A stretch of 64,000 nucleotides of DNA, taken from positions 4,960,001 to 5,024,000 of the forward strand of contig NW_024704746.1 of assembly GCF_018977255.1 (NCBI RefSeq). Reading direction: 5' to 3'. The stretch comes from Callorhinchus milii (Eukaryota). Positions 1-64,000 of this stretch are shown piece after piece (the first letter of the stretch is position 1; the number at the start of each line of letters is the position of its first letter). A program made the translations under genes and the position numbers. The notes under the pieces are model-generated. The model worked only from the letters and a program-made list of their open reading frames with translations, searched no databases and was not told where the DNA came from.

Positions 1-1150
1 TAATCCCAATTTCCTTAGTCATCCAGGGAGTTTGACTGTCCTACCTTTCTCCTTTGTAGGAATGTATTTGCTCTGTCCCCGAACTATCTCCTCCTTGAAG
101 GCTTCCCATTGTTCGTTTGCTCTCTTACTTACCAATCTTTCTTTACAATCTATCTCTGTGGAGTCCTGTAGCTCAGTGGTTAGAGCACTCATTTTGCAAG
201 CGAGAGACCTGAATTCCAGGCAGAGGGCGAAACCTTGGGCAAGTTTCCTTACTCCACACAGAGCCTAATAATAATCCCTCCAAAACCAAAAACAATAATA
301 AATTGGTCATTTTCAATCTACGACTGTTTGTGGGACATTGCTGTGCACAATTGGCTGCCGCGTTCGCCCACAAAAATTATATACAGTCAATTCACTTTAC
401 AGTGTGTTCTGTGAAGCGCTTTGGGACATCCTCCCGACGTGAAAAGTGCTATATCAAATGCAAGGATTATTATTATTATTATTATCTTGGCCAGGTCCCT
501 TTTTAGCTCACTGAAATTATCCCGCTTCCAGTTGAGAGTCTTTACCTTCGATTGATTGTTGTCCTTTTCCATAATTATTCTGAACCTAATGATATTGTGA
601 TCACAGTTATCCAGATGCTCTCCTACTGAAACCTGCTCCACTTGTCCCACTTCCTTTTCCAGAACAAAATCCAGCACTGCTTCCTTCCTCATTGGGCTGG
701 AAACATGCTGATCCAGAAAGTTCTCCTGCACACATTTCAGGAATTCCTCCCCTTTCTTGCCCTTTACACTGTGTGTTTCCCAGTCAATGTTAGGATAATT
801 GAAATCCCCCATTATCACTATATTGGTTTTGGATCTCTCCAAAACCTACTTGCAGATTTGCTCACCTATCTCCTTCCCGCTATTTGGAGGTCTATAGTAA
901 ATACCTAATAGAGTAACAGCTCCTTTTCTGCTCCGTAACTCTAACCAAATAGATTCAGTTTTTGGACCCTCCAACACATTGTCCTTTTCCAGGACCATGA
1001 CCGTGTCCCTAAGGAGTATTGCCACCTCTCCTCCTTTTTTCCCCTCCCTATCCCTCCTGAATAGGTTGTAGCCAGGAATGTTCAGCTCCCATTCCTGTCC
1101 TTGCTTGAACCAAGTCTCCGTAATTGCCACTACATCGTAGCCCCATGTGG
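1..1150 (-). mobile_element. CR1-clade LINE fragment (ORF2 apurinic endonuclease region), interrupted by a SINE
   Basis: ORFs 846..1130 (AITETW...GIYYRPPN) and 387..842 (IMGDFNYPNIDW...DHNII) are typical CR1 APE motifs; a stop separates them; a SINE is inserted at ~160-487. Confidence 0.9.
160..487 (+). mobile_element. tRNA-derived DeuSINE-like SINE, young full-length copy
   Basis: tRNA-like head (GTAGCTCAGTGGTTAGAGC A box, B-box-like segment), central TGTGGGACATTGCTGTGCACAATTGGCTGCCGCGTT Deu-like domain, L2-type tail ending in (TAT)n. Confidence 0.85.
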
Positions 1151-1929
1151 CAACTTGAGCCGCAGCTCACCACGTTTATTGGTGCTTTTACACACATGCA
1201 CTCCAAGACGGGCTTAATCCGCTCCACATTTCTCCCCCGTCTCTTTCCACGTTTTGCTGGTCTATTCCTTGTTTGATAAGTATCAAAAACGTTAAACACA
1301 TTAAAAAAAAATGTATTTAAAGGGCGACTCAATATATTTACAATGCACACGCACCGGGTCCTACCGAACTTCGTCACTTTCCGACCGCAATCGGCAATTA
1401 CTAACCGCACCTACACTGGCCAACGCTTTCCGTGAACACATAAGCTTTACAGAACATATCTTAACCAACAGACAGGAGTACAAAACAAATGGGTGACCGT
1501 GACAAAAGCAAAGTGACTGTGTGCTTTGCGGTGGGTGAACGCTGCAGCCGATTTTGCTCAAAGCAACGCCCCGCAATCCGGCAAGAACCCCCCCCCCCCA
1601 CCCCCCCGGGCGGGAAAGGCGCTTCGGTAAACACAATCTGTCGTTGTTGTGAAACGATAAAGCAATCGTGTGTTCACCCATCACCTGAACTGAGGAAAGC
1701 AATGAAGGACAAAGAACGTTTCGCCCACAAAATCCACAGTCACTGCACTTTACAGTGTATCCTGTGAAGCGCTTCGAGACATTCTCAACCACGTGATAAC
1801 GACATTGCATCAAATGCAAAGATGAGATGATGATGATGATGGTGATGATGATTATTATTGCACACCCGCCCCCCAACAACATTCGGTAACTTTTCTTCAT
1901 TAACCAAATTAACTTGAGAAGCTGGAAAA

Positions 1930-2446
1930 TCCAGCAGAGCACGTGACCCGCTGAGGTCACTGCAGGTCAGGCGGCGATCGGCACGTGACGCACACTCACG
2001 GCACGTGACGCTGACGTCACTATCGCGCTCTCTTCTCCCCCACACACACACACACACACACCGGCTCCACCGCCACGTCAGCGCACCCGGAACCAGAGTC
2101 CGGCGCCCGCGTCCGCCCATCGGATGACTTAGCGCGCGTGCAGCCTGGCGGCCCGGTCCGGCTCGGCTCGGCTGCGCAGTGGCTGCCATATTTGTGGGGC
2201 GGGGGAACGCAAAGCCGTACAAGGAGGCCGCCATGTTGGTGCGGGGCGATGGGGGGGGGGGACACGGTGCCGTACAGAGGCCGCCATGTTGGTGCGGGGC
2301 GAGGGCGATGCGGTGCCGTACAGAGGCCGCCATGTTGGTGCGGGGCGGTGGGGACGCCATAGCCGCCGGCAGCTTCCGGCCAGCTCATCCCAGCCCGCGA
2401 GAGGCCACAGCGGAGACCGGCCCCGGACTGACAGCCGCCCGGCGCC
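1930..2446 (+). promoter_or_regulatory. SEC22B CpG-island promoter/5' UTR
   Basis: CpG-rich; GCACGTGAC at 1939, 1981 and 2001; CRE TGACGTCA 2012-2019; CCACGTCA 2073-2080; three GCCGCCATGTT YY1-like motifs; directly upstream of the SEC22B ATG. Confidence 0.7.
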
Positions 2447-3280
2447 ATGGTTCTCCTGACGATGATCGCGCGGGTGGCAGACGGGCTGCCACTCGCGGCC
2501 TCCATGCAGGAAGATGAGCAGGTGACACCCGGTAACCGCCCCCGGTAACACCTCCTGGTAACCGATAACCCCCCGATAACCCCCTCCCCCCTACACTGCC
2601 CCCCTCCCCCCGATACCCCCTCCCCACACTGCCCCCCTCCCCCCCGATAACCCCCCTCCCCCTACACTGCCCCCTCCCCCGATACCCCCTCCCCCTACAC
2701 TGCCCCCCTTCCCCCCGATACCCCCTCCCCCCTACACTGCCCCCTCCCCCGATAACCCCCTCCCCCTACACCGATAACCCCCTCCCCACTGCCCCCCCTC
2801 CCCCGATACCCCTCCCCCTACACTGCCCCCCTCCCCCCGATACCCCCTCCCCTACACTGCCCCCTCCCCCGATACCCCCTCCCCCTACACTGCCCCCCCC
2901 CCCCCTCCCCCCCGATACCCCCTCCCCTACACTGCCCCCTCCCCCCGATACCCTCCCCTACACTGCCCCCCCTCCCCCCCGATAACCCCCTCCCCCTACA
3001 CTGCCCCCCCCCCCCCTACCCCCCCCCTACCTGCCCCCCCCGATACCCCCTCCCCCCTACACTGCCCCCCCCCCCCGATACCCCCCCCCCTCCCCCGAAC
3101 CCCCTCCCCTACACTGCCCCCTTCCCCCGATAACCCCCCTCCCCCACACTGCCCCCCTCCCCCCGATAACCCCCCTCCCCCCTACACTGCCCCCCTTCCC
3201 CCGATAACCCCCCCCCACACTGCCCCCCTCCCCCCACCCCCCCCCCCCCTACACTGCCCCCCCGATAACCCCCCCCCCTA

Positions 3281-3314
<34 letters not shown>

Positions 3315-6300
3315 GATAACCCCCTCCCCCTACACTGCCCCCCCCCCCCCCCCCCGATAACCCCCTCCCCTACACTGCCCCCCCCCCCGATAACCCCCTC
3401 CCCTACACTGCCCCCCCCCCCCCGATAACCCCCTCCCCCTACACTGCCCCCCCCCCGATAACCCCCTCCCCTACACTGCCCCCCCCCCGATAACAGCCCC
3501 TTCAACCCTACACTGCCCTCCCAGTACACTGCCCCCCATAACAACACCCCCAGTACACTGCCCCCATAACATCCCCCTCCCCCCTACACTGCCCCAACCC
3601 CCATAACAGCCCCCCAGTACACTGCCCCCCCCATACACTGCCCCCCCAGTACACTGCCCCCCCAGTACACTGCCCCCCCCCCGTACACTGCCCCCCCCGT
3701 ACACTGCCCCCCCCCCCAGTACACTGCCCCCCCTCCCCCCAGTACACTGTTCCCCCCCCCCATCTATCGCACACACTGCGAGTAGTACAATACATACAGA
3801 TTATGTGTTATGTTCTTATATAGTCTGGGACACAACTTGTCAAGCGATTGCCATGGAAATGCCAGTTGGAGGAAGGGAGTTGGGTGGACCTCGATCTTCT
3901 TTCCTGAGCAAATTCCTATGTTCTTATCAGTATGGTTCGCTCGCCTCTAAGGTTGTGAGGTCCTACCTCCGGAGTTGGAATCACATAGTCTAAGCTCCAA
4001 TGCAGCGCTGGGGGTGTTACATTGTGAGAGATGTGCTTCGGATGAGACTTTAAAACGAGATCCCATCTGCCTGTTCAGGTGGGTGTTAAAGATCCCACGG
4101 CACTATTTGAAAAGAGAAGGCAGTTTTCTCTCTCCTGATGTCCTGACCGACAATTCCCCTGATAAAATTACTCACTCGCTCCGTGGCTGTTTGTGGGACA
4201 CTACTATGTGCAAATTTCCTGCTGCGTTTGCCTACAAAATACAAGTCACTACGCTTTACAATAAATCCTGTGAAGCACAGTGAGACGTCTTGATGATGTG
4301 ATAAGGCGCTATGTGAAATGAAAGGATTATCATTATTAATACACTAATAATCCTATCATCTGATGCAGCGCCTTTCACATTGGGAGGCTCCGCTCATTGC
4401 ACTTCACAGATAGACTGTAAAGTGTAGTGACTGTGTATTTTCTAGGTGAATGATGCTGCCAGTATTCACAGCAATATCCCACAAACAGCCATGGAGAGAG
4501 TGAGTGATTTTCTGGGGTAGATCAGCGGAGAGGAATTGCCTGTGATGATCTACTCTCCCGGTTTGACTATGCCAACTGCCTGCTCGCAGAACTTCCCAAC
4601 TCTTCCCTCCACAAGCAGCAGATTATTCAAAACTCTGCAGCTCGTGTCCTCTCTCGCACGAGGCTCCGCGAACCAATCACTCCAGTTCTTGCACTAGTTC
4701 CCCATTCCTCAGAGAATCAAGCACAAAACCTTCGTTCTCACCTTCAAAGTCCACCATGGTTTTGCTCTCCCCTACCTCTCCTACCTCCTAACCCCATATC
4801 AGCCTGTCCGTTCCCTCTGCTTGGCGAACACCGGCTGCTTCAGGTCCCCCGCACTTCCCGCCGCGGAGAGATGTGGGATAGTTCCAGAGTGTAGGGTCAG
4901 AGATGGTGGTCAGGCACTCACCATCTCTGCCCCCACACTCTGGAACTCTCCCGCATCTCTCCGCCTCACCCCCTTTCTTGCCTCCTTCAAGTCCCGTCTT
5001 AAAGACCTTCCTCTTCGACTGAACCTTTAGCCACCGCAACTCCCCTCCGCCCCTCCTGACCTCAACTCCCATCTCGGGTTCAAAAACCCGAGTCCAACGC
5101 CCTGGGATGTTTTCCGACATGAAGGGTGCTTTACAAGTGTAATTTGTTGTTGTTGTATTGGGATGTTGCTCACTCAGGGGCCCCTAGTGACTGACTTTCT
5201 CTCTGTGTTTCAGTCGGGCCGGGACCTGCAGCACTATCAGAGCCAGGCCAAGCAGCTGTTCCGCAAACTGAACGAGCAGTCGCCCACCCGCTGCACTCTG
5301 GAGGCCGGAGCTGCCTCCTTCCAGTAAGTCTCTGTGTCCGTGTGTCCAAACTCTAATCTCCTTCCTCCACTGTGTCTGTGTCTGTGTCTGCGTCTGTGTC
5401 CGTCTATCTGCATCTGTCTGTGTCTCCCGTCTGTCTGTGTGAAAATTCATCTAACCTCTCTCTACCTGTGCCTCCAGTTACGGAACAGCAACAATCGTTC
5501 CTCCACGTTCACATTATTCAAAACTCTTGTTGTTTAAAAACCTCCAGCAGGTTTGCCAACCTCCGGTGTAGGTGTGGAGAGAGCCCCAGTTCCCCCAGTC
5601 TCTGCTCACAGTGTAAACCCTCTGATGGCTTGTGACGTTGTAGCTTGACTCTCACTCACCTCGTTGCTCAGCGGGAGCTGCCAGTATTGGCTCTCAACCC
5701 CCGCAGGATCCAGTTTAAAATCCTCGTCCTCACTTTTAAAGCCCTCTACGTTTTGCTTCATCCTACCTCCGTGGTCTCTTAAAACCTTCACAACCTGTCT
5801 GCTCCCTCCGTTCAGAAGGCAATGGCCTGCTCCATTTCTCCGGCCTGCCCTACCATCAGTGGTCGGTCAGGCCGTCAGACTCTCTGCCCACGCCCTTTGG
5901 AACTCTATCCCACAGTCCCTTTGCCTAGCTCCCATTTCAAGACCTTCCTCTTCAACCATGGCTTTGGTTACCCTCGAACCCCACCATCCCTGCCGTCCAC
6001 CCCTCCTGATCCCACTTCCACCTCGGATCCAAATCTCTGACCATCCAGCACCTTGGGACATCCTCCCGATGCAAAAGGCGCTATGTAAATGTAACGTGTC
6101 GTTATTTTAGCGCTGTGTTGCTGTTTTGCAGCTACATCATAGAGAAAGGCGTGTGTTACCTGGTGCTGTGTGAGGCAACCTACTCCAAGAAGCTGGCCTT
6201 TGCCTACCTGGAGGACCTACAGGCTGAGTTTGACGAGCAGCACGGCAAGCGGGTGCCCACTGTGTCCCGGCCGTACTCTTTCATCGAGTTCGGTCAGTGT

Positions 6301-7978
6301 GTGTGTTTGTGAGCTTCCATTACTGAGGCCCCACCACAATAGAGCATTCCTCACATCAGGGCTTTCTGAGCTCACAGTCCAAGCTGACACTCCAGTGCCA
6401 CTTTAGAGGTGTGAGACGTTAAACTGAGGCCCCGTCTGACTGTTCAGGTGGACGTTAAAGATCCCATGGCCCTATTAGAAAAGAGAAGGGAGTTTCTCTC
6501 TCTGTCCTGGCCAACATTCCCCCAAATAAAATTGGTTGCTCACTCCATGGCTGTTTGTGGGATGTTGCTATGTGCAAATTGGTTGCCGCGTTTCGTCCAC
6601 AAAATACACAGTCACTTTACAATATAGGCTGTGAAGATATTTGAGATGTCTCGACGACGTGATATTATTTATTATTATAATCCTTGCATTTTTATATGGT
6701 GCTTTTCACCGGTTAATATGCGAGTTAATATTATTATTAACTCTGGGTGGCTTAGTGGTGTAGGGTTAACACTCTCTCGCTCTCTCTCTCGCCTCAGACA
6801 CTTACATTCAGAAAACAAAGAAATCCTACATTGACAGCAGAGCTCGGCGAAACCTGGGCTCCATCAATACCGAGCTGCAGGATGTACAGAGAATTATGGT
6901 GGCCAACATTGAGGAAGTGCTGCAGAGAGGGGAAGCTCTGTCAGGTAACACCATTAGCTGGGCCTCGGGGTGAGAGTCCAGCCTCCCCACAGCCCTGCCA
7001 GCCATCCCAGCTTCACCCCAGTCTGGACTGGTACAAAGCAGCAAAAACTACATAGCTTGCCACTGATATCGCTCTCTGGCAAGTTTTCCTGCTGCTTGTC
7101 CAGCTAGGATCATCCTACCCTAGGGCTTTGGCTTGCAGGGTTAACAGGAGCTGAGTGAGAGGATTCCATTGCCCCAGTGACTGGTTTGCTCTTCCAAGTG
7201 CTTCCCAGTCCAGCCGATGAAGCCAGGCTGGGCTGTGTTGTCATCAGCAGTGCTTGGAATACTGTGGAATCGTCTGGTTCAGGGACCAGACGAGAGGCCG
7301 TCACTGAGGGCTGACTCGATTTTGACATTCTGTTGTTGACAAACGTGTCACCTTGGAGCCAGATCAGCTGGGGCGACACTGGGTTGGGGAGAGCAATTGG
7401 GGGGGAAATCCTCATCCTCCTTGCGCCTTCCTACCCCTGTGGTCTGCTAACTCCATACAGAGCTGACCACTCTCCCCGCCTTCTTCCCCCACCATCTGCG
7501 GTCAGGCCTCCAGCCTCTCTGCCGCTATCCTTTGGAAATTCATCCAACAGTCCCGTCGCCTCGCCCCCTCCTTCAAGGCACGTCTCAAGACCCTCCTCTT
7601 CAACCGCGCCTTCAGTCAACCCTCCCACTCCCCACCCTCCCTGCCCTCCATCCCTCCTGATCCCAAACCCCATCGCAGGTGTAAATCTCCGACTATCCAG
7701 CGCATTGGAACGTCCTCCTGACCTGAAAGGCGCTACGTAAATGTTATTTGTTGCTGTTGTTTTGGTCACTAAGCTGCAGTGGAGGCAGTAACAGTGTGTA
7801 CCTTCTCTCCCTCTGGGCTGCAGCACTGGACAGCAAGGCCAGTAACCTCTCCAGCCTGTCGAAGAAGTACCGACAAGACGCCAAGTACCTGAACATGCGC
7901 TCGACCTACGCCAAGCTGGCCGCCGTGGCCGTCTTCTTCGTTATGCTGATCGTCTACGTCAGGTTCTGGTGGCTGTGA
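2447..7978 (+). CDS. SEC22B: Vesicle-trafficking protein SEC22b (longin R-SNARE), 215 aa
   Basis: join(2447..2521,5214..5323,6132..6292,6798..6944,7824..7978); all introns GT-AG and in phase; translation [31 protein letters not shown]...[21 protein letters not shown] is near-identical to vertebrate SEC22B. Confidence 0.98.
2530..3765. repeat. C-rich minisatellite in SEC22B intron 1 (~30-35 bp unit CCCCGATAACCCCCTCCCCCTACACTGCCC, decaying into a ~18 bp CCCCAGTACACTGCCC unit)
   Basis: Directly visible tandem array of dozens of imperfect copies. Confidence 0.95.
4550..5160 (+). mobile_element. L2-clade LINE 3' fragment
   Basis: Degenerate coding for ...[10 protein letters not shown]...PIT... 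followed by the same 3' tail as the SINEs; similar pieces at 5490-6110 and 7420-7760. Confidence 0.7.
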
Positions 7979-10204
7979 GCGGACAACGTCACCCTCACTG
8001 CATGGCCTGCCCTGCCTGCAACGTCCCCTGCTGTCCGCAGCCTGTAAATACCACTGCTCCCCACAGCTAGACTGGCTTTTCTTGTAGTATATGTGTGAGA
8101 GAGACAGAGACAGCTGTCTGTCTCAGCTGTAACAGTCCATATGTGCGACTGTCTCTCTGGGTAGAAAGGTCCCTCTGTCCTGCTGCGCTGCGATGTGCAG
8201 TGTTGGCTTATAGCCAGGAATAGGACATTTAACCCTTTTCTTTCACCATCATTTCAAGAAGCTTAAAAGATTAAATTTGGACAAATTGTAACCATAAACA
8301 AACGGCTGACATCTTTTTGTGGGAACCATTGTGCTCTCTCTCTCCATCCTGTTAGCCGCTGAACAAGGCCCCTCGTGGTGAGGTGTCTGGCTGGTGCCTG
8401 ACACACAGTCACACACAGGCCAGCGAGGCTGTCCCAGCTCTCATTACCACTGCCCTCTCCCCATCCCCCTTATCAAAAGTCTATCCTCATCCACCCGTCC
8501 ACGTCCCTCATGACATCCACAATGGACTCTGCCTCCACCCCTGACCCGACTTTACTGTCCACATCCGAACAGCTGTGCAGTGACTGTGTGTATGTTCTCA
8601 AAGTAAAACACTGTGACTCCCATCACGATCTTGTGTTCCTCAGTCCATGTGCATCCCGTATTTGCTCAACCTCTTAATAGGTTCCCAGGGCAGGAGGGTG
8701 GTGTTAGAGAACAGATATCTCAAAGCGTTTCCCAGGATTCAAGCTCCACATCAGGATTTGAAATCATATAGGCTAAGCTGACGCTCCAATGCAGTGCTGG
8801 GGGTGTGTTTTATTGTCGGAGATGCCGTCCTTTGGATGAGACTTTAACTGAGGACCTGCTTGCCTGTTCAGGTGGATGTTAAAGATCCCATGGCAATATT
8901 CACAACTGGCTGCCATGTTTTGCACACAAATACACAATCACTCCACTTTACAGTAAATCCTGTGAAGCACTTTGAGATGTCTCAACGCTGTGATAAAGCG
9001 CAATATCAAATGCAAGGATTTATTATTATTTTCTGTAACGTGGACCAACTGTATTTTGTGGGCAAACACCTGTCAATACGAGTGGTTGGGAAAGAGCGAG
9101 ATTGGGGGTAGAGTGAAGGGGGAGTTAGGGAGAGCAAGGGTGGGGGGTGGAGAGAGTGATGGGGGATTGGGGGGAGAGCAAGGGTGGTGGGAGAGAGAGC
9201 AAGGGTGGGGGTGAGTGACGGTGGAGTGGGAGAGGGGGAGGGTGGGTTAGGGAAGAGTGATGGTGGGGGAGAAAGAGTGAGGGGGAATGAAGGGAAAGTG
9301 AGGGGGGTAGGGGAGACAGTAAGGGTGAGGAGATAGTGAGGGTGGGTGCATGAAGAGAGAAGGGGGGAGAGAGCGGTGAGGATGGGGCTGGGAGTACAGT
9401 TACCAGCACTACCTGGAGGCTTTTAGCCGGGCGGGGGTATAATTGTCTGGATAGCACAAACCTGACATCCCAAAGCCTCAGTCCTGCCTGTGGCGTGGTC
9501 GGGGCGGGAGCTAAACTGAGCCGCACTGGGTACAGTTGCCTCTGATGTTGGTTCTTGTTGGAAATTGTTGTAAAATGGGCGAAAGTGGAATTAATAAAAA
9601 TCTGACGTCCAAGGCTTTGTGTGTTTGGGCTGAAATTGCTGCAGTTTCCCTCAGGGAAGCCAGAGACGGGTAGAGATATCACCTGTGCCTCACAGTTTAT
9701 TCTCACCTCTTCTCTCCCCCATAATTTACAATAATCCTTACATTTGATAGAGAGCATTATATCGTCAAGAAGTCTCAAAGCGCTTCACAAGATATACTGT
9801 GAAGTGCAATAACTGTGTTTGTGAACAAATGCAGCAGCCAATTTGCACCCAACAACGTCCACAAATATCCGTGAGGTGAGTGACCAATTATAGCGTCTTA
9901 TCATTCGGAATGTGGTCTCAAAGCGCTTAACAAGATATACTGTAAAGTGGAGTCACTGTGTATTTTGTCGGTGAAACGTGACAGCCATATTTACACATAG
10001 CAGCGTCCCACAAACAGCCGTAAGGTGAGTGATCAATTGTATCTGGGGGATTGTCAGCCAAGCCCCGGGGAGAGAGAAATTCCCTTCTCTTTTCCAATAG
10101 CACTGTTTAAAAATGAAGATGTCAGACTCCGCTGTGACCCCCCCAACCCTGACCGAGCCTCAAACATGAATGAACAGCAGCCACTGCCGACGATTGAAAG
10201 TTTT

Positions 10205-10215
10205 TTTATTTTATT
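10205..10215 (-). terminator. Tandem AATAAA polyadenylation signal of Ig kappa cluster 1
   Basis: TTTATTTTATT on the plus strand, ~350 nt downstream of the C stop; conserved in cluster 2 at 43280-43290. Confidence 0.65.
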
Positions 10216-10567
10216 TTCTCAACGCGACCGGGTGTTTACAGAGAGGGAAAGGCATACAATGAGCAACTGAGAGTCTGAGCCGAGCTGCCTGCGAGAGAGG
10301 CCTGAAGCCAGCACAGGGGGAGTGTGAGCGGGGCAGCAGTAGGGCTGATGTGCTCGCTCTGGGCTTCAGTTACTCAACAATAACAACTTGCATTTACATA
10401 GCGCCCTCATGCAGGGTAGCATCTAAGAGCGCTTACAGACTATATGTGTGTGGGTGCGTGGGGTGGGGGGGGGGATTTGAACACGTCAGAGAGACGGGGA
10501 TGACTGTAGCCACCCCCGCCTCATTCTCCCTGTATCTTCCGGCTGGTGTCTGTGACATTGACAGTCA

Positions 10568-10893
10568 CTACACGCACTCGGTTGCCCTGATGGTCTGTGT
10601 GAGGGGGCCCGTGAGGCTTTCGTGTGTGACGACACAGGAGAAGCGGGCGTCCGAGGCCCAGACCTGTGCGGGCAGGGTTAAGGTGCTGCTCACACTGTAA
10701 CTGTGGTCCGAGCCCGTCACTGAGCCGCTGGTCTTGACTCCGTCGGTCACCGTCACCATGTCCTTCTGCCAAACCAACTGCAGAGTGTTGGGGAAGAAGT
10801 GGTTGGCCAGGCAGAGCAGCGTGGCCGTGCCCTTAGATATCTCCTCAGTCGAGGGCGGCAGTAAAGTCAACACCGGCTTAGCCACGTCTCTGT
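10568..10893 (-). CDS. IGKC: Ig light chain (kappa-type) constant exon, cluster 1
   Basis: Phase-1 acceptor CCCACAG; RDVAKPVLTLLPPS...TATLLCLANHFFP...W...YSVSSTL...FSCVVTHESL...ECV* is a C1-set Ig domain with the terminal Cys for the heavy-chain bond. Confidence 0.93.
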
Positions 10894-10944
10894 CTGTGGG
10901 ACACAGCAACACGTTCGATTCACATCAGACACCGATAGGTCAAT

Positions 10945-11320
10945 AGTCACACACACACACAGCAGTGACACTAACACACTGACGAACACAGCCATGTGCG
11001 CTCACACAATTACTCACATACATGTTCCCACAGATCTTGACGGACACACATACACAGCAGTGACGCACAGCGACACACACACAGCAGTGACACACACACA
11101 CAGCAGTGACACACACACACAGCAGTGACGCACAGCACAGTGACACACACAGCACAGTGACAGACACACAGCAGTGACACACACACACACACACACAGCA
11201 CAGTGACAGCAGTGACAGACACACACAGCAGTGAAACACACACAGCAGTGACTGACACACACAGCAGTGACTGACACACACCGCAGTGACACACACACAC
11301 AGCAGTGACTGACAGATTAG
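10945..11320. repeat. (CACACACAGCAGTGA)-type microsatellite in the J-C intron
   Basis: Visible tandem array; a shorter homologue lies at 42355-42450. Confidence 0.9.
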
Positions 11321-12629
11321 TATCCGCTTAAACACAGAAACAACCAATCACAACACAGGACGTCAATTGCTGTCACATTGTGAATAGTCAGAGAGTGACT
11401 GTGTGTGTGAGTGACAGCCACAGCCACTCACTGACTGACATCTTCACCTGTTGGGCAGCTGCTGCACCGAGTCTGTGTCCACGTGTGGTTGTGCATGATT
11501 GTGTGCGTGTGTTTGTGCTGTGACTGTTTGTGTGTGACTGTGTCAGTGTGAGTTGGAGTGTATCAGTGAGATGATGGTGTGTGACTCTCCGTGTGACGGG
11601 AGGTTGAGAAATTGCCACGAACTCTACATGTATGTGAGGGCAGCCCAGGCTGGGACCAGCTCGTGATCGCAGTCAGTACTCGTTCCTGAGGGATTTGGGC
11701 CATTTAAAGGTGAGCGCCTCTACCGTATAATGTGTCTTTCCCCCCTCTGTAAATAACTTTCCCGCCCGGGCTCTCGGGATAGTGACTGACGCTATTGCTT
11801 AACATTTAAAAACCTTGTCGACGCTCCGCAGAAAGTCTCCATTTAGTTTGTGTCACAGACTGTTAAACCATTGGGGCAGAGGCGACCCTTTAACACTGTG
11901 AGGCTGAAGTGACTGTGAAGACTGGGAGCCCAGGCGAGGTTTAACCACTCAAATGCCCCCACACAGCACAGCCCATTCCACCCACATTGTACAGTGAGCC
12001 TCTGGGATCCCTATCGCCTGCTCTTCCCCTCTGATCCCCTTCCTCCCCATGTGCCCACAATTCCCATGTTGCCACCCCCACAATCAGCTCTGGTCCCCCG
12101 GCACCTCATCCCGCTCTGACAGACCCCCACGGCAAGTATTCTGCCCAACATTTAAATATAAATTATTGTTAAAATATAAATAAATAATTATATAATCTAC
12201 TAATTAAATATATATTATTCCCTTGGTTATAAATTAAACCTTAAATCCATGGACCGCAAACACCTGATTAACAAACAGCCGGAGACACGGTAACAACGAG
12301 CCTTACAATTGATTCACGTCGGGACATCGTCTCAACGCGCTTCATGGATTGACTGTAAAGTGCTGACATTGTGCGTGATCACCGCAACCAATTTGTGCAT
12401 AGCGGTGTCCCACCAAACAGCCATGATTTCATGTGGGGGATTGTTGGCCAGGACATTGGGAGAGAGAAACTCCCTTGTGCCTTGAGTTCTTTAACCTCCA
12501 CCTGAACAGGAGCTCAGTTTAATGTCCCATTTGAAGGACCGCAACTCTGACAATGCAGCTAATCCCCAGATTTACTTGCAATCATCTGGAGATCTCCACT
12601 CTTTAACCCCATTTCCCTGCACTCTCCCC

Positions 12630-13110
12630 ATTGTCTCATAGAATCATAGAGCACAGAAGGAAAGGAAGCCATTCGGACCATCCTGTCCGCTCTTTCAATA
12701 GAGCTATCCAAATCAATCCCACTCCCCTGCGCCCTCCCCATAGCCCAGCAAACTTGTCCTCCCCAAATAATACTCTACTTCTCTCTTAAAAGTTGTTATC
12801 GAATCAGCTTCCAAAACCCTTTCAGGCAATGCATTCCGTCTGGGCTGGTGCTCACTCTCCACTGGAGCTCTCTACTTGTCTGCTCTTTCCATACAACCCT
12901 TCAAAATATTTTTTCGTTAAGCCATTATGGCCATTTGTTCCACCATCTAAATTTATCTGTGTAAAACTTCTGGTTATAATCCTCAATTACTGTCTACTTG
13001 ATGGTGATCAGTGGAAATACTGTTTATTTACTCTGTGAAACTCATCAGTTTGAAAACCTCTGTCCGATTTTCACCGCCACCTAATAACCTTCTCTGCCCC
13101 CACCTGTTAT
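12630..13110 (-). mobile_element. CR1 LINE 3' fragments
   Basis: CATAGAATCATAGAGCACAGAAGG...GCCATTCGGACCATC is the reverse complement of a CR1 3' end. Confidence 0.65.
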
Positions 13111-13583
13111 GCCCTCTCATCTCTGATATTACCAAGCTAGTCCTGTCATCCCTCTGAAGCTCACAGCCCAGTGCAGTGCTGGGGGAGTGCAGCATTGTCA
13201 GACGTGCTTTCTTCCATTTAACATTTTTAAATATCCCTCGGCACTATTGGAAAAGAGAAGGGAGTTTCTCTCTCCCGATTCCTGGCTGACAATAGTCTGA
13301 ATAAAATTGGTCACTCACTTCATGGCTGTTTGTGGGACGTGCACAAATTGGCTGCCTTGTTTGCCTAACAAATTCAGTCACTGCACTTTGCAGTGCACAG
13401 TGCAAATCCTGTGAACTGCTATGAGATGTTACAATTATGCAATAAATACCATATGAAATGCCGGGATTATTATTATTGTTAGATGAGTAAGATCCTTGAT
13501 ATAAACATTCTGCTGGGTTAGGGAGTTTTGCTTTGCTTCAGGGTTTAAAGGCTTAAAAGAAAAGGTTTCCACCATGTACTCAC

Positions 13584-13618
13584 TCAGAACCAATTCTGTT
13601 CCTTTACCAAACGTGTTC
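13584..13618 (-). CDS. IGKJ: Ig kappa J segment, cluster 1 (NTFGKGTELVL)
   Basis: FGxGT motif, GTGAGT donor in phase 1, adjacent 23-RSS. Confidence 0.93.
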
Positions 13619-13657
13619 CACAGTGTTACATTACAATGATCCGCCCGTACAATATCT
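13619..13657 (+). promoter_or_regulatory. 23-spacer recombination signal sequence of J1
   Basis: CACAGTG (13619-13625) + 23 nt + ACAATATCT (13649-13657). Confidence 0.88.
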
Positions 13658-14818
13658 CAGCCTCCTCCTCCCCCACTGACTGCCCCCCCTCCCCTCTTCC
13701 CCACACACACTGCATTGGGGAAACACACAGCCTGCTCACTAGGATTTATTTAATAATAAAATAATAAACCGTGCACCTGATATCTCGCCTTTCACATGGG
13801 GAGGGCGTCTCACAGAGCTTAATAAGATATATTGTAGAGTGTAGTGACTGTGTAAGTGAACGCAGCAGCCAATTGGTGCACAGCAGCGTCCCACAAACAA
13901 ACATTAAGTGAATCCAAACATTCTCAAAAATCCATCAATTTCATATCTGGCAAAAATATTGTCCATTAAAGTGTATAAAAGTGCTCAAGCCTCTTAATGT
14001 AGATAGTTCCCGTCGCAGGAGCATTAGCAATGCATGAAATTTCACCTGGTCTCAGCCTCAGAATTCTTTATTTTAGCCACTGCTAAAACTAACTTCTCGA
14101 TCTCCCTGCCTCAATCCCTCCACCTCATCCCCTCTTTATCCATCTTTAATCACATTTTAATACCCAGCTCTGCAAGTTGTTGTTGTAATCTGTAATGTGG
14201 AGCAGTGATGGAGAATCCAGTCTGTATTTGAAAGCTGTTTGTTCCCCAGTTTGTTCAAATAAAACTGGCTGCTAAACTCAAACAGACAGACTTTCACAAT
14301 TCTTCCCCTCCGTATGTTCACAATTTGAACAGCAACAACATGAAACAGTGTAGGCAGTGAGAGAAGACAACTGAGCAGTTAGCTCCAGTGGAGGAGCGAG
14401 TAACAATACAGGCTCATGAGGGGAGGTTGGGATCTCTGAGGCTGGAACTACACAAAGCACTTGGTGAAGTGTGTAGGATGTAACTGTGTAACATTCTGTA
14501 TTAAATAACTGTTTTACTAAAAAATTCGAAACTGGTGAAATTAATCTACAACGTGTCCAGTGACAACCAGCAGCTTGGGCTGTTTCTGCCTGTACCTGTA
14601 TAGTGACTGTGTGATGGCTGTGTCTTTGTGTGTGTGTGTGTGTGTGTGTGAATGAGAATATAAGTGTGTGAATGTCAGTGCGTGAACGTGTTTGAGTGTG
14701 CCAATGTGTGTGCGTATGTGTTTGAGTGTGTGAGTGCGTACAATTGTTGAGTGTGAATGAATACGAGTCTATGTGTGAGTCTGTGAGTGTGAGTGTTTGT
14801 GAGCCTATGAATGAGTGA

Positions 14819-14846
14819 GGTTTTTGTAGGGCTGTGTATCACTGTG
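14819..14846 (-). promoter_or_regulatory. 12-spacer RSS of V1
   Basis: Minus strand CACAGTG-ATACACAGCCCT-ACAAAAACC, a perfect consensus; V-12/J-23 is the kappa configuration. Confidence 0.97.
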
Positions 14847-15624
14847 TCGCTAGAGCTCTGGTACCCCATACAATAGTAGTCAGCAAAATCCTCAGGTTGC
14901 ACGCCAGTGATGGTCATTGTGAAAGTAGTGGAGGATTGGTGACCACTGAACCGGGCGGGGGTGCCCGTATAGAGAGTTGTTGCACTGTAAATGAGAAGTT
15001 TGGGACGCTCCCCGGCTTTCTGTTGATACCAGCCAAGGTAGTTGCTGATGCTGCTACTCGCTTTACAGGTGATGGTGGCCGTTTGACCGACAGTCACTGG
15101 CAGCATTGAGGGCGTCTGTGTCATTACAAGCTCACCGCTGACACCTGTGGGGAAGAAAAGCAGGTGATAAACTAACAGCAAAATCTTCCTGTAAAATCAC
15201 AAACCCTGATCCTTACACACTTCATTCCCACCAGCAAAGACACACAGTCTCTAGAGGTTGTGGTTACAACAACAACAACAACAACAAGATTCCACTTATA
15301 GAGCGCCTTTCACGTCAGGAGGACGTCCCAAGGCGCTGCACAGTTGGGTCATGACCCGAGCAGGGGGGAAATGGTCAGGGTGAGGGGAGGGAAGGGAGGG
15401 AGAGAGGAGGGGGAAATGGTCAGGGTGAGGGGAGGGAAGGGAGGGAGCGAGGAGGAGGAAGAGAGTCGAGAGGGGAGCTGAAGGCACGGTCAAAGAGAAA
15501 GAGGCAAAGAGGCACGGTTACTCAGCTAATTCTGCACTGAGAGCGCATGTGAAGCGGGGGAGAGAGAGCGGTTACCAGCGAGCCAGAACACTACAGGCAG
15601 GAGCAGGTGGGTAGAGGACAGCAT
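14847..15624 (-). CDS. IGKV: Ig kappa leader + V segment, cluster 1 (unrearranged)
   Basis: Leader exon 15624..15576 ([16 protein letters not shown]), V exon 15144..14847 (ELVMTQTP...[20 protein letters not shown]...[14 protein letters not shown]); conserved Cys/Trp/Cys; open frame. Confidence 0.96.
15268..15515 (-). mobile_element. Truncated L2/SINE-tail insertion in the V1 leader intron with 6-bp TSD
   Basis: GGTTAC at 15262-15267 and 15516-15521; (TTG)n tail on the minus strand; absent from the homologous cluster-2 intron. Confidence 0.8.
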
Positions 15625-15673
15625 GGTGACCACGTCAGCTCTCACTGTTAATCTGCCGTTCCCTCAGCCACTG

Positions 15674-15711
15674 CTTTATACTTGCAGCCAGGCTCAGGGC
15701 TGTATGCAAAT
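15674..15711 (-). promoter_or_regulatory. Ig V promoter of cluster 1: octamer + TATA
   Basis: ATTTGCAT on the minus strand (15704-15711) and TATAAAG (15674-15680) upstream of the ATG at 15624. Confidence 0.9.
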
Positions 15712-18700
15712 GGCAGCGTATCCCCAGACACAGGGACTGGGCTCCACCCATCCTCTCCTCTCACCCTCCTCTTCACCCTCTTCTCCATTCTTCTCTTTCC
15801 CTCCTCTCCCCTTCTCCTCTTGCTTTGTCTCCTGGATTCTCTCCCATTCCCATTGATGTACCAAACAAGGGGCCAGTGTGAGATTCAATCTGAGCTCATT
15901 GTATAGGGGCGATAATCACACACATGGTCATTATTACAATTAATAATACTCCTTGCGTTTGGTATCGGATTTCACAGCAGGAGGACGGCTGAAAGCACGT
16001 CACAGGATAAAGCTTACTTTACAAGATAAAGTAGTGTTGTAGTGACTGTGTTTTTGTGAGTGATGGCTTTTGGTGCACAGCAAAGGCCCACAAACAGGCA
16101 CCAAGTTTTTTTTTGTTTGCCTTTGGTCAGCCGGCTGTCTGACACACGTGGAAACTCATCACCATGCTTAAGAGATCCAAACCAAACTGAGAATTCCATG
16201 CATCCCATCTACACATTTGGGAGGTTATCGGTCAAGAGACAGGGAGAGACTACATGACAGAATTCCAGAATTCCCCCCCATCGGGCAGCTTCTTAGATGA
16301 TTTCCTGTATCCTGGCTTTGACCACCCTCCCCGGTAACCCTGTCCCTGTCATTAATTCCCCTCCAGGTAATCAGACATGTCCTGAAATTCCGCCCAGTCT
16401 TAGGAAAATCCTGAAATCCAGTCTTGATCTGGAAGGAGGTTTAGTTTTAAGAACCCAGCTCTCAATTCAGACAATGTGACAATTCTCCACAATCTTACCC
16501 TAGTAAAGGCAAAATGGTCTCCCAGGCTAAGACTGGGGGGAATTTCAGGACTCTGCTGTTGCTTCTAAACTTGTTCCTCATGTCCCCGAGCTGTACTAAA
16601 CAGTGACTACTGTGGACAATGGAGTGGATACTGGTCTCAGTTTCTTCCCCTCAGTCTCCCCCTCGCCTTTGGATCACTCACTCTCTCATGCTTGGCCTCT
16701 CACTTCTACCCCTCTATCTCTCGCCCTCCATCCTTGCCTTCTTACCCTCAGTCTGTCTCACTCTCGGTCTCTCCCCCTCAACTCTTGCCTCCGGCCAGCT
16801 GGCTGTGCAGTTATTTACAGATGTGCACCTGCAGTGCTGGCTTCCTGTGTTGCTGTCTGTGTCTTTCCGCTCTGTGAGTTTCTGAGTTATTTTCTGTGTG
16901 GGGGATTTCAGTCTCACTGCTGGAACCTATTAATAACGGTCCCAAGTATCGCAACAACAGCAGGTGAGAACTGTAAGGGCTGAACGCTACCCTCAGTGCT
17001 GTGAGTATAGGGGTAGTGTGGAAAACAACTTTGATGTAGTTACTGACAATATTAATAATTTATGCAATGTAATTATATAAAATGTTATTTATTTAGTTAT
17101 AGGGGTTTCTTATTTAATATATAATATATACATTATATTTTTAAAGTGCAAGTTGCTTAAGCTGGATACATCAGGGCTGGCTGTTTTGTTGGACTTTAAG
17201 CAGTGTCTGAGGGCAACCGAAGTTCCTTTACTTCTTTCCTTCCTGCCCAGCAGAGGAAAGGAAGTGGCAACTCGGAGGTGATTGATAGCTGGCTCCAGGC
17301 TATCAATCAATCACAATTTGACTCCTCCTATTCCCTCCCTTGTTTCTTCCCCGTTCCTCCCCACCTCATTTATTGACCACCCGGCCAGAGCCACTTGTAG
17401 ACTGTGGTAAGGTTTCGGTGGGTTTGAAGCTGTTGAAGGTAGTCGAAGAGGATTTTGAAGGCACGAGACAAAGGGAGTTTGAGAGCAAGTTCCGGAGGGT
17501 GACTAAAGGTTAACAACTGATGGTGGGGCAGAGCGAATGAGAGTAGAGTGGTAATAATAATCCTTACATTTCATATGGCGCCTTTCACATCGGAACTTAC
17601 TGTAAAGTGGAGTGACTGTATTTTATGGACGAATGCGCAGCTAATTTGTGCACAGCAATCTTCCACAATCAGTCATGAAGTGAGTGACTGATTTTATCTG
17701 GGGGGATTGTTGGCCAGGACACCAGGAGAGAGAAACTCCCTTCCTTTTTCCAATAGTGCCATGGGATCTTTAACATCTACCTGAATGGGCAGACGTGACC
17801 TTGGTTTAACATCTCATTCAAAGGAAGGTATCTCTGACAAGGCAGTGCTCCCCCAGTTTTACACTGGAGCATCAGCCTAGAATGTGAGTTCAAATTCCCT
17901 TAGATGGGGCTTGAACCCCCAACCTCTGACTCCGAGACAAGTGACTGAGCCAGACTGATGCTTCCTCAATGTGGGGACCTGGAAGTTGATAGAAATAACC
18001 CGAACACCAGCCCAGCTAACAGCCAACCAGCGACCTGTGTAGCTCAGTGTATTTACTCACGTCAGGACTCGGAACTTACATTTCCAAAGTAGACACTGCA
18101 GTGTAGTGCTGGGGGAGAGGTACATCTGTGGAGGCGCCATCCTTTGGATGAGCAGTGCCTGTACAGCAAAGTGGGGAGAATACAGCAGAGGGACACTGGG
18201 AACTGGGAGGAATGAAACCGTGTCATTTGGGACAATCACGTTTATAATCAAACAAATTACTGGGACTGAGAACATAAGAGTCTGCTGGCGAAAGAAGACC
18301 ACGGTTCATCCAGTTCACCTTCCAACATCCTGGCAGTCGCACGACATGTTATGTCCCAAACTATATATTGTTTTCTAACAGAAAGCTATCTAATTTGTTC
18401 TTGAACAAATCAACACTTTCTGCTTTCACCGTCTCCCTGGGGAGCCTGTTCCATATGTTTACTACTCACTCACCTGAACCAAGAAATTGAATGAAATATA
18501 TCAAGACACAGAGCGAGTTCACAGGACGTGAGAACCAAGAGCCAGAGGTCAAAGACTGGTAACAAGCACTCAGAGGGATCAGACTAGCTGTGAGGCTTCA
18601 GGTTAAGGATTCTCGTTGAGGATCAAACAAAATATTCGCTGAGAAAGCTTCCAGTACATTCTGTACCTGTCTACGAGTGTGCAAGGTTGATGGGGTGGAA

Positions 18701-19299
18701 GAAATACTTCCCAAGAGATTAGTGTCTATTGTTCTGAATTCGCTTTGCTGTCCCCTGATGTGCGAGCCTTTACATTGTTGTCACATTCAATCTGCATTGG
18801 GAGGCACATGGCACAAAATCACCTTAATGTGACTGGCGTGAGATGGATCTCTGGATCTCACTTGCTGGGTAGATGTACTGAGCCACACACACGTCAGGAA
18901 GTCCCATGTCACTGTTGGTTGATCTCACCCTTGTGATGTTCGGGTGGCTTCAGTATACCCACATTGAGGAGTGAATCAGCAGCAGCTTCCTGCTCCTCAT
19001 CACCAGCCAATGCCTCCTGCGGGAAACCAGGTGTGGACAAGAACAGGCTAGTTTGTGATCACAATGTCAATGCTCAGAGGAATGAGTCTATTAGAAGTGC
19101 CCAGGGTCTGAGCTGAGCCAGTGCCCAAGCTGTGCCCAGTGTTGAGCTGTGTCCAGGCTGTGCCCTATGTATAATGTCTGAGCTGTGTACAGTGGCCTCA
19201 GGAGATGAGGAGAATTGCTCTCTTTCAACAAGCTGTAAGTTCATGGTATTGACTCAGGCAAAATCACACCAGAAGTAGGTTTATTTAACAAAATGTATA

Positions 19300-20480
19300 A
19301 GAATAGATGTAATGCATTTAGATTTCCAAAAGGCATTCGAAGATAAAGTATATTTAGTTTTCCAAAAGGCGTATGATAAGGTACCATAAAGTCAGACTGT
19401 GTGGAGTCAGGGGAAAAATAGCAGAATGGAGAGTAAGCTGGCTACAAAACAGAAAATAAGGGTAAAAGGTAGCTACTCAGACTGGCAGGGAGTGGGCATT
19501 GGTATTCCACAAGAAGTGGTATTGTTCACAATATACATTAATGATTTGGACTCGGGAATCAGCAGTACAATTTAAAAATCTGCAAATGACACCAAATTGC
19601 AGGATTAGTTAATACAGGAGGACTGCAACAAATTATAGCGAGACATTAATAAACTTGCTGAATGGGCATTTAAATGACAAATGCATTTTAATGTAGAAAA
19701 GTGTAAGGTGGTACATTTTGGTAGAAGGAATAAGGAAGTCACATACATCCTGGAAAATAAAAACCTAAATGGAGTAGAGGAGTGAAGGTTCCAGGGTTAC
19801 ACATACACAATTCACTAAACATAGGTTAATAAGGCCATAAAAAAGGCAAACCAGGCATTGGGGTTCATCTCTAGAGGGATAGAAATGAAAAGCAGGGCAG
19901 TTATGGTAAATTTCTGTATAACCTTGGTTAGACCACACTTAGAATATTGTGTGCAGTTCTGATCCCCACATTACAGAAGGGATGTAGAGGCACTGGAGAG
20001 GGTACAAAGGAGATTCACAAGGACGATCCCAGAACTGAGAGGTTATAACTATCAGGAAAGGCTGAAAATGGTTGGACTCTTCTCTATTGAAAAGAGGATA
20101 AGGGATGACCTAATGGAGGTCTTTAAAATTATGAAAGGTTTGGATAGGGCAGACATAGGGAAGATGTTTTCACTTGTGGGAGAGACCAAAACCAGGGGTC
20201 ATCAACATAAAATAGTCACAAATAGATCAAATAGGGAAGTCGGAAGAAATGTCTTCACACAGAGAGTAGTGGGAATGTGGAACATGCCACAAGGAGTTGT
20301 TGAGACAAATAGCATACACGTATTTAAGGGAAAGATAGATAGGTACATGAGGGAGAAAGGAATAGAAGGTTATGTTGATAGGCTTAGTTGAGAAAGGGCA
20401 GGAGGCGGCTCATGTGGAGCATAAACACCGGCATAGACCAGTTGAGCCGAATGTCCTGTTTCTGTGCTGTATATTCTGTG
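19300..20480 (+). mobile_element. CR1 LINE 3' portion (degenerate RT C-terminus + 3' UTR)
   Basis: LDFQKAF-like motif at ~19320, [12 protein letters not shown] at ~19925, ORF 20068..20391 (TRGHQHK...FTQRVV), CR1-type 3' end. Confidence 0.9.
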
Positions 20481-21831
20481 CTGCTAATAGAATATCTAAA
20501 ACACGAAGCACACAATGTAACTATGCATTTGACATTGTGCTTTATCATGTCATGGAGATGTCTCAAAATGCTTCCCTCACCACCAGTGCCACCCCCTTCC
20601 TCTCCCCCACAGTGCCAGCCCTTCCCATTCACCCCCTGTGCCAGCCCCTCACCTCCAGTGCCAGCCCTTCCTCCTCAGCCCCACCCCAAAGAATACATTT
20701 AGGTAGGTTTCCCCGAGCCTTACAACTTTCTCAAACAAAGCCACAACCTGTGATTCCCCCAGTCCTCAAAAGAACGGAATCCAGCCCGTTCCTTCTCCAG
20801 TGCATCTGATACACATCTAGTGACTACCCAAAGCGCCTCTGATATCAATGAGATTCCTCAGCAGTTCTTGGTCTCACTATGGTCATCCGAGAGAGACCAA
20901 AGTGTGGATAGATATCACAATATCCTGGCCACAAACAGCCTTCCTGTTAACTCAGATTCCACCTGTTGAATTTCTTCTGTGTAAAGAAATACTTCTTGGT
21001 GCCTGTGCTAAACTCTCCCCCTGCACACCTGTGATCTCATGTACTGAAAGCAATGAAGGTTTCAGTGCTTCCATCGTTAGAGTGGTCTCCCGCAAACAAC
21101 TGCAGGTTTCGCTGCCCAGTTACAGGTAAACATAGTAATGGCAGAATCAAATATCGGGAATTTCAGGGAGGGCAATTTCCCCTCTTCCCTGATTAAATTA
21201 AAATCTATTGATTGATTTTAAAAACGCCTCATATCAGCTGAATTACAAAAATAAATCTACCCGCCACCCATTGACTCCATTATATAAAATATACGGACTG
21301 AAGGAAAGCATCATGAGGGATAATTACATTATCCTGGAGAACAAGACTCCACATTTTCACCCATTGTCAGCCTGAGAACATTTTGTCTTAAAAATCTTGA
21401 CTTCCGAAACAGGCTGAGGCTAGGTAGAATTTCAGGCCTCAGATCCACAGCAAAACACTACAAATCACTTACAGACAAGGGTCAGATTACAGGCGAGGGT
21501 CAGATTACATCTCATTCTTTCAGAATCCTAACCCCACCGTCTGTCCATTACAGCATCGAGACATTTCTTAAATCAGTTCAATGCCCTGGTCTCAGACCCC
21601 TCCTTGGCTACCTTTCACTCTTCTTGTTTTGCGCAGTCTCCTGATCCTCTCCGTCATTTGCCCCTCGCTCCCTCCCCCCCCACCCCGCTATTCTCTTGCT
21701 GTTGTCCCATTGTTGCTTGGCACCCAGCTCTGCTCATCACACGCAAATTGCCCTTCAATAACAAACCGCATTTATATAGCGCCTTTCACGTCAGGAGGAT
21801 GTCCCAAGGCACTCTTGATAGGAGCTGGCCT

Positions 21832-24800
21832 CTAGTCTTTCAGAAAGCGTCTCTCCCATTCAGTGGACCTCAAGGCATTGTAGACCCACAAGGTGAAGTC
21901 AGGAAACATCCCCAAGAAATATTCTTCTGGCGTTCCAACTTTCTCCTGTATCCTAAAGAAGAAAAAAAACATATTAAGCCCAATATGTTCTTCCTTCCTT
22001 AGGCCCTATTAAAAATCCTTTGACACTATTGGAAAAGAGAAGGGGACTTTCTCCTGATGTCCTGGCCAGCAATCCCCCAGATAAATTGGTCACTCATTTC
22101 ATGACTGCTTGTGGGATCTCGCTGAGTGGATGAGTGAATGACCTGTGTCTGTGCAGTGATGTTCCACGATTCTATAAGGTGCTATAAAAGATACAACAAT
22201 ATGGGATTAGGCAGATAACTCAGCTCCAACAACTTATATGCATTTATACAGCACTCTTCACATGGGAAAGTGTCTCGGAGGGCTGGCTCCAAGGGTCAAA
22301 TGGCCTCTTTCTGTGCTGTAATTTCTCTGTCTGACTGAATCTCATTGAGGCCTAATCTGCGCTTGGCCGAGTTGAGTATTGTATGAGTACAGGAAGTGGT
22401 ACAAACTGGCATCAGTCACATACTCTTTGGACTTCTCTCCCAAATGCTCTGTCAGGTTTCGTATGAGCCTCAGCAGATCGCAGGGTGTGTTTTTGAACTT
22501 TGTCTTTGAGTTCTTCTGCGGTTTCTTTTGTGCTCCCATGATCATGCAATTCAGAACTTCTTCATCAATCTGAGGGGAAAGGAAAAAGAGATGTTAAGTT
22601 TGAGTCACTGCTCTAGATTTCTATGCTTCTACTGCAATCCAAGTCCAATCTCCCCCATAGACCACCCACAGAATCTTCACCAGACCTAACCAAATAGGCG
22701 TGCGTGCATTAGATACGAACACACAGAACCAGAAAAGGACATTGTTCTCCACCTTCCATTTCTATTGAGTTGGACGGCTGTAGAGTTTGTCTTAGCGTAA
22801 CATATGTTAGGGGTAGTTGGTGTAACTTTACATAAAATGTTATGCAAAAATGAAGATATGTGTGCTTTGAAGAGTTCAATTGGTTCAGAAGCAATGTGTT
22901 TATCGCAGCTCTCATTAGTTATTGATGTAACTGCATTGTTTTAATCAGAATCAGCTCATGGATGCCAAACTAAAGGACACTCCCAGCTTGTTTAAACCAA
23001 CCAGAAAACTATCAGAAAACTACGGCTCGAGACACTCGACCATTCCAAGGTTCCAGCAACATCGGAAAAGGAAAAAAGCAAAAGAAGAAGAACTGCAACG
23101 ATACAAGAACACAGCTGGAACACAACAGCTAGACATTCAACTTTGATGCCCGTTATTACCAGCTCAACACAGCGGTTACTACTCCCACTGGCCGCTTCCC
23201 AGGATCAGAGAATTAATTCCGCTACCAGCTGTACTACTGGCTGTTCCTGCCATGCAAGAGATATTCACCTACTGCTTATGAACTCGGATATGGTCATTAC
23301 AGTAACATTGTGATAAGTCAGCATAACAGCAAATTTTGTTTGTTGTAACCCTGTCTATTGTAACTATGTTACTGAATTAATGCAACTTTTCTGCCTATTA
23401 AGTAAATGTGCTTTAAAACATAATACACAAGTGACTTTGGTTCCTCTGTTCATGGGCTCCTAATATAACATTTCGGCTAACAGAATAAGCTTTTTCCAGC
23501 CACACTTTTTCAACAGTCTTCAACAGAGTGGTTAATTCCACCTGCTATACCTTTGAACCCAATAGTGTTTCCTGATCTCTGCCAATGCCAATGTCAACCT
23601 CCTTGGCTCACGCTAGCTTGTACCTTGATCTAACCCCAATCCACACAGCCGGCTCTCCTCTCCCTCCCCACCTAGATCAAGAGTAGCTGAAGACTAACTT
23701 CATAAGACAGGAACAAATTGTGAAAGGCCATTCAGCCCATTAGGCAGTGCTTTCCAGTGTGCACAGTAGCTAGCCTCTCATGGAGTCCACTCAGTCCCTG
23801 CTTAGACCAAGACTGCTTTTCTTTCCCTCAACCACATTGCCTCCTCCGTTACCTCACTCGAAACACCACCAAAACCCTTATCCACACTTTCGTCGCTTTC
23901 AGCCCGGACTTTTCTAACGCTCTCCTTACTGATCCCGAGCTCCACAATCCATTAACTTCAACTCATCCACATTCTCACCAAACCCCACACACCCATCCCC
24001 CAGTCTTTGCCAGACTCTCAGCAGATTCTCATCTCTAGTTTGCTCCACACCCTTGCACCTCCCATCTCTCCAATTAGGTAAACAGGATGAGTCCCACCAG
24101 GGAGAGACCGTGCATTCCATACACAGGGATATTTCCCTGTGTAGGTGGCACATGTGGAATTCTCAGCCAGGCTGGGCTGTTCTGTAATCAGCAGTACATT
24201 GGAGTACTACAGACCAGCCTGGCTCAGGAACCGGACTAAGACCATCAGAGGATTGACTTGATTCCAACATTCCGTTGCTAAGCATGTCATCTTGGAGCCA
24301 GTTCAGCTCCAAGGAGGTCCCATGTTTACCACCCCCACTGGAGGACAATCATCAGTTGCTCACTTGATATTGAACAAGCACAGGTTTCAGCTCTCACAAG
24401 GTGGAACTTCCTTCGAGCTTCCTTGTTGGGCAACACAACTCAGCATGAAATACATGAGAGCATTGCCACAGCTCGGACACACATATCATCCCATTGAGCG
24501 ATATCATCTGATCAAAGAAAACCGAATTATGAAAAACAGACCTTTTCTGTCCAAGTATAGAAGGTCTTTTGTTCATCCACCTTGTCATTGAGACACAAGG
24601 TGATGGGAGTGTCTTCTTTGCGAGTTCGTACATCCTCCTCATTAGCCACTTTGTGGAGAAACCCGATCTTTCTGGAGTAACAAACAAAATACCATTACTT
24701 TAGACAATGTCAGCAATATATAGTTCAAAGGACACTATTCCTCCCCTTACCGACCCCTCACCATCCACCCTCCCCAGGCTGACTTACTCTGCTGGTTTCC

Positions 24801-27800
24801 AGAGGAATGGGTGCTGTTTGACATCACTGATGGTAGCTCGTTCTGCTGCTGGTGCCAACAGCCACTCGATCAGATGTCTGGCCTCTGCAGAAAGTAGCTC
24901 CTCCTCCAAAGATGGCCTATTACAGGCTACGTCTGCTGGGCTGCTGTAGGCATCCTTTCCTCCAGTCACCATATAGTGTAAAAGCCGTCCCAATGCCTGG
25001 AGGAAGAAGAAAAGCACTTGTGTACAAATGTATGGTTATTATATGTGCTTCAGGCTGGCAATTCTTACACGTTTGCGGCACAGTTGAACAAGCTACCAAA
25101 GAGAAGAGATACGACCAATGGAACTGTAACAATGAGTGAGGAACTGCATCAAGGGGATAAGATTGGGGAAGGAACTGCTTTAGTTGTGCACAGTAAATGC
25201 AAACAGGTTATGTTTCCCATCACCTTGGCACTAAATGTACCTTTCACAACAACAACAAAAGTGAAGACTGGTGACATACTTTAGAGTTGCGCAAAACAAA
25301 CCTGTAAATCTGCCCTAAAAAGCTCATCTTCAGTAAATGTCACAGGGGGTGATTCTTTCATCTTCTGCAAGACCTCAGAGGCCTCCCAAGTACCTTCTGA
25401 TTCTAACACCACATTCTTATTCTCATCGAAATGGACACTCGAGTCAAAATCCGCCAGACAAATCCGCTCTCCAACATCTGTAAAACCATAACAATATGGT
25501 TCATCCTGTTTATCACAGTTGGGTTATTGGACGTATAGGCAATCGACTTTTTAAAAATAAATTGAAGAGAAATTGCAAATACCGTAATGTATTATTTTTA
25601 GAGGCAACAAATTGGAGCTGACAATGAATTGTGTACAACAACAACTTGCATTTATATAGCGTCCTTCACGCCGGACGGCGTCTCGGAGCGCTCTTGGACA
25701 CAGCTCTGCTTGTGGGGCGCTACTTAAATGCAAGTTATTGTTCTTGAAGCATTTGAACGATTCTTCCTCATAGCTATGACCCTTTAGTTTTGGTTAAAAA
25801 AAATTGAACCAACTTAAAAAGTACACGTATGCGTTAAATCAGTTGATACTCCAAACAACTGCGTTCGAACAGTATTTTGCTTTTGCTTTCTTCGTTCTTT
25901 ATATGCAGCAACAATTTTTACATATAATTATGAGTAATCAATTTGGTAGCTTACTGCCAAGGGAATTCCTTGGGATATTCTAGCTGAAGACAATTTCTAT
26001 ATATTTTCTTGCATTATTTGAGAAAAAAATGTAACTGGAATTTTTCCATCTAATTTTGGATACAATCTAGAATCTTTGAACAAAAACAAAAAATAGGAGG
26101 CTCTGGTTACTATTTTAAGGAACTTAAAATGTAGACAAAGCAGAGCAGAACTGGAACCAAGAACATAGATTCAACCCTGTTGATCAACTCACAGATTTGA
26201 ACTGAATTAACTGAACAGGATTGATACAGATGAACAGGAGAACACTGGTAAAACAGAAACAATTTAATGCTTAATCACAGAAAGAACCCAAATACAGAAC
26301 CGGTTCTGGAGAGCAGAGTGAGTAAACTGAATGGGGGGGAATATTCATTGATTTAATTCTTTCAGCCAGAAGGGGCTGACGAAATGGAGATTGGTTTGAA
26401 ATTTCCCCTTGATCTGAAGATCATCATCTTAAAATGTAAGAATTTTCATTTCTTATTACACTAATCAAGGTACTCCCCACGGTTCATGTGTGAGCCTGAC
26501 CACTCCCCATCTACTGCAACACATGTGCTCTACTAGTAGAAGGTCCTATAGAGGGATAAGGATGGCCAAATTAGCCTCTTTTGAGACAAGCAAACAGCAC
26601 ACATTGGGATGTGACATAGCGAGCTCCCAATCCACATGTTGTGGCTCTCTCCACTGCACCATCAGGACTGCCTCACAATCTCAGATTTTAAAATGAAAAC
26701 AGGTAAGAGTTTTAAACCTCAACAACTATTCTTGCAGTTTGTCCATTAAACATTCAGAAAGCTTTGCCTGCGACAGCTTTGACATTAGTGGGACATCTTT
26801 AGGATGATGGTCAGAAAGAATGGTTTCACGCAAAGTTGGGAGTCCAGCAAAGCAGCTGAGAATTAATAATAAATAATAATAATTCTTGCATTTGATATAG
26901 CACTTTTCACTCTTACCCGTTTTCATTTTAAAATCTGAGCTTGTGAGGCAGCCCTGATGGTGCAGTGGAGAGCCACAACAAGTGGATTGGGGGCTCGCTA
27001 TGTCACGTCTCAGTCTATGCTGTTTGCGTGTCTCAAAAGAGACTAATCTAGCCCACCCTTGCCCCTCCATGGGACCCTCTACTGGTGGAGCACATGTGTT
27101 GCATTAGATGGAATTGAAGGCAATGCTATAAGTTTGAAGATATAATGAAAATCACCTTTCAGGACATGAGTTGGATGCAAATTCCGATGGGCAAATTTAG
27201 CTCCATGCAAAATCTCAAGAGCCTTGATCAACTCTTTCATTACATTCGGTGCTTTCTCTTTGATTTCCTCGGGATTCTGTTCTACCAATTCCTGCAGGTT
27301 ATACTCATAAATCTGCAGGCAAATATATTCGCATTGTGAGTCAGTTTCATGATGAATGTATCGTACAAACTGGCTGTGCGAGACGATCTGTTGGTGTAAG
27401 AGGACACACATTTCTCTGCGCGCTTCTTCACTGTCCTTCCGGAAGCATTTCACAGCTACTTCAGTTTCCTCATTCAAGAAACCCAAGTAGACAAATTCTT
27501 TCATTCTATAAGCCTCCAACCTGGACAGATTTAGCTTCCCGATGGGCAATGGGTGCACGTTCCTCAGAAGCTTCAGTTGTTCATGCCAACGTTGACTCCG
27601 CACTTTCCATCTTTTAGGTGATACATCTTTGTTTCCCCGCAAATCTTCATATTTCCTCAATAACGTTTGCATATCTAGGTTGTATTTTCGCCTGGCCACA
27701 CTGGCTGGTGTGTCTCCTGACTTGTTGATGCAGTTTACATCTGCTCCTTTATCACACAGTAGTTTAGCCATCGCTAGGTCATCCACCTCCACTGCTGCCA

Positions 27801-28785
27801 GAAGGGCCGTTTCTCCCTTATTATTTTTTGCATTGACGTTGATGTTTTCGTCTTTCAGGAAAAGCTTGACCAAGTCCTTTTTTTTCTTTTTTACAGCAAG
27901 AATCAATGGGGTACTTTCAGCTTCCTCACAGACATTTAGGTCTGGCCTGTGTTCCATCAACAGCTTCACCAGACTGGTATTCACTGTATCTTTCTTTAAT
28001 GCAGTGTATATGGGCGTGCCGTAGTTTTTGTCCACATGGCTAACATCAGCATCACGATCCAACAGAATTGTCACAATTGTCTCATTGTCCTCCTCCAAGG
28101 CATACATTAATGGAGTTCGGCCAAGGTTGTCCTGGGCATCGACTTCAGCTTCCATCTCATCCAACAAGATGACGACAATATCTTCATGCCCTTTACGCAC
28201 AGCATCAATCAGAGCTGTCTTTCCACCTTTTCCTAACGTCTTTGTTTCCTCATTCACTTCTCGGTGTTTGTTCACCTCAGCCTTGTTCTTAAAAAGAAAG
28301 CGTAAAGCCTCCTCTTTACCATACTGGGCAGCTTCCATGAATGCGGTAAAACCAAAGCTGTCTGCCTCATTGATATCTACTTCCAGGTCGAGAAAGGTTT
28401 GGAGCAACTTGACATTACCAACTATGGCAGCAACAATGAATGGTGTAGCTCCATTTAGTTTCTTGATTTGCGGATTGGCTCCATATTTCAATAATAAATG
28501 GACAATGTTCTCATGATTTGATTTTACAGCACTTAGCAAAGGCGACCAGCCAAAGCCCTCCATCTTATAGTCGACATCTGCTTTGCTCCTCAAGAGTAAT
28601 TCAACAAGATCTTCATAGCCATGTGACACGGCATATAATAATGGAGTTTCGAGCCCAGACACATTGTAATCCACTGGTGCACCCTCTTGAAGTAATCTTT
28701 TTGCTTCATCAAGATCAGGATTGGGAGAATTACAAAGGTCTTGAAGTTTTTTGCCAAGATTTTCCCGATCCGTATTTTCTACCAT
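21832..28785 (-). CDS. RNASEL: 2-5A-dependent ribonuclease L (ankyrin repeats, pseudokinase, KEN RNase), 803 aa
   Basis: complement(join(21832..21952,22424..22569,24542..24671,24788..24996,25302..25477,27156..28785)), 2412 nt, all GT-AG and in phase; motifs GWSPL, KKLNGATPF, GFTAFMEAAQYG, KGGKTALIDA, VAVK, LADFD, HPFLW, DLLRLIRNLTEH, EYFLGMFPDF match RNase L; intron positions match the human gene as I recall it. Confidence 0.96.
26508..27110. repeat. ~200-bp imperfect inverted repeat (arms 26508-26710 and 26909-27110) inside the first coding intron of RNASEL
   Basis: Arm A ...CTCAGATTTTAAAATGAAAACAGGTAAGAGT is the reverse complement of arm B ACTCTTACCCGTTTTCATTTTAAAATCTGAG...; homology extends to GCAACACATGTGCTC. 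Confidence 0.85.
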
Positions 28786-29869
28786 TATTAAACTTTCCTA
28801 TTCAAAAAAAAGTTGGAAGTTTCAATTTTAAAAGATAGTAATAAGGCTGAGCCCAATATCGTCTTCATCCAATCCCCAAACCAAGGGACACTGACCAGGA
28901 AAGTGGGCACATTGTTGTCCTCTTCCTTGCCTAGTCACTGAAGCTAATTGCAGCACCTCTATCAATGCGCCACTGAGAACAGCTAACACAACAACAATAA
29001 ATTACATTTGTATAATGCCTTTCACGTCAAGAGAACGTCCCAACTCAACACTAAATGCTACAATGTTTTAGTTTCTCTCTTAAGAAAGTACAGAGCAAGA
29101 AAGCCAATCAGCCCAGAAAGGTTACTCTGTCTATTGCTGATGCACAACCTGCCTCTTTTGAATTCTGCCAAACTGGGTGCCAATGTCATGAAGGAAATTA
29201 CTCCCTCATATCAGAGGGACAGTAATATAGCAAAGCTTCACCCTTATCTACTCACGTACTTGATACCCAACCCTCAGTTCCTTTCTGTGGATCACTTTTG
29301 AACAGTGGTGGCTCACCTAGAATTTCCAGGTCACATACTTACTTAATCTAATCACTTTAACCAACAGTATTTTCTTATTAGTTAAGTTATATTAATAAAT
29401 TATGAGAACAAACTATGAGAGTGTAATAGATTTGTAATAAATTTTAATCACTAGTTAATATTGCTACATTAGGAAACATGCCATGGTAATAAGATAGCTT
29501 GGTTAGGCAAACTCACACATTGCCTAAAGAGGAATTGCGCAACAATCTCTGCAGAGATAAGAATTTATAGGATTTGAGTTGGGATGTTACTTAGAAAATG
29601 GGGTTGGTTGAGACTGACAGTGATATTTGTGTGTAATCTTAAACGAAAGGGTTTTAAACTCAGATCTCGAGATGAGATGGGTATAATCGTAAAAAAAAGG
29701 CAGTATAATACCAGTGCTGCATCATAAATACAGGAAGGCAAAGGTAATTTCAGACCTCCTAGTAGGAGTACAATGTGGCCATGTTTAGAGTGTCTCAACT
29801 GTCATAAAAAGTCACCAGCCGCCATTACTTGTGAAAGATATCCCCCGTATCCAGTCTGGATGTTCCACC

Positions 29870-30560
29870 AGTGATCTTGCCCATGTTGTGCATCTCCAGA
29901 ACATTACTCGTGAAGGATTTGGTATCAGTTTTGTCACCACCTTGGACATTCCCAAATCATTTGATAAGATCTTGCACAGGGCATTTCTGAACAATGTTAC
30001 CTTCACATTGTCTCCCACCAAAACCTTATTCTTGTTTTTTTTTCTCTTAAATCACTGAATCACTGGTTATGGTTAATAGTTCATGTTTTAGCTCTTCATC
30101 GACAACTTGGAGGTTCACAAAGACTTTCTACTCTATCACTTCTTCCTTTTCCACTCCAATGACTTCATCCATTTACTAAACAAACTTGTTCATTCTGATG
30201 ACTCAGTTCAATTTAGCAACTTCCTTTAGATGACGTGTACTGTTGCAGTCCTCTCACAGTGCAAGGGCTGAATCACTACCTTGCCGATTGATTAGGGAGG
30301 GAGAGGGTGAAAATCTTGTTTTGTTTTCAGAAACAGTTTCTTCGTGCCTCTCACAAGTCCACCAACAGCGACTGATTCTTATCATTGACTCCACTCCTAG
30401 TCCTTCTTCTAGTGACATTCTTGGCCTCACACTTTCTTGGGATTTCAACAGGGACTCTCACATCTTTTTCATTGTTAAAATACCACCACCAAGAATCTTG
30501 ATTTCCTCTATTAATGCCACTTGGATTCCCTCTCAATAACTCTTGATTCTCTGTAACACC
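29870..30560 (+). mobile_element. Degenerate non-LTR retrotransposon RT fragment
   Basis: TLDIPKSFDKILH resembles the ALDISKAFDKVWH RT motif; multiple stops and frameshifts. Confidence 0.6.
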
Positions 30561-32199
30561 AAAATCTGCCAGAATTTTGGGTGTGATATTAAATTGAGGC
30601 CCCTTCTGTCTGCTTTTAGTGGATGTCAAAGATCCCAGGTCCCTGCCCAAAGAGGGGAATTTCTTCTAGTACCCTAGCCAGAAATCCTTCAGAATAACTG
30701 GTCATTCATCTTGTGCATACACGTAGGGTCTTACTGGGACAGTGGCTGAGTTCTCTCAACTCAATTCTTCATTGTCTCATTAAATACAGAGCAAAGTTCC
30801 CCCTATCCATCCAGCACTACAGGGCCAGGTACAGTATGGGTTAGATACAGAATTATGTTCTCCTGTACTGTTCCTTCCAGCACTTCCAGGTTCACTACAT
30901 CCTGCGCTAAATACAAAGCAAAAACTTGCTCTTTATTCTTCTTAAACTTAGTCAGACCTCAGATAAAGAGACACACGATCTTTATTTTATAAAATAATAA
31001 TATTCTTTGCAATTTGCCTTATGACATTATTGATCCTTCTAAAAGTGCTTCATAGAATAGTAATAAAAATAATTATCAGCTGGAAGGACATCTCAAAGCG
31101 CCTTACAGCAAGTACTGTAAAGTGGATTGACCGGATTTTGTGAACAAAACGCGGCGGCCAGTTTGCACACAGCAATGTCCCACAAACAGCTATGGAATGA
31201 GTGACCAATTTTATTCGGCGGGGGCGGGGGGGATTGTTGGTCAGGACACCGAGAGATAGAAACTCTCTTCTCTTTTTCCAATAGCGCACAGAATCGTTAA
31301 CATCCACCCGAGCAGGTATAGACGGGCCCTCGGTTTAACATCTCATCGGAAGGACAGCACCTCCGACAAATACAGTGCTCCCTCCAGCACTGCACTGCCA
31401 GCCCCCAGGCTAAGCGATTCCTAGTCCCAAAACTGAGGCTCCTGCACCTGTGCAGGTGGGCGTCAGGAAGATCTCTCTCTCTCTATCTGCACTACTGTAA
31501 AGGAGAAGGCAGTTTCTCTCTCCTGGTCAACAACCGCCGGATAAAAATTGGCCATTTCATGTGAGAAAGCAGGGAGGGTCCAAGCTTTTAGTTGCTGGGA
31601 ACCCCATTGCCAATTTTTGTTGGGTGGGGCCGCATGAGCAATATTTGTGTGTTTCCCTTCCAGAAACATTACATTTACGGGTTATGGGGGGAGCGGGTGG
31701 GCCAAGTGAGAGGGAGGGAGGGAGGGAAGGAGGAGGTCTGTCTGAAACCGGCCCGCGGGCCGCCAATTGGGTAAATGTCGGGATTGGTATAACATGACAA
31801 AGCCTGGCAGGAAGGCCTGGAATACGCAGTGGCAGCAACTCCTCCCTCCCTCTCCCTCCCTCCCTCCCTCCCTCTCACAACCACGGAGAAGAAACGACAA
31901 GGAATCAAGAGAAGAAACGGAAAGAAATTGCTCTGTCCTCCCCACCCCCAGAGACACAGACAGACAGACAGACAGAGAGAGACAGACAGAGAGAGGGGCA
32001 GCGCGAGGAGGCGTCAAGTACCTGAGGGACACAGTTGTGAAGGTCGTTTGAATTGGGCCCAGAGCGTGGAAACGAGGTGATTTTTTTTTTGGGGGGGGGG
32101 GTTAAAAGAAAAAAAATACCACACACGGTACCATAGACTAACCTCTCAATAAAAATTTTTTTTGCGAGTTTTAAACGAGTCAAAACGACCGTTTTTAGA

Positions 32200-33560
32200 C
32201 CAAAATGAAGCAGATTAACGTTGGGGGCGGCGGCCGCTCCCTCCCTCTCTCTCTCCTTCCTTCCTTCCCCAGGAAACAGCTCTTAAAAGCCCGCCCCGGG
32301 CTCCGCCGGCACAGCCGCCCCTCCCCTCCCTCCCCGCCGCCGGCTTCTCGTGACATATTAATTAATCTATATATAAAAAAATAAATGAATCAGAAACCGA
32401 AACGAAGCCGTTTGCGGAGGTGGCGGGAGGGAGGGCGAGCGGGAGCCCCGCGACATGGCGTCGACATGGCGGCCGCCGCCGCCGGCGCGCGCGCGCGGCC
32501 ACGTCCGTTAAAACCGTTTTTTTTTTAAAAAAAAAGCCGTTTGTGAGTCCGTTTTTAGAGAAAAAAAGACGCTTCAAACCGTTGGTCCCTCACAAAAAGG
32601 GCTAAACAGCACCAACTTCTCCCTCACTCATTGCCAATCCTCGGGTTATAAATAGCGACAGAAAAGCCAAATCTGGTTGTTTTTTTTCTGATTATTTTTA
32701 TGTATTTTATTATATTATATTGAGGGAAACTCCAGCCCTCCCCCCCCCCCCCACCTCCCCCCACACCCACCCCCAACCCTTTCTTTCTCCTCAGGGTTTC
32801 TCAGCTTCGGGGCTCGTGAGCTGCGTTTTAGTCGCTTTGATTTATTTAATTTATTTTTAAAATAAAGGTCGTTAGTAAATGTGAGGCTGAGGCGGTGTCT
32901 CGGCTTCCTTTATACCTGCATTTTCTTTGCTCTTTTCTTTCATTTCACTTTTTCTTCTCTCTCTATCTCTCTCTCTCTCTCTCTCTCTATCTCTCCTTTT
33001 CCATTTTTTCCCTAAATAATTAAGATATTAGTCATGTGCGTCTGCTCTGTATTCATCTCCTGGAGGAGGTGCAGTTGTCCCGCAAGTGATGAAAAGTTTT
33101 GATAAATGATTCCACTGATTTTCCCCCCCACACCCACCCCCACACGCCCACCGCCCGCCCGACCGCCCCCAAAGTAGACGTTCCGATGTCTCCCGCAGTT
33201 TATTGTTACCTTCAGCCTCCAATCTGTGTTGCGCAGCGGCGAAGCCGGGTTCGAGGTGAGCTTTCCCACCTGGGACTTGGGGCGTGAAGCAGCGAAGGTC
33301 TGAGTTAGGACGTGGAGTGCGGTGGCGGAGGTTGGATCCGTTTTCTGCGCGGTCGGCCGGGTGCCTTGGCACGCGCCGAAACCCATCGCCGTTGCTTAAG
33401 AGCATCCAAACCAAGCTGAGGATTCCAGGCATCCCACCTACACGTGGAAATCCCGGGGATAGACTGTTGGAATGGAACGCGCACTCTCTCTCCCCGGAGG
33501 GACGCGTATGGCGTCCCTGATTCCGGAGCACATTAGGCGCAGGTCGGCAAGAGCCGAGGC
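32200..33560. promoter_or_regulatory. CpG-rich region, probable RNASEL promoter/5' UTR exons (possibly bidirectional)
   Basis: High CpG density; ISRE-like GAAACCGAAAC 32393-32403; ACATGGCG YY1-like pair at ~32452-32470; minus-strand splice donors at 33209 and 32021; the RNASEL ATG is preceded by an acceptor at ~28798, so a non-coding first exon must lie upstream. Confidence 0.55.
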
Positions 33561-36500
33561 TTAGGGACCCCAGAATGTGGATTGGGGTAACTGCTGGAGT
33601 GTAACCACCTAAAACAGCATAGTTTGCCATTGATATCGCTGTCTGGGAAGCTTTCCCGCTGCTTGTCCAGCCTGGACCACCCTACCCGTTAGGGCTTTGG
33701 GTCCTGCCCATGAGCCGGGCTGGCTGTGCTGTATTAGCTTTCAAAAGGGAACCAGATAAATATCCAAATAACGGAGTCATTTGCAATGTTATGGGGGAAA
33801 GGCAGGTAAATGGGGCTGATTGGATTGTACTTTCAAACAACCAGCACATTCCCAATAGGCCAAACGACCTTCAGTGCTATAAACATCTAAAGTTCTAGCA
33901 AGTGGGACGATGTGAGTTACAGTAAAACAACTTTGTTGCAGTGACTGTGACTACAGCTATTGTGCCGTTGGCATGATTTTAAAAAAAACTATAACAAGAA
34001 GTGATCAAGTATAAATTTTACATTTTTACGTCTTTTGTGTTTTTGGCAGATGGCAGCACAGAATGAAGTGTGTGAAGATATCACTATGGTATGTGGATTT
34101 TTCTCCCGGCGTATCATGGGATGAAAAATCTGATATTTCATAACCAATTATATTAACAAGATTTGTCACTGGTGCATTGGAACATTCATGACACATTGAT
34201 ATTACGATTTGATGCACACCAATGGAGCCAGCTGGCTTTCTGTATGAAGGCGTAGTGAGATCACCACACCCTGTGCATTATTTTATGGACTCTCACCTGC
34301 AACAGCATAACAGGCTTTACTGTACTTTCGGCTTTCAGTGTATCTGCCCACCCCCCCATGTCTGGAACTCCAGCCCAGAGTCCCTTCACTTCGCCATAAC
34401 CATCACCTCCTTCAAGACCCGCCTCAAGACCTTCCTCTTTGGCCACTTTCCTTTGCTCCTCATCCCTCCCACCTCCAGCCTGGGTGCAAACCCTGGACTG
34501 TCCAGCACCATGGGATATCCTCCACATGAAAGGCACTGTAAATTTGTATGTAATTTGTTGCTAATTTCCCTTCAGAGGTATCATTTTTGCCTTGTTTAGA
34601 AGCAGCTTCCAACATGCTGCTGCTAAACCGATTGGAAGTTCCTTTCACGTGTGTGAAAGTGTGCAGATAATCACAGCACAAACACCAGCAAAGAGTCTCT
34701 GCTACTAGGGAACAGTGATCAATATATTTTTATTCATAGTTAAAATATACAACTTAACAATAAGTCTACTGCAGAAAATACTGTAGAAGTTTTATATCAG
34801 GCCCTAAATTACACACAAACTTGCATTCCACAATTGAATTCATATCCAAAAGGAGAGAATCATATACAGTAGTTGTAAAATGAGTGGAATATTACTGAAC
34901 AACTAACTTTAAAATATACTTTTTAAATAATAATGTATAATAATCCTTGCATTGAATACAGCACCTTACCGCATTGTTGAGATGTCTTAAAGCACTTCAC
35001 AGAATATATTGTAAAGTGGAGTGACTATATTTTATGGATAAAACTCAGCATCCAATTATGCACAGCAGTGTCCCACAAAAAATTGTATAAATATAGAGTA
35101 TTTATAGATATATGTATATATATCTATCTAGAAAGAGAAACAGGAAGAACCTTTCTGGTCTAACTGTTTGAGCAGCAGGTTACAAATGATGATGTTTAAA
35201 CAAAATCTGGATTTCACCATGATCTTCACAGTAAACGCTCTGATGTGACCTGCAGCTCACTGGTAATATTAGCAGCCAATGACCAGCTACAGGTTGTCTG
35301 TGTTGTAAATGTTGATGTGTAATTTCACTGTTCACATGTGTGTTTATAGAATATATGAGATATAGTAATAGTACTTTCATCATTTTAGGTTAGGAAGGGC
35401 TCTTTAGCCTGTTGGGCAAAGAGGCCACAAACACGTGGGTCACTGACATGAGGTGCACCACCTAATGTGATGTGAGCAGAAGCAAGCGATCAGAAGAGCC
35501 AGGTAACAGTAAGGTATGTTATGTGGACACTGGGACAAGGAACTTACAAGTTGATCTGCTGGGGCGTAGGGAGCCGGTGGAGCAAGGCGAGGGTGGGGGC
35601 TATGGGTTTGTGGAGCCTACTGCAGGAGAAGATGAAGGATGTAGAGCACCGGATGGGGAGTAGATAAGCAAGTTCTTGTTCTAGAAGAAATTCAGCAGAA
35701 TGATTGAACAACGATTTGAACTGAGATGTTTCCACTGAGATCCCCAAATAGACTGCTGTTGTTGAACTGTGTAAAAATATATATTTTTTATTTGTGGAGA
35801 GGAGGGGATTATGTGCATGGTTATTGAAATACACTCTTCTCCTGTCATTCACTGTCCTGAATCAAATGCTTGGGTGACTGACTCCCAAATTGTAGCCAGA
35901 GCCATCGAAAATCCTTCTGTCTCTGAGGAAGTGCTCGACTCACCTTAGACCAGAAAGTACAGGGGAACAGCATGCTGGGGGCTCATCACACCATTTCAAC
36001 TGGAGGGGCAGTTTATGTACAGTATTGCCATACACCAGGTGCTAAGTTGCAGGTGGAAGCCGTGCACTGGAGGATACAAATGATGAAAGATTCGGCGGGT
36101 GGGAAGACGTTGTTTGTACGGGGTCCTGCTTGCCTTCCCCTCAGCTCGGGAGGGAATTCTTGACAGACTGCAGCAACTGGCAGCATTACTTCCACTCCCC
36201 GCACATTAAGCTGCTGTAATGAGAGAACGATTCGCCGGGGAGAGAGGGAACAGGCGCTCTGAAGTTGGAAATACTTCTTGGGCTGGATGAACTCATCCCT
36301 CAAGCTGAATGTGGCCCGTGGGCCGACAGTTGGTCCACGCTGCCTTAGATGATGCGAACTCAAGTCCTGACATGGGATTTGAACACAAAACCTTCTGATT
36401 CAGGGATGAGAATATTACCACTAAACCAAGCTGACACGCAACACACTATATGTAGGAAATATAAATGTAATATACATTTATTAAATAGGAAAACCCTATA

Positions 36501-38091
36501 ATTAAATAAATAACCTTCCACCATTAGATGGCATAAATAATTATTAACATTAACTGTAACTCTAAATAGGTTTACATCAGTTGTTTTCCACATCATACTT
36601 GTAGTCACAGCACTGAGGGTAGCGTTCAGCCCTGACAGTTCTCACCTGCTGTTATTGCAACACTTGGGACCGTTATTAAAAGGTTCCAGCAGTGAGACTG
36701 AAATACCCCACAGAAAATAACCCAGAAACTCGAGAGCGGAAAGACAGACAGCAAGACAGGAAGCTAGCACAGCAGATGTACATCTGAAAATAACCACACA
36801 GCCAGCTGGCCGGAGGCAAGAGGCCGAGGGGGAGAAATGGGGTGAGACAGACTGAGACTGAGCGTGGAGGGCGAGAGTCAGTGGGGGAGAGTGAGAGACC
36901 AAGGGTGAGGTAGAGGCTGAATGATAAGGGTTTAGTGCAAGAGATTGAGGGGGATAGACTGAAACTCCATTGTCCACAGTAGCCACTGTCTGGTACAGTC
37001 GGGGTCACAGCTCAGAGACATGAGGAACAAGTTTAGCACCAACAGCAGAGTCCTGAAATTCCCCCCAATCTTAGCCTGGGAGACCATTTGCCTTTACAAG
37101 GTATACGATTGTGGAGAATTGTCACATTGTCTGAATTGAGAGCTGGGTTCTTAAAACAAAACCTCCTTCGAGATCAAGACTGGATTTCAGGATTTTCCTA
37201 AGACTGGGCGAATTTCAGGACATGTTTGATTATCTAGAGGGGAATTAACATCAGGGACAGGGTTATCAGGGAGAGTCAAGGCTGGGATACTGGGAATCGT
37301 TTAAGAATCTGCCTGATGCTGTGATCGGGCACGGTGGGGGAATTCTGGAATAATAATAGTCGTTATTCTGTCATGTAGAGTCTCCCTGTATCTTGGCCGA
37401 CAATCCCCCAAATAAAATACATCATCACTTCATGCCAGTTTGTGGGATGTTGCTGTATGCAAAAACCCATTACCCACAAAAACAGTCACTGCACTTTATC
37501 TTGTGAAGATAAGCTTTATCCGGTAAAGTGCTTTGAGACGTCCTCCTGATGTGAATCTGATATCAAATGCAAGGATTATTATTAATTATAATAAGGACCA
37601 TATATGTGATTATCACCGCTATACAATGATTCTCAGCCGGGCCCCACGTTTAGTACATCAAGTCGCTGATTACATAAAGCTCTTTATCATCTCCAATCCT
37701 CTCCCTACTTACGGAACATCGGGGCTCCAGTGACTGGGAATAGGAGAAAAGCCAGTGATAATACACAACCACGCAATTGGTTTAGATGAAGGACATCCCT
37801 CCAGAACACTCACCGTCGCACATTATGGTTACATTGACAAGTATTTGTACTAAATGGACAGTGTAGACAGAGTTTTACTCTGTCTCAAACCCATGCTGTG
37901 GCTGACTTGGGAACGTGGACGGACAATAAAGAGGGAGCTTTACTGTGTCTTTAACCCGTGACCTGGGATTATGCCTGTTCTATCCCCTGATATATTAATG
38001 ATATCCCTCATCTTGAACATGAAAAATATTCACTAAATAAAAGGGGTGGGGATGGGTGGAGCCCAGTCCCTGTGTCTGGGGATACGCTGCC

Positions 38092-38129
38092 ATTTGCATA
38101 CAGCCCTGAGCCTGGCTGCAAGTATAAAG
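38092..38129 (+). promoter_or_regulatory. Ig V promoter of cluster 2: octamer + TATA
   Basis: ATTTGCAT 38092-38099, TATAAAG 38123-38129, ATG at 38179. Confidence 0.9.
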
Positions 38130-38178
38130 CAGTGGCTGAGGGAACGGCAGATTAACAGTGAGAGCTGACGTGGTCACC

Positions 38179-38703
38179 ATGCTGTCCTCTACCCACCTGC
38201 TCCTGCCTGTAGTGTTCTGGCTCGCTGGTAACCGCTCTCTCTCCCCCGCTCCACATGCGCTCTCGCTGCAGAATTAGCTGAGTAACCACAACCTCTAGAG
38301 ACTGTGTGTCTTTGCTGGTGGGAATGAAGTGTGTAAGGATCAGGGCTTGTGATTGCACAGGAAGATTTTGCTGTTAGTTTATCATCTGTTTGTCTTTCTT
38401 CCCCACAGGTGTCAGCGGTGAGATTATAATGACACAGACGCCCTCAATGCTGCCAGTGACTGTCGGTCAAACAGCCACCATCACCTGTAAAGCGAGTAGC
38501 AGCATCAGCAAGTACCTTTCCTGGTATCAACAGAAAGCCGGGGATCGTCCCAAACTTCTCATTTACTATGGAACAACTCTCTATACGGGCACCCCCGCCC
38601 GGTTCAGTGGTCACCAATCCTCCACTACTTTTACAATGACCATCACTGGCGTGCAACCTGAGGATTTTGCTGACTACTACTGTATGCAGAGCTATAGCAA
38701 CCC
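38179..38703 (+). CDS. IGKV: Ig kappa leader + V segment, cluster 2 (unrearranged)
   Basis: Leader 38179..38227, V exon 38409..38703 (EIIMTQTP...[17 protein letters not shown]...[10 protein letters not shown]); open frame. Confidence 0.96.
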
Positions 38704-38731
38704 CACAGTGATACACAGCCCTACAAAAACC
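38704..38731 (+). promoter_or_regulatory. 12-spacer RSS of V2
   Basis: CACAGTG-ATACACAGCCCT-ACAAAAACC, a perfect consensus. Confidence 0.97.
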
Positions 38732-39502
38732 TCACACACACTGCTTCCTGCCTTCACACACACTCACTCATAGGCTCACAAACTCTCACACAGACTCACT
38801 CGTATTTATTCACACTTAACAATTATAGCTCACTCAAACTCAACATTTATAGATATACACACACACTCAAAACATATTCACACACACTCACACAACACAC
38901 AAATGCACACTTGCTCTGACAAACACACAGACAGCCATCACACAGTCCCGATACAGGTACAGGCAGAAACAGCCCAAGCTGCTGGTTGCTATAATGTTGT
39001 CACGACATGTTTCACCAGTTTCGAATTTCCTAGTAAAACAGTTATTTAACATAGAACGTTACACAGTTACATCCTACACACTTCACCAAGTGCTTTATGT
39101 AATTCCACCTCCCCCCCCCCTCACTGCCTACAAGGTTTCATATTGTTGCTCTTCAAATCATCAACTTACGAAGGGGGATAATTGTGGAAGCCCTTTAACC
39201 CAATCTAAGTTTTGAAGTTGGTTTCGTTTGAAGAAACGGGGAAAAAAAAATTCAGAATGGATTTTCCATCACTGCTCCACCTTAATACAACAACTTGTAT
39301 TTTTCCAGTGCCCTTCATATAGGTTAGCGTATTTCACCTACAAATACACAGTCACTACACTTTACAATATATCCTGTGAGATGTCCTCCCCGTGTGAAAG
39401 GCGAGGATTATTTTATTAAACCTTGGTAAGCAGGCTGTACATTTCCCCAGTACAGTATGTGTGTGTGGGGAAGGGGGCAGTCAATGGGGGAGGATGAGGC
39501 TG

Positions 39503-39541
39503 AGATATTGCACAGACGGCACATTGTAATGTAATACTGTG
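39503..39541 (-). promoter_or_regulatory. 23-spacer RSS of J2 (non-consensus)
   Basis: Minus strand CACAGTA + 23 nt + GCAATATCT. Confidence 0.8.
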
Positions 39542-39576
39542 GTGGTCGTTCGGCAAAGGAACAAAATTGGTTCTGA
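39542..39576 (+). CDS. IGKJ: Ig kappa J segment, cluster 2 (WSFGKGTKLVL)
   Basis: FGxGT motif, GTGAGT donor at 39577 in phase 1. Confidence 0.93.
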
Positions 39577-40913
39577 GTGAGTATATGGCAGACACCCTTT
39601 CTTTAACTCTTTAAACCCCGAAGCAAAGCAAAACTCCCTAACCCAGCAGAATGTTTACATCAAGGATTTTACTTATTCTAACAACAATAATCCATTTCAT
39701 ATTGTGTTTATCACATCATTGTAGCATCTCATACCAGTTCACAAGATTTACTGTGAAATGTAGTGACTGAATATTTTGTAGGCAAACGCGGCAGACAATT
39801 TGCACATCAGCAACATCCCACAAACAGCCGTGAAGTGAGTGACCAATTTTATTCAGAGTATTGTTAGCCAGGACACGAGAAACTCCTCTTTTTCAATTGC
39901 GCCGAGGGCTATTTGATATGACATGAAGGAAGGCAGGTCTGCCAATGTAGTGCTCCTCCAGCACTGGGCTGTAACCTTCACAGGGATGACGGAACTAGCT
40001 CAGTAAAACCAGAAATGAGAGAGCAGCTTTTAAAGTGGGACAGAATAAAATAATAATACTGGCATTTGATATAGCGCCATATATCGTCTTTTTGAGATGT
40101 TTCAAATTGTTTCACAAAATGTATTGGAAAATTAATTGATTTATGTTTTATGCGCCAAGCGTAGCAGCCAACTGCATGCTGGCGTGTCTCACAAACACTT
40201 GTGGATTGAATGACCAAATTGTTATAGCTTTTTTTTCCTTGAGGGATTATTATCAGGTATGTAGAGTAAGCAAACTTTCCCAAGGATTCACCCTGCAAGG
40301 AATCGAACCCAGGTCTCTCACTTCCAAAGCTGGTGCTCTAACCACTGAGCTACAGGACTCCACGGTCCTGGTTACATGCAACTCATTTTGAGACTGGTTC
40401 CTCTAATCACTGGATAACTTGTTTATTCATATATTTTTGGTGGGATTATTACCCCCGGAAAAGTGATTGAGTAACAACCAGTTCCTATTAATGCTAGGTA
40501 AACAGGCGTATGGAGCAAGGAAACTTGCCCAACATTTCACCCTGCTCGGGAATCAAACCCAGATCCTTTTGAGAAGCGAGTGCTCTAACCACTAAGTTAG
40601 GGTGAGGGCAGAAATCAGACGGACGTTTTCAAACTGCTGTGTGGTTTCACAGAGTAAATGGAGGGTATTTCTGCCAATCGGCTAGTCACGATCAAGTCGA
40701 GTAGTTAAGGATTATCACCAGAGGTTTTACACGAATGAATTTAGATTGTGGAACAAATGGTCGTAATGGTTTAAGGAAACATTATTTTAAGGTTTATAGG
40801 GAAAAACAGAATGGGATTAGAGAAGAGAGCTCCAGTGGGGAGTGAGTACCAGCACAGACACAATGGGGAGAGAGCAGGGGATGGGGTAGAGAGCTCCAGA
40901 GGGCAGAGAGTAC

Positions 40914-41237
40914 ATAATAATAATAATCCTTGCATTTAATATAGCACTTTTCACGTCGGGAGGATGTCCCAAAGCGCTTCAGAGAACACACTGTAAAGTG
41001 AATTGACTGTATATTTGTGGGAGAACGCGGCAGCCAATTGTGCACAGCAATGTCCCACAAACAGTCGTAGATTGAAAATGACCAATTTTTTTTATTGTTT
41101 TTGGTTTTGGAGGGATTATTATTAGGCTCTGTGTGGAGTAAGGAAACTTGCCCAAGGTTTCGCCCTCTGCCTGGAAATGAACTCAGGTCTCTTGCTTGCA
41201 AAGCGAGTGCTCTAACCACTGAGCTACAGGACTCCAC
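40914..41237 (-). mobile_element. tRNA-derived DeuSINE-like SINE, young copy in the cluster-2 J-C intron
   Basis: Closely matches the copy at 160-487, including the AGAGCCTAATAATAATCCCTCCAAAACC segment; absent at the homologous position of cluster 1. Confidence 0.85.
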
Positions 41238-42603
41238 GATACATCTGGGTATCAGCTGCGTTGTCAGAGTTGTTGTCCTTCAAATTAGACATTAAACAGA
41301 GCGACTGTTCAGGTGGAAATTAACAAGCTCTATTTGAAGAGAGAAGGGAGTTTTTCTCTCCAGGTGTCCTGGCCAACAATCCCCCACATGAAATCATGGC
41401 TGTTTGGTGGGACACCGCTGTGCGCAAATTGGTTGCGGTGTTCACGCACAATGACAGCACTTTAGCGTCAATCCATGAAGCGCGTTGAGACGATGTCCCG
41501 ACATGAATCAATTGTAAGGCTCGTTGTTACCATGTCTCCGGCTGTTTGTTAATCAGGTGTTTGCGGTCCATGGATTTAAGGTTTAATTTATAACCAAGGG
41601 AATAATATTTTATATTTAATTCGTAGATTATATAATAATTTATTTATATTTAAGAATAATTTATATTTAAATGTTGAGCAGAATACCTGCCGTGGGGGTC
41701 TGTCTGTGGGGGCATTTGAGTGGTTAAACCTCGCCTGGGCTCCCAGTCTTCACAGTCACTCCAGCCTCACAGTGTTAAAGGGTCGCCTCTGCCCCAATGG
41801 TTTAACAGTCTGTGACACAAACTAAATGGAGACTTTCTGCGGAGCGTCGACAAGGTTTTTAAACGTTAAGCAATAGCGTCAGTCACTATCCCGAGAGCCC
41901 GGGGGGAAAGTTATTTACAGAGGGGGGGAAAGACACATTATACGGTAGAGGCGCTCACCTTTAAATGGCCCAAATCCCTCAGGAACGAGTACTGACTGCG
42001 ATCACGAGCTGGTCCCAGCCTGGGCTGCCCTCACATACGTGTAGAGTTCGTGGCAATTTCTCAACCTCCCGTCACACGGAGAGTCACACACCATCATCTC
42101 ACTGATACACTCCAACTCACACTGACACAGTCACACACACACAGTCACAGCACAAACACACGCACACAATCATGCACAACCACACGTGGACACAGACTCG
42201 GTGCAGCAGCTGCCCAACAGGTGAAGATGTCAGTCAGTGAGTGGCTGTGGCTGTCACTCACACACACAGTCACTCTCTGACTATTCAGAATGTGACGGCA
42301 ATTGACTTCCTGTGTTGTGATTGGTTGTTTCTGTGTTTAAGCGGATACTAATCTGTCAGTCACTGCTGTGTGTGTGTGTCACTGCTGTGTGTGTGTGTCA
42401 GTCACTGCTGTGTGTGTGTCACTGTGCTGTGCGTCACTGCTGTGTGTGTGTCCGTCAAGATCTGTGGGAACATGTATGTTTGAGTAATTGTGTGAGCGCA
42501 CATGGCTGTGTTCGTCAGTGTGTTAGTGTCACTGCTGTGTGTGTGTGTGACTATTGACCTGTCGGTGTCTGATGTGAATCGAACGTGTTGCTGTGTCCCA
42601 CAG

Positions 42604-42929
42604 ACAGAGACGTGGCTAAGCCGGTGTTGACTTTACTGCCGCCCTCGACTGAGGAGATATCTAAGGGCACGGCCACGCTGCTCTGCCTGGCCAACCACTT
42701 CTTCCCCGACACTCTGCAGTTGGTTTGGCAGAAGGACATGGTGACGGTGACCGACGGAGTCAAGACCAGCGGCTCAGTGACGGGCTCGGACCACAGTTAC
42801 AGTGTGAGCAGCACCTTAACCCTGCCCGCACAGGTCTGGGCCTCGGACGCCCGCTTCTCCTGTGTCGTCACACACGAAAGCCTCACGGGCCCCCTCACAC
42901 AGACCATCAGGGCAACCGAGTGCGTGTAG
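42604..42929 (+). CDS. IGKC: Ig kappa constant exon, cluster 2
   Basis: Phase-1 acceptor; protein identical to the cluster-1 C except FFPDT vs FFPNT. Confidence 0.93.
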
Positions 42930-43279
42930 TGACTGTCAATGTCACAGACACCAGCCGGAAGATACAGGGAGAATGAGGCGGGGGTGGCTACAGTCATCCC
43001 CGTCTCTCTGACGTGTTCAAATCCCCCCCCCCCCCACGCACCCACACACATATAGTCTGTAAGCGCTCTTAGATGCTACCCTGCATGAGGGCGCTATGTA
43101 AATGCAAGTTGTTATTGTTGAGTAACTGAAGCCCAGAGCGAGCACATCCGCCCTACTGCTGCCCCGCTCACACTCCCCCTGTGCTGGCTTCAGGCCTCTC
43201 TCGCAGGCAGCTCGGCTCAGACTCTCAGTTGCTCATTGTATGCCTTTCCCTCTCTGTAAACACCCGGTCGCGTTGAGAA

Positions 43280-43290
43280 AATAAAATAAA
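43280..43290 (+). terminator. Tandem AATAAA polyadenylation signal of cluster 2
   Basis: AATAAAATAAA ~350 nt after the stop. Confidence 0.65.
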
Positions 43291-46200
43291 AAAACTTTCA
43301 ATCGTCGGCAGTGGCTGCTGTTCATTCATGTTTGAGGCTCGGTCAGGGTTGGGGGGGGGGTCACAGTGGAGTCTGACATCTTCATTTTTAAACAGTGCTA
43401 TTGGAAAAGAGAAGGGAATTTCTCTCTCCCCGGGGCTTGGCTGACAATCCCCCAGATACAATTGATCACTCACTTTACGGCTGTTTGTGGGACGCTGCTA
43501 TGTGTAAATATGGCTGTCACGTTTCACCGACAAAATACACAGTGACTCCACTTTACAGTATATCTTGTTAAGCGCTTTGAGACCACATTCCGAATGATAA
43601 GACGCTATAATTGGTCACTCATCTCACGGATATTTGTGGACATTGCTATGTGCAAATTGGCTGCTGCATTTGTTCACAAACACACAGTTATTGCACTTCA
43701 CAGTATATCTTGTGAAGCGCTTTGAGACTTCTTGACGATATAATGCTCTCTATCAAATGTAAGGATTATTGTAAATTATGGGGGAGAGAAGAGGTGAGAA
43801 TAAACTGTGAGGCACAGGTGATATCTCTACCCGTCTCTGGCTTCCCTGAGGGAAACTGCAGCAATTTCAACCCAAACACACAAAGCCTTGGACTTTGTCA
43901 GATTTTTATTAATTCCACTTTTGCCCATTTTACAACAATTTCCAACAAGAACCAACATCAGAGGCAACTGTACCCAGTGCGGCTCAGTTTAGCTCCCGCC
44001 CCGACCACGCCACAGGCAGGACTGAAGCTTTGGGATGTCAGGTTTGTCCGACCATCCCAGTATGTTCCCCTCACCCCCCGGCTAATAGCGGTGGCCTCTG
44101 GGTAGTGCTGGTAACAGAGCTCCCCCCCACCCTTTGCTCTCTCCCCACCATCCACGCTCTCACTTACCCCACCACCCTCATGCCCTCCCCACCCACCCTC
44201 TTCACTCTTCCCACCCTCCCAATCCCCAACTCTTCCCCTCACTCTTCTACCCACCATCGCTCTCTCCCCCCCAATCCTCGCTCTCTCTTGCCCCTCTATC
44301 CCTCGCTCGGCCCTCTACCAATCCCAATCCCCACCCCTGGCCGTCTCCCACCCACATTTGGGTGTATCTTCCCCCTGACCCTCACTTTCCCTACCAGCCC
44401 TCCAGCGCTCTTCCCTTGTAGCTGTGATGGACAGCCTCTCCTTGACGCAGATTCACCAGAATTATACCAGGGTGTGAGCTACTTAAGGGTTAATCGAAAT
44501 AGGGTGAATATTTGGATTCATGGAGAGGGGTCACAGGTGTTCAGAGCCAGATAGTCTGTTGAATTTGTTAGATTGAGATATCAATCTGTTTATCTCTGTT
44601 AAGATGTAAAAATGCTGATTAAATGTTTTTGGTTTATGGCTTCTTTGTTAGATTTTTTGAGTTATGGTCCTTTCGGAGCCTTTTAGTCTGAACAATGGTT
44701 AACGGTTGAGTTAATGAGTTTTCTGTTTTCGAACTGTCAAAGTACGAAGGATTTATTTATTCTCACCCAGAGATAAGATATTGTGACAAGAGCTTAAAGG
44801 GTTAAATTATGAGGACAAGTTGCATAAACTTGGCTTGTATTCCCTGGAGTTTAGAAAGTAGAGGTGATTTGATTGAGGTCTAACAGAGTGTGGAGGAAGG
44901 AAACTTGCCAGGGTTTCACCCTGCCCGAGAATCGAACCCGAGTCCTCTGCTTGCGCGATGAACGCGTAAAACACTACCCTACACGACTCCACAGCTCTAT
45001 CCACTTTACGTTAATGCCACGACTCTTGATATTGTTTCCTTATCCAGTACCTTATCAAAGGCTTTCTAAATCTCAAACGTTCACCACATTTCCTTCATCT
45101 TTGCTGTTACCTCCTCAGAAAATTCTGCTCGATTAGTTAAACGCAATCCATGCTTAATAAACGTTATTCTTCCCTAAATGTTTGTCAAAAATATTATTTA
45201 AAATCAACTCCTAACAACATTTTTGAATCAGATGTGTCCAAACGTTCAGAGGAAGCTAGACCTTCACATGAAGGAGAAGGGAACAGAAGGGTGTGGGAGG
45301 GAGTAAGAAATGGGTGAAAACTGGTGTGAGTATAAACACCGGCATGTGGGCTGAGTGGTCTGTTTCCGTACTGCACATTCTTTGCAAATCTTTGTAATTT
45401 GGCCAGTTGAGACTAACCGGCCTGCAGTCTCCAGGTTTATCTCAATCCCCAGTTTCTAATCAATGGCATGACATTGACATTTGACATGCTGCAAGCTGGA
45501 ATGCATTGCCTGTAAGGGTGGTGGAAGGCAATTCGATAACACGTTTTTCAAGAGAGAATTAGATAGATATTTGGGGAGCACAAGTTTGCAGGGTTATGGG
45601 GAGAGAACGGGTGAATGGAATTGATTTGGATAGTTCTTTTCAAAGAGCTGGCACAGACACGATGGGTCAAATGACCTCTTTCTGTGCTGTATAATTCTAT
45701 GATTCTTTGAAGCTTTTCCTGGGTTTTAACAACATTAGAAAAATTTCAGTCTGAACTCCCACTACTGAAATCTTCCTTAACACTGCCTTACCATGGGAAT
45801 GTGTGTGTGTGAGGGGGTGTTTAGAATAATAATAATAATCCTTGCATTTAATATGGTGCTTTTCACGTCTTCTAGATCTCTCAAAGGCGCTTCACAGAAT
45901 ATACTGTAAAGTGAATTGACTGTATATTTGTGGGCGAAACACGGCAGCCAATTGCACACAGCAGTGTCCCACAAACAGTCGTGGATTGAGTGACCAAATT
46001 GTTATTGTTTTTTTTCTTGAGGGATTATTATCAGGCGTGTGAAGTAAGGAAACTTGCCCAAGTTTTCAACCTGCCAGGAATCAACCCCAGGTCTCTCTCT
46101 TGCAAAGCTAGTATTCCAACCACTGAGCTACAGGATTCCACAGTCCTGGTTACATCCAATTCATTTGAGACTGGTTCCTCTAATCACTGGATATAAAGCA

Positions 46201-47695
46201 CCTATGGAATGAATTCAGAGTATCTTATCAAATAATTTCTCGCCTACTCTTTCCACTGCCCTGCTACCTAATGCAGAGTCCAGTCAATAGAAATCAGTAA
46301 GGAAACTGTCACAGAAATACATATTTGAAGTTTCTCCAGTAGTTTGTGTGTATGTGAAGGTGTGCGTGCGTGTGTGTATGTGCGTGTTTGTGACTGGTAT
46401 GTGGGAGGGGTGTTTTTGTGTGTGTGTGAGGGTGTTTGTGTGCGTATCTAAGTGTCTGTGTGTCTGTGCCTGCTACCCAATAATTGTAGCAGGCAGATTC
46501 CAGTTGATTTGGACAGTTAATTTCCCCACAGAGGGCCAATTGTACTGACTGGGAAAAAAAATTCAATGTCATTTTCAGAAATGCTCCCCTCGCTTCCAAC
46601 ACTGACATGCAGTAATGACACTTTTCCATCTCTCAGTGTTGGCAGCCTGCTTAGAATCATAGAATCTTACAGCACAGAAGGAGGCCATTCGTCCCATCCT
46701 GCCTATGCGAGCTCTTTGAAAGAGCTACCAACTAGTCCCACTCGCCCGCTCTAACTGCATAGCCCTGCAAATGTTTCCTTTTAAAGTACCTATCTACAAC
46801 AATAACAACAACAAAATTATTTGTATTCGCCCTTCATGTCGGCAGGACGTCCCAAGGCGTGGGATAGAGTCCCAGGGGTAGGAGCAGAGTGGCAGAAGAT
46901 CCTCCTACCGAGGGTGGGGCAGGCGAGGTGGGGGACGTGAAGCAGGCTGAATCCCTCTAAGTGGAGGGAAAAGGCAGGATGGTAGGGGGTTAGGAAATCG
47001 CAGAGGTGGGAGGGAGCAAAGCCATGGAGGGCTTTGAAGGTGAGGACCTGGATCTTGAACTGTATACTCTGTGTGATGGGAAGCCAGTGGAGTCAGGCGA
47101 GGATGGGGTTGATAGGGTCACAGAGCCTGGTGCGGGAGAAGACACTGGCTATAGAGTTCTGGATGACCTGCAGCCTATGGAGGGAGGAGTTCAAAATGTT
47201 GGACAATACCTTGTCCAACTATTCTTTTCCTGTGATGATAACAAGCCAATTTTTTAAGCTTTATATTAGACCTAATGCTTTGTTAACAAACAGCGCTCTA
47301 GTTGTGGGTCCAGCCTATTTGAGTAACCAGTGATCATGATTCACTTTTACAATAGGGAGTTGATCATTATTTCACCCACAAAAAACACAGTCAATCCATT
47401 TTACACATATTCTGTGAAGCACTTTGAGTCGTCTCAACGATGTGTTAAGACGCTATATCAAATGCAAGGATTATTATTATCATGCTCCTCTACTGAGCAG
47501 CAGACTGGAGAGGGACAGAACGTCACAACAGTTACTAGTATCCCAGATTAATATCAGTACATTTGTCAGGTTTAGATAGTCAGTAACAAAAGCTATTTTA
47601 TACAGTGACCATAAAGGTTACAGTGAATATGTACTTCGAAATGCACCGTGATCCAGTTGTTTGCATTATCTGCTCCAAGTCCTGGTCTGACTCCT

Positions 47696-50600
47696 TTAAG
47701 CCTCTTTCACCTCAGCCAAGCTGTTGAAATAAGACACAATCAGTGCAGATGATGCTCTCATTATCAGGGTCATATATATATACATACATACACATATACA
47801 TAGGAACAGGAGTAGGCCATTCTATTAGATCATGGCTGATCTGTACCTCAATTCCAAATACCTGCCTTTGCCCTGTAATATATTATAATATATTACATAT
47901 ACAGCAAGCCCCAGCATTAACCATCTTATAGAGAGTAATAGTGTAATCCTTCCTCACAGCTCAAATAAGACTATATTCCAGCAACCTACTAACAGTGACA
48001 GTGTATCTTTTTCCTCACAGCATGATCCTGAATAATTATATACTTCTCCCCGCATGGACAGAAAGCAGTTGGCAGTAATAATTTAAGCCTTCCTGCAGTG
48101 TTCCACAAATAGTCGTGGTTTGAGTGAGGGATTATTACCCCCGGAAAGCAATCTGCCAATCGACTAAAGAACCGGGTTCCCACTTACTGCTAGGTAAATA
48201 AAGACGTGTGGAATAAGGAAACTTTTGCCCCACCTGGGAATCGAACCCAGATCGTCTTGTTTGCGAGGCGAGTGCACTAACAGTACTCCAATGCCTTTGT
48301 AATGTCACTGGCAGTGAGAGGGGATCTGTAAGGTTACTTACCTGGGTAAAAATGATCTCTTGGCTCGGAGGTCCAAAGGATAACTGCGTTAAAAGAGTTG
48401 GTTAGAAATGGTGAGAATAGCAATCCACATCAAGTTAGGTATTGGGATGTGCGCACACACAGCGACAGGTGGGAGCAACCTTCACAGAACATAAAATAGG
48501 GAAGGAAGAGGAGGGTCTTGAGCCGGGAGGAGTAAGGCAGTTGAGGGGTTTGTAAGCGAGGACGCAGATTTTGAACTCTATACTTTCAGGGATGGGCAGG
48601 ATGTGGGGCCGGGCGAGGGTGAGGTGTTAGGGTTACAGAACTTGGACACGAGCTGCAGAGGTCTGAATAAACTGCAGTTTGTGGAGGGAAGAGTTAGGAA
48701 GGCCGACAAGCAGGGCATTAGCATAACCTATCTGGTTTGGAGCATCCGTACACACACACGCACACATACACACACACACACACAGCGGGGGTACAGGAAT
48801 ACTCCCACAGTACATATTGTAAATAGCTGACACTGAAGTAGCCCCTAGTAGTATTCCAGGTTAATAAATAGTTAATTTCATCACATAGTTTTGGATGAGG
48901 AAGGCACTTTGATCTCCTCCTTCCAGCATAACCACTTTTCCATCCTTCCGATTACAGATTCAAAGTGTTACCTAAATGTATCCCAGTGTCTCTAACCCCT
49001 TCCTAGGAAACCGTGTCCAGCTGTTAGTCACTCTCAGTGTAAGGACACCCAATGCAAGCATGAGAGAAGGGAATATATGGAGGGGGGAGGCCAGGGAGGA
49101 GCCGGTCGAGCGGAGGCAACGGGTAGTGGAATGAGTATTTTAAAAAGAAAAAAGCTGTCTTATTTGGAAACTTCTGAACGGTGGGACTTACGGAGTCGTG
49201 AGGCCTTGGTTTGATAGAGAGAAGTGTGAGAAAGACTTTGAGCTATCGTAGCTGGACTCTGAACAAAAAAAAAGGAAAGATTAGTGCAACAGCAAAGGCA
49301 GCCAATTGCACACAGCGGGGTCCCACCAACAGTCGTGGATTGAATGACCAAATTATTTATTTATTTATTTGAAGGGATTAGTACCCTCGGAAAGTGATCC
49401 GCCAATCAACAAACAACCAGGTTGCTACTTATTGCTAGATAAATATAGGGCTGTAAAGTAAGGAAACTTGTCTAATGAATCAAACCTGTGTCCTCTCACT
49501 TGCGAGGCGAGCCCACTAACCACTACGCTCTGGGACTCCACGATATGCAGTAAAGTCATTACATCAGCACAAACATGGCTCAGGAGATCACTAGGAGTGT
49601 GCGGATGGAGTGACTGTGTCCACAATCGATGGCCATGCTGCACAGTCTTACCAAGAATAGAGTCCTTTGTGAATGGGATGATCAGCTGATATCCTTTTGT
49701 CAATGTGAAGCGGATTATAGAGCCATCACCTGCGACATACACCAGAAGTGAGGTTAGAAAATGAGCTTGAGGGCTTGGGCGCTCTCTCATACTCACACAT
49801 ACTCACAGACTACATACACACACAGCGCGCAAACACATAGACACAGAGCGTGCACACAGACACAGAGCATACACACACACACACACGCTGACACAGAGTG
49901 TGCATACACACGCTGACACAGAGTGTGCATACACACGCTGACACAGAGCATGCATACATACATAACACTGACACAGCATGCACACAGACGAGAACATGCA
50001 TATACACACACAGACACAACGTGCACACACACACACACATGTATTCATATAGTGCCCTTTATGACGGGCAGTGTCTCGGAGCGCTCAACAGTAGTGGATT
50101 ACGACACTGAGCCGGGGGGAGGGGGAAGATGGAGGTGCCTGTAGACCCGGTCGAAGAGAAAGGTCTTCAGTCATGATCTATAAAAGCGGAAGGTGGGGCA
50201 AGGTGGTGGGATTGAGGGAGAGAGTTCCAGAATTTCGGGGCATAGTGGCTGAAAGCCCGGCCATTAATGGTGGAGCGGAGGGCACGAGGGACAAGCAAGA
50301 GGCCGGAGCCAGTCAGGCGGATGTAACAGGCAGTGGAGTGGGAAAAAAGCAGGTCAGAGAGGTAGGGAGGTGCCAGGGAATGAAGGGATTTGCTGAGAGT
50401 GAGAGGATTTTGAAATCAATCCGTTCGGTGATAGGAAGCCAGTGGAGTCTGGTGAGGACTGGTGTGATGGGGGTACAGAGTTTAGTGTGGGTGAGAATAC
50501 AGGCGGCGGAATTCTGAATCAGTTGTAGTTTGTGAGTAGTGAGCTGGGGAGACTGGCGAGGCCATTGGAATAGTCGAGGCGAGAGGTGACGAAGGCATGG

Positions 50601-53600
50601 ATGAGGGTTTGGGCTGTACTGGGGGTGAGGTATGGTCGGAGGTGGGCAATGTGAAGCACGTGGAGGATCGTGGTCCTGGTCAGGCACCGGATATGGAGGA
50701 GGAAGGACAGCTGGGGATCGAACCTGCTGCCTAGGTTACATGCAGGTTTGGTAAGTCTTAAGGATAGATCTTAAGGGGGTTGAAGAGGTCAGAGCCGCAG
50801 GACAGAAGATGTTGACGGGAGCCAAGGAGTATGGCTTCTGTCTGGTCGACATTTAGCTGCAGAAAGTTTACGCTTATCAAGGCCTTGATGCCTGTACTAA
50901 AATGAAGAGTGTGTACGCACACACAACGCACCTCACACACACACAAGCACACGCACACACACAAACACAAGCGCAACAGTTTTCCCATACTTTCTCCAGT
51001 GTAGGTTTGGAGCTTCTCGTAACAATTCCCATCCGGAGAAGGATTCAGAAAATCGGGAATCTTTGAGAGCTTCTTAAACCCAACGCTGTCTTTCCCTAGA
51101 ATCTTTATTGCATTCTTGACACAGAATCTGTGGGGTAGGAAGAGAATGGGAAGCAATGATTGAATGCTCTGCTGGATAAACACAGAGCTCATAGATTTAT
51201 ACTTTCAGGCACACAACACGAGCGCAGAGCTAGTGCAGACCTGATACAGGGTGGAACACTATTTTTGAGAACAAATTGGTTGCAGCACAACAAAACAATA
51301 TCGAGAGGACTTTCCCGAGGCAGTTCGGGGTTTGACCTGAGCTGCAGATTGGATTCAGGAGGGGTTGGGGCCAAGGGATGAGGTGGGATGATGACCGAAA
51401 GCATGGTCAAAGATAAAGGTCTTAATAATAATAATAATACTCCTTGGATTTGATGTAGCGCCTTATTACATCATTGAGACGTTTCAAATTGTTTCAGAGA
51501 ATATTCTGTAAAGTGGATTGACTGTACATTTTGTGGCGAAATGCAGCAGCCAGTTGCACACAGCAGTGTCCCACAAACAGGCTTGCATTGAGTGACAATA
51601 TTATTATTATTTTTTTGGGACTATTACCTTCGGAAAGTGATCTGCCAAGACTAACAACAAGGTCCCGCCCGGGAATCAAACCTGGTTCCTCTCACTTGCG
51701 AGGCGAGTGCATTAGCCACTACGCCACGGGACTCCACATATGAGCGTGAGGGGCAGGCGGGGGCCTGGGACCTACCGTTTCCAGAAATGAAGGAGGTTGA
51801 GGAGGACGCTGATACGGGCGGAGTGGAAGAGTCCGCGGTCCACATTGCCTTGCCGGATTGCAAGCGAGATGTTGTCCTTGTCCTTTTCCAAGATGTTCAC
51901 CTGACGACCAAAGAAGCAGAAAAGCATTAGGCCGGGCAGGAGAGGAGAATCAGCTCTACACACCACAGGGCAGCTCCTACCCCCTCACACACCTATAGGG
52001 TGTCCACAAAGTCCTGTTACTCCCCCATGTTACAAAACAGTGACATGAGACTACGGAGGAGCTGTAACAAACTGTAAGAGATGCGTCTCAGCTCCTCACT
52101 CCATCCACGTTACAGAAGACGTGGCACCGAACACAGCGACGGAACATTATCTGCAATGAGAATGATGGCGATGGCGTACTGAACACAATGAAGTGCTTCT
52201 AAATACAATGATCATCATTCTTCCATATGTTTCAGTTGTTCACGTCACGTCAGGAGGACAACCCAAGGCACTGGACAATCAATGTTTCAGACTCGAGCTG
52301 AGGGGCGGGATCGAGGATGGTTGAGGGCAGTGGGGAAAGGAAGGCAACCAAAGGTACGGTCAAAGAGGAGGGTCTTGAGATAGATCTCGAAGGAGGCAAG
52401 GGAGGGGCGAGGAGGAGAAGCTACGGAATGGAATTCCAGAGGGTGGGAGCAAAGTGGCTGGAGGACTGCCCACCAATGGTGTGGGAGAGGACATGGGCTG
52501 CAGAGTTCTGGAAGATCTGCAGCCTACGAAGGGAGGACATGGGGATGCCAACAAGCAGGGAGTTTGCGTTGTCAAGCCTGGATGTTATGAATGCGTGTAT
52601 GAGGGTCTCGGCGGCCTGCAGTGTGAGACAATGGTGGAGCCGGGCGATTATGCGGAGGTTGGGGAAGGCAGAGTTGGACATGGCACGGATGTGGGTTAGA
52701 AAAAATAGTTGAGGGTCAAACAAGACGCCAAGGTTCTGGACTGGCTCAGTGAGGTGAAGTGTGCATCCATGGATGGTGGTGCTGTCAGTGCCTGAGGTAT
52801 GAGGCGCTGACGGGAGCCAATCGGTCTTGTTGATGTTCAACTGAAGAAAATTAGCTCTCATCCAGGACTTGATGTATGACAGATATTCTGTCAGGGCAGC
52901 AGTGGTCCTGGAGTCGAGGGTGGAGGCAGAGAGATAGAGTTGGGTGTCATCTACATACATGTGGAAATTGACCTCATGTCTGTGGATAATGTCACCAAGA
53001 GGGAGCACGTAGATATTAAAAAGGAGGAGACCAAAGACAGTTACTTCCAAATCATCTTTCTATCCTCTGATGGCCCTATTAAATCAGGTGAATGAAAAGA
53101 GAGCGACCTTCCTCGCTGATCAGGGAGGCTCTGATTCCCATATCCTGGCAGTGTCCGGCTCTCTATCCCCACCTCTCACAGATTGTGTGTCACTGGGACA
53201 AATGGAGGTGAGCACTGGTTCCCAGCCCTGCCTGATGGAAGTGTAGCATAAGTGTAGCATAAACCTGCAGGACCATATTATTAACCTGCAGAACCATATT
53301 ATTCCCAGTAGATGGTGCAGTGGTTGAATAGACTCACTGTCCGAGGCCATCATTAACTTTGCAGAGTGGCTGGTCTGGTTTTCTTCCATCTGCTCAGCAC
53401 TGCATTTCCATCAAACCAGCCTTCTTCCCCAAACCTCCTCCAAGCCTCGGCTCACAGCAAGTTAGTATATAACGTAATAACAGGCAAGAATTAACCGTTT
53501 TTTGGTTAGTCAGGTGTCTGACAAATGTGGAAACGTATTGCGGAGCTTAAGAGTACCCAGACCAAACTGAGTTCCACAAATACGTGTCACCTACCATTGT

Positions 53601-56600
53601 AAATTTCCGTATCTGGAATGGAATACATCGGAGGGACGCACCTGCTTACCTAATTCTGCAGCTATTGATACAACAATTTCCATTTACATAGTGTCTTTTG
53701 TGTTGGACAGCGTCTCAGAGTAATTTGTTTTTTTTGTCAGTCAGATGTTTGACACATGCTTAAGAGTCTCCAAACCGAATCCCACCTCTACATGGAAATT
53801 CTAGACATAGATTATTGGAATGGAATGCACACTCTCTCCCTGGGGGGAAGCATCCTGCTTACCTAATTCCAGAAAGTATTGGGTACAGGTTGGCAGGAGC
53901 CAATGCTTGAGACCCTTGAGAGTGTGTTGGGGTAATTTTTTGAGTCTAACCAGCTAAAACCTGTATAACCTCCGCCCCTCTTCCTACACCCCCTGTAGAG
54001 TGACCCTCACCCTGAGACGTGGGGGAATCTCCGAGTGAACATACAGTTTGATGATCAACTCCGCCTTATTCCACAGCAGCTTCTCGTATACTTCATTGTG
54101 GAGCCCGGAGCGAGCCATGATAACAGCTGCGTTTGCTCGGTCAATGTACCTGTACACACACATACACAGAGGCACACACACACAAACACACACACAGAAT
54201 TAAACAATATTTTTTNATATCCCCCCTCTCTCCTGCAGGAGCGTGACTCAATTTCTCTTTTATGAGGGAGGAAGGGAGGAAACAAGGGTGGTGACCAGAA
54301 CCTGATCCAAGTGTCCCTGGATTATCCGTCAGACTTCACAGTAAATGTGAGTTTGAGGACCGCAGAGTGTAACTACTGGAATCTAACCAGCTAAAACCAC
54401 TTAGCTTGCTATTGAGAGCACGGTCTGTCAAGCTTGGAGGTTCTATGGGATGTTACTAGCTGCCCAGTCATGGAATCCACAATAGAGGTGACAACAACAA
54501 ATTATATTTACAGAGTGCCTTTCACATCGAGAGGACATCCCAAGATGCTGGACTGTCAAGTATTGGCACCCGAGCTGGGGGTTGGGATCTGGAGGATGGA
54601 GGGCAGGGGTTTGGGGGTAGGAGAGTGACCGAAAGTCAAAGGGGAAAGTCTTGAGATGGGCCTTGAAGGAAGCAAGGGAGGTAGTGAGGCAAAGGGGCTG
54701 TGGGATGGAGTTCCAAAGGGGTAGTGCAGCGAGGGGAGGAGAACCATTAATATCGCAGCCAGTGTCCCGGGGGAACGGAGACCCCGACCTACTGATTCAC
54801 AATGCTTCTGAGAGAGTGCGACTAACATTGGATTTATAATAATAATAATAATTCTTGCATTTGATATAGTGCTTTTTCACATCTTCTAAGATGTCTCAAA
54901 GCGCTTCACAGAATAGACTGTAAAGTGAATTGACTGTATATTTGTGGGCGAAACGCGGCAGCCAATTGCGCACAGCAGTATCCCACAAACAGTCGTGGAT
55001 TGAAGTGACTGATTTTTTTTTAAGGATTATTATCAGGCATGTGGAGTAAGGAAACTTGCCCAAGGTTTCGCCCTCCCGGGAATTGAACCCAGGTCTCTCA
55101 CTTGCGAGGCGAGTGCTCTAACCACTGAGCTACAGGACTCCTGTAGATTTGTACCTGAGTCGGTGCAAAAGGAAAGATTTAACATCCACCTGGACAGACA
55201 ACAAGATTTCATTTTACTTCGTATCTAAAGAACCTCTGACAATGCAGCAATCCACAGTCTAGACTATGAACTCATAAAGTGTTGTGTGTCTGACCTGATG
55301 GATGTGTGCTTGACCCAAGCTCCCAGGTGAGTGTCTAACCTGTCGGTCTCTATGAAGAAGCGCAGGTCGTTGACCAGGTAGTTGACGATGATGGGCCGGT
55401 TGTTCAGCATTCTTCGTTTCATCTCAGGAATGTCCTCGTCTGCATTGGTCAAGGTCTGGCTCGGCTGAGCGAACAGCGGAGTCAACGGTTGAACAACATT
55501 GGTGTCTGAAACACACAGAGCTCAGTGACAGGGTGGGGTGTGGGGGGACCATCAGGACAGTATAGGGGCTCACACAACACTGGGGTTAGGAGGGAGGGAG
55601 GGAGAGCGAGAGAGCGAGGTTGGAAGATTGTTTTATTTTTGGTCAGCTGGGTGTCGATACATGCGGAAACCCATCAACGTGCTTAACAGTTGAAACCCAG
55701 CTGAGAATTCCATGCATCTCACCTACAAATCGAGAGATAGGTTGTTGGAAGAGAATGTGCACTCTGAAGGGATGCATCCTGCTTACCTAATTCTGGAATG
55801 TATTAGGTTGGCAAGAGTCAAGGTTTGGGGACCACAGAGTTTGCATCAGGGTACAGCTGGAGTCTAACCAGCTACACCCGAAGAGCTTGCCATTGATATT
55901 GCTGCGCGCTGCTCGTCCAGCTAGGACCACCCTACTCTTTGTGGGTGAAAAATAGCAATGACCCTCCAGGGATTGGGCAACTGGTCTCCTTCAGTGTCCA
56001 GCACTAGTGGCTACATTTCATTATCCTTGAGCCAAACAGCAAGAGAATTCAGGAACTCTCTCCTCCCAGCTCTGCCGCTCACCCTCACTCTCCTCTACTC
56101 ACCACCTCCTCTCCACCCCACCCAGAAAACCCTCCGCTTTCTGCCTCAGGCGCTTTGTCTTCATGCTCTCCCCCCTCCCCTCTCGCCCCACCTCCTCCCC
56201 CACACTCACTCTCGTTGTCATTGTATAGCTCATCGTGTAGGAAGGCCTCAAACGCAAGGTGTTTGGCTGTGTTCTGCATAGCCTTACGGAACTGGATGAC
56301 GGTCTTGATCAGTGAGCACAGGAAAGTCCACACCCGGTTCTGTAGCAGCAAAAAGGAGAGGAGAGAGAGCGTTCAGGGGATGGGGGGGTGGGGCGGAGGA
56401 GAGGAGATCTGTGTCTGAGTGTGTTGGGGTGGTGGAGGGAGAGGAGTGTTTGTGTATATGTGTAACAAAAATAATAATAATTCTTGCTTTTGATATGGCA
56501 CTTAGCACACTGAGAGGATGTGTCAATGAGCTTCGCAGCGAAAAGTGTAGCGACCGTATTTTGTGAGCCAAACACAGTAGCCAATTTGCACACAGCAGTG

Positions 56601-59600
56601 TCCCACAAATAGTGGAGTGAGTGACCAATTTTTATCTGGGGTTATCGACCAGGACTCTCTCTTCGAATAGTGCCATGGGATCTAACATCCACCTGAACAG
56701 GAACAGATGGTACCTCGGTTTAATGTCACCTCCGACAATGCAGAGCTCCCCCTCAGCTTCTTACACTGTGCTCACACCCACTGTTCTCACACTGCACACA
56801 ACTACACTGTGCTCACACCCACACTGTGCTCACACTTACAATGTGCTCACACTCATACTGTGCTCACTCACTGTGCTCACACTGTGCTCACAGGCACAAT
56901 GCACTCACACTGCGCTCACACTGACTCACCATTCTGCGGTTTATGGTGTAGCTTCTCCTGTGAGAGGGTTCAACAGCCTCCTGCTCATTCATCACTGACG
57001 CCAGAAAGACAGAAAACCTGTGGGGGGAAGAGATAGAAAGTGAGAGAGAGATAGAGGGTGAGAGAGCAAGAAAGATAGATGGAGGAGAGAGAGAGAGGTA
57101 GGAGAGAAAGGGAGGAGAGAGAGAGAGCAAACAGAGAGAGGGGAAGGAGAGAGAGAGGTAGAGAGGTGGGGTGGGGGTGGAGAGAGAGGGATTGGAAAGT
57201 GAGGACAGCAGAGTTCAGAGACAGTAAAGATAGAGTACACTGTCCATCCACACACCCAGGTTAGTGACAGCCCAGGTTAGAGATAGGGTACAGCTCCCAC
57301 TACGCTGGACCAATGGAACCAGAAACATGTGGCTCGAGATGAGAGACGGGGTGATCCCAGAGCCACTGAGACCTGGGGCATAAGAACCCTCAGCCCATAT
57401 CAGACAACACACCGTCAGCTGGGAGAGAGGTGTGGTTGGCTTCAAACCGCAGGCACTAAGGAGTCCTGTAGCACAGTGGTTAGCGTATTCGCCTCGCAAG
57501 CGAGAGGATCCAGGTTTGATTTCTGGGCTGGGCGAAACCTTAGGGAAGTTTCCTTACTCCACACGCCTCATTACCTAGCAGCAAGTAGGAACCCAGTTGT
57601 TGGTCGATCATTTTCTGTGGGTAATAATGGTCATTCAATCCATCAGTTTTTGTGGGACACTGCTGTGCGCAAGTGGCTGCTGTATTTCGGCCACAAAATA
57701 CAGTCAATCCACTTTACAATATATTCTGTGAAGCACTTTGAAACGTCTGAATGGCATGATAAGGCGCTATATCAAATGTAAGGCTTATTATTATTATGTT
57801 AGAGGTAGTCCCCACACTGTAAGAGTCGAGGTTTGGGGATATCAGAGGCTGGCAGGACTGACCATTTATCCTGCATGGAGTCGAGCACAGCGTCTTGTGC
57901 ATTCAGCAGGTGGGTTAGATTCACGTTGCTCATGTTCTGAATATCTTTGAGGATCTGAGCATCACACTGAAGAACTGTTCCTGCAGCAACACAGCAAAGC
58001 AGTTCAGCAATCAATATTGAACTGTACAGTGATCAATAGTAAACTATATAGCAATTAACACTGAACTGTGAAGGGTTTGGAACGATGCAGTGATCAATAG
58101 TAAACGGTACAGTGATCAACACTGAACTGTGAACCACTCAACCACCCTTCTTGGTAACCCTGTTCCAGTTGTTAATTACTCTCTGAGTTGCTCTGAAATT
58201 GCGCTTTACAACTTGAAACGCGTGTTCTCCTGTCTTGGAGATCAGCCTCGTTGTTCTCCTCTGCACTGCTCTAAGGCTTGTTATGTCACAGTGACCAATG
58301 CTGTGTGTGCAGTACTCAAGGTGTGGCCTGACCAGAGCATTGTACAGCCTGAGCAATCTAGCGCAGCATCCTGTTTACCTCATTTCAACAGTGAACAGGT
58401 ACAGTGTTACAGACGGGACAGGGTGAGAGACGGAGTAAAGCTCCCTCTACACTGTCCTCCACACTCCCAAGTCAGTGAGAGCACGAGTTAGAGGCAGATT
58501 AAAGCTCTCTACACTGTCCAGCCACAGTTCCCATCTACCTGGATCTTTGTTGTTGAAGAATTTCCCGAGGATCCAGCTGATGTGTAGCAGCATTTCCTTG
58601 TCAGCCACGTCGGATTCCTTGTTGTTGTCCAGTTTGTGCAGTTTCTCCACAGCTTGCCAGAACATCAGCGGCGTCTCCGCATTGTAAGACTGAAGAAACT
58701 GCTTAAAGACCCGCATGGTGGTCTGGCTTTGGAACACATCCACAAGGTGCCTGCACCAGATCAACAATACATAATTAATAATAATACTTGCATTCGATAC
58801 AGCGCCTTATCATATTGTCGAGACGTCTCAAAAGGCTTCACAGAACGTATTGCAAAGTGAATTGACTATATATTTTGTCAGCAAAACATGGCAGCCAATT
58901 GGGCACCACAGTGTCCCATAAAAAGTGGATTGGGTGACCCAATTATTTATTTATTTTTTTAGAGTGATTATTATCCACAGAAAGCGCTTCACAAATCGAT
59001 TAACAATCAGATTCCTACTTACTGCTAGGTAAACAGAAGCATTTATATAGCGTCTTTCACATTCAAAGCACTGGACTGTGAAGAGTTTGGAACTGAGTGG
59101 GATGCTGGAATCAGGAGAGGTGGAAGGCGGAGGGAGGAGTGGCTGACCGAATGCATGATCAAAGAGGGAGGTTTAGAAATGGGCCTTGAAGAGAGAGGGT
59201 GAGGCAGAATCAGATCAGAATCTGAGCAGAATAAGATCAGAGCAGTATCCCACTCCCTGTTACACTGTGGAACGTCTCACACAACTCACATGGATGGTGT
59301 AGGACATGAATCAGGATGGGAATTTGTGGTGCAAGGGGTTGGGGGGGAAGGTGACTGAAGACACAGTCAAAAAGGTCATTTTTCTTTAAATTGTGCTTGC
59401 ATTTTCATTCGAACAGCACCTTATCGCCTTAACAACGCCTTAACAGCAATGGTGAGTGACGGAGTGATGGTGAGTGATAGTGCGAGTGACAGTGTGAGTG
59501 ATGACGTGTGATGGTGAATGATGGTGTTTGATGGTGAGTAATGGTGAGATGGTGAGTGACGGTGTCTGATGTTGTGTGCCAGTGATTGACAGTGCGTGGT

Positions 59601-60733
59601 TGTGTACCTGGGCAGCTCAGGGGAACGATGCATTGATCTCATGGAGCTAAAATTGAGGTTTGACCACAAGTCTATCTTCTGTGCCTTCTGCTTCCAGAGA
59701 TCTGCAGAGGAAGAACAGACGTTGTCTGAGAGTTCAGGGCCTCACACGCCAGACAAAAAACACCCTGATCTGACCTGTCTGACGTCTCTGGCCCATTTAC
59801 TGATCCCAGCCAGCAGGCAGTGCAGGCAACAGGTAGGAGGCAGTACTGAGGGCAACCACTAGGGGCACCATTAACATTTAACAAATGTGGGAAGGAAATC
59901 ATGGGGGCTCCCTCATACAATCAGGCAACCCCCTCCATCAATCAGGCAACCCCCGCCTCCGGGGGTGTTGAGTGTGGACAGCATTACAACAATCTGCCTC
60001 ACATTTGATTTATAATGTCTGAAGGATGATACCTCTTGACAATATAACACCCCCCAGCACTGCAGTGGAGCGTTAGCTTAGACAATGCTATTCTGACATT
60101 GGAACTTGGAATAGCGTAAAGGAAAGAGAAGGGAGTTTCTCTCTCTCCCAAGGTGTTTTGTGGCCTTATTTGTGTAACTGTGTTTTATAAAGAAACTGAT
60201 TCAAACTTCACACCTACATAATGATAAAACCCAAGTGCTTCACAGTAATTATTGTAGTGTAGTGACTGTGCATTTTGTTTGCGAAGACGGTAGACAATTT
60301 GCACACAGCAATGTCCCTCCCACCCTGCCTGTCCCACCATCCGCGGTCAGGCAGTTAGCCTCTCTGCCTCCACCCGTTCGAACTCCATCCCACAGTCCCT
60401 CTCCTCTTTCAAGGCCCATGTCAAGACCCTCCTTTGCGACCGGGCATTTGGTCATCTCCTACCTCCATCCTCCCTACCCTCCATCCTTCCTGATCCCAAC
60501 CCGTGTCCAAATCCCTAACTGTCCAGAGCCTTGGGCTGTCCTCCCGACGTGAAAGGCGATGTGTAAATGTAATTTCTTGTTGTTGTTCCACAAACACATG
60601 TGAGGCGTGCTGTAGTGATACGTACTCAGATCATTCAATCGCTTGAAGTACCAGTGGAAGTTCCTACTCATCTCCTCCACAGCAGCCTTTGGATCCTGGG
60701 CTGACATTTCCTCAAATGACTTTGTGGATGTGT
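47696..60733 (-). CDS. RGSL1: RGSL1-like regulator of G-protein signalling protein, 3' portion (5' end unresolved or outside the window)
   Basis: 13 GT-AG exons whose phases chain to a stop: 60733-60626, 59701-59608, 58750-58539, 57980-57863, 57017-56930, 56339-56210, 55505-55340, 54149-54011, 51900-51776, 51127-50991, 49258-49192, 48383-48342, 47720-47696. RGS fold motifs ([22 protein letters not shown]; WFSVFLAS), [22 protein letters not shown] and [11 protein letters not shown] resemble RGSL1, which is the neighbour of RNASEL in mammals. Confidence 0.8.
49800..50040. repeat. CA-rich tandem repeat (~24-bp CACACGCTGACACAGAGTGTGCATA unit)
   Basis: Visible tandem copies. Confidence 0.85.
52317..53045 (-). 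mobile_element. L2-clade LINE RT fragment
   Basis: ORF 52421..53050: [10 protein letters not shown]...[12 protein letters not shown]...LQLNINKT...[18 protein letters not shown]. Confidence 0.88.
56765..56925. repeat. Short tandem repeat CACACTGTGCT(CA)
   Basis: About a dozen imperfect 12-13-mer copies next to an RGSL1 donor site. Confidence 0.85.
58130..58360 (-). mobile_element. CR1 RT C-terminal fragment
   Basis: [13 protein letters not shown]...VQRRTTRLI. Confidence 0.8.
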
Positions 60734-63551
60734 CTGTACCGAAAGAAAGCACAAATGTCATCTCCAACATCCACCAGCTGTCAGTCCTCAGAAAGAAGCA
60801 ACAGCGACACATCAACACTTAATAGTAATAATAATCCTTGCATTTGATATAGAGCCTTATCACGTTGTCGAGACATCTCAAAGAGCTTCACAGATATAAA
60901 GTGAAACATAGCGATTGTGTGTTTTGTGGGCAAAACTTGGCAGCCAATTTTCGCACAGCAATGTCACATGAACAACCGTGAAACAAGTGACCAATTTCAT
61001 TTGGGGGATTGTCAGCCAGGCCACCAGGAGAAAGAAACTTCTTTGTCTTTTCAAATAGTGCTATGGGATCTTTAATATTCACCTGAACAGGTACAGATGG
61101 GACCTCGATTTATTGCTTCATCTGAAGGACGGCACCTCCATCAATGCAACACCCCCTCAATATTGCATTGGAGCATCAGCTTAGACTGTGTGATTTAATC
61201 ACCTAAAGAAAACAGAAGGGAGTTTCTCTCTCTCAAGGCTTTTTGGGGGCGTTGTTGGTGTAAATGTGTGTTTACTACAAAAACAGTCACTACACTTGAC
61301 ATATAAAGCGTGGGACGTTTTGACCAGTCACTATAAAAATGTACACTCTGCTCCTTGGAACGCACTTGGGACTGGCTGGGTTCCTGGCTTCCTGACTTGG
61401 TTACCAAGCTGCTTCGGAGCAAAAATCTCCCAACTTCTAACAACGCATACTATTTCATCAACACTGGCAAAGTTTTAAGTTCATATTCATCTCAAAATCT
61501 CTCCTACACGTTACAATCGTGGGACTTGGACTGTATTTTTTCCCTTGCATTTGATATAGCGCATTATCATGTCATTGAGACATCTCAAAGCACTTCACAG
61601 AATATACTGTTTCGTGGGCAAAACATGTCAGCAATATCCCACAAACAATTGTGGATTGAATGATCAATTTTTTTTTCTTTGAAGGATTAACACCCTGGAA
61701 AGCGATCCACCAATTGACTAACAACTGGGTTTCTACTTACCGCTAGATAAGCAGAGGTGCTTGTAGAGTAGGGAAAATTCCCTAAAGTTTCGCCATGCCT
61801 GGGAATCAAACCCAGGTCCTCTTGCTTGCGCGGCGATTGTGCTAACCACTATACTATGGGATAGAGTGTCCAAGGCTGCAAATGGGGCCATAGCAGTGCT
61901 GATTAACTGGATCAGCCCTATCATGTGATAAGGGAATGAGGTGGAACATGCGATTAATACTAAAGGATAAAACTGTAGTAAAGAGGTGAAATGTGTGTAC
62001 GATATTCTTTAGGTCGCAGCTGGAATATTGAGAGCAAGTTTAAGTGCAACATTATAATAATAATGTTACATTTGATTTCATGTGAGGAGGACGTCTCAAA
62101 GTGCTTGACAGGATATACTGCGTAGTGACTGTGTATTTGTAGACAAATAAAGCAACTAGTTAGCGCACAGCATTGTCCCACAAACAGCTAATTTTATCGG
62201 GGGGATTGTTGATCAAGACTCTGAGAGACAGAAACTCCGTTCTCTTTTGAAGTAGTGCCGCGAGGTCTTTAACTTTCAGATAGACGGGACTCAGGGTTTA
62301 AGGTCTCAACTGAAGCATGACATCTCCGACAATGCCGCGCTCCCCCAGCACTGCGTTGGAGCATCAGCCTAGACTGTAGGAGTCCAGAGTCTTGATGTGG
62401 GGCATGACTCAGACAACATTCGCCCAGTAGTGGGGGATGATCCTAATCACTCCGGGCTGCTGACCTCTCCCATGTGTAAAGGTGACTCTCAGCGATGGGC
62501 AATAGGAGCCCTGGCTGGGTCACTTGGCTTCAGTAACCCATGAATTCAAATGTAATTTCACCTTCCCTGGTCAGCTCAGCCAACCCACCCACAGCAGCAC
62601 TGTAACCACAGAGTCCCCAGTCCACAGCACGGATTAGAGAAAAGAGGAATAGAGAATAGAGAGCGTGAGTGAGAGAGAAAATAGAGATCGTCAAGAATTT
62701 TCATCCCAGGAGAAGGATATGTGGCCCATGTGTCTGTGTTACAATTATTTCCATTTATACATTTACACAACACCTCTCACATGGGGAGGATGTGAGGCTG
62801 AGCTGGGGAGGGGGAAAGTGTGAGCTAAAGCCCACTTAAAAGATAGATCTCAAGGTGGGTTTTGAAAGTATGGAGGGAGAGGGTGAAGCAGAGGGAGTGA
62901 TTGGAAAGTGAGGACCACAGAGTTTAGAGGGAGAGTGAAGCTCCTTCCATCCATTGTCCAGTAAAACTGTCCTTCCATACTCCCAGATAAATCACAACAC
63001 GGGTTAGAGACAGAGTAAAGCTCCCTCTACACTGGGCAGCCACACTTCCAGGTCAGCAGCACCACAGGTTAGATACAGAGTAAAGCTCTGTCTACACTGT
63101 GCCTCCATCTCCAATCGCAGAGAAATTTTCTGTCGGGAATTGTCATTGAATTAGAAAGGTAAAATCTGGTAAAATCAGCAATGGGTAAACTGTGTAAGGA
63201 GCCTAGTGAAGCTAGCCACACTAAATAATAATAATTCTTGCCTTTGATAAAGCACCTTATCACGTTTTCGAGATGCTCAAACAGCTTCACAGCATACACT
63301 GTACAGTTAGTTAACTATATATTGTGGGCAAAACGCCGCAGCCAATTGCACATGATATATACACTGTTATTCGTTAACAACTCTCGAGCTAAACCAATAA
63401 CAACTTGCATTTATATAGCGCCCTTCCTGGACCATCCAAGGAAAAGTAAATAAAATAAAAGACACGCGCACATCCCCACCGACAATCACACCCACACACA
63501 GGTACAAGGGTGCCTTGTGTTTATTTGGAAACCGAACACATCTGTAGCGTT

Positions 63552-63920
63552 TCATGGTATAGCTGGTGCCTTTTCTGGTACTGAAGACTCGCCCTCTCCT
63601 GAAGATACCTCTTTTCTTGACAAGGGTGACAGAATTCCTGAGCCGGGCCAGTCGCTTCCTGACTCGGGAGATCTGTATCTGGACCCAGGCCACACAATCC
63701 CTGAGCCGGGAGAGCTGCTCCCTGTCCTGGACCACCCTGAGGTCCCAGTTTCCGACCATGGAGACCCCATTCCTGATTTGGGAGTCAGGTTTCCTGATTT
63801 AGGAGTCATTTTTCCCGATAAAAGTCTTCGCCTCTTCTTGATGATCTTCAGTGCTTGCCCAAGTTCCGAACTGGACTCTGCCTCCTCCTCGCTCTCTCTT
63901 CTGATCAGCGATGTTTGATC
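63552..63920 (-). CDS. Coding exon with Ser/Pro/Gly heptad repeats (upstream RGSL1 exon or terminal exon of another transcript)
   Basis: Strong acceptor CTCTCTTGCAG, open frame to TGA at 63552, AATAAA at 63525-63520; 21-nt periodicity. Confidence 0.55.
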   Translation of the reverse strand, partial: DQTSLIRRESEEEAESSSELGQALKIIKKRRRLLSGKMTPKSGNLTPKSGMGSPWSETGTSGWSRTGSSSPGSGIVWPGSRYRSPESGSDWPGSGILSPLSRKEVSSGEGESSVPEKAPAIP

Positions 63921-64000
63921 TGCAAGAGAGGAACGGATGGGAATGCTGAATTGGGAAGAGTGAAATGAACGCAAAATAATCCCAATTTTCTGATCGTATT

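What the first reader, a model, noticed from the sequence alone, without database searches (positions are those of the whole stretch)
9380..44110. RNase L gene caged between two head-to-head Ig kappa miniloci forming a ~7.5-kb inverted repeat
Two complete, apparently functional L-V-J-C clusters point outward from a ~19.6-kb spacer whose only recognisable gene is RNASEL with its promoter. This physically embeds an interferon-pathway antiviral nuclease inside an antigen-receptor locus. Ig promoters and enhancers could influence RNASEL in B cells, and the arms are a substrate for homologous inversion of the spacer. I know of no description of such a unit.
Basis: partly seen in the sequence, partly recalled or inferred. 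Interest (0 to 1): 0.85.

Follow-up and report, generated by a model that had tools for sequence, protein, structure and literature searches.

The report
RNASEL flanked by inverted Ig-kappa miniclusters
In the elephant shark (Callorhinchus milii) the antiviral RNase L gene lies between two outward-facing copies of an antibody kappa light-chain gene cluster; the layout is real, but it is best read as an old inverted duplication of ordinary shark-type antibody clusters next to a gene still in its ancestral neighbourhood, not as a new functional unit.

Summary
Arms at 9456-17140 and 36457-44047 form a 7.6-kb inverted repeat around a 19.3-kb spacer. Each arm carries one intact kappa (type III/NS4-like) L-V-J-C minicluster that is not germline-joined and is transcribed outward. 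It has an octamer and TATA box, a split leader, a V with a 12-RSS, a J with a 23-RSS, and one C exon.

The spacer's only recognisable gene is an intact six-coding-exon RNASEL. It differs at 2 of 803 residues from the C. milii cDNA-derived protein V9K7E5.

The arms are not an assembly artefact. They are a mosaic of old segments (K about 0.2-0.3, with arm-specific SINE insertions) and homogenised tracts (promoter to V, and a 2.7-kb C block at about 99%).

- RNASEL still sits beside its tetrapod-conserved neighbour RGSL1, and SEC22B lies on the other side.
- More kappa clusters exist elsewhere in the genome.
- Nothing shows co-regulation.

A new point is that kappa-RNASEL linkage is shared with elasmobranchs. 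A C-kappa relic lies 9.8 kb from RNASEL in the bamboo shark. Clusters lie 0.9 Mb away in the basking shark and 1.5-1.7 Mb away on both sides in the cloudy catshark. The linkage therefore probably predates the holocephalan-elasmobranch split.

Interest is moderate to low.

The parts
9456..17140 (.). Inverted-repeat arm A (7685 bp)
   Evidence: Collinear reverse-complement blastn and MAFFT alignment to 44047-36457. Identity falls to about 50-70% just outside both edges.
36457..44047 (.). Inverted-repeat arm B (7591 bp)
   Evidence: Carries two tRNA-derived SINE copies (40042-40416, 40914-41237) that arm A lacks.
15674..15711 (-). Cluster A V promoter: octamer ATTTGCAT (15711-15704) and TATAAAG (15680-15674)
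   Evidence: Read directly from the sequence. Lies in a block 98.4% identical to arm B.
15576..15624 (-). Cluster A leader exon (ATG at 15624; [17 protein letters not shown])
   Evidence: Identical leader in C. milii kappa cDNA proteins.
14847..15144 (-). Cluster A V-kappa exon
   Evidence: Pfam V-set, E=1.5e-15. Conserved Cys23, WYQQ and YYC. 96% identical overall to cDNA protein K4G4T3.
14819..14846 (-). Cluster A V RSS: CACAGTG, 12-bp spacer, ACAAAAACC
   Evidence: Identical (28 of 28) to the arm B RSS.
13584..13657 (-). Cluster A J with 23-RSS: nonamer AGATATTGT 13657-13649, heptamer CACTGTG 13625-13619, J coding 13618-13584 (NTFGKGTELVL), then GTGAGT donor
   Evidence: This J peptide is the one used by most C. 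milii kappa cDNAs.
10568..10893 (-). Cluster A C-kappa exon including the stop codon; AATAAA at 10215-10210
   Evidence: Pfam C1-set, E=1.6e-21. Acceptor cccacag. Protein identical to the C region of 10 of the 12 C. milii kappa cDNA-derived proteins (13-member cluster, one an Ensembl gene model).
38092..38129 (+). Cluster B V promoter: octamer 38092-38099 and TATAAAG 38123-38129
38179..38227 (+). Cluster B leader exon
38409..38703 (+). Cluster B V-kappa exon
   Evidence: Pfam V-set, E=6.6e-16. Differs from V of cluster A at 12 of 276 nt, with replacements mainly at the N-terminal end of framework 1 and in CDR1 and CDR2, and a different CDR3.
38704..38731 (+). Cluster B V RSS (12-bp spacer)
39503..39576 (+). 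Cluster B J with 23-RSS: nonamer AGATATTGC, heptamer TACTGTG 39535-39541, J coding 39542-39576 (WSFGKGTKLVL)
   Evidence: No cDNA with this J was found among 12.
42604..42929 (+). Cluster B C-kappa exon including the stop codon; AATAAA at 43280-43285
   Evidence: Pfam C1-set, E=2e-21. One nucleotide (Asn to Asp) differs from C of cluster A.
21832..28785 (-). RNASEL coding region, six exons: 28785-27156, 25477-25302, 24996-24788, 24671-24542, 22569-22424, 21952-21832 (stop)
   Evidence: exon 1 matches V9K7E5_CALMI ('2-5A-dependent ribonuclease', 803 aa) at a rounded 100% (one substitution by tblastn); every residue mapped and all introns are GT-AG. Pfam finds Ank repeats, Pkinase and Ribonuc_2-5A.
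31751..33500 (-). CpG island, candidate RNASEL promoter and non-coding exon 1 (inferred only)
   Evidence: CpG observed/expected 0.7-1.24 and GC 0.52-0.59. A polypyrimidine-AG acceptor lies 14 nt 5' of the ATG. No transcript evidence is available here.
41301..44047 (.). Homogenised C block (arm B coordinates; arm A 12513-9455): 3' part of the J-C intron, the C exon and the 3' flank
   Evidence: 97.2%, 99.7% and 99.0% identity, against 74-84% in the neighbouring old segments.
50989..60737 (-). Context: 3' exons of RGSL1, the conserved neighbour of RNASEL
   Evidence: RGS Pfam hit. An HMMER search followed by source names gave 'regulator of G-protein signaling protein-like / RGSL1'. Collinear tblastn exons.
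2447..7978 (+). Context: SEC22B-like gene (longin and SNARE exons), convergent with cluster A
   Evidence: Pfam Longin, E=1.6e-18. Exon peptides [10 protein letters not shown]... and ...YVRFWWL*. The gene name comes from my own knowledge of SEC22B.

Best explanation
The window comes from Callorhinchus milii. It holds two ordinary cartilaginous-fish kappa (type III/NS4-like) light-chain miniclusters. They arose by an old inverted segmental duplication of about 7.6 kb and now bracket RNASEL.

Each cluster is an autonomous unit. An octamer/TATA promoter drives L-V. RAG joins V (12-RSS) to the single J (23-RSS) 0.8-1.2 kb away by deletion. The VJ exon is then spliced to the single C exon.

RNASEL is an independent, intact innate-immunity gene that has kept its ancestral position beside RGSL1. 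It is a bystander of the duplication, not part of an Ig regulatory unit.

Since the duplication, the arms have diverged neutrally (K about 0.2-0.3) and have gained different SINEs and indels. They still exchange sequence by gene conversion: a tract from the promoter to the V RSS, and a 2.7-kb C-region tract, are kept at 95-100%.

Linkage of kappa clusters to RNASEL is itself old, because elasmobranchs share it.

Shown: the anatomy, the intactness of the genes, the mosaic divergence and the linkage in other species. Inferred: the duplication-plus-conversion history and the independence of RNASEL regulation.
For: - Species and gene identity: RNASEL exon 1 matches V9K7E5_CALMI at a rounded 100%, with one substitution. 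The kappa composite is 96% identical to C. milii cDNA protein K4G4T3 and 55% to nurse-shark NS4, and NCBI names the shark hits 'immunoglobulin kappa light chain-like'.
- Complete cluster anatomy with a 12/23 RSS arrangement in both arms.
- Mosaic divergence, as Jukes-Cantor K: 0.18 upstream, 0.016 promoter plus leader, 0.05 V, 0 V-RSS, 0.21 V-J interval, 0.20 J, 0.31 5' part of the J-C intron, 0.028 3' part of the J-C intron, 0.003 C, 0.010 3' flank.
- SINEs specific to arm B.
- The RNASEL reading frame is intact with GT-AG introns. C. milii RNase L was active with OASa in yeast (PMC10400998).
- RGSL1 lies 7 kb beyond arm B. RGSL1 and RNASEL share a contig in turtle and alligator, judged by matching contig lengths.
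- Linkage elsewhere. Chiloscyllium punctatum has a C-kappa exon fragment 9.8 kb 3' of RNASEL; it matches bamboo-shark kappa at 42 of 42 residues and has a homologous 3' flank. In Cetorhinus a kappa cluster lies 0.89 Mb from RNASEL. In Scyliorhinus torazame clusters lie 1.46 Mb on one side and 1.68 Mb on the other. In Hemiscyllium, RNASEL and two of the three listed kappa-like genes share a chromosome; the third is on a 72-kb scaffold.
- Twelve C. milii kappa cDNAs imply further clusters elsewhere.
Against: - No read-level or second-assembly check of the arrangement was possible.
- The young tracts could reflect a second, more recent partial duplication rather than gene conversion.
- No cDNA exactly matches either germline V, and none carries the J or C of cluster B. 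Expression of these two particular clusters, cluster B especially, is therefore unproven.
- Tight adjacency in elasmobranchs rests on one species. The copy seen there is a partial C exon cut off by the end of the fetched locus, and it has a frameshift about 13 codons before the stop.
- The skate, the basking shark and the catshark show no Ig exon within 10 kb of RNASEL.
- Absence of co-regulation is an inference; no expression or chromatin data were available.
Confidence: 0.8

Rival explanations
1. One reading: a functional unit. The Ig-kappa promoters or enhancers of the two flanking clusters regulate RNASEL in B cells, and the arrangement is kept by selection for that coupling.
For: The V promoter of cluster B lies only about 4.6-6.4 kb from the CpG island upstream of RNASEL and is divergent from it. 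Kappa-RNASEL linkage is conserved in several chondrichthyans.
Against: - Distance and orientation are not conserved. The clusters point outward at kb scale in C. milii. A convergent relic lies at 9.8 kb in the bamboo shark. Elsewhere the distance is 0.9-1.7 Mb, and nothing lies within 10 kb in the skate.
- No non-coding element is conserved between chimaera and shark kappa clusters.
- No kappaB or ISRE motif was found.
- RNASEL has its own CpG island.
- No expression data are available.
Confidence: 0.08
2. A recombination cassette. The pair works as an invertible segment. This could happen by RAG-mediated inversional joining between clusters (V of A to J of B, or V of B to J of A; both are allowed by the 12/23 rule). 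It could also happen by homologous recombination between the C blocks. Either event flips about 25-29 kb including RNASEL, in B cells or as a population polymorphism.
For: - The opposite orientation of the clusters, with V 12-RSS and J 23-RSS in both, makes inversional joins geometrically possible.
- Inversional joins between IgL clusters are documented in zebrafish (PMC3014032).
- The 2.7-kb tract at about 99% shows that the arms do recombine.
Against: - None of the 12 C. milii kappa cDNA proteins combines a B-type V with the A-type J or the reverse, and none uses the J or C of cluster B.
- Shark rearrangement is mainly within a cluster (stated in PMC12227049).
- The J heptamer of cluster B is TACTGTG and its nonamer matches the consensus at only 5 of 9 positions.
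Confidence: 0.1
3. Assembly artefact or collapsed or expanded haplotype: the second arm is a false inverted duplication.
For: Inverted duplications are a known failure mode of long-read assemblers. The outer 2.7 kb is about 99% identical.
Against: - Most of each arm is only 74-84% identical, with hundreds of gap columns.
- The arms have different SINE insertions, different J segments (13 of 74 nt differ), different CDRs and a 250-bp indel in the leader intron.
- A unique 19.3-kb spacer separates them.
- Ensembl-derived UniProt models exist for the arm A cluster (A0A4W3HE31, exact match) and for a V almost identical to that of arm B, including its 3' flank read-through (A0A4W3HE60).
Confidence: 0.02

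Closest known systems
Cartilaginous-fish Ig light-chain miniclusters, kappa / type III / NS4 isotype
   Same: One V, one J and one C within about 5 kb. Split leader and octamer promoter. V 12-RSS and J 23-RSS. Not germline-joined. Best named relatives are shark 'kappa light chain-like' genes and nurse-shark NS4. The general organisation is described in PMC12227049 and PMC4279169.
   Different: Two clusters are arranged as a diverged inverted repeat around an unrelated single-copy gene. The genomic neighbourhood of kappa clusters had not been described in the papers I could search.
Teleost (zebrafish) IgL multi-cluster loci with opposite-orientation segments and inversional rearrangement between clusters (Zimmerman et al. 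2008, PMC3014032)
   Same: Several V-J-C clusters on one chromosome, some in opposite orientation, so that joins between clusters by inversion are possible.
   Different: In zebrafish such joins were shown experimentally. Here none is seen in 12 cDNAs, and a non-Ig gene lies between the clusters.
Non-receptor genes nested in antigen-receptor loci: trypsinogen genes in TCRB, ADAM6 in IGH, DAD1 beside TCRA (from my own knowledge, not tested here)
   Same: An unrelated gene lies physically between antigen-receptor gene segments without being part of the receptor.
   Different: In those loci the gene lies inside one translocon-type locus. Here it lies between two self-contained miniclusters and keeps its ancestral neighbour RGSL1.
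RGSL1-RNASEL neighbourhood of tetrapods (human 1q25.3; adjacency from my own knowledge)
   Same: RNASEL lies next to RGSL1 in C. milii. The two genes share a contig in turtle and alligator.
   Different: In C. milii a kappa minicluster is intercalated between RGSL1 and RNASEL, and another lies between RNASEL and SEC22B.

Membership tests
Ig kappa (type III/NS4) light-chain minicluster | V-set exon with split leader, followed by one J and one C1-set exon within a few kb | tested here: met
   Pfam V-set and C1-set hits in both arms. Leader, J and splice sites were read directly. The clusters span 5.5 and 5.2 kb.
Ig kappa (type III/NS4) light-chain minicluster | Kappa-type RSS arrangement: V with a 12-bp spacer, J with a 23-bp spacer | tested here: met
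   V RSS is CACAGTG-12-ACAAAAACC in both arms. J RSS has a 23-bp spacer with heptamer CACTGTG (A) or TACTGTG (B) and a nonamer matching the consensus at 6 of 9 (A) or 5 of 9 (B) positions.
Ig kappa (type III/NS4) light-chain minicluster | Sequence groups with kappa rather than lambda, sigma or sigma-2 | tested here: inconclusive
   The best named hits are shark 'kappa light chain-like' genes (50-58% identity), nurse-shark NS4 (55%) and possum kappa (48%), against a shark lambda-1-like protein at 44%. No formal phylogeny with sigma or sigma-2 outgroups was built. A PDB sequence search was uninformative.
Ig kappa (type III/NS4) light-chain minicluster | Evidence that the cluster rearranges and is expressed | tested here: inconclusive
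   Twelve C. milii cDNA proteins share the J and C of cluster A, but none matches either germline V exactly and none has the J or C of cluster B.
RNase L (2-5A-dependent ribonuclease) | N-terminal ankyrin repeats, then a pseudokinase, then a KEN (Ribonuc_2-5A) domain in one intact reading frame | tested here: met
   Pfam finds Ank, Pkinase and Ribonuc_2-5A. All 803 residues map to six GT-AG exons.
RNase L (2-5A-dependent ribonuclease) | OAS/2-5A-dependent RNA cleavage | not testable with these tools
   Reported for C. milii RNase L co-expressed with OASa in yeast (PMC10400998).
Inverted segmental duplication undergoing gene conversion | Collinear reverse-complement arms with sharp edges, plus tracts of much higher identity that include non-coding DNA | tested here: met
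   Identity is 97-99% in the intron and 3' flank of the C block, against 74-84% in the adjacent segments.
   Orientation and distance differ between species. Only exons are conserved between chimaera and shark kappa clusters.

The most novel reading that the evidence does not exclude
The kappa-RNASEL adjacency is ancestral to all cartilaginous fishes (more than 400 million years old). It would then mark the primordial chromosomal home of the kappa light chain in a block resembling human 1q25. In C. milii the head-to-head pair would also act as an invertible cassette, through RAG inversional joins or homologous recombination between the C blocks, that flips RNASEL and exposes it to Ig regulatory elements in B cells.
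Probability: 0.1. Interest if true: 0.6.

Novelty: new member of a known kind. Interest (0 to 1): 0.33.

Why it matters
A 2025 paper states that the genomic distribution of shark Ig miniclusters is 'not well known' (PMC12227049). This window gives a clean, fully annotated example of how such clusters multiply, by inverted segmental duplication, and how they stay alike, by conversion tracts over the promoter-V and C regions while the V-J and J regions drift.

The recurrent linkage of kappa clusters to RNASEL in a chimaera and four elasmobranchs offers a concrete anchor for tracing where the kappa locus sat before bony vertebrates moved it.

It does not, on present evidence, reveal a new immune mechanism or a functional tie between antibody genes and the OAS-RNase L pathway.

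Tried and rejected
- An Rfam scan of the whole window found only tRNA-like SINE heads.
- There is no kappaB-like site in either J-C intron; the three 1-mismatch hits in the window are fewer than chance expects. There is no ISRE anywhere in the window.
- The bacterial-type promoter and terminator scan of the CpG island is irrelevant for a vertebrate.
- blastn between C. milii arm B and six elasmobranch kappa loci, looking for conserved enhancers, matched only the V-plus-RSS and C exons and one low-complexity repeat.
- blastn of the RNASEL upstream region against four elasmobranch RNASEL loci found nothing conserved.
- A PDB sequence search with the C domain, meant to separate kappa from lambda, was swamped by multi-domain heavy chains.
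- The look-up of bamboo-shark RNASEL isoform X2 failed and was recovered through isoform X1.
- The look-up of kappa gene P0135 returned no DNA, so the full cluster next to bamboo-shark RNASEL could not be read.
- The supplementary immunogenome note of the elephant-shark genome paper is not held. I could not check whether that note already draws these two clusters.
- Rejected idea: RNASEL moved into an Ig locus. Its neighbour RGSL1 is conserved.
- Rejected idea: the clusters are germline-joined. Intact RSSs are present on both V and J.

Full report
**Source and observation**

The window is from the elephant shark, Callorhinchus milii, a holocephalan. The long minus-strand ORF at 27082-28797 matches the UniProt entry V9K7E5_CALMI ('2-5A-dependent ribonuclease', 803 aa) at a rounded 100% (one substitution by tblastn).

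The repeat finder and a self-blastn show a collinear inverted repeat:
- Arm A is 9456-17140 and arm B is 36457-44047 (7685 and 7591 bp).
- The spacer is 19316 bp.
- Identity drops to background just outside both the inner and the outer edges.

The only N in the window is at 54216, far from the feature, and I did not touch it.

**The two Ig clusters**

Pfam finds a V-set and a C1-set exon in each arm. Reading the DNA gives the same anatomy in both arms:
- an octamer ATTTGCAT and a TATAAAG box;
- a 49-nt leader exon ([17 protein letters not shown]), an intron and the V exon;
- a consensus RSS, CACAGTG-12-ACAAAAACC;
- 0.8-1.2 kb further on, a nonamer, a 23-bp spacer, a heptamer and a J (FGKGTxLVL) with a GTGAGT donor;
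- 2.7-3.0 kb further on, an acceptor and a C exon ending in ...ATECV-stop;
- AATAAA about 350 nt downstream.

Cluster A runs 15711 to 10210 on the minus strand. Cluster B runs 38092 to 43285 on the plus strand. The two are head-to-head and are transcribed away from the spacer. They are not germline-joined.

A composite L-V-J-C protein is 96% identical to the C. milii cDNA protein K4G4T3 and 55% identical to the nurse-shark NS4 chain. Its other best hits are shark genes that NCBI names 'immunoglobulin kappa light chain-like'. Together with the V-12/J-23 RSS arrangement, this supports the kappa (type III) isotype. I did not build a formal tree.

**RNASEL**

All 803 residues of V9K7E5 map to six minus-strand exons with GT-AG introns: 28785-27156, 25477-25302, 24996-24788, 24671-24542, 22569-22424 and 21952-21832. 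There are two amino-acid differences. Pfam shows the ankyrin, kinase-like and Ribonuc_2-5A parts. A published study found C. milii RNase L active with its OASa partner in yeast (PMC10400998).

Ten other spacer ORFs have no Pfam match. The only other recognisable element is a LINE-like fragment at about 19.7-20.4 kb, which also matches introns of shark RNASEL loci.

The promoter is unresolved. A CpG island lies at about 31.75-33.5 kb and an acceptor site lies 14 nt before the ATG. However, elasmobranch gene models start about 200 bp upstream of the first coding exon.

**Is the repeat real, and how old is it?**

A MAFFT alignment of the arms, scored by feature, gives a mosaic:

| Segment | Jukes-Cantor K |
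|---|---|
| Upstream region | 0.18 |
| Promoter plus leader exon | 0.016 |
| Leader intron | 0.047 |
| V exon | 0.05 |
| V RSS | 0 |
| V-J interval | 0.21 |
| J plus its RSS | 0.20 |
| 5' part of J-C intron | 0.31 |
| 3' part of J-C intron | 0.028 |
| C exon | 0.003 |
| 3' flank | 0.010 |

Several further differences separate the arms:
- Arm B has two tRNA-derived SINE copies that arm A lacks.
- The leader intron differs by about 250 bp.
- A 19-bp minisatellite before the C exon has different copy numbers in the two arms.
- The V exons differ at 12 of 276 nt with dN roughly equal to dS. The replacements lie mainly at the N-terminal end of framework 1 and in CDR1 and CDR2, and CDR3 differs.

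This pattern does not fit a false assembly duplication. It fits an old duplication followed by gene conversion, or a second partial duplication, over two tracts that include non-coding DNA. UniProt/Ensembl models exist for the arm A cluster (A0A4W3HE31, exact match) and for a V almost identical to that of arm B, including its flank (A0A4W3HE60).

**Surroundings**

Beyond arm B, the RGS-domain exon at 58450-58806 belongs to RGSL1. A full HMMER search followed by the source names gave 'regulator of G-protein signaling protein-like' and 'RGSL1'. Skate, coelacanth and turtle RGSL1 proteins align collinearly to minus-strand exons from 60737 down to 50989. From my own knowledge they are adjacent at human 1q25.3.

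Beyond arm A, a SEC22B-like gene (plus strand, 2447-7978) ends 1.5 kb from the repeat. No further Ig exon occurs in the window. RNASEL is therefore in its ancestral neighbourhood, with two Ig miniclusters intercalated around it.

**Other species**

Gene positions come from NCBI assemblies.

| Species (record) | RNASEL | Kappa clusters |
|---|---|---|
| Scyliorhinus torazame (CM105028.1) | 165.717-165.762 Mb (+) | 163.585 Mb (+), 164.252 Mb (+), 167.443 Mb (-) |
| Cetorhinus maximus (OZ077463.1) | 76.545-76.570 Mb (-) | 75.646-75.655 Mb (+), 0.89 Mb away and convergent |
| Chiloscyllium punctatum (CM104974.1) | 36.359-36.384 Mb (-) | 2.48, 9.07 and 13.05 Mb |

In the bamboo shark (C. punctatum), the last 166 bases of the fetched RNASEL flank encode the C-terminal half of a C-kappa exon. 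It matches bamboo-shark kappa chains at 42 of 42 residues. It then has a frameshift about 13 codons before the stop, and 1 kb of its 3' flank is 84% identical to another kappa locus. This kappa relic lies 9.8 kb 3' of RNASEL and is convergent with it.

In Hemiscyllium ocellatum, RNASEL and two of the three listed kappa-like genes share a chromosome; the third is on a 72-kb scaffold. In Amblyraja radiata no Ig exon lies within 10 kb of RNASEL, and the neighbouring gene is a RabGAP-TBC gene.

The linkage is therefore shared by holocephalans and elasmobranchs, but spacing and orientation vary.

**Expression evidence**

Twelve C. milii kappa cDNA-derived proteins were aligned to the two germline clusters:
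- Ten have the C of cluster A exactly; the other two differ from it at one or two residues. Nine have the full J_A peptide (TFGKGTELVL) and two more its FGKGTELVL core.
- None has the C (Asp) or the J (TKLVL) of cluster B.
- None matches either germline V exactly; their CDR2 variants are DAT, RAT and SAT.

More kappa clusters with near-identical C regions must therefore exist elsewhere. Use of these two particular clusters is unproven, and no chimera between A and B is seen.

**Mechanism**

Shown: each cluster has everything needed for RAG-mediated deletional V-J joining within the cluster and for transcription and splicing as an ordinary light-chain gene. RNASEL is an intact, separate gene.

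Inferred:
- The pair arose by inverted duplication and is kept partly homogeneous by gene conversion.
- The conversion tracts show that the arms can pair, so homologous inversion of the interval is possible.
- The 12/23 rule would also allow inversional V(A)-J(B) or V(B)-J(A) joins, as documented between zebrafish IgL clusters (PMC3014032). Such a join would flip about 25 kb including RNASEL without breaking it.

Neither kind of inversion is evidenced here.

**Literature**

No held paper mentions RNASEL together with shark light chains. A 2025 study of shark Ig/TCR linkage says the distribution of the IgH and IgL miniclusters 'is not well known', and it does not cover kappa-RNASEL linkage. The supplementary immunogenome note of the elephant-shark genome paper is not held, so prior depiction of these clusters cannot be excluded.

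**Verdict**

The feature consists of known kinds of element, kappa miniclusters and an inverted segmental duplication, placed around a gene that has stayed in its ancestral neighbourhood. The modestly new point is an apparently ancient kappa-RNASEL linkage. Interest is 0.33.

Noticed in passing
L001 and L002 (Chiloscyllium punctatum CM104974.1, 13.04-13.07 Mb and 9.06-9.09 Mb, opposite strands): Two kappa cluster loci 4 Mb apart are 99.88% identical over the full 29 kb fetched and lie in inverted orientation. This is either a large, very recent inverted segmental duplication or an assembly duplication in the bamboo shark.
   Followed up: partly
L007:45092-45257 (C. punctatum, 9.8 kb 3' of RNASEL): C-kappa exon fragment cut off by the end of the locus. 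It matches the expressed kappa C region at 42 of 42 residues, then has a frameshift about 13 codons before the stop. It is probably a pseudogene relic. The rest of the cluster could not be fetched.
   Followed up: partly
window 2214-3740: Very GC-rich (GC 0.69), strongly C-skewed minisatellite array with units of about 16, 33 and 67 bp and about 27 copies of the 33-mer. It lies in the first intron of the SEC22B-like gene, just after its first coding exon (ATG at 2447).
   Followed up: partly
window 11073-11309 and about 42353-42552: A 19-bp minisatellite (ACACACACACAGCAGTGAC, about 13 copies in arm A) lies in the J-C intron, roughly 180 bp upstream of the C-kappa exon in arm A and about 50 bp in arm B. 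Copy number differs between the arms although it sits inside the roughly 99% homogenised block.
   Followed up: partly
window 26507-26710 and 26909-27111: A 200-bp inverted repeat (87% identity, 198-bp loop) in RNASEL intron 1, starting 46 bp after the exon-1 donor. It may be a MITE-like insertion or a hairpin.
   Followed up: no
window 38409-38770 compared with UniProt A0A4W3HE60 (P0148): An Ensembl model from a C. milii assembly matches the V of arm B and its 3' read-through exactly, except in and next to CDR2 (IHTATT against IYYGTT). This could be an allele, a conversion variant or a near-identical paralogous cluster.
   Followed up: partly
window 156-480, 40042-40416, 40914-41237, 45820-46140, 54836-55141 and others: A roughly 320-bp tRNA-derived SINE family is scattered through the window. 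Rfam tRNA hits mark the SINE heads.
   Followed up: partly
protein P0162: A C-kappa-like fragment (56% identical to the C. milii chain) is deposited at NCBI as a Salmonella enterica protein on a 990-bp contig. This is almost certainly vertebrate contamination of a bacterial assembly.
   Followed up: no
window 390-1166 and 52424-53059: LINE endonuclease and reverse-transcriptase fragments on the minus strand. The second lies inside an RGSL1 intron.
   Followed up: partly

Follow-up and report, generated by a model that had tools for sequence, protein, structure and literature searches.

In textbook accounts, the antibody genes of cartilaginous fish rearrange within each minicluster only, and this is usually put down to the wide spacing of the clusters and their shared polarity. 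The 64 kb window of Callorhinchus milii (elephant shark) DNA considered here, meaning the whole stretch that was analysed, holds two intact kappa-type V-J-C miniclusters arranged head-to-head with RNASEL between them. Their V genes are separated by 23 kb and are of opposite polarity; both obstacles are thus gone, and the within-cluster rule becomes testable at this locus. The question it raises is whether V and J are joined across the two clusters by inversion, as a preliminary description proposed in the form of an editable light-chain switch. As it stands, the germline sequence reveals two ordinary kappa clusters in a permissive geometry and no working switch. The pair was not found described in the literature, though a published account may exist.

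Two kappa miniclusters flanking RNASEL

Each minicluster is composed of one V, one J (recognised by FGXG and a splice donor) and one C1-set C exon, all of uniform polarity and within a few kb, and tblastn finds two V exons and two C exons in the window. Cluster 1 lies on the minus strand. Its promoter octamer, ATTTGCAT (15711 to 15704, with TATAAAG), and its leader exon (15624 to 15576) together span 15576–15711. V1 exon 2 (14847–15144; translation and tblastn) encodes a V-set domain with the CDRs NYLG, SATT and MGYQSSS, and is flanked by a 12-RSS at 14819–14846 that matches the consensus perfectly (CACAGTG, 12 bp, ACAAAAACC; 16/16). The J1 23-RSS (13619–13657; CACAGTG, 23 bp, ACAATATCT) scores 13/16, with a 6/9 nonamer, and the J1 coding segment itself, NTFGKGTELVL, was read directly and found by motif scan at 13584–13618, with a GTGAGT splice donor after it. 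The kappa-type C1 exon, stop codon included, occupies 10568–10893 (tblastn, ORF).

Cluster 2 runs along the plus strand, with its octamer at 38092–38099 and its leader exon at 38179–38227 (promoter and leader 38092–38227). V2 exon 2 (38409–38703; Pfam V-set E=8.7e-16) translates with the CDRs KYLS, YGTT and MQSYSNP, and the perfect-consensus 12-RSS that follows (38704–38731) is identical to that of V1 over 28/28 bp. The J2 23-RSS (39503–39541) reads nonamer AGATATTGC (5/9), 23-bp spacer and heptamer TACTGTG (6/7) on the plus strand, equivalent to CACAGTA and GCAATATCT, for a total of 11/16. The J2 coding segment, WSFGKGTKLVL (39542–39576, motif scan), ends in the same GTGAGT donor, and the kappa-type C2 exon lies at 42604–42929 (Pfam C1-set E=1.6e-21). 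Cluster 2 is intact in all its coding parts and splice sites, and so are its promoter and its V RSS. All of these elements had been placed correctly, to the base, in the preliminary description.

The V and J segments of both clusters carry 12-bp- and 23-bp-spacer RSSs, respectively, which is the kappa arrangement. Both V translations maintain the ...TC...WYQQ...YYC framework, and both leaders are split. The closest relatives are shark proteins annotated as 'immunoglobulin kappa light chain-like' together with a nurse shark chain, at 52–58% identity. Identity rises to 96–99% with cDNA-derived chains of paralogous C. milii clusters, showing that the kappa family is expressed, and cDNA-derived proteins also contain the J-C splice product ...LVL-N-RDVAKP. 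By these features, both units belong to the chondrichthyan kappa-type Ig light-chain miniclusters.

The cluster arms form an inverted duplication of about 7.6 kb, in which self-blastn pairs the left arm (9456–17140) with the right arm (36457–44047) read from 44047 to 36457. Identity along the arms is a mosaic: 97.8% around C, 90–94% in the J-C intron, 77–79% around J, 85% over V, 98.7% over the promoter and leader, and 80–82% further upstream. The V exons are identical at 278/301 nt (about 92%) and the C exons at 325/326 nt, where the single difference changes N to D (in C2) within HFFP[N/D]TLQL; the 106 bp 5' of the ATG are the same in both clusters. The V-J spacers differ in length (1,161 and 771 bp), and the leader intron of V1 contains an insertion of about 250 bp (15268–15515) that is missing from V2. 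The best explanation is that an inverted segmental duplication set two autonomous kappa-type VL-JL-CL miniclusters head-to-head, flanking RNASEL.

The coding region of RNASEL (2-5A-dependent ribonuclease) was mapped by tblastn with V9K7E5_CALMI to 21835–28785 on the minus strand, in six segments at about 28785–27157, 25484–25302, 25002–24745, 24676–24539, 22590–22423 and 21951–21835. Its first exon is identical to V9K7E5_CALMI at 100% in one comparison and at 99.8% by tblastn, and contains Pfam ankyrin repeats and a kinase-like domain (Pkinase); the precomputed domains of the full-length protein (P0001) include PF06479. All three parts of an RNASEL protein are thus predicted: ankyrin repeats at the N terminus, a kinase-like domain, and a KEN/ribonuclease domain at the C terminus. 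The head-to-head Ig pair around RNASEL is not conserved in S. canicula or S. torazame, the two elasmobranchs compared (a look-up of RNASEL in C. punctatum gave no record). The S. canicula locus (L001) holds a kappa C exon only, at its far end, about 33 kb beyond the last mapped RNASEL exon and on the opposite strand from RNASEL. The 65 kb RNASEL locus of S. torazame contains no Ig exon, and the kappa clusters of this species are solitary and 1.5–2 Mb away from RNASEL.

Geometry of joining across the clusters

Within each cluster, the V and J RSSs are convergent and lie 1,214 and 824 bp apart. Read from left to right, the RSS of V1 has the same orientation as that of J2, and the RSS of J1 the same as that of V2; both V1/J2 and V2/J1 are accordingly 12/23-compatible and inversional, over 24.7 and 25.1 kb. 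This agrees with the preliminary description in orientation and coordinates, and it is an automatic consequence of duplicating a cluster in inverted orientation. When 14847–39541 is inverted in simulation, V1 meets J2 flush and in frame and the signal joint runs heptamer to heptamer, after which V2 sits 2,066 bp from J1 in deletional configuration, and the mirror inversion of 13619–38703 yields an in-frame V2-J1 join. Both proposed routes are thereby reproduced in silico. The predicted retained signal joints are GGTTTTTGTAGGGCTGTGTATCACTGTG abutting CACAGTATTACATTACAATGTGCCGTCTGTGCAATATCT (route A) and AGATATTGTACGGGCGGATCATTGTAATGTAACACTGTG abutting CACAGTGATACACAGCCCTACAAAAACC (route B). The coding exons of RNASEL fall wholly within either inverted segment, so that the gene would be flipped and not deleted, as had been claimed. 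The window was also searched for a heptamer-to-heptamer signal joint left in the germline by an earlier inversion between the clusters; the one match, at 23755 with 2 mismatches, is not meaningful against 0.41 expected by chance.

The proposal that this geometry permits receptor editing does not hold. Each cluster has a single J, and in silico a V2-J1 join following V1-J2 excises no more than a circle of 2,066 bp, and V1-J2-C2 stays unchanged; the second join neither deletes nor inverts the first, and cannot replace it. Each chromosome offers two attempts with or without cross-joining, which is not editing. For the suggested 2x2 combinatorial set, in-frame cross products are geometrically available, but the gain would be small given V exons about 92% identical and constant regions one residue apart.

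Likely use of the two clusters

Most probably, these are two ordinary kappa clusters that each mostly join their own V and J, with cross-joins at most a rare by-product. Each is complete in itself, from octamer promoter and split leader, through a V with a perfect 12-RSS and one J with a 23-RSS, to the C exon, and in each the resident V and J would most likely be joined by deletion of the 0.8–1.2 kb between them, as described for all cartilaginous-fish clusters. Joins between the clusters are mechanistically allowed, and would be expected, by our estimate, to stay below a few per cent of all joins that the two clusters make and not to serve as a switch or an editing device. We infer this balance of in-cluster and cross-cluster joining, the low cross-join rate being an expectation. 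Reviews likewise place cartilaginous-fish rearrangement (almost) exclusively within the cluster (PMC3014032, PMC5192425, PMC4279169), as the preliminary description had noted. When RAG scans from a J-based recombination centre in mouse, it uses convergent RSSs only, and joining by inversion at Igk depends on both partners having strong RSSs (PMC11153149).

Some observations run the other way. Both V 12-RSSs are perfect. The C. milii pair, with 23 kb between its V genes, is far closer than shark IgH clusters, which are >80–200 kb apart (PMC5192425), and closer too than the four sampled elasmobranch kappa clusters, and in zebrafish inversional inter-cluster IgL joins occur over 81 kb (PMC3014032). 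Co-activation of both clusters in one cell is plausible in view of their identical head-to-head promoters. It is conceivable, if rather doubtful, that this is the first cartilaginous-fish locus where RAG-mediated inversion links the V of one cluster to the J of another. Were it so, V1-J2-C2 and/or V2-J1-C1 genes would be present in a fraction of elephant-shark B cells, along with a retained signal joint and a somatically flipped segment of about 25 kb with RNASEL intact; the 'within-cluster only' rule would be broken, and cluster autonomy would be set by distance and orientation, with no intrinsic barrier.

The four RSSs differ in quality. The two V RSSs are the sole 16/16 sites across the 64 kb window. 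That of J1 is among four sites of at least 13/16 with a 23-bp spacer, and that of J2, the weakest of the four, is among 47 sites of at least 11/16 and hence no better than background. The J2 RSS is recognisable only through its position at a J exon (FGKG and splice donor) and its identity to the J1 RSS at 33/39 positions. Further RSS-like sites at 11153, 11199 and 42426 belong to an (AC)n-rich 19-bp tandem repeat in the J-C intron, score only 13/16 and were judged to be chance.

Public proteins reflect the use of other clusters. A set of 5.8 billion proteins was searched with the V1-J1-C1 chain and then with J2-C2 alone for shorter fragments, and all C. milii cluster members were aligned. The 11 public cDNA-derived C. 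milii kappa chains all come from other kappa clusters, with NYLS as CDR1, DATT, RATT or SATT as CDR2, and ...SSSNP in CDR3. Ten of the 11 have the J1-type FGKGTELVL, and none has J2, C2 or the V1 or V2 marker set. The search for shorter fragments with J2-C2 features returned none.

In a stronger form of cross-joining, inversional V1-J2 and V2-J1 joins would be regular, giving a 2x2 set and flipping the 24.7–25.1 kb RNASEL segment in a sizeable fraction of B cells. The verified geometry with its flush in-frame products, the perfect and identical V RSSs, the short distance of about 25 kb, the zebrafish precedent (PMC3014032) and the routine use of inversional V genes at mouse Igk (PMC11153149) are all in keeping with it. 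Each V would nevertheless face strong competition from a convergent partner about 1 kb away, its cross partner being oriented in a way not used in RAG scanning. Both J RSSs are weak, that of J2 above all, J2 and C2 are absent from every public C. milii light-chain protein, the single-J architecture excludes the editing part, and the gain in diversity is minimal. Regular cross-joining is consequently judged unlikely.

Less likely again is that cluster 2 is a decaying duplicate, silent or poorly recombining, in which J2 would essentially never be used and V2 to J1 would be the only possible cross-join. The J2 RSS, with its variant heptamer CACAGTA and 5/9 nonamer, would suit such decay, as would the finding of FGKGTK (J2) or the C2 Asp variant in 0/11 cDNA-derived chains and in no shorter fragment. 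On the other hand, all parts of cluster 2 are intact and its promoter is the same as that of cluster 1; the 0/11 count is also weak, as several other kappa clusters exist and V1 is equally unrepresented.

Inverted false duplications do occur in long-read assemblies, and the 97.8% identity of the C regions could suggest a false palindrome with one real cluster beside RNASEL. Such an artefact is highly improbable and was rejected on arm divergence and independent gene models: the arms differ by 2–23% with many indels, unequal V-J spacers and the V1 intron insertion, each cluster has distinct CDRs and a distinct J segment, and an independent earlier assembly has both a V identical to V1, in its Ensembl models P0167 and P0122, and a V2-like gene that reads through into V2's own 3' flank (P0148).

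Comparison with known systems

The value of this locus lies chiefly in offering a clean test case for the 'within-cluster only' rule in a holocephalan reference species. If cross-joins occur here, inversional inter-cluster joining, shown so far in zebrafish only, would gain a second, early-diverging lineage of jawed vertebrates; their absence would suggest that cluster autonomy is actively maintained.

Inversional inter-cluster rearrangement is not a new idea, having already been shown for zebrafish IgL (Zimmerman et al. 2008, PMC3014032). There, as in C. milii, V-J-C clusters of opposite polarity share one chromosome and have 12/23-compatible RSSs in inversional orientation, and inversion keeps and flips the intervening DNA, other Ig segments included. 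However, hybrid VJ-C transcripts have been cloned from zebrafish, with joins of up to 81 kb, whereas the C. milii cross-joins are predicted from the germline alone. Zebrafish clusters also contain several V and J segments, making secondary rearrangements possible, in contrast to the one V and one J of each C. milii cluster, and in C. milii the segment to be flipped holds a non-Ig gene, RNASEL.

The elasmobranch kappa (type III / NS4) miniclusters resemble those of C. milii in their single V, J and C within about 5–9 kb, split leader, V 12-RSS and J 23-RSS, and 52–58% protein identity. They differ in the near-perfect nonamers of their J RSSs, those of the C. milii pair being degenerate, and in their spacing: the four elasmobranch clusters sampled have no neighbouring cluster within +/-10 kb and are separated by hundreds of kb to Mb, against a head-to-head pair at 23 kb.

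Mammalian Igk shares the V-12 and J-23 RSSs, and its inversions likewise keep the intervening DNA. Its many V and 4–5 J segments before one C allow an upstream V and a downstream J to replace the primary VJ, and this amounts to true editing. In C. milii each C has only one J, which makes such replacement impossible. Mouse Ig lambda, like the C. milii locus, has two V-J-C units on one chromosome. Its units are in tandem and much further apart, with deletional cross-joins, and its joining is overwhelmingly within the unit, leapfrog joins between clusters being rare (PMC3014032).

Anatomy of the paired kappa clusters

The locus consists of two ordinary kappa miniclusters, both intact, that make up an inverted duplication flanking RNASEL, and sequence reading, translation, tblastn and RSS scans confirmed every coordinate of the preliminary description. 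Cluster 1, on the minus strand, comprises an octamer (15704-15711), the V1 leader (15624 to 15576), V1 exon 2 (15144 to 14847) with a perfect 12-RSS (14846 to 14819), the J1 23-RSS (13619-13657), J1 (13618 to 13584) and C1 (10893 to 10568). Cluster 2, on the plus strand, comprises an octamer (38092-38099), the V2 leader (38179-38227), V2 exon 2 (38409-38703) with its 12-RSS (38704-38731), the J2 23-RSS (39503-39541), J2 (39542-39576) and C2 (42604-42929). Both the V-set and C1-set domains are supported by Pfam, and the nearest relatives are shark kappa (NS4/type III) chains at 52-58% identity. The cDNA-derived kappa chains of Callorhinchus milii, the elephant shark, a holocephalan, are 96-99% identical to the window clusters and contain the J-C splice predicted here (...LVL-N-RDVAKP...).

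The arms of the duplication (9456-17140 vs 44047-36457) are separated by a single-copy centre of ~19 kb. This bears RNASEL, the coding sequence of which was mapped as six segments on the minus strand (28785 to 21835); a 568-aa ORF at 27079-28785 on that strand encodes a kinase-like domain as well as ankyrin repeats and matches the C. milii 2-5A-dependent ribonuclease V9K7E5 at 100% identity, which assigns the window to this species. Identity between the arms is a mosaic, reaching 97.8% over 1.7 kb around C (9456-11135 vs 44047-42353, mostly non-coding) and 98.7% at the promoter and leader (15516-15753 vs 38287-38050), with 90-94% in the J-C intron, as against 77-79% around J and 85% over V. 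The 106 bp 5' of each ATG do not differ between the clusters, and the V1 and V2 RSSs are the same across all 28 bp. This pattern looks like gene conversion between arms. Germline inversion by homologous recombination is also possible between the near-identical inverted repeats of 1.7 kb, which lie 31 kb apart; if it occurs, it would exchange V-J units as a whole between C1 and C2. The V1 leader intron carries an insertion of ~250 bp (15268-15515) with no counterpart in V2, containing a duplicated G-rich unit of ~50 bp and an (AAC)n run.

No further host genes are evident in the window outside 9-44 kb. Many copies of a tRNA-derived SINE are present, at 158-480, 40044-40416, 40914-41237, 45820-46193, 51418-51616, 54833-55141 and 57628-57799, with one copy in each J-C intron region; ARAGORN called four SINE heads as tRNA-Pro or tRNA-Ala. 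LINE fragments are found at 387-842 (minus; endonuclease-like ORF), 20068-20391 (plus; C-terminal ORF2 tail) and 52421-53050 (minus; reverse-transcriptase-like ORF), and a C-rich minisatellite of ~27 copies, with a period of about 33 bp and 72% matches, occupies 2569-3715 in a stretch of 69% G+C.

Geometry and RSS strength

The inversional joins proposed between clusters are geometrically correct, as simulation of both routes in silico indicated. Inversion of 14847-39541 brings V1, together with its promoter, to J2, in frame if joined flush, with the signal joint formed heptamer to heptamer at 14846; V2 is left on the minus strand 2,066 bp from J1, reproducing the claimed second, deletional join, which is likewise in frame. 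Inversion of 13619-38703 yields an in-frame V2-J1 join, after which V1 faces J2. By either route RNASEL lies wholly within the inverted segment and is flipped intact, as had been suggested. No signal-joint relic was found in the germline window. Such 12/23 compatibility arises because any V-J-C unit copied in inverted orientation yields V/other-J pairs so arranged, and in Chiloscyllium punctatum two kappa clusters for one and the same protein are oppositely oriented at a distance of 4 Mb; the special feature of the C. milii pair is its short distance only.

Competition would act in favour of the partner in the same cluster. RSS pairs within a cluster are convergent at separations of 1,214 and 824 bp, and the cross-cluster pairs share one orientation and are 24.7 and 25.1 kb apart. 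In mouse, RAG scanning out of a J-based recombination centre takes convergent RSSs only, and inversional Igk joins rely on diffusion and on RSSs of unusual strength at each of the two partners (PMC11153149). By their match to consensus, the J RSSs of both clusters are weak: J1 scores 13/16 and J2 11/16 (heptamer CACAGTA, nonamer GCAATATCT), a level reached by 47 sites with a 23-bp spacer in the window. The 23-bp spacer is common to C. milii and elasmobranch kappa J RSSs, but the nonamers at 13619-13657 and 39503-39541 are degenerate (AGATATTGT, AGATATTGC), whereas bamboo-shark and catshark J RSSs retain AGTTTTTGT or GGTTTTTGT. A 19-bp tandem repeat (ACACACACACAGCAGTGAC) in the J-C intron (11073-11309; partner arm ~42350-42550) includes perfect CACAGTG heptamers paired with AC-rich sequence resembling a nonamer, spaced by 23 bp at 11153 and 42426, where they point like a J RSS, and by 13 bp at 11199. 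These sites bring to mind the mammalian Igk intronic recombining heptamers, and are probably chance occurrences within an AC-rich repeat.

Expressed chains and functional consequences

Public protein data include 11 kappa chains of C. milii derived from cDNA, along with three Ensembl gene models. Neither the V1 marker set (NYLG, SATT and ...SSSD) nor that of V2 (KYLS, DRPK, YYGTT and MQSYSNP) occurs in any of the 11 chains; the J is of J1 type (FGKGTELVL) in ten and FGKGTQLVL in one, the C1-type Asn is present in all, and neither J2 (FGKGTK) nor the C2 Asp was found in any. A second protein search for shorter J2-C2 fragments returned none from C. milii. Lacking both V marker sets, these chains neither show nor exclude V1-J2 or V2-J1 hybrids; they indicate that the genome has further kappa clusters sharing J1/C1-type sequences. 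Their mosaic V markers (ELVM/EIIM; NYLS/KYLS; DATT/RATT/SATT) and CDR3s of varying length, with apparent non-templated residues, likewise imply several more near-identical clusters and junctional diversification (P0121, P0165-P0176). The Ensembl model P0148 is an allele or a paralogue, since it has the 3' flank of V2 but a different CDR2 (HTATT vs YYGTT). P0162, a 133-aa "immunoglobulin domain-containing protein, partial" annotated on a 990-bp contig of a Salmonella enterica assembly, is 56-58% identical to the window kappa C region and almost certainly represents vertebrate contamination.

Receptor editing in the accepted sense, as had been proposed, is impossible: the simulated joins indicate that, because each C has a single J, no later join deletes or inverts the first VJ, and a chromosome would provide two attempts, in-cluster or cross-cluster alike. 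The combinatorial claim stands as to geometry and reading frame; the gain would be small, because the segments are nearly alike (278/301 nt identical between V exons, 28/35 between J segments, one residue different between C1 and C2), and extensive junctional variation is already present in the cDNA-derived chains. Cross-cluster inversional joining is permitted and expected to be rare; that it is detectable at all seems doubtful, and that it forms a regular part of the repertoire is decidedly improbable. On present evidence the locus is not a new mechanism.

Comparison with other cartilaginous fishes and zebrafish

In Scyliorhinus torazame, RNASEL and kappa clusters lie on one chromosome, 1.5-2 Mb apart (L004-L006), the C. 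punctatum loci suggest a likewise shared chromosome, and in S. canicula a kappa C exon (L001, 58029-58259), on the strand opposite to RNASEL, lies ~33 kb beyond the final RNASEL exon that was mapped. Because the linkage recurs in the elasmobranchs sampled, RNASEL-IGK synteny is likely old in cartilaginous fishes. Each of the four elasmobranch kappa clusters retrieved stands alone within +/-10 kb, and of the species sampled C. milii alone showed the tight head-to-head pair; no published description of it was found in the accessible part of the literature.

Reviews hold that cartilaginous-fish rearrangement is (almost) exclusively within the cluster, and explain it by the wide spacing of clusters and their common polarity (PMC3014032, PMC5192425, PMC4279169). 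Since the C. milii locus removes both of these usual explanations of cluster autonomy, a simple experiment is worthwhile. Inversional inter-cluster IgL joining has been demonstrated in zebrafish at distances of up to 81 kb by authors who explicitly posed the question of its existence elsewhere (PMC3014032).

What the first reader, a model, noticed from the sequence alone, without database searches (positions are those of the whole stretch)
25302..25477. RNase L retains an IRE1-length activation segment with an APE-like motif
Between DFD and the alphaF Asp (DLQ) this exon encodes 44 residues (SSVHFDENKNVVLESEGTWEASEVLQKMKESPPVTFTEDELFRA), versus about 14 in human RNase L and about 42 in IRE1. 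GTWEASEVL parallels IRE1 GTEGWIAPEML. The 176-nt exon is the only reading I found that keeps phase with its neighbours and preserves the DLx/xLGRL alignment. This looks like an evolutionary intermediate between IRE1 and mammalian RNase L, with a loop that could be regulated in trans.
Basis: partly seen in the sequence, partly recalled or inferred. Interest (0 to 1): 0.75.

Follow-up and report, generated by a model that had tools for sequence, protein, structure and literature searches.

The report
Shark RNase L keeps kinase activation segment
The elephant-shark antiviral enzyme RNase L still has the full kinase "activation segment" found in its relatives such as IRE1, which land vertebrates later deleted; this is a real but modest insight into how a dead kinase domain was pared down.

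Summary
Window 25477-25302 (minus strand) is a 176-nt coding exon with AG/GT boundaries. It is exon 2 of six in Callorhinchus milii RNase L (803 aa). My gene model is identical to RefSeq XP_042190828.1 and differs at two residues from UniProt V9K7E5.

The exon encodes DFD(553-555), then 44 residues, then D600. Human RNase L has 14 residues there and human IRE1 has 42.

- All 16 cartilaginous-fish RNase L proteins examined carry the 43-44-residue segment. Its WE[AS]SE[IV]L core is nearly invariant.
- Coelacanth has 27 residues, amphibians 18-19 and amniotes 14-18.
- All 20 non-RNase-L kinase-RNase relatives checked, IRE1-like ones included, have 38-54 residues with G[TS]..W.A.E.
- A tree built with the segment masked gives one RNase L clade (100/100). 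The long form is therefore ancestral and was deleted inside the same exon (176 nt to 98 nt in caecilian and gecko).
- A profile built from outgroups alone aligns GT-WEASE to GT..WxAPE; 0 of 500 shuffles score as high.
- The APE glutamate (E578) and its usual arginine partner (R655) are retained or lost together.
- AlphaFold2 predicts a confident helix starting at S577-E578.

C. milii lacks catalytic residues (HRN, N to H, DFD), so this is a pseudokinase. Regulation of the loop in trans remains untested. The gene is already known; I found no published description of the feature.

The parts
27156..28785 (-). RNase L coding exon 1 (residues 1-543 plus 1 nt). It encodes the ANK repeats, the linker, the kinase N-lobe and the catalytic loop HRNLHPTH (27166-27189).
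   Evidence: ORF and splice donor AAAG|gtgatt. Pfam ANK and Pkinase matches.
25302..25477 (-). The finding: 176-nt coding exon 2 (residues 544-602). It encodes beta8/9, DFD, the complete activation segment and the start of alphaF.
   Evidence: AG/GT boundaries, phase 1 to 0. Identical in the RefSeq protein. Orthologous 176-nt exon in Heptranchias; 98 nt in caecilian and gecko.
25443..25451 (-). DFD (D553-F554-D555), the RNase L form of the kinase DFG motif.
   Evidence: Translation. DFD is shared by nearly all RNase L rows, while all outgroups but one have D[FM]G.
25311..25442 (-). The 44 residues S556-A599 between DFD and the alphaF Asp. The variable activation-loop half is 556-571; the conserved half, 572-599, is the P+1 loop, ASE and alphaEF.
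   Evidence: Translation. Column identity among 16 cartilaginous-fish proteins is 0.63 for the N half and 0.82 for the C half. Against Heptranchias, pS/pN is 0.60/0.42 for the N half and 0.90/0.20 for the C half.
25374..25394 (-). G572-T573-W574-E575-A576-S577-E578: the P+1-loop GT, the conserved Trp, and the APE-equivalent A-S-E.
   Evidence: Aligned to G[TS]..W.A.E of 20 outgroup proteins. Column identity is 0.955 over residues 573-583 among the 16 cartilaginous-fish proteins.
25353..25379 (-). Predicted alphaEF helix (S577-E585).
   Evidence: AlphaFold2/DSSP helix 577-585; block pLDDT 88 (residues 571-580) and 83 (581-590).
25302..25310 (-). D600-L601-Q602, holding the alphaF Asp, which is invariant across RNase L and the outgroups.
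24788..24996 (-). Coding exon 3 (residues 603-672): alphaF to alphaI of the C-lobe. It includes R655 (24838-24840), the subdomain-XI Arg that canonically pairs with the APE Glu.
24542..24671 (-). Coding exon 4: start of the KEN (RNase) domain.
   Evidence: Pfam Ribonuc_2-5A match at residues 674-800.
22424..22569 (-). Coding exon 5: KEN domain with the catalytic motif LIRNLTEH (R752, H757).
   Evidence: R752 and H757 are invariant in 41 RNase L proteins.
21832..21952 (-). Coding exon 6 and the stop codon.

Best explanation
[quoted passage not shown] It encodes a complete protein-kinase activation segment: DFD, a variable activation loop, a P+1 loop (G572-T573-W574), an APE-equivalent A576-S577-E578 that opens the alphaEF helix, an alphaEF-alphaF linker, and the alphaF Asp (D600).

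The segment is inherited from the kinase-RNase (PK-KEN) ancestor that RNase L shares with IRE1. All cartilaginous fishes keep it under purifying selection. In the lobe-finned lineage it was removed by in-frame deletions inside the same exon: to 27 residues in coelacanth and to 14-19 in tetrapods.

Shown here: the exon, its homology to the outgroup segment, the polarity of the change, and the selective constraint.

Inferred: how it works. The domain is a pseudokinase. All RNase L proteins have DFD and His in place of the catalytic-loop Lys, and C. milii also has HRN and His in place of Asn. The segment therefore most likely acts as a structural element of the C-lobe rather than as a catalytic switch. 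In canonical kinases the APE Glu forms a salt bridge with a subdomain-XI Arg (PKA E208-R280; my own knowledge). I infer that E578 pairs with R655 in the same way and so stabilises the scaffold that holds the RNase dimer together. A regulatory role for the variable half of the loop is possible but has no evidence.
For: Gene model: six AG/GT exons give 803 aa, identical to RefSeq XP_042190828.1. UniProt V9K7E5 differs at 2 residues.

Family: Pfam domains. Pig and human RNase L are the best solved relatives, with a gap of about 31 residues exactly at query 563-595.

Distribution: 16 of 16 cartilaginous-fish RNase L proteins have 43-44 residues. Coelacanth has 27, caecilian 18, axolotl 19 and amniotes 14-18. 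Twenty outgroup PK-KEN proteins have 38-54 residues.

Polarity: on an IQ-TREE tree with the segment columns removed, RNase L is one clade at 100/100, cartilaginous fishes at 100/99 and lobe-finned vertebrates at 96/94. All outgroups are long.

Homology of the segment: IRE1 aligns through it in one stretch. An outgroup-only HMM puts GT--WEASE in match states. The native score is 255.5 bits against 240.0 +/- 3.9 for shuffles, with 0 of 500 reaching it.

Co-retention: E578 and R655 are both present in 14 of 14 cartilaginous-fish rows and in 19 of 20 outgroup rows. Both are absent in 12 of 12 lobe-finned rows. The HRD Arg is kept in 14 of 14 against 1 of 12.

Structure: in the AlphaFold2 model (mean pLDDT 89.2) the segment blocks score 83-94. 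It predicts a strand at 565-568, a helix at 577-585, a strand at 589-592 and a helix at 593-612.

Exon orthology: 176 nt in Heptranchias with the same ATGTTG...TTACAG|gt ends; 98 nt in caecilian and gecko with the same phases.

Selection: for codons 572-599, pS is 0.90 and pN is 0.20.

Function of the protein: C. milii RNase L co-expressed with its OASa impairs yeast growth and shortens mRNA, and this depends on the RNase catalytic site (Chu et al. 2023, PMC10400998).
Against: No coordinates were available, so the E578-R655 contact, and any contact between R534 and the loop, are inferred from sequence covariation and general kinase knowledge. They were not measured.

The AlphaFold2 alignment held only 41 sequences.

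Polarity rests on outgroup comparison. With only two RNase L subclades, a gain in cartilaginous fishes costs the same number of steps inside the clade. It is excluded only by the homology evidence.

The coelacanth 27-residue form comes from a predicted protein. A second model of the same gene (H2ZU23) is shorter, and I could not fetch the locus.

I saw no RNA-seq junction counts. That V9K7E5 is transcript-derived is my own knowledge of that UniProt series.
Confidence: 0.8

Rival explanations
1. The retained loop is a working regulatory switch. In cartilaginous fishes RNase L output would be gated by phosphorylation of the activation loop in trans, by residual autophosphorylation in elasmobranchs, or by a partner protein that docks on the loop, as in the IRE1 kinase-to-RNase coupling. 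This adds to the homology explanation rather than replacing it.
For: The HRD Arg, which in RD kinases binds the loop phosphate (my own knowledge), is kept in 14 of 14 cartilaginous-fish proteins but in only 1 of 12 lobe-finned ones. Most elasmobranchs have Ser or Thr two to three residues before the G of GT (SSPGT, SSQGT, TPGT), where C. milii has E-S-E. Elasmobranchs keep the HRD Asp and the catalytic-loop Asn.
Against: All RNase L proteins, cartilaginous ones included, have His for the catalytic-loop Lys, and nearly all have DFD for DFG. C. milii also lacks the catalytic Asp and Asn. The Ser/Thr position is not conserved: catsharks, Mustelus and Carcharodon have SCKA or SGKA, and Chiloscyllium has CPGT. 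The N half of the loop is the least constrained part. No phosphorylation data exist.
Confidence: 0.12
2. The 30 extra residues are an insertion specific to cartilaginous fishes, and their resemblance to an APE motif is chance or convergence. On this view the short tetrapod form is ancestral for RNase L.
For: Inside the RNase L clade alone, one gain and one loss are equally parsimonious. The motif is ASE rather than APE, and GT is directly followed by W, without the two residues seen in outgroups.
Against: All 20 outgroup proteins are long and carry the same motif in the same register. An outgroup-only profile scores the native order above all 500 shuffles. The partner Arg R655 and the HRD Arg go with the segment. 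The coelacanth keeps the C-terminal T-E-E-E-L...D-I-Q piece but not the middle, which is the pattern expected from partial deletion. AlphaFold2 predicts a canonical helix at the ASE.
Confidence: 0.04
3. The long reading is a gene-model artefact, arising from a wrong donor or retained intronic sequence, and the real protein has a short mammal-like loop.
For: An in-frame internal GT with a passable donor context exists at 25373 (GAG|GTCTTG).
Against: RefSeq and the UniProt V9K7E5 protein use the 25302 donor. The downstream 24 codons are conserved in 16 species, with saturated synonymous change. The same 176-nt exon is present in Heptranchias. The 25373 donor would delete the invariant alphaF Asp.
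Confidence: 0.01
4. The gene is not an RNase L orthologue. It would instead belong to the separate vertebrate ANK/PK-KEN family seen in lungfish and teleosts, so its long loop would say nothing about RNase L.
For: NCBI names the elasmobranch proteins '2-5A-dependent ribonuclease-like'. The lungfish/teleost family also has a long loop with W-x-A-x-E.
Against: The gene is monophyletic at 100/100 with coelacanth and tetrapod RNase L, and the branching follows the species tree. It shares the derived DFD and the Lys-to-His change. It has the same six-exon structure and phases as caecilian and gecko RNase L. The residues that contact 2-5A in human RNase L (W60, K89, F126, E131, Y135, R155; my own knowledge) are conserved as W80, K109, F146, E151, Y155 and R175. 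It is functionally coupled to OASa in yeast (PMC10400998).
Confidence: 0.02

Closest known systems
Mammalian RNase L (human 4OAU/4OAV, pig 4O1O/4O1P)
   Same: It has the same ANK, pseudokinase and KEN architecture, DFD in place of DFG, and His or Gln in place of the catalytic-loop Lys. The residues that contact 2-5A in human RNase L are conserved, as are the RNase catalytic Arg and His. The intron positions match. Best PDB matches are E 1.5e-131 and 2.7e-117.
   Different: The shark protein has 44 rather than 14 residues between DFD and the alphaF Asp, which restores the P+1 loop, an APE-like ASE and alphaEF. It keeps the subdomain-XI Arg and the HRD Arg. It has one more ANK repeat (residues 232-271). 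C. milii has Asn for the HRD Asp and His for the catalytic-loop Asn, both of which mammals keep.
IRE1 (human ERN1, yeast Ire1)
   Same: Both have the kinase-KEN module. The activation segment is of the same length class (42 residues in human IRE1) and the same order of elements: GT(xx)W-x-A-[PS]-E-[MLV]-L, then KE[NS]P, T[YF]T and D-[IL]-x-[SA]-x-G. The subdomain-XI Arg is present. In the fold search, the kinase-KEN part of the model matches phosphorylated apo IRE1 6W3C with a TM-score of 0.75, normalised to the target.
   Different: The shark protein has no luminal sensor or membrane span and carries ANK repeats instead. Its catalytic residues are degenerate, and nothing suggests autophosphorylation. 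It has Ser for the Pro of APE, no two-residue spacer between GT and W, and a linker from alphaEF to alphaF that is 7 residues longer.
Other PK-KEN proteins: lungfish/teleost ANK-PK-KEN (Protopterus XP_043924037, Myripristis, Oncorhynchus, Sardina), Lingula 'ppk4-like', and the tandem PK-KEN proteins of the soft coral Xenia
   Same: These were the nearest outgroups to RNase L in my tree. All have long activation segments with G[TS]..W.A.E. The sardine protein reads GTECWEATEVL, close to the shark's GTWEASEVL.
   Different: They keep HRDLKPxN and DFG, so they look like active kinases. They lack the residues that contact 2-5A in RNase L. Their functions are unknown.
Coelacanth RNase L (XP_006014049)
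   Same: It is an RNase L orthologue, has DFD, and shares the conserved end of the segment (TEEELKNEDIQAIG against TEDELFRADLQALG).
   Different: Its segment has 27 residues, with the GT-W-A-S-E core and the partner Arg already lost. This looks like a second step between the shark and tetrapod states. It is a predicted protein and was not checked on DNA.

Membership tests
RNase L (2-5A-dependent ribonuclease) | N-terminal ankyrin-repeat sensor carrying the residues that contact 2-5A | tested here: met
   Pfam ANK families score 1.5e-55. W80, K109, F146, E151, Y155 and R175 align without gaps to human W60, K89, F126, E131, Y135 and R155; in 41 RNase L proteins W80, E151 and R175 are invariant and K109 and F146 nearly so, while Y155 is not on either list. 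Which human residues contact 2-5A is my own knowledge of the published structures.
RNase L (2-5A-dependent ribonuclease) | Central protein-kinase-like domain with pseudokinase substitutions | tested here: met
   Pkinase match at residues 433-667, E 6.4e-16. It has DFD and His for the catalytic-loop Lys, as other RNase L proteins do, plus HRN and His for Asn in C. milii.
RNase L (2-5A-dependent ribonuclease) | C-terminal KEN/Ribonuc_2-5A domain with the catalytic Arg and His | tested here: met
   PF06479 match at residues 674-800, E 3e-16. R752 and H757 are invariant.
RNase L (2-5A-dependent ribonuclease) | Orthology: a single clade with bona fide RNase L | tested here: met
   The RNase L clade has 100/100 support with the activation-segment columns removed, and the topology follows the species tree. 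The six-exon structure is shared.
RNase L (2-5A-dependent ribonuclease) | RNase activity dependent on OAS/2-5A | not testable with these tools
   Reported for C. milii RNase L with C. milii OASa in yeast by Chu et al. 2023 (PMC10400998).
RNase L (2-5A-dependent ribonuclease) | Truncated activation segment without an APE motif, as in the solved mammalian structures. This is a feature of the described members, not a defining one. | tested here: not met
   The segment has 44 residues with GT-W-ASE, against 14 in human and pig. This is the respect in which the shark protein is a variant.
IRE1 | Luminal stress-sensing domain and a transmembrane segment N-terminal to the kinase | tested here: not met
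   The N-terminus consists of ankyrin repeats. The protein groups outside the IRE1-like clade, which has 100/99 support.
IRE1 | Catalytically competent kinase (HRD Asp, catalytic-loop Lys and Asn, DFG) | tested here: not met
   C. milii has N535, H537, H540 and DFD.
IRE1 | Full-length activation segment with P+1 loop and APE, followed by a KEN domain | tested here: met
   Single-stretch phmmer alignments to yeast and human IRE1 run through the segment. KEN domain present.
Canonical eukaryotic protein-kinase activation segment (DFG...APE) | Bounded by DFG-like and APE-like motifs about 20-35 residues apart, with a GT in the P+1 loop | tested here: met
   D553 to E578 spans 26 residues, with G572-T573 present. 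The motifs sit in match states of an outgroup-only profile.
Canonical eukaryotic protein-kinase activation segment (DFG...APE) | APE Glu paired with the subdomain-XI Arg | tested here: inconclusive
   In sequence the two are present or absent together almost without exception. The contact itself could not be measured because model coordinates are not returned.
Canonical eukaryotic protein-kinase activation segment (DFG...APE) | An alphaEF helix begins at the APE motif and leads into alphaF | tested here: met
   AlphaFold2/DSSP gives a helix at 577-585 and alphaF at 593-612, with block pLDDT of 83-94. This is a prediction only.

The most novel reading that the evidence does not exclude
In cartilaginous fishes the RNase L pseudokinase may keep a working activation-loop switch. 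The HRD Arg would bind a phosphorylated Ser/Thr just upstream of GT in elasmobranchs, where C. milii has Glu residues that could mimic phosphate. RNase output would then depend both on 2-5A and on phosphorylation by another kinase, or on a viral or host protein docking on the loop. If so, IRE1-style coupling of kinase to RNase persisted after the 2-5A sensor was acquired and was lost only in lobe-finned vertebrates.
Probability: 0.1. Interest if true: 0.7.

Novelty: new variant of a known kind. Interest (0 to 1): 0.42.

Why it matters
[quoted passage not shown] This finding orders the steps by which an IRE1-type kinase became that scaffold:
1. The catalytic-loop Lys and the DFG Gly were lost on the RNase L stem.
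2. The activation segment and its Glu-Arg anchor survived in cartilaginous fishes for the whole history of that lineage.
3. The segment was then deleted stepwise in lobe-finned vertebrates.

This offers natural 'before' and 'after' proteins for asking what an activation segment does in a kinase that no longer phosphorylates anything, and whether it affects dimerisation, nucleotide binding or RNase output. A yeast assay for the elephant-shark protein already exists. The insight is evolutionary and structural in scope. It does not change what is understood about the pathway.

Tried and rejected
- **Internal intron.** I considered a short intron inside the exon, from GT at 25393 to AG at 25315. 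It would be 79 nt, which is not a multiple of three, so I rejected it.
- **Alternative donors.** I listed every in-frame GT in the exon. Only GAG|GTCTTG at 25373 resembles a donor, and using it would delete the invariant alphaF Asp. No database protein uses it.
- **Structure papers.** I tried to read the two RNase L structure papers (PMC3974923, PMC4731867) for their description of the activation segment. Neither is held.
- **Supplement.** The supplement of Chu et al. 2023 is not held, so I cannot exclude that their alignments show the segment without comment.
- **Profile search.** The second search with the search for homologous proteins was swamped by bird sequences and returned no coelacanth or amphibian proteins. 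The search of 50%-identity representatives supplied them instead.
- **Coelacanth locus.** The exact coelacanth protein is not on record in the contig index, so its exon was not checked on DNA.
- **Fold search.** The full-length model search gave only global scores. TM-scores to RNase L are low (about 0.45-0.53), most likely because the single-chain model arranges its domains differently from the crystal structures; this was not checked. It says nothing at residue level about the loop.
- **Literature.** Searches for 'RNase L' with 'APE motif', 'activation loop', 'shark' or 'cartilaginous fish' found no description of this feature.
Full report
**What is at the coordinates**

The feature lies on the minus strand. 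Read that way, 25477-25302 is preceded by ttttacag and followed by gtttgt. In the frame that starts two bases in, it translates without a stop to VGERICLADFDSSVHFDENKNVVLESEGTWEASEVLQKMKESPPVTFTEDELFRADLQ.

I built the whole gene from open stretches and splice signals. The six coding exons are 28785-27156, 25477-25302, 24996-24788, 24671-24542, 22569-22424 and 21952-21832. All have AG/GT boundaries. Their phases fit, and together they give 803 residues.

Pfam finds ankyrin repeats, a protein-kinase domain (residues 433-667) and the Ribonuc_2-5A (KEN) domain (residues 674-800). The best solved relatives are pig and human RNase L, at E 1.5e-131 and 2.7e-117.

The protein is in public databases as Callorhinchus milii (elephant shark) '2-5A-dependent ribonuclease'. 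RefSeq XP_042190828.1 is identical to my model over all 803 residues. UniProt V9K7E5 differs only at N178S and C698R. To my knowledge V9K7E5 belongs to the transcript-derived series from the elephant-shark genome project.

**The observation**

Exactly 44 residues (S556-A599) lie between DFD (553-555) and D600. HMMER alignments to pig and human RNase L break into two pieces at query 563 and 595, so about 31 residues have no mammalian counterpart. Chain coordinates give 14 residues for human RNase L. The alignment to human IRE1 gives 42.

Of the in-frame internal GT dinucleotides, only GAG|GTCTTG at 25373 looks like a donor, and using it would delete the invariant alphaF Asp. A GT...AG pair inside the exon would remove 79 nt and break the frame.

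**Is it general?**

All 16 cartilaginous-fish RNase L proteins I collected have a segment of 43-44 residues. They comprise one chimaera and 15 proteins from sharks, rays and skates, two of them from a single sawshark species.

Among these proteins the mean column identity is 0.735. It is 0.63 in the first 16 residues of the segment, 0.82 in the last 28, and 0.955 over TWEASE[IV]LQK[LM].

The same exon exists in the sevengill shark Heptranchias. It is 176 nt long with the same ATGTTG...TTACAG|gt ends. Between the two species, codons 572-599 show saturated synonymous change (pS 0.90) but few replacements (pN 0.20). Codons 556-571 are much less constrained (pS 0.60, pN 0.42). A loosely constrained loop followed by a tightly constrained P+1/APE region is what I would expect of a kinase activation segment (my own knowledge).

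**Which state is ancestral?**

A profile of the kinase-KEN region was searched against 1.84 billion representative proteins. Named cluster members followed. The segment lengths were:
- coelacanth RNase L, 27 residues;
- caecilian 18 and axolotl 19;
- amniotes 14-18;
- twenty non-RNase-L kinase-KEN proteins, 38-54 residues. These were IRE1-like proteins, cnidarian tandem kinase-KEN proteins, Lingula 'ppk4-like' proteins and a lungfish/teleost ANK-kinase-KEN family. All carry G[TS]..W.A.E in register with the shark's GT-WEASE.

An IQ-TREE tree was built on the kinase-KEN alignment with the segment's own columns removed. It gives a single RNase L clade (100/100). That clade splits into cartilaginous fishes (100/99) and lobe-finned vertebrates (96/94). 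Coelacanth is basal in the latter, and every outgroup has the long form. The long form is therefore ancestral.

The orthologous exon is 98 nt in the caecilian and the gecko, with the same phases. The shortening was thus an in-frame loss of 78 nt inside the exon, not a shift of a splice site.

**Is the resemblance to IRE1 homology?**

Four independent lines say yes.
1. phmmer aligns yeast and human IRE1 to the shark kinase domain in one uninterrupted stretch through the segment. It pairs W-x-A-x-E-x-L, KE[SN]P and T[FY]T.
2. An HMM built only from the 20 outgroup proteins places GT--WEASEVL in match states. The native sequence scores 255.5 bits. It scores 228.6 with the segment deleted and 240.0 +/- 3.9 with the 44 residues shuffled. 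None of 500 shuffles reaches the native score.
3. In canonical kinases the APE glutamate pairs with an arginine in subdomain XI (PKA E208-R280; my own knowledge). Both residues (E578 and R655 here) are present in 14 of 14 cartilaginous-fish rows and 19 of 20 outgroup rows. Both are absent in 12 of 12 lobe-finned RNase L rows. The HRD arginine follows the same pattern, at 14 of 14 against 1 of 12.
4. AlphaFold2 (41-sequence alignment, mean pLDDT 89.2) predicts the segment with block confidences of 83-94. It gives a short strand at 565-568, a helix at 577-585 that starts at the S-E of ASE, a strand at 589-592, and alphaF from 593. By my knowledge of canonical kinases this is the usual order: P+1 loop, APE/alphaEF, alphaF.

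**What it is not**

It is not an active kinase in this species. C. milii has HRN for HRD, His for the catalytic-loop Lys, His for the catalytic-loop Asn, and DFD for DFG. It also has a glycine-rich loop four residues shorter than in elasmobranchs.

The Lys-to-His and DFG-to-DFD changes are shared across RNase L, although some birds and mammals have Gln, and the axolotl Cys, at the Lys position. They therefore predate the loss of the activation segment.

Elasmobranchs keep the HRD Asp and the Asn, and most have Ser or Thr just upstream of GT. This leaves a small opening for a regulated loop. That position is not conserved, however, and there are no data.

**Mechanism**

- Shown: the exon, the homology of the segment, the polarity of the change, and purifying selection.
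- Inferred: the segment works as a structural part of the pseudokinase C-lobe, anchored by E578-R655. It would support the scaffold on which 2-5A-driven dimerisation activates the RNase. Lobe-finned vertebrates would have remodelled the C-lobe so that it became dispensable.
- From the literature: the protein itself is functional. Chu et al. 2023 (PMC10400998) showed that synthesised C. milii RNase L with C. milii OASa impairs yeast growth and shortens mRNA, and that this depends on the RNase catalytic site. Their main text does not mention the activation loop.

**Novelty and verdict**

The gene, its annotation and its pathway function are known. A complete activation segment in cartilaginous-fish RNase L, its stepwise deletion (44, then 27, then 14-19 residues), and the joint loss of the Glu-Arg pair and the HRD Arg do not appear in the literature I could search. 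I could not see the supplement of the one relevant paper.

I rate it a new variant of a known kind and of moderate interest. It is tidy and well supported, and it suits structure-function work on pseudokinases. A specialist who knows that RNase L descends from an IRE1-like kinase would not find it very surprising.

Noticed in passing
window 9456-17140 and 36457-44047: A large inverted duplication (arms of about 7.7 kb, 79-98% identical in pieces) brackets the RNase L gene. Each arm carries immunoglobulin light-chain-like ORFs: V at 14675-15181 (-) and 38390-38773 (+), and C at 10568-10912 (-) and 42585-42929 (+). RNase L therefore sits between two mirror-image light-chain clusters.
   Followed up: partly
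window 27973-28092 (residues 232-271): All 16 cartilaginous-fish RNase L proteins have an extra stretch of about 38 residues in the ankyrin domain, the size of one more repeat. Coelacanth and tetrapod RNase L lack it. The HMMER alignments to pig and human also break here. No outgroup was available to tell whether it was gained or lost.
   Followed up: partly
window 27166-27189 (residues 533-540) and the Gly-rich loop around residue 428: C. milii alone among the cartilaginous fishes sampled has HRN for HRD and His for the catalytic-loop Asn. Its glycine-rich loop is also four residues shorter. All elasmobranchs keep HRDLHP[TS]N. The chimaera pseudokinase is thus more degenerate at the nucleotide and catalytic site, which raises the question of whether it still binds ATP.
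   Followed up: partly
window 28254-28252 (residue 178) and 24711-24709... (residue 698, exon 4): The window, which equals the RefSeq protein, differs from UniProt V9K7E5 at two residues, N178S and C698R. These are presumably allelic differences between individuals.
   Followed up: no
related proteins P0139, P0143, P0144, P0146 (not in the window): Lungfish and teleosts have an uncharacterised family with a kinase-KEN module; the three longer members (908-928 aa) have ankyrin-like N-termini by eye, while the 578-aa sardine protein does not. It keeps HRD[LI]KPQN and DFG, plus a W-x-A-x-E loop. This family, grouped with two Lingula proteins, was the nearest outgroup to RNase L in my tree, at modest support (84/38 and 89/35). 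Ray-finned fishes lack RNase L itself (PMC10400998), so this family may deserve study.
   Followed up: partly
coelacanth proteins P0278 and P0131 (not in the window): Two models of coelacanth RNase L disagree at exactly this exon. XP_006014049 has 27 residues and ends EDIQ|AIGNLL, matching the conserved intron position. H2ZU23 lacks 13 of these residues. The shorter model probably uses a wrong donor.
   Followed up: partly
window 156-480, 40914-41237, 45820-46143, 54833-55141: A dispersed repeat of about 320 bp is present in at least four copies, 76-94% identical. It is probably a SINE-like element.
   Followed up: no
window 2001-4000: This block has unusual composition: GC 0.69 with a strong negative GC skew (-0.52), against about 0.45 GC elsewhere.
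   Followed up: no
window 54216: This is the only N in the window. It was left as it is.
   Followed up: no
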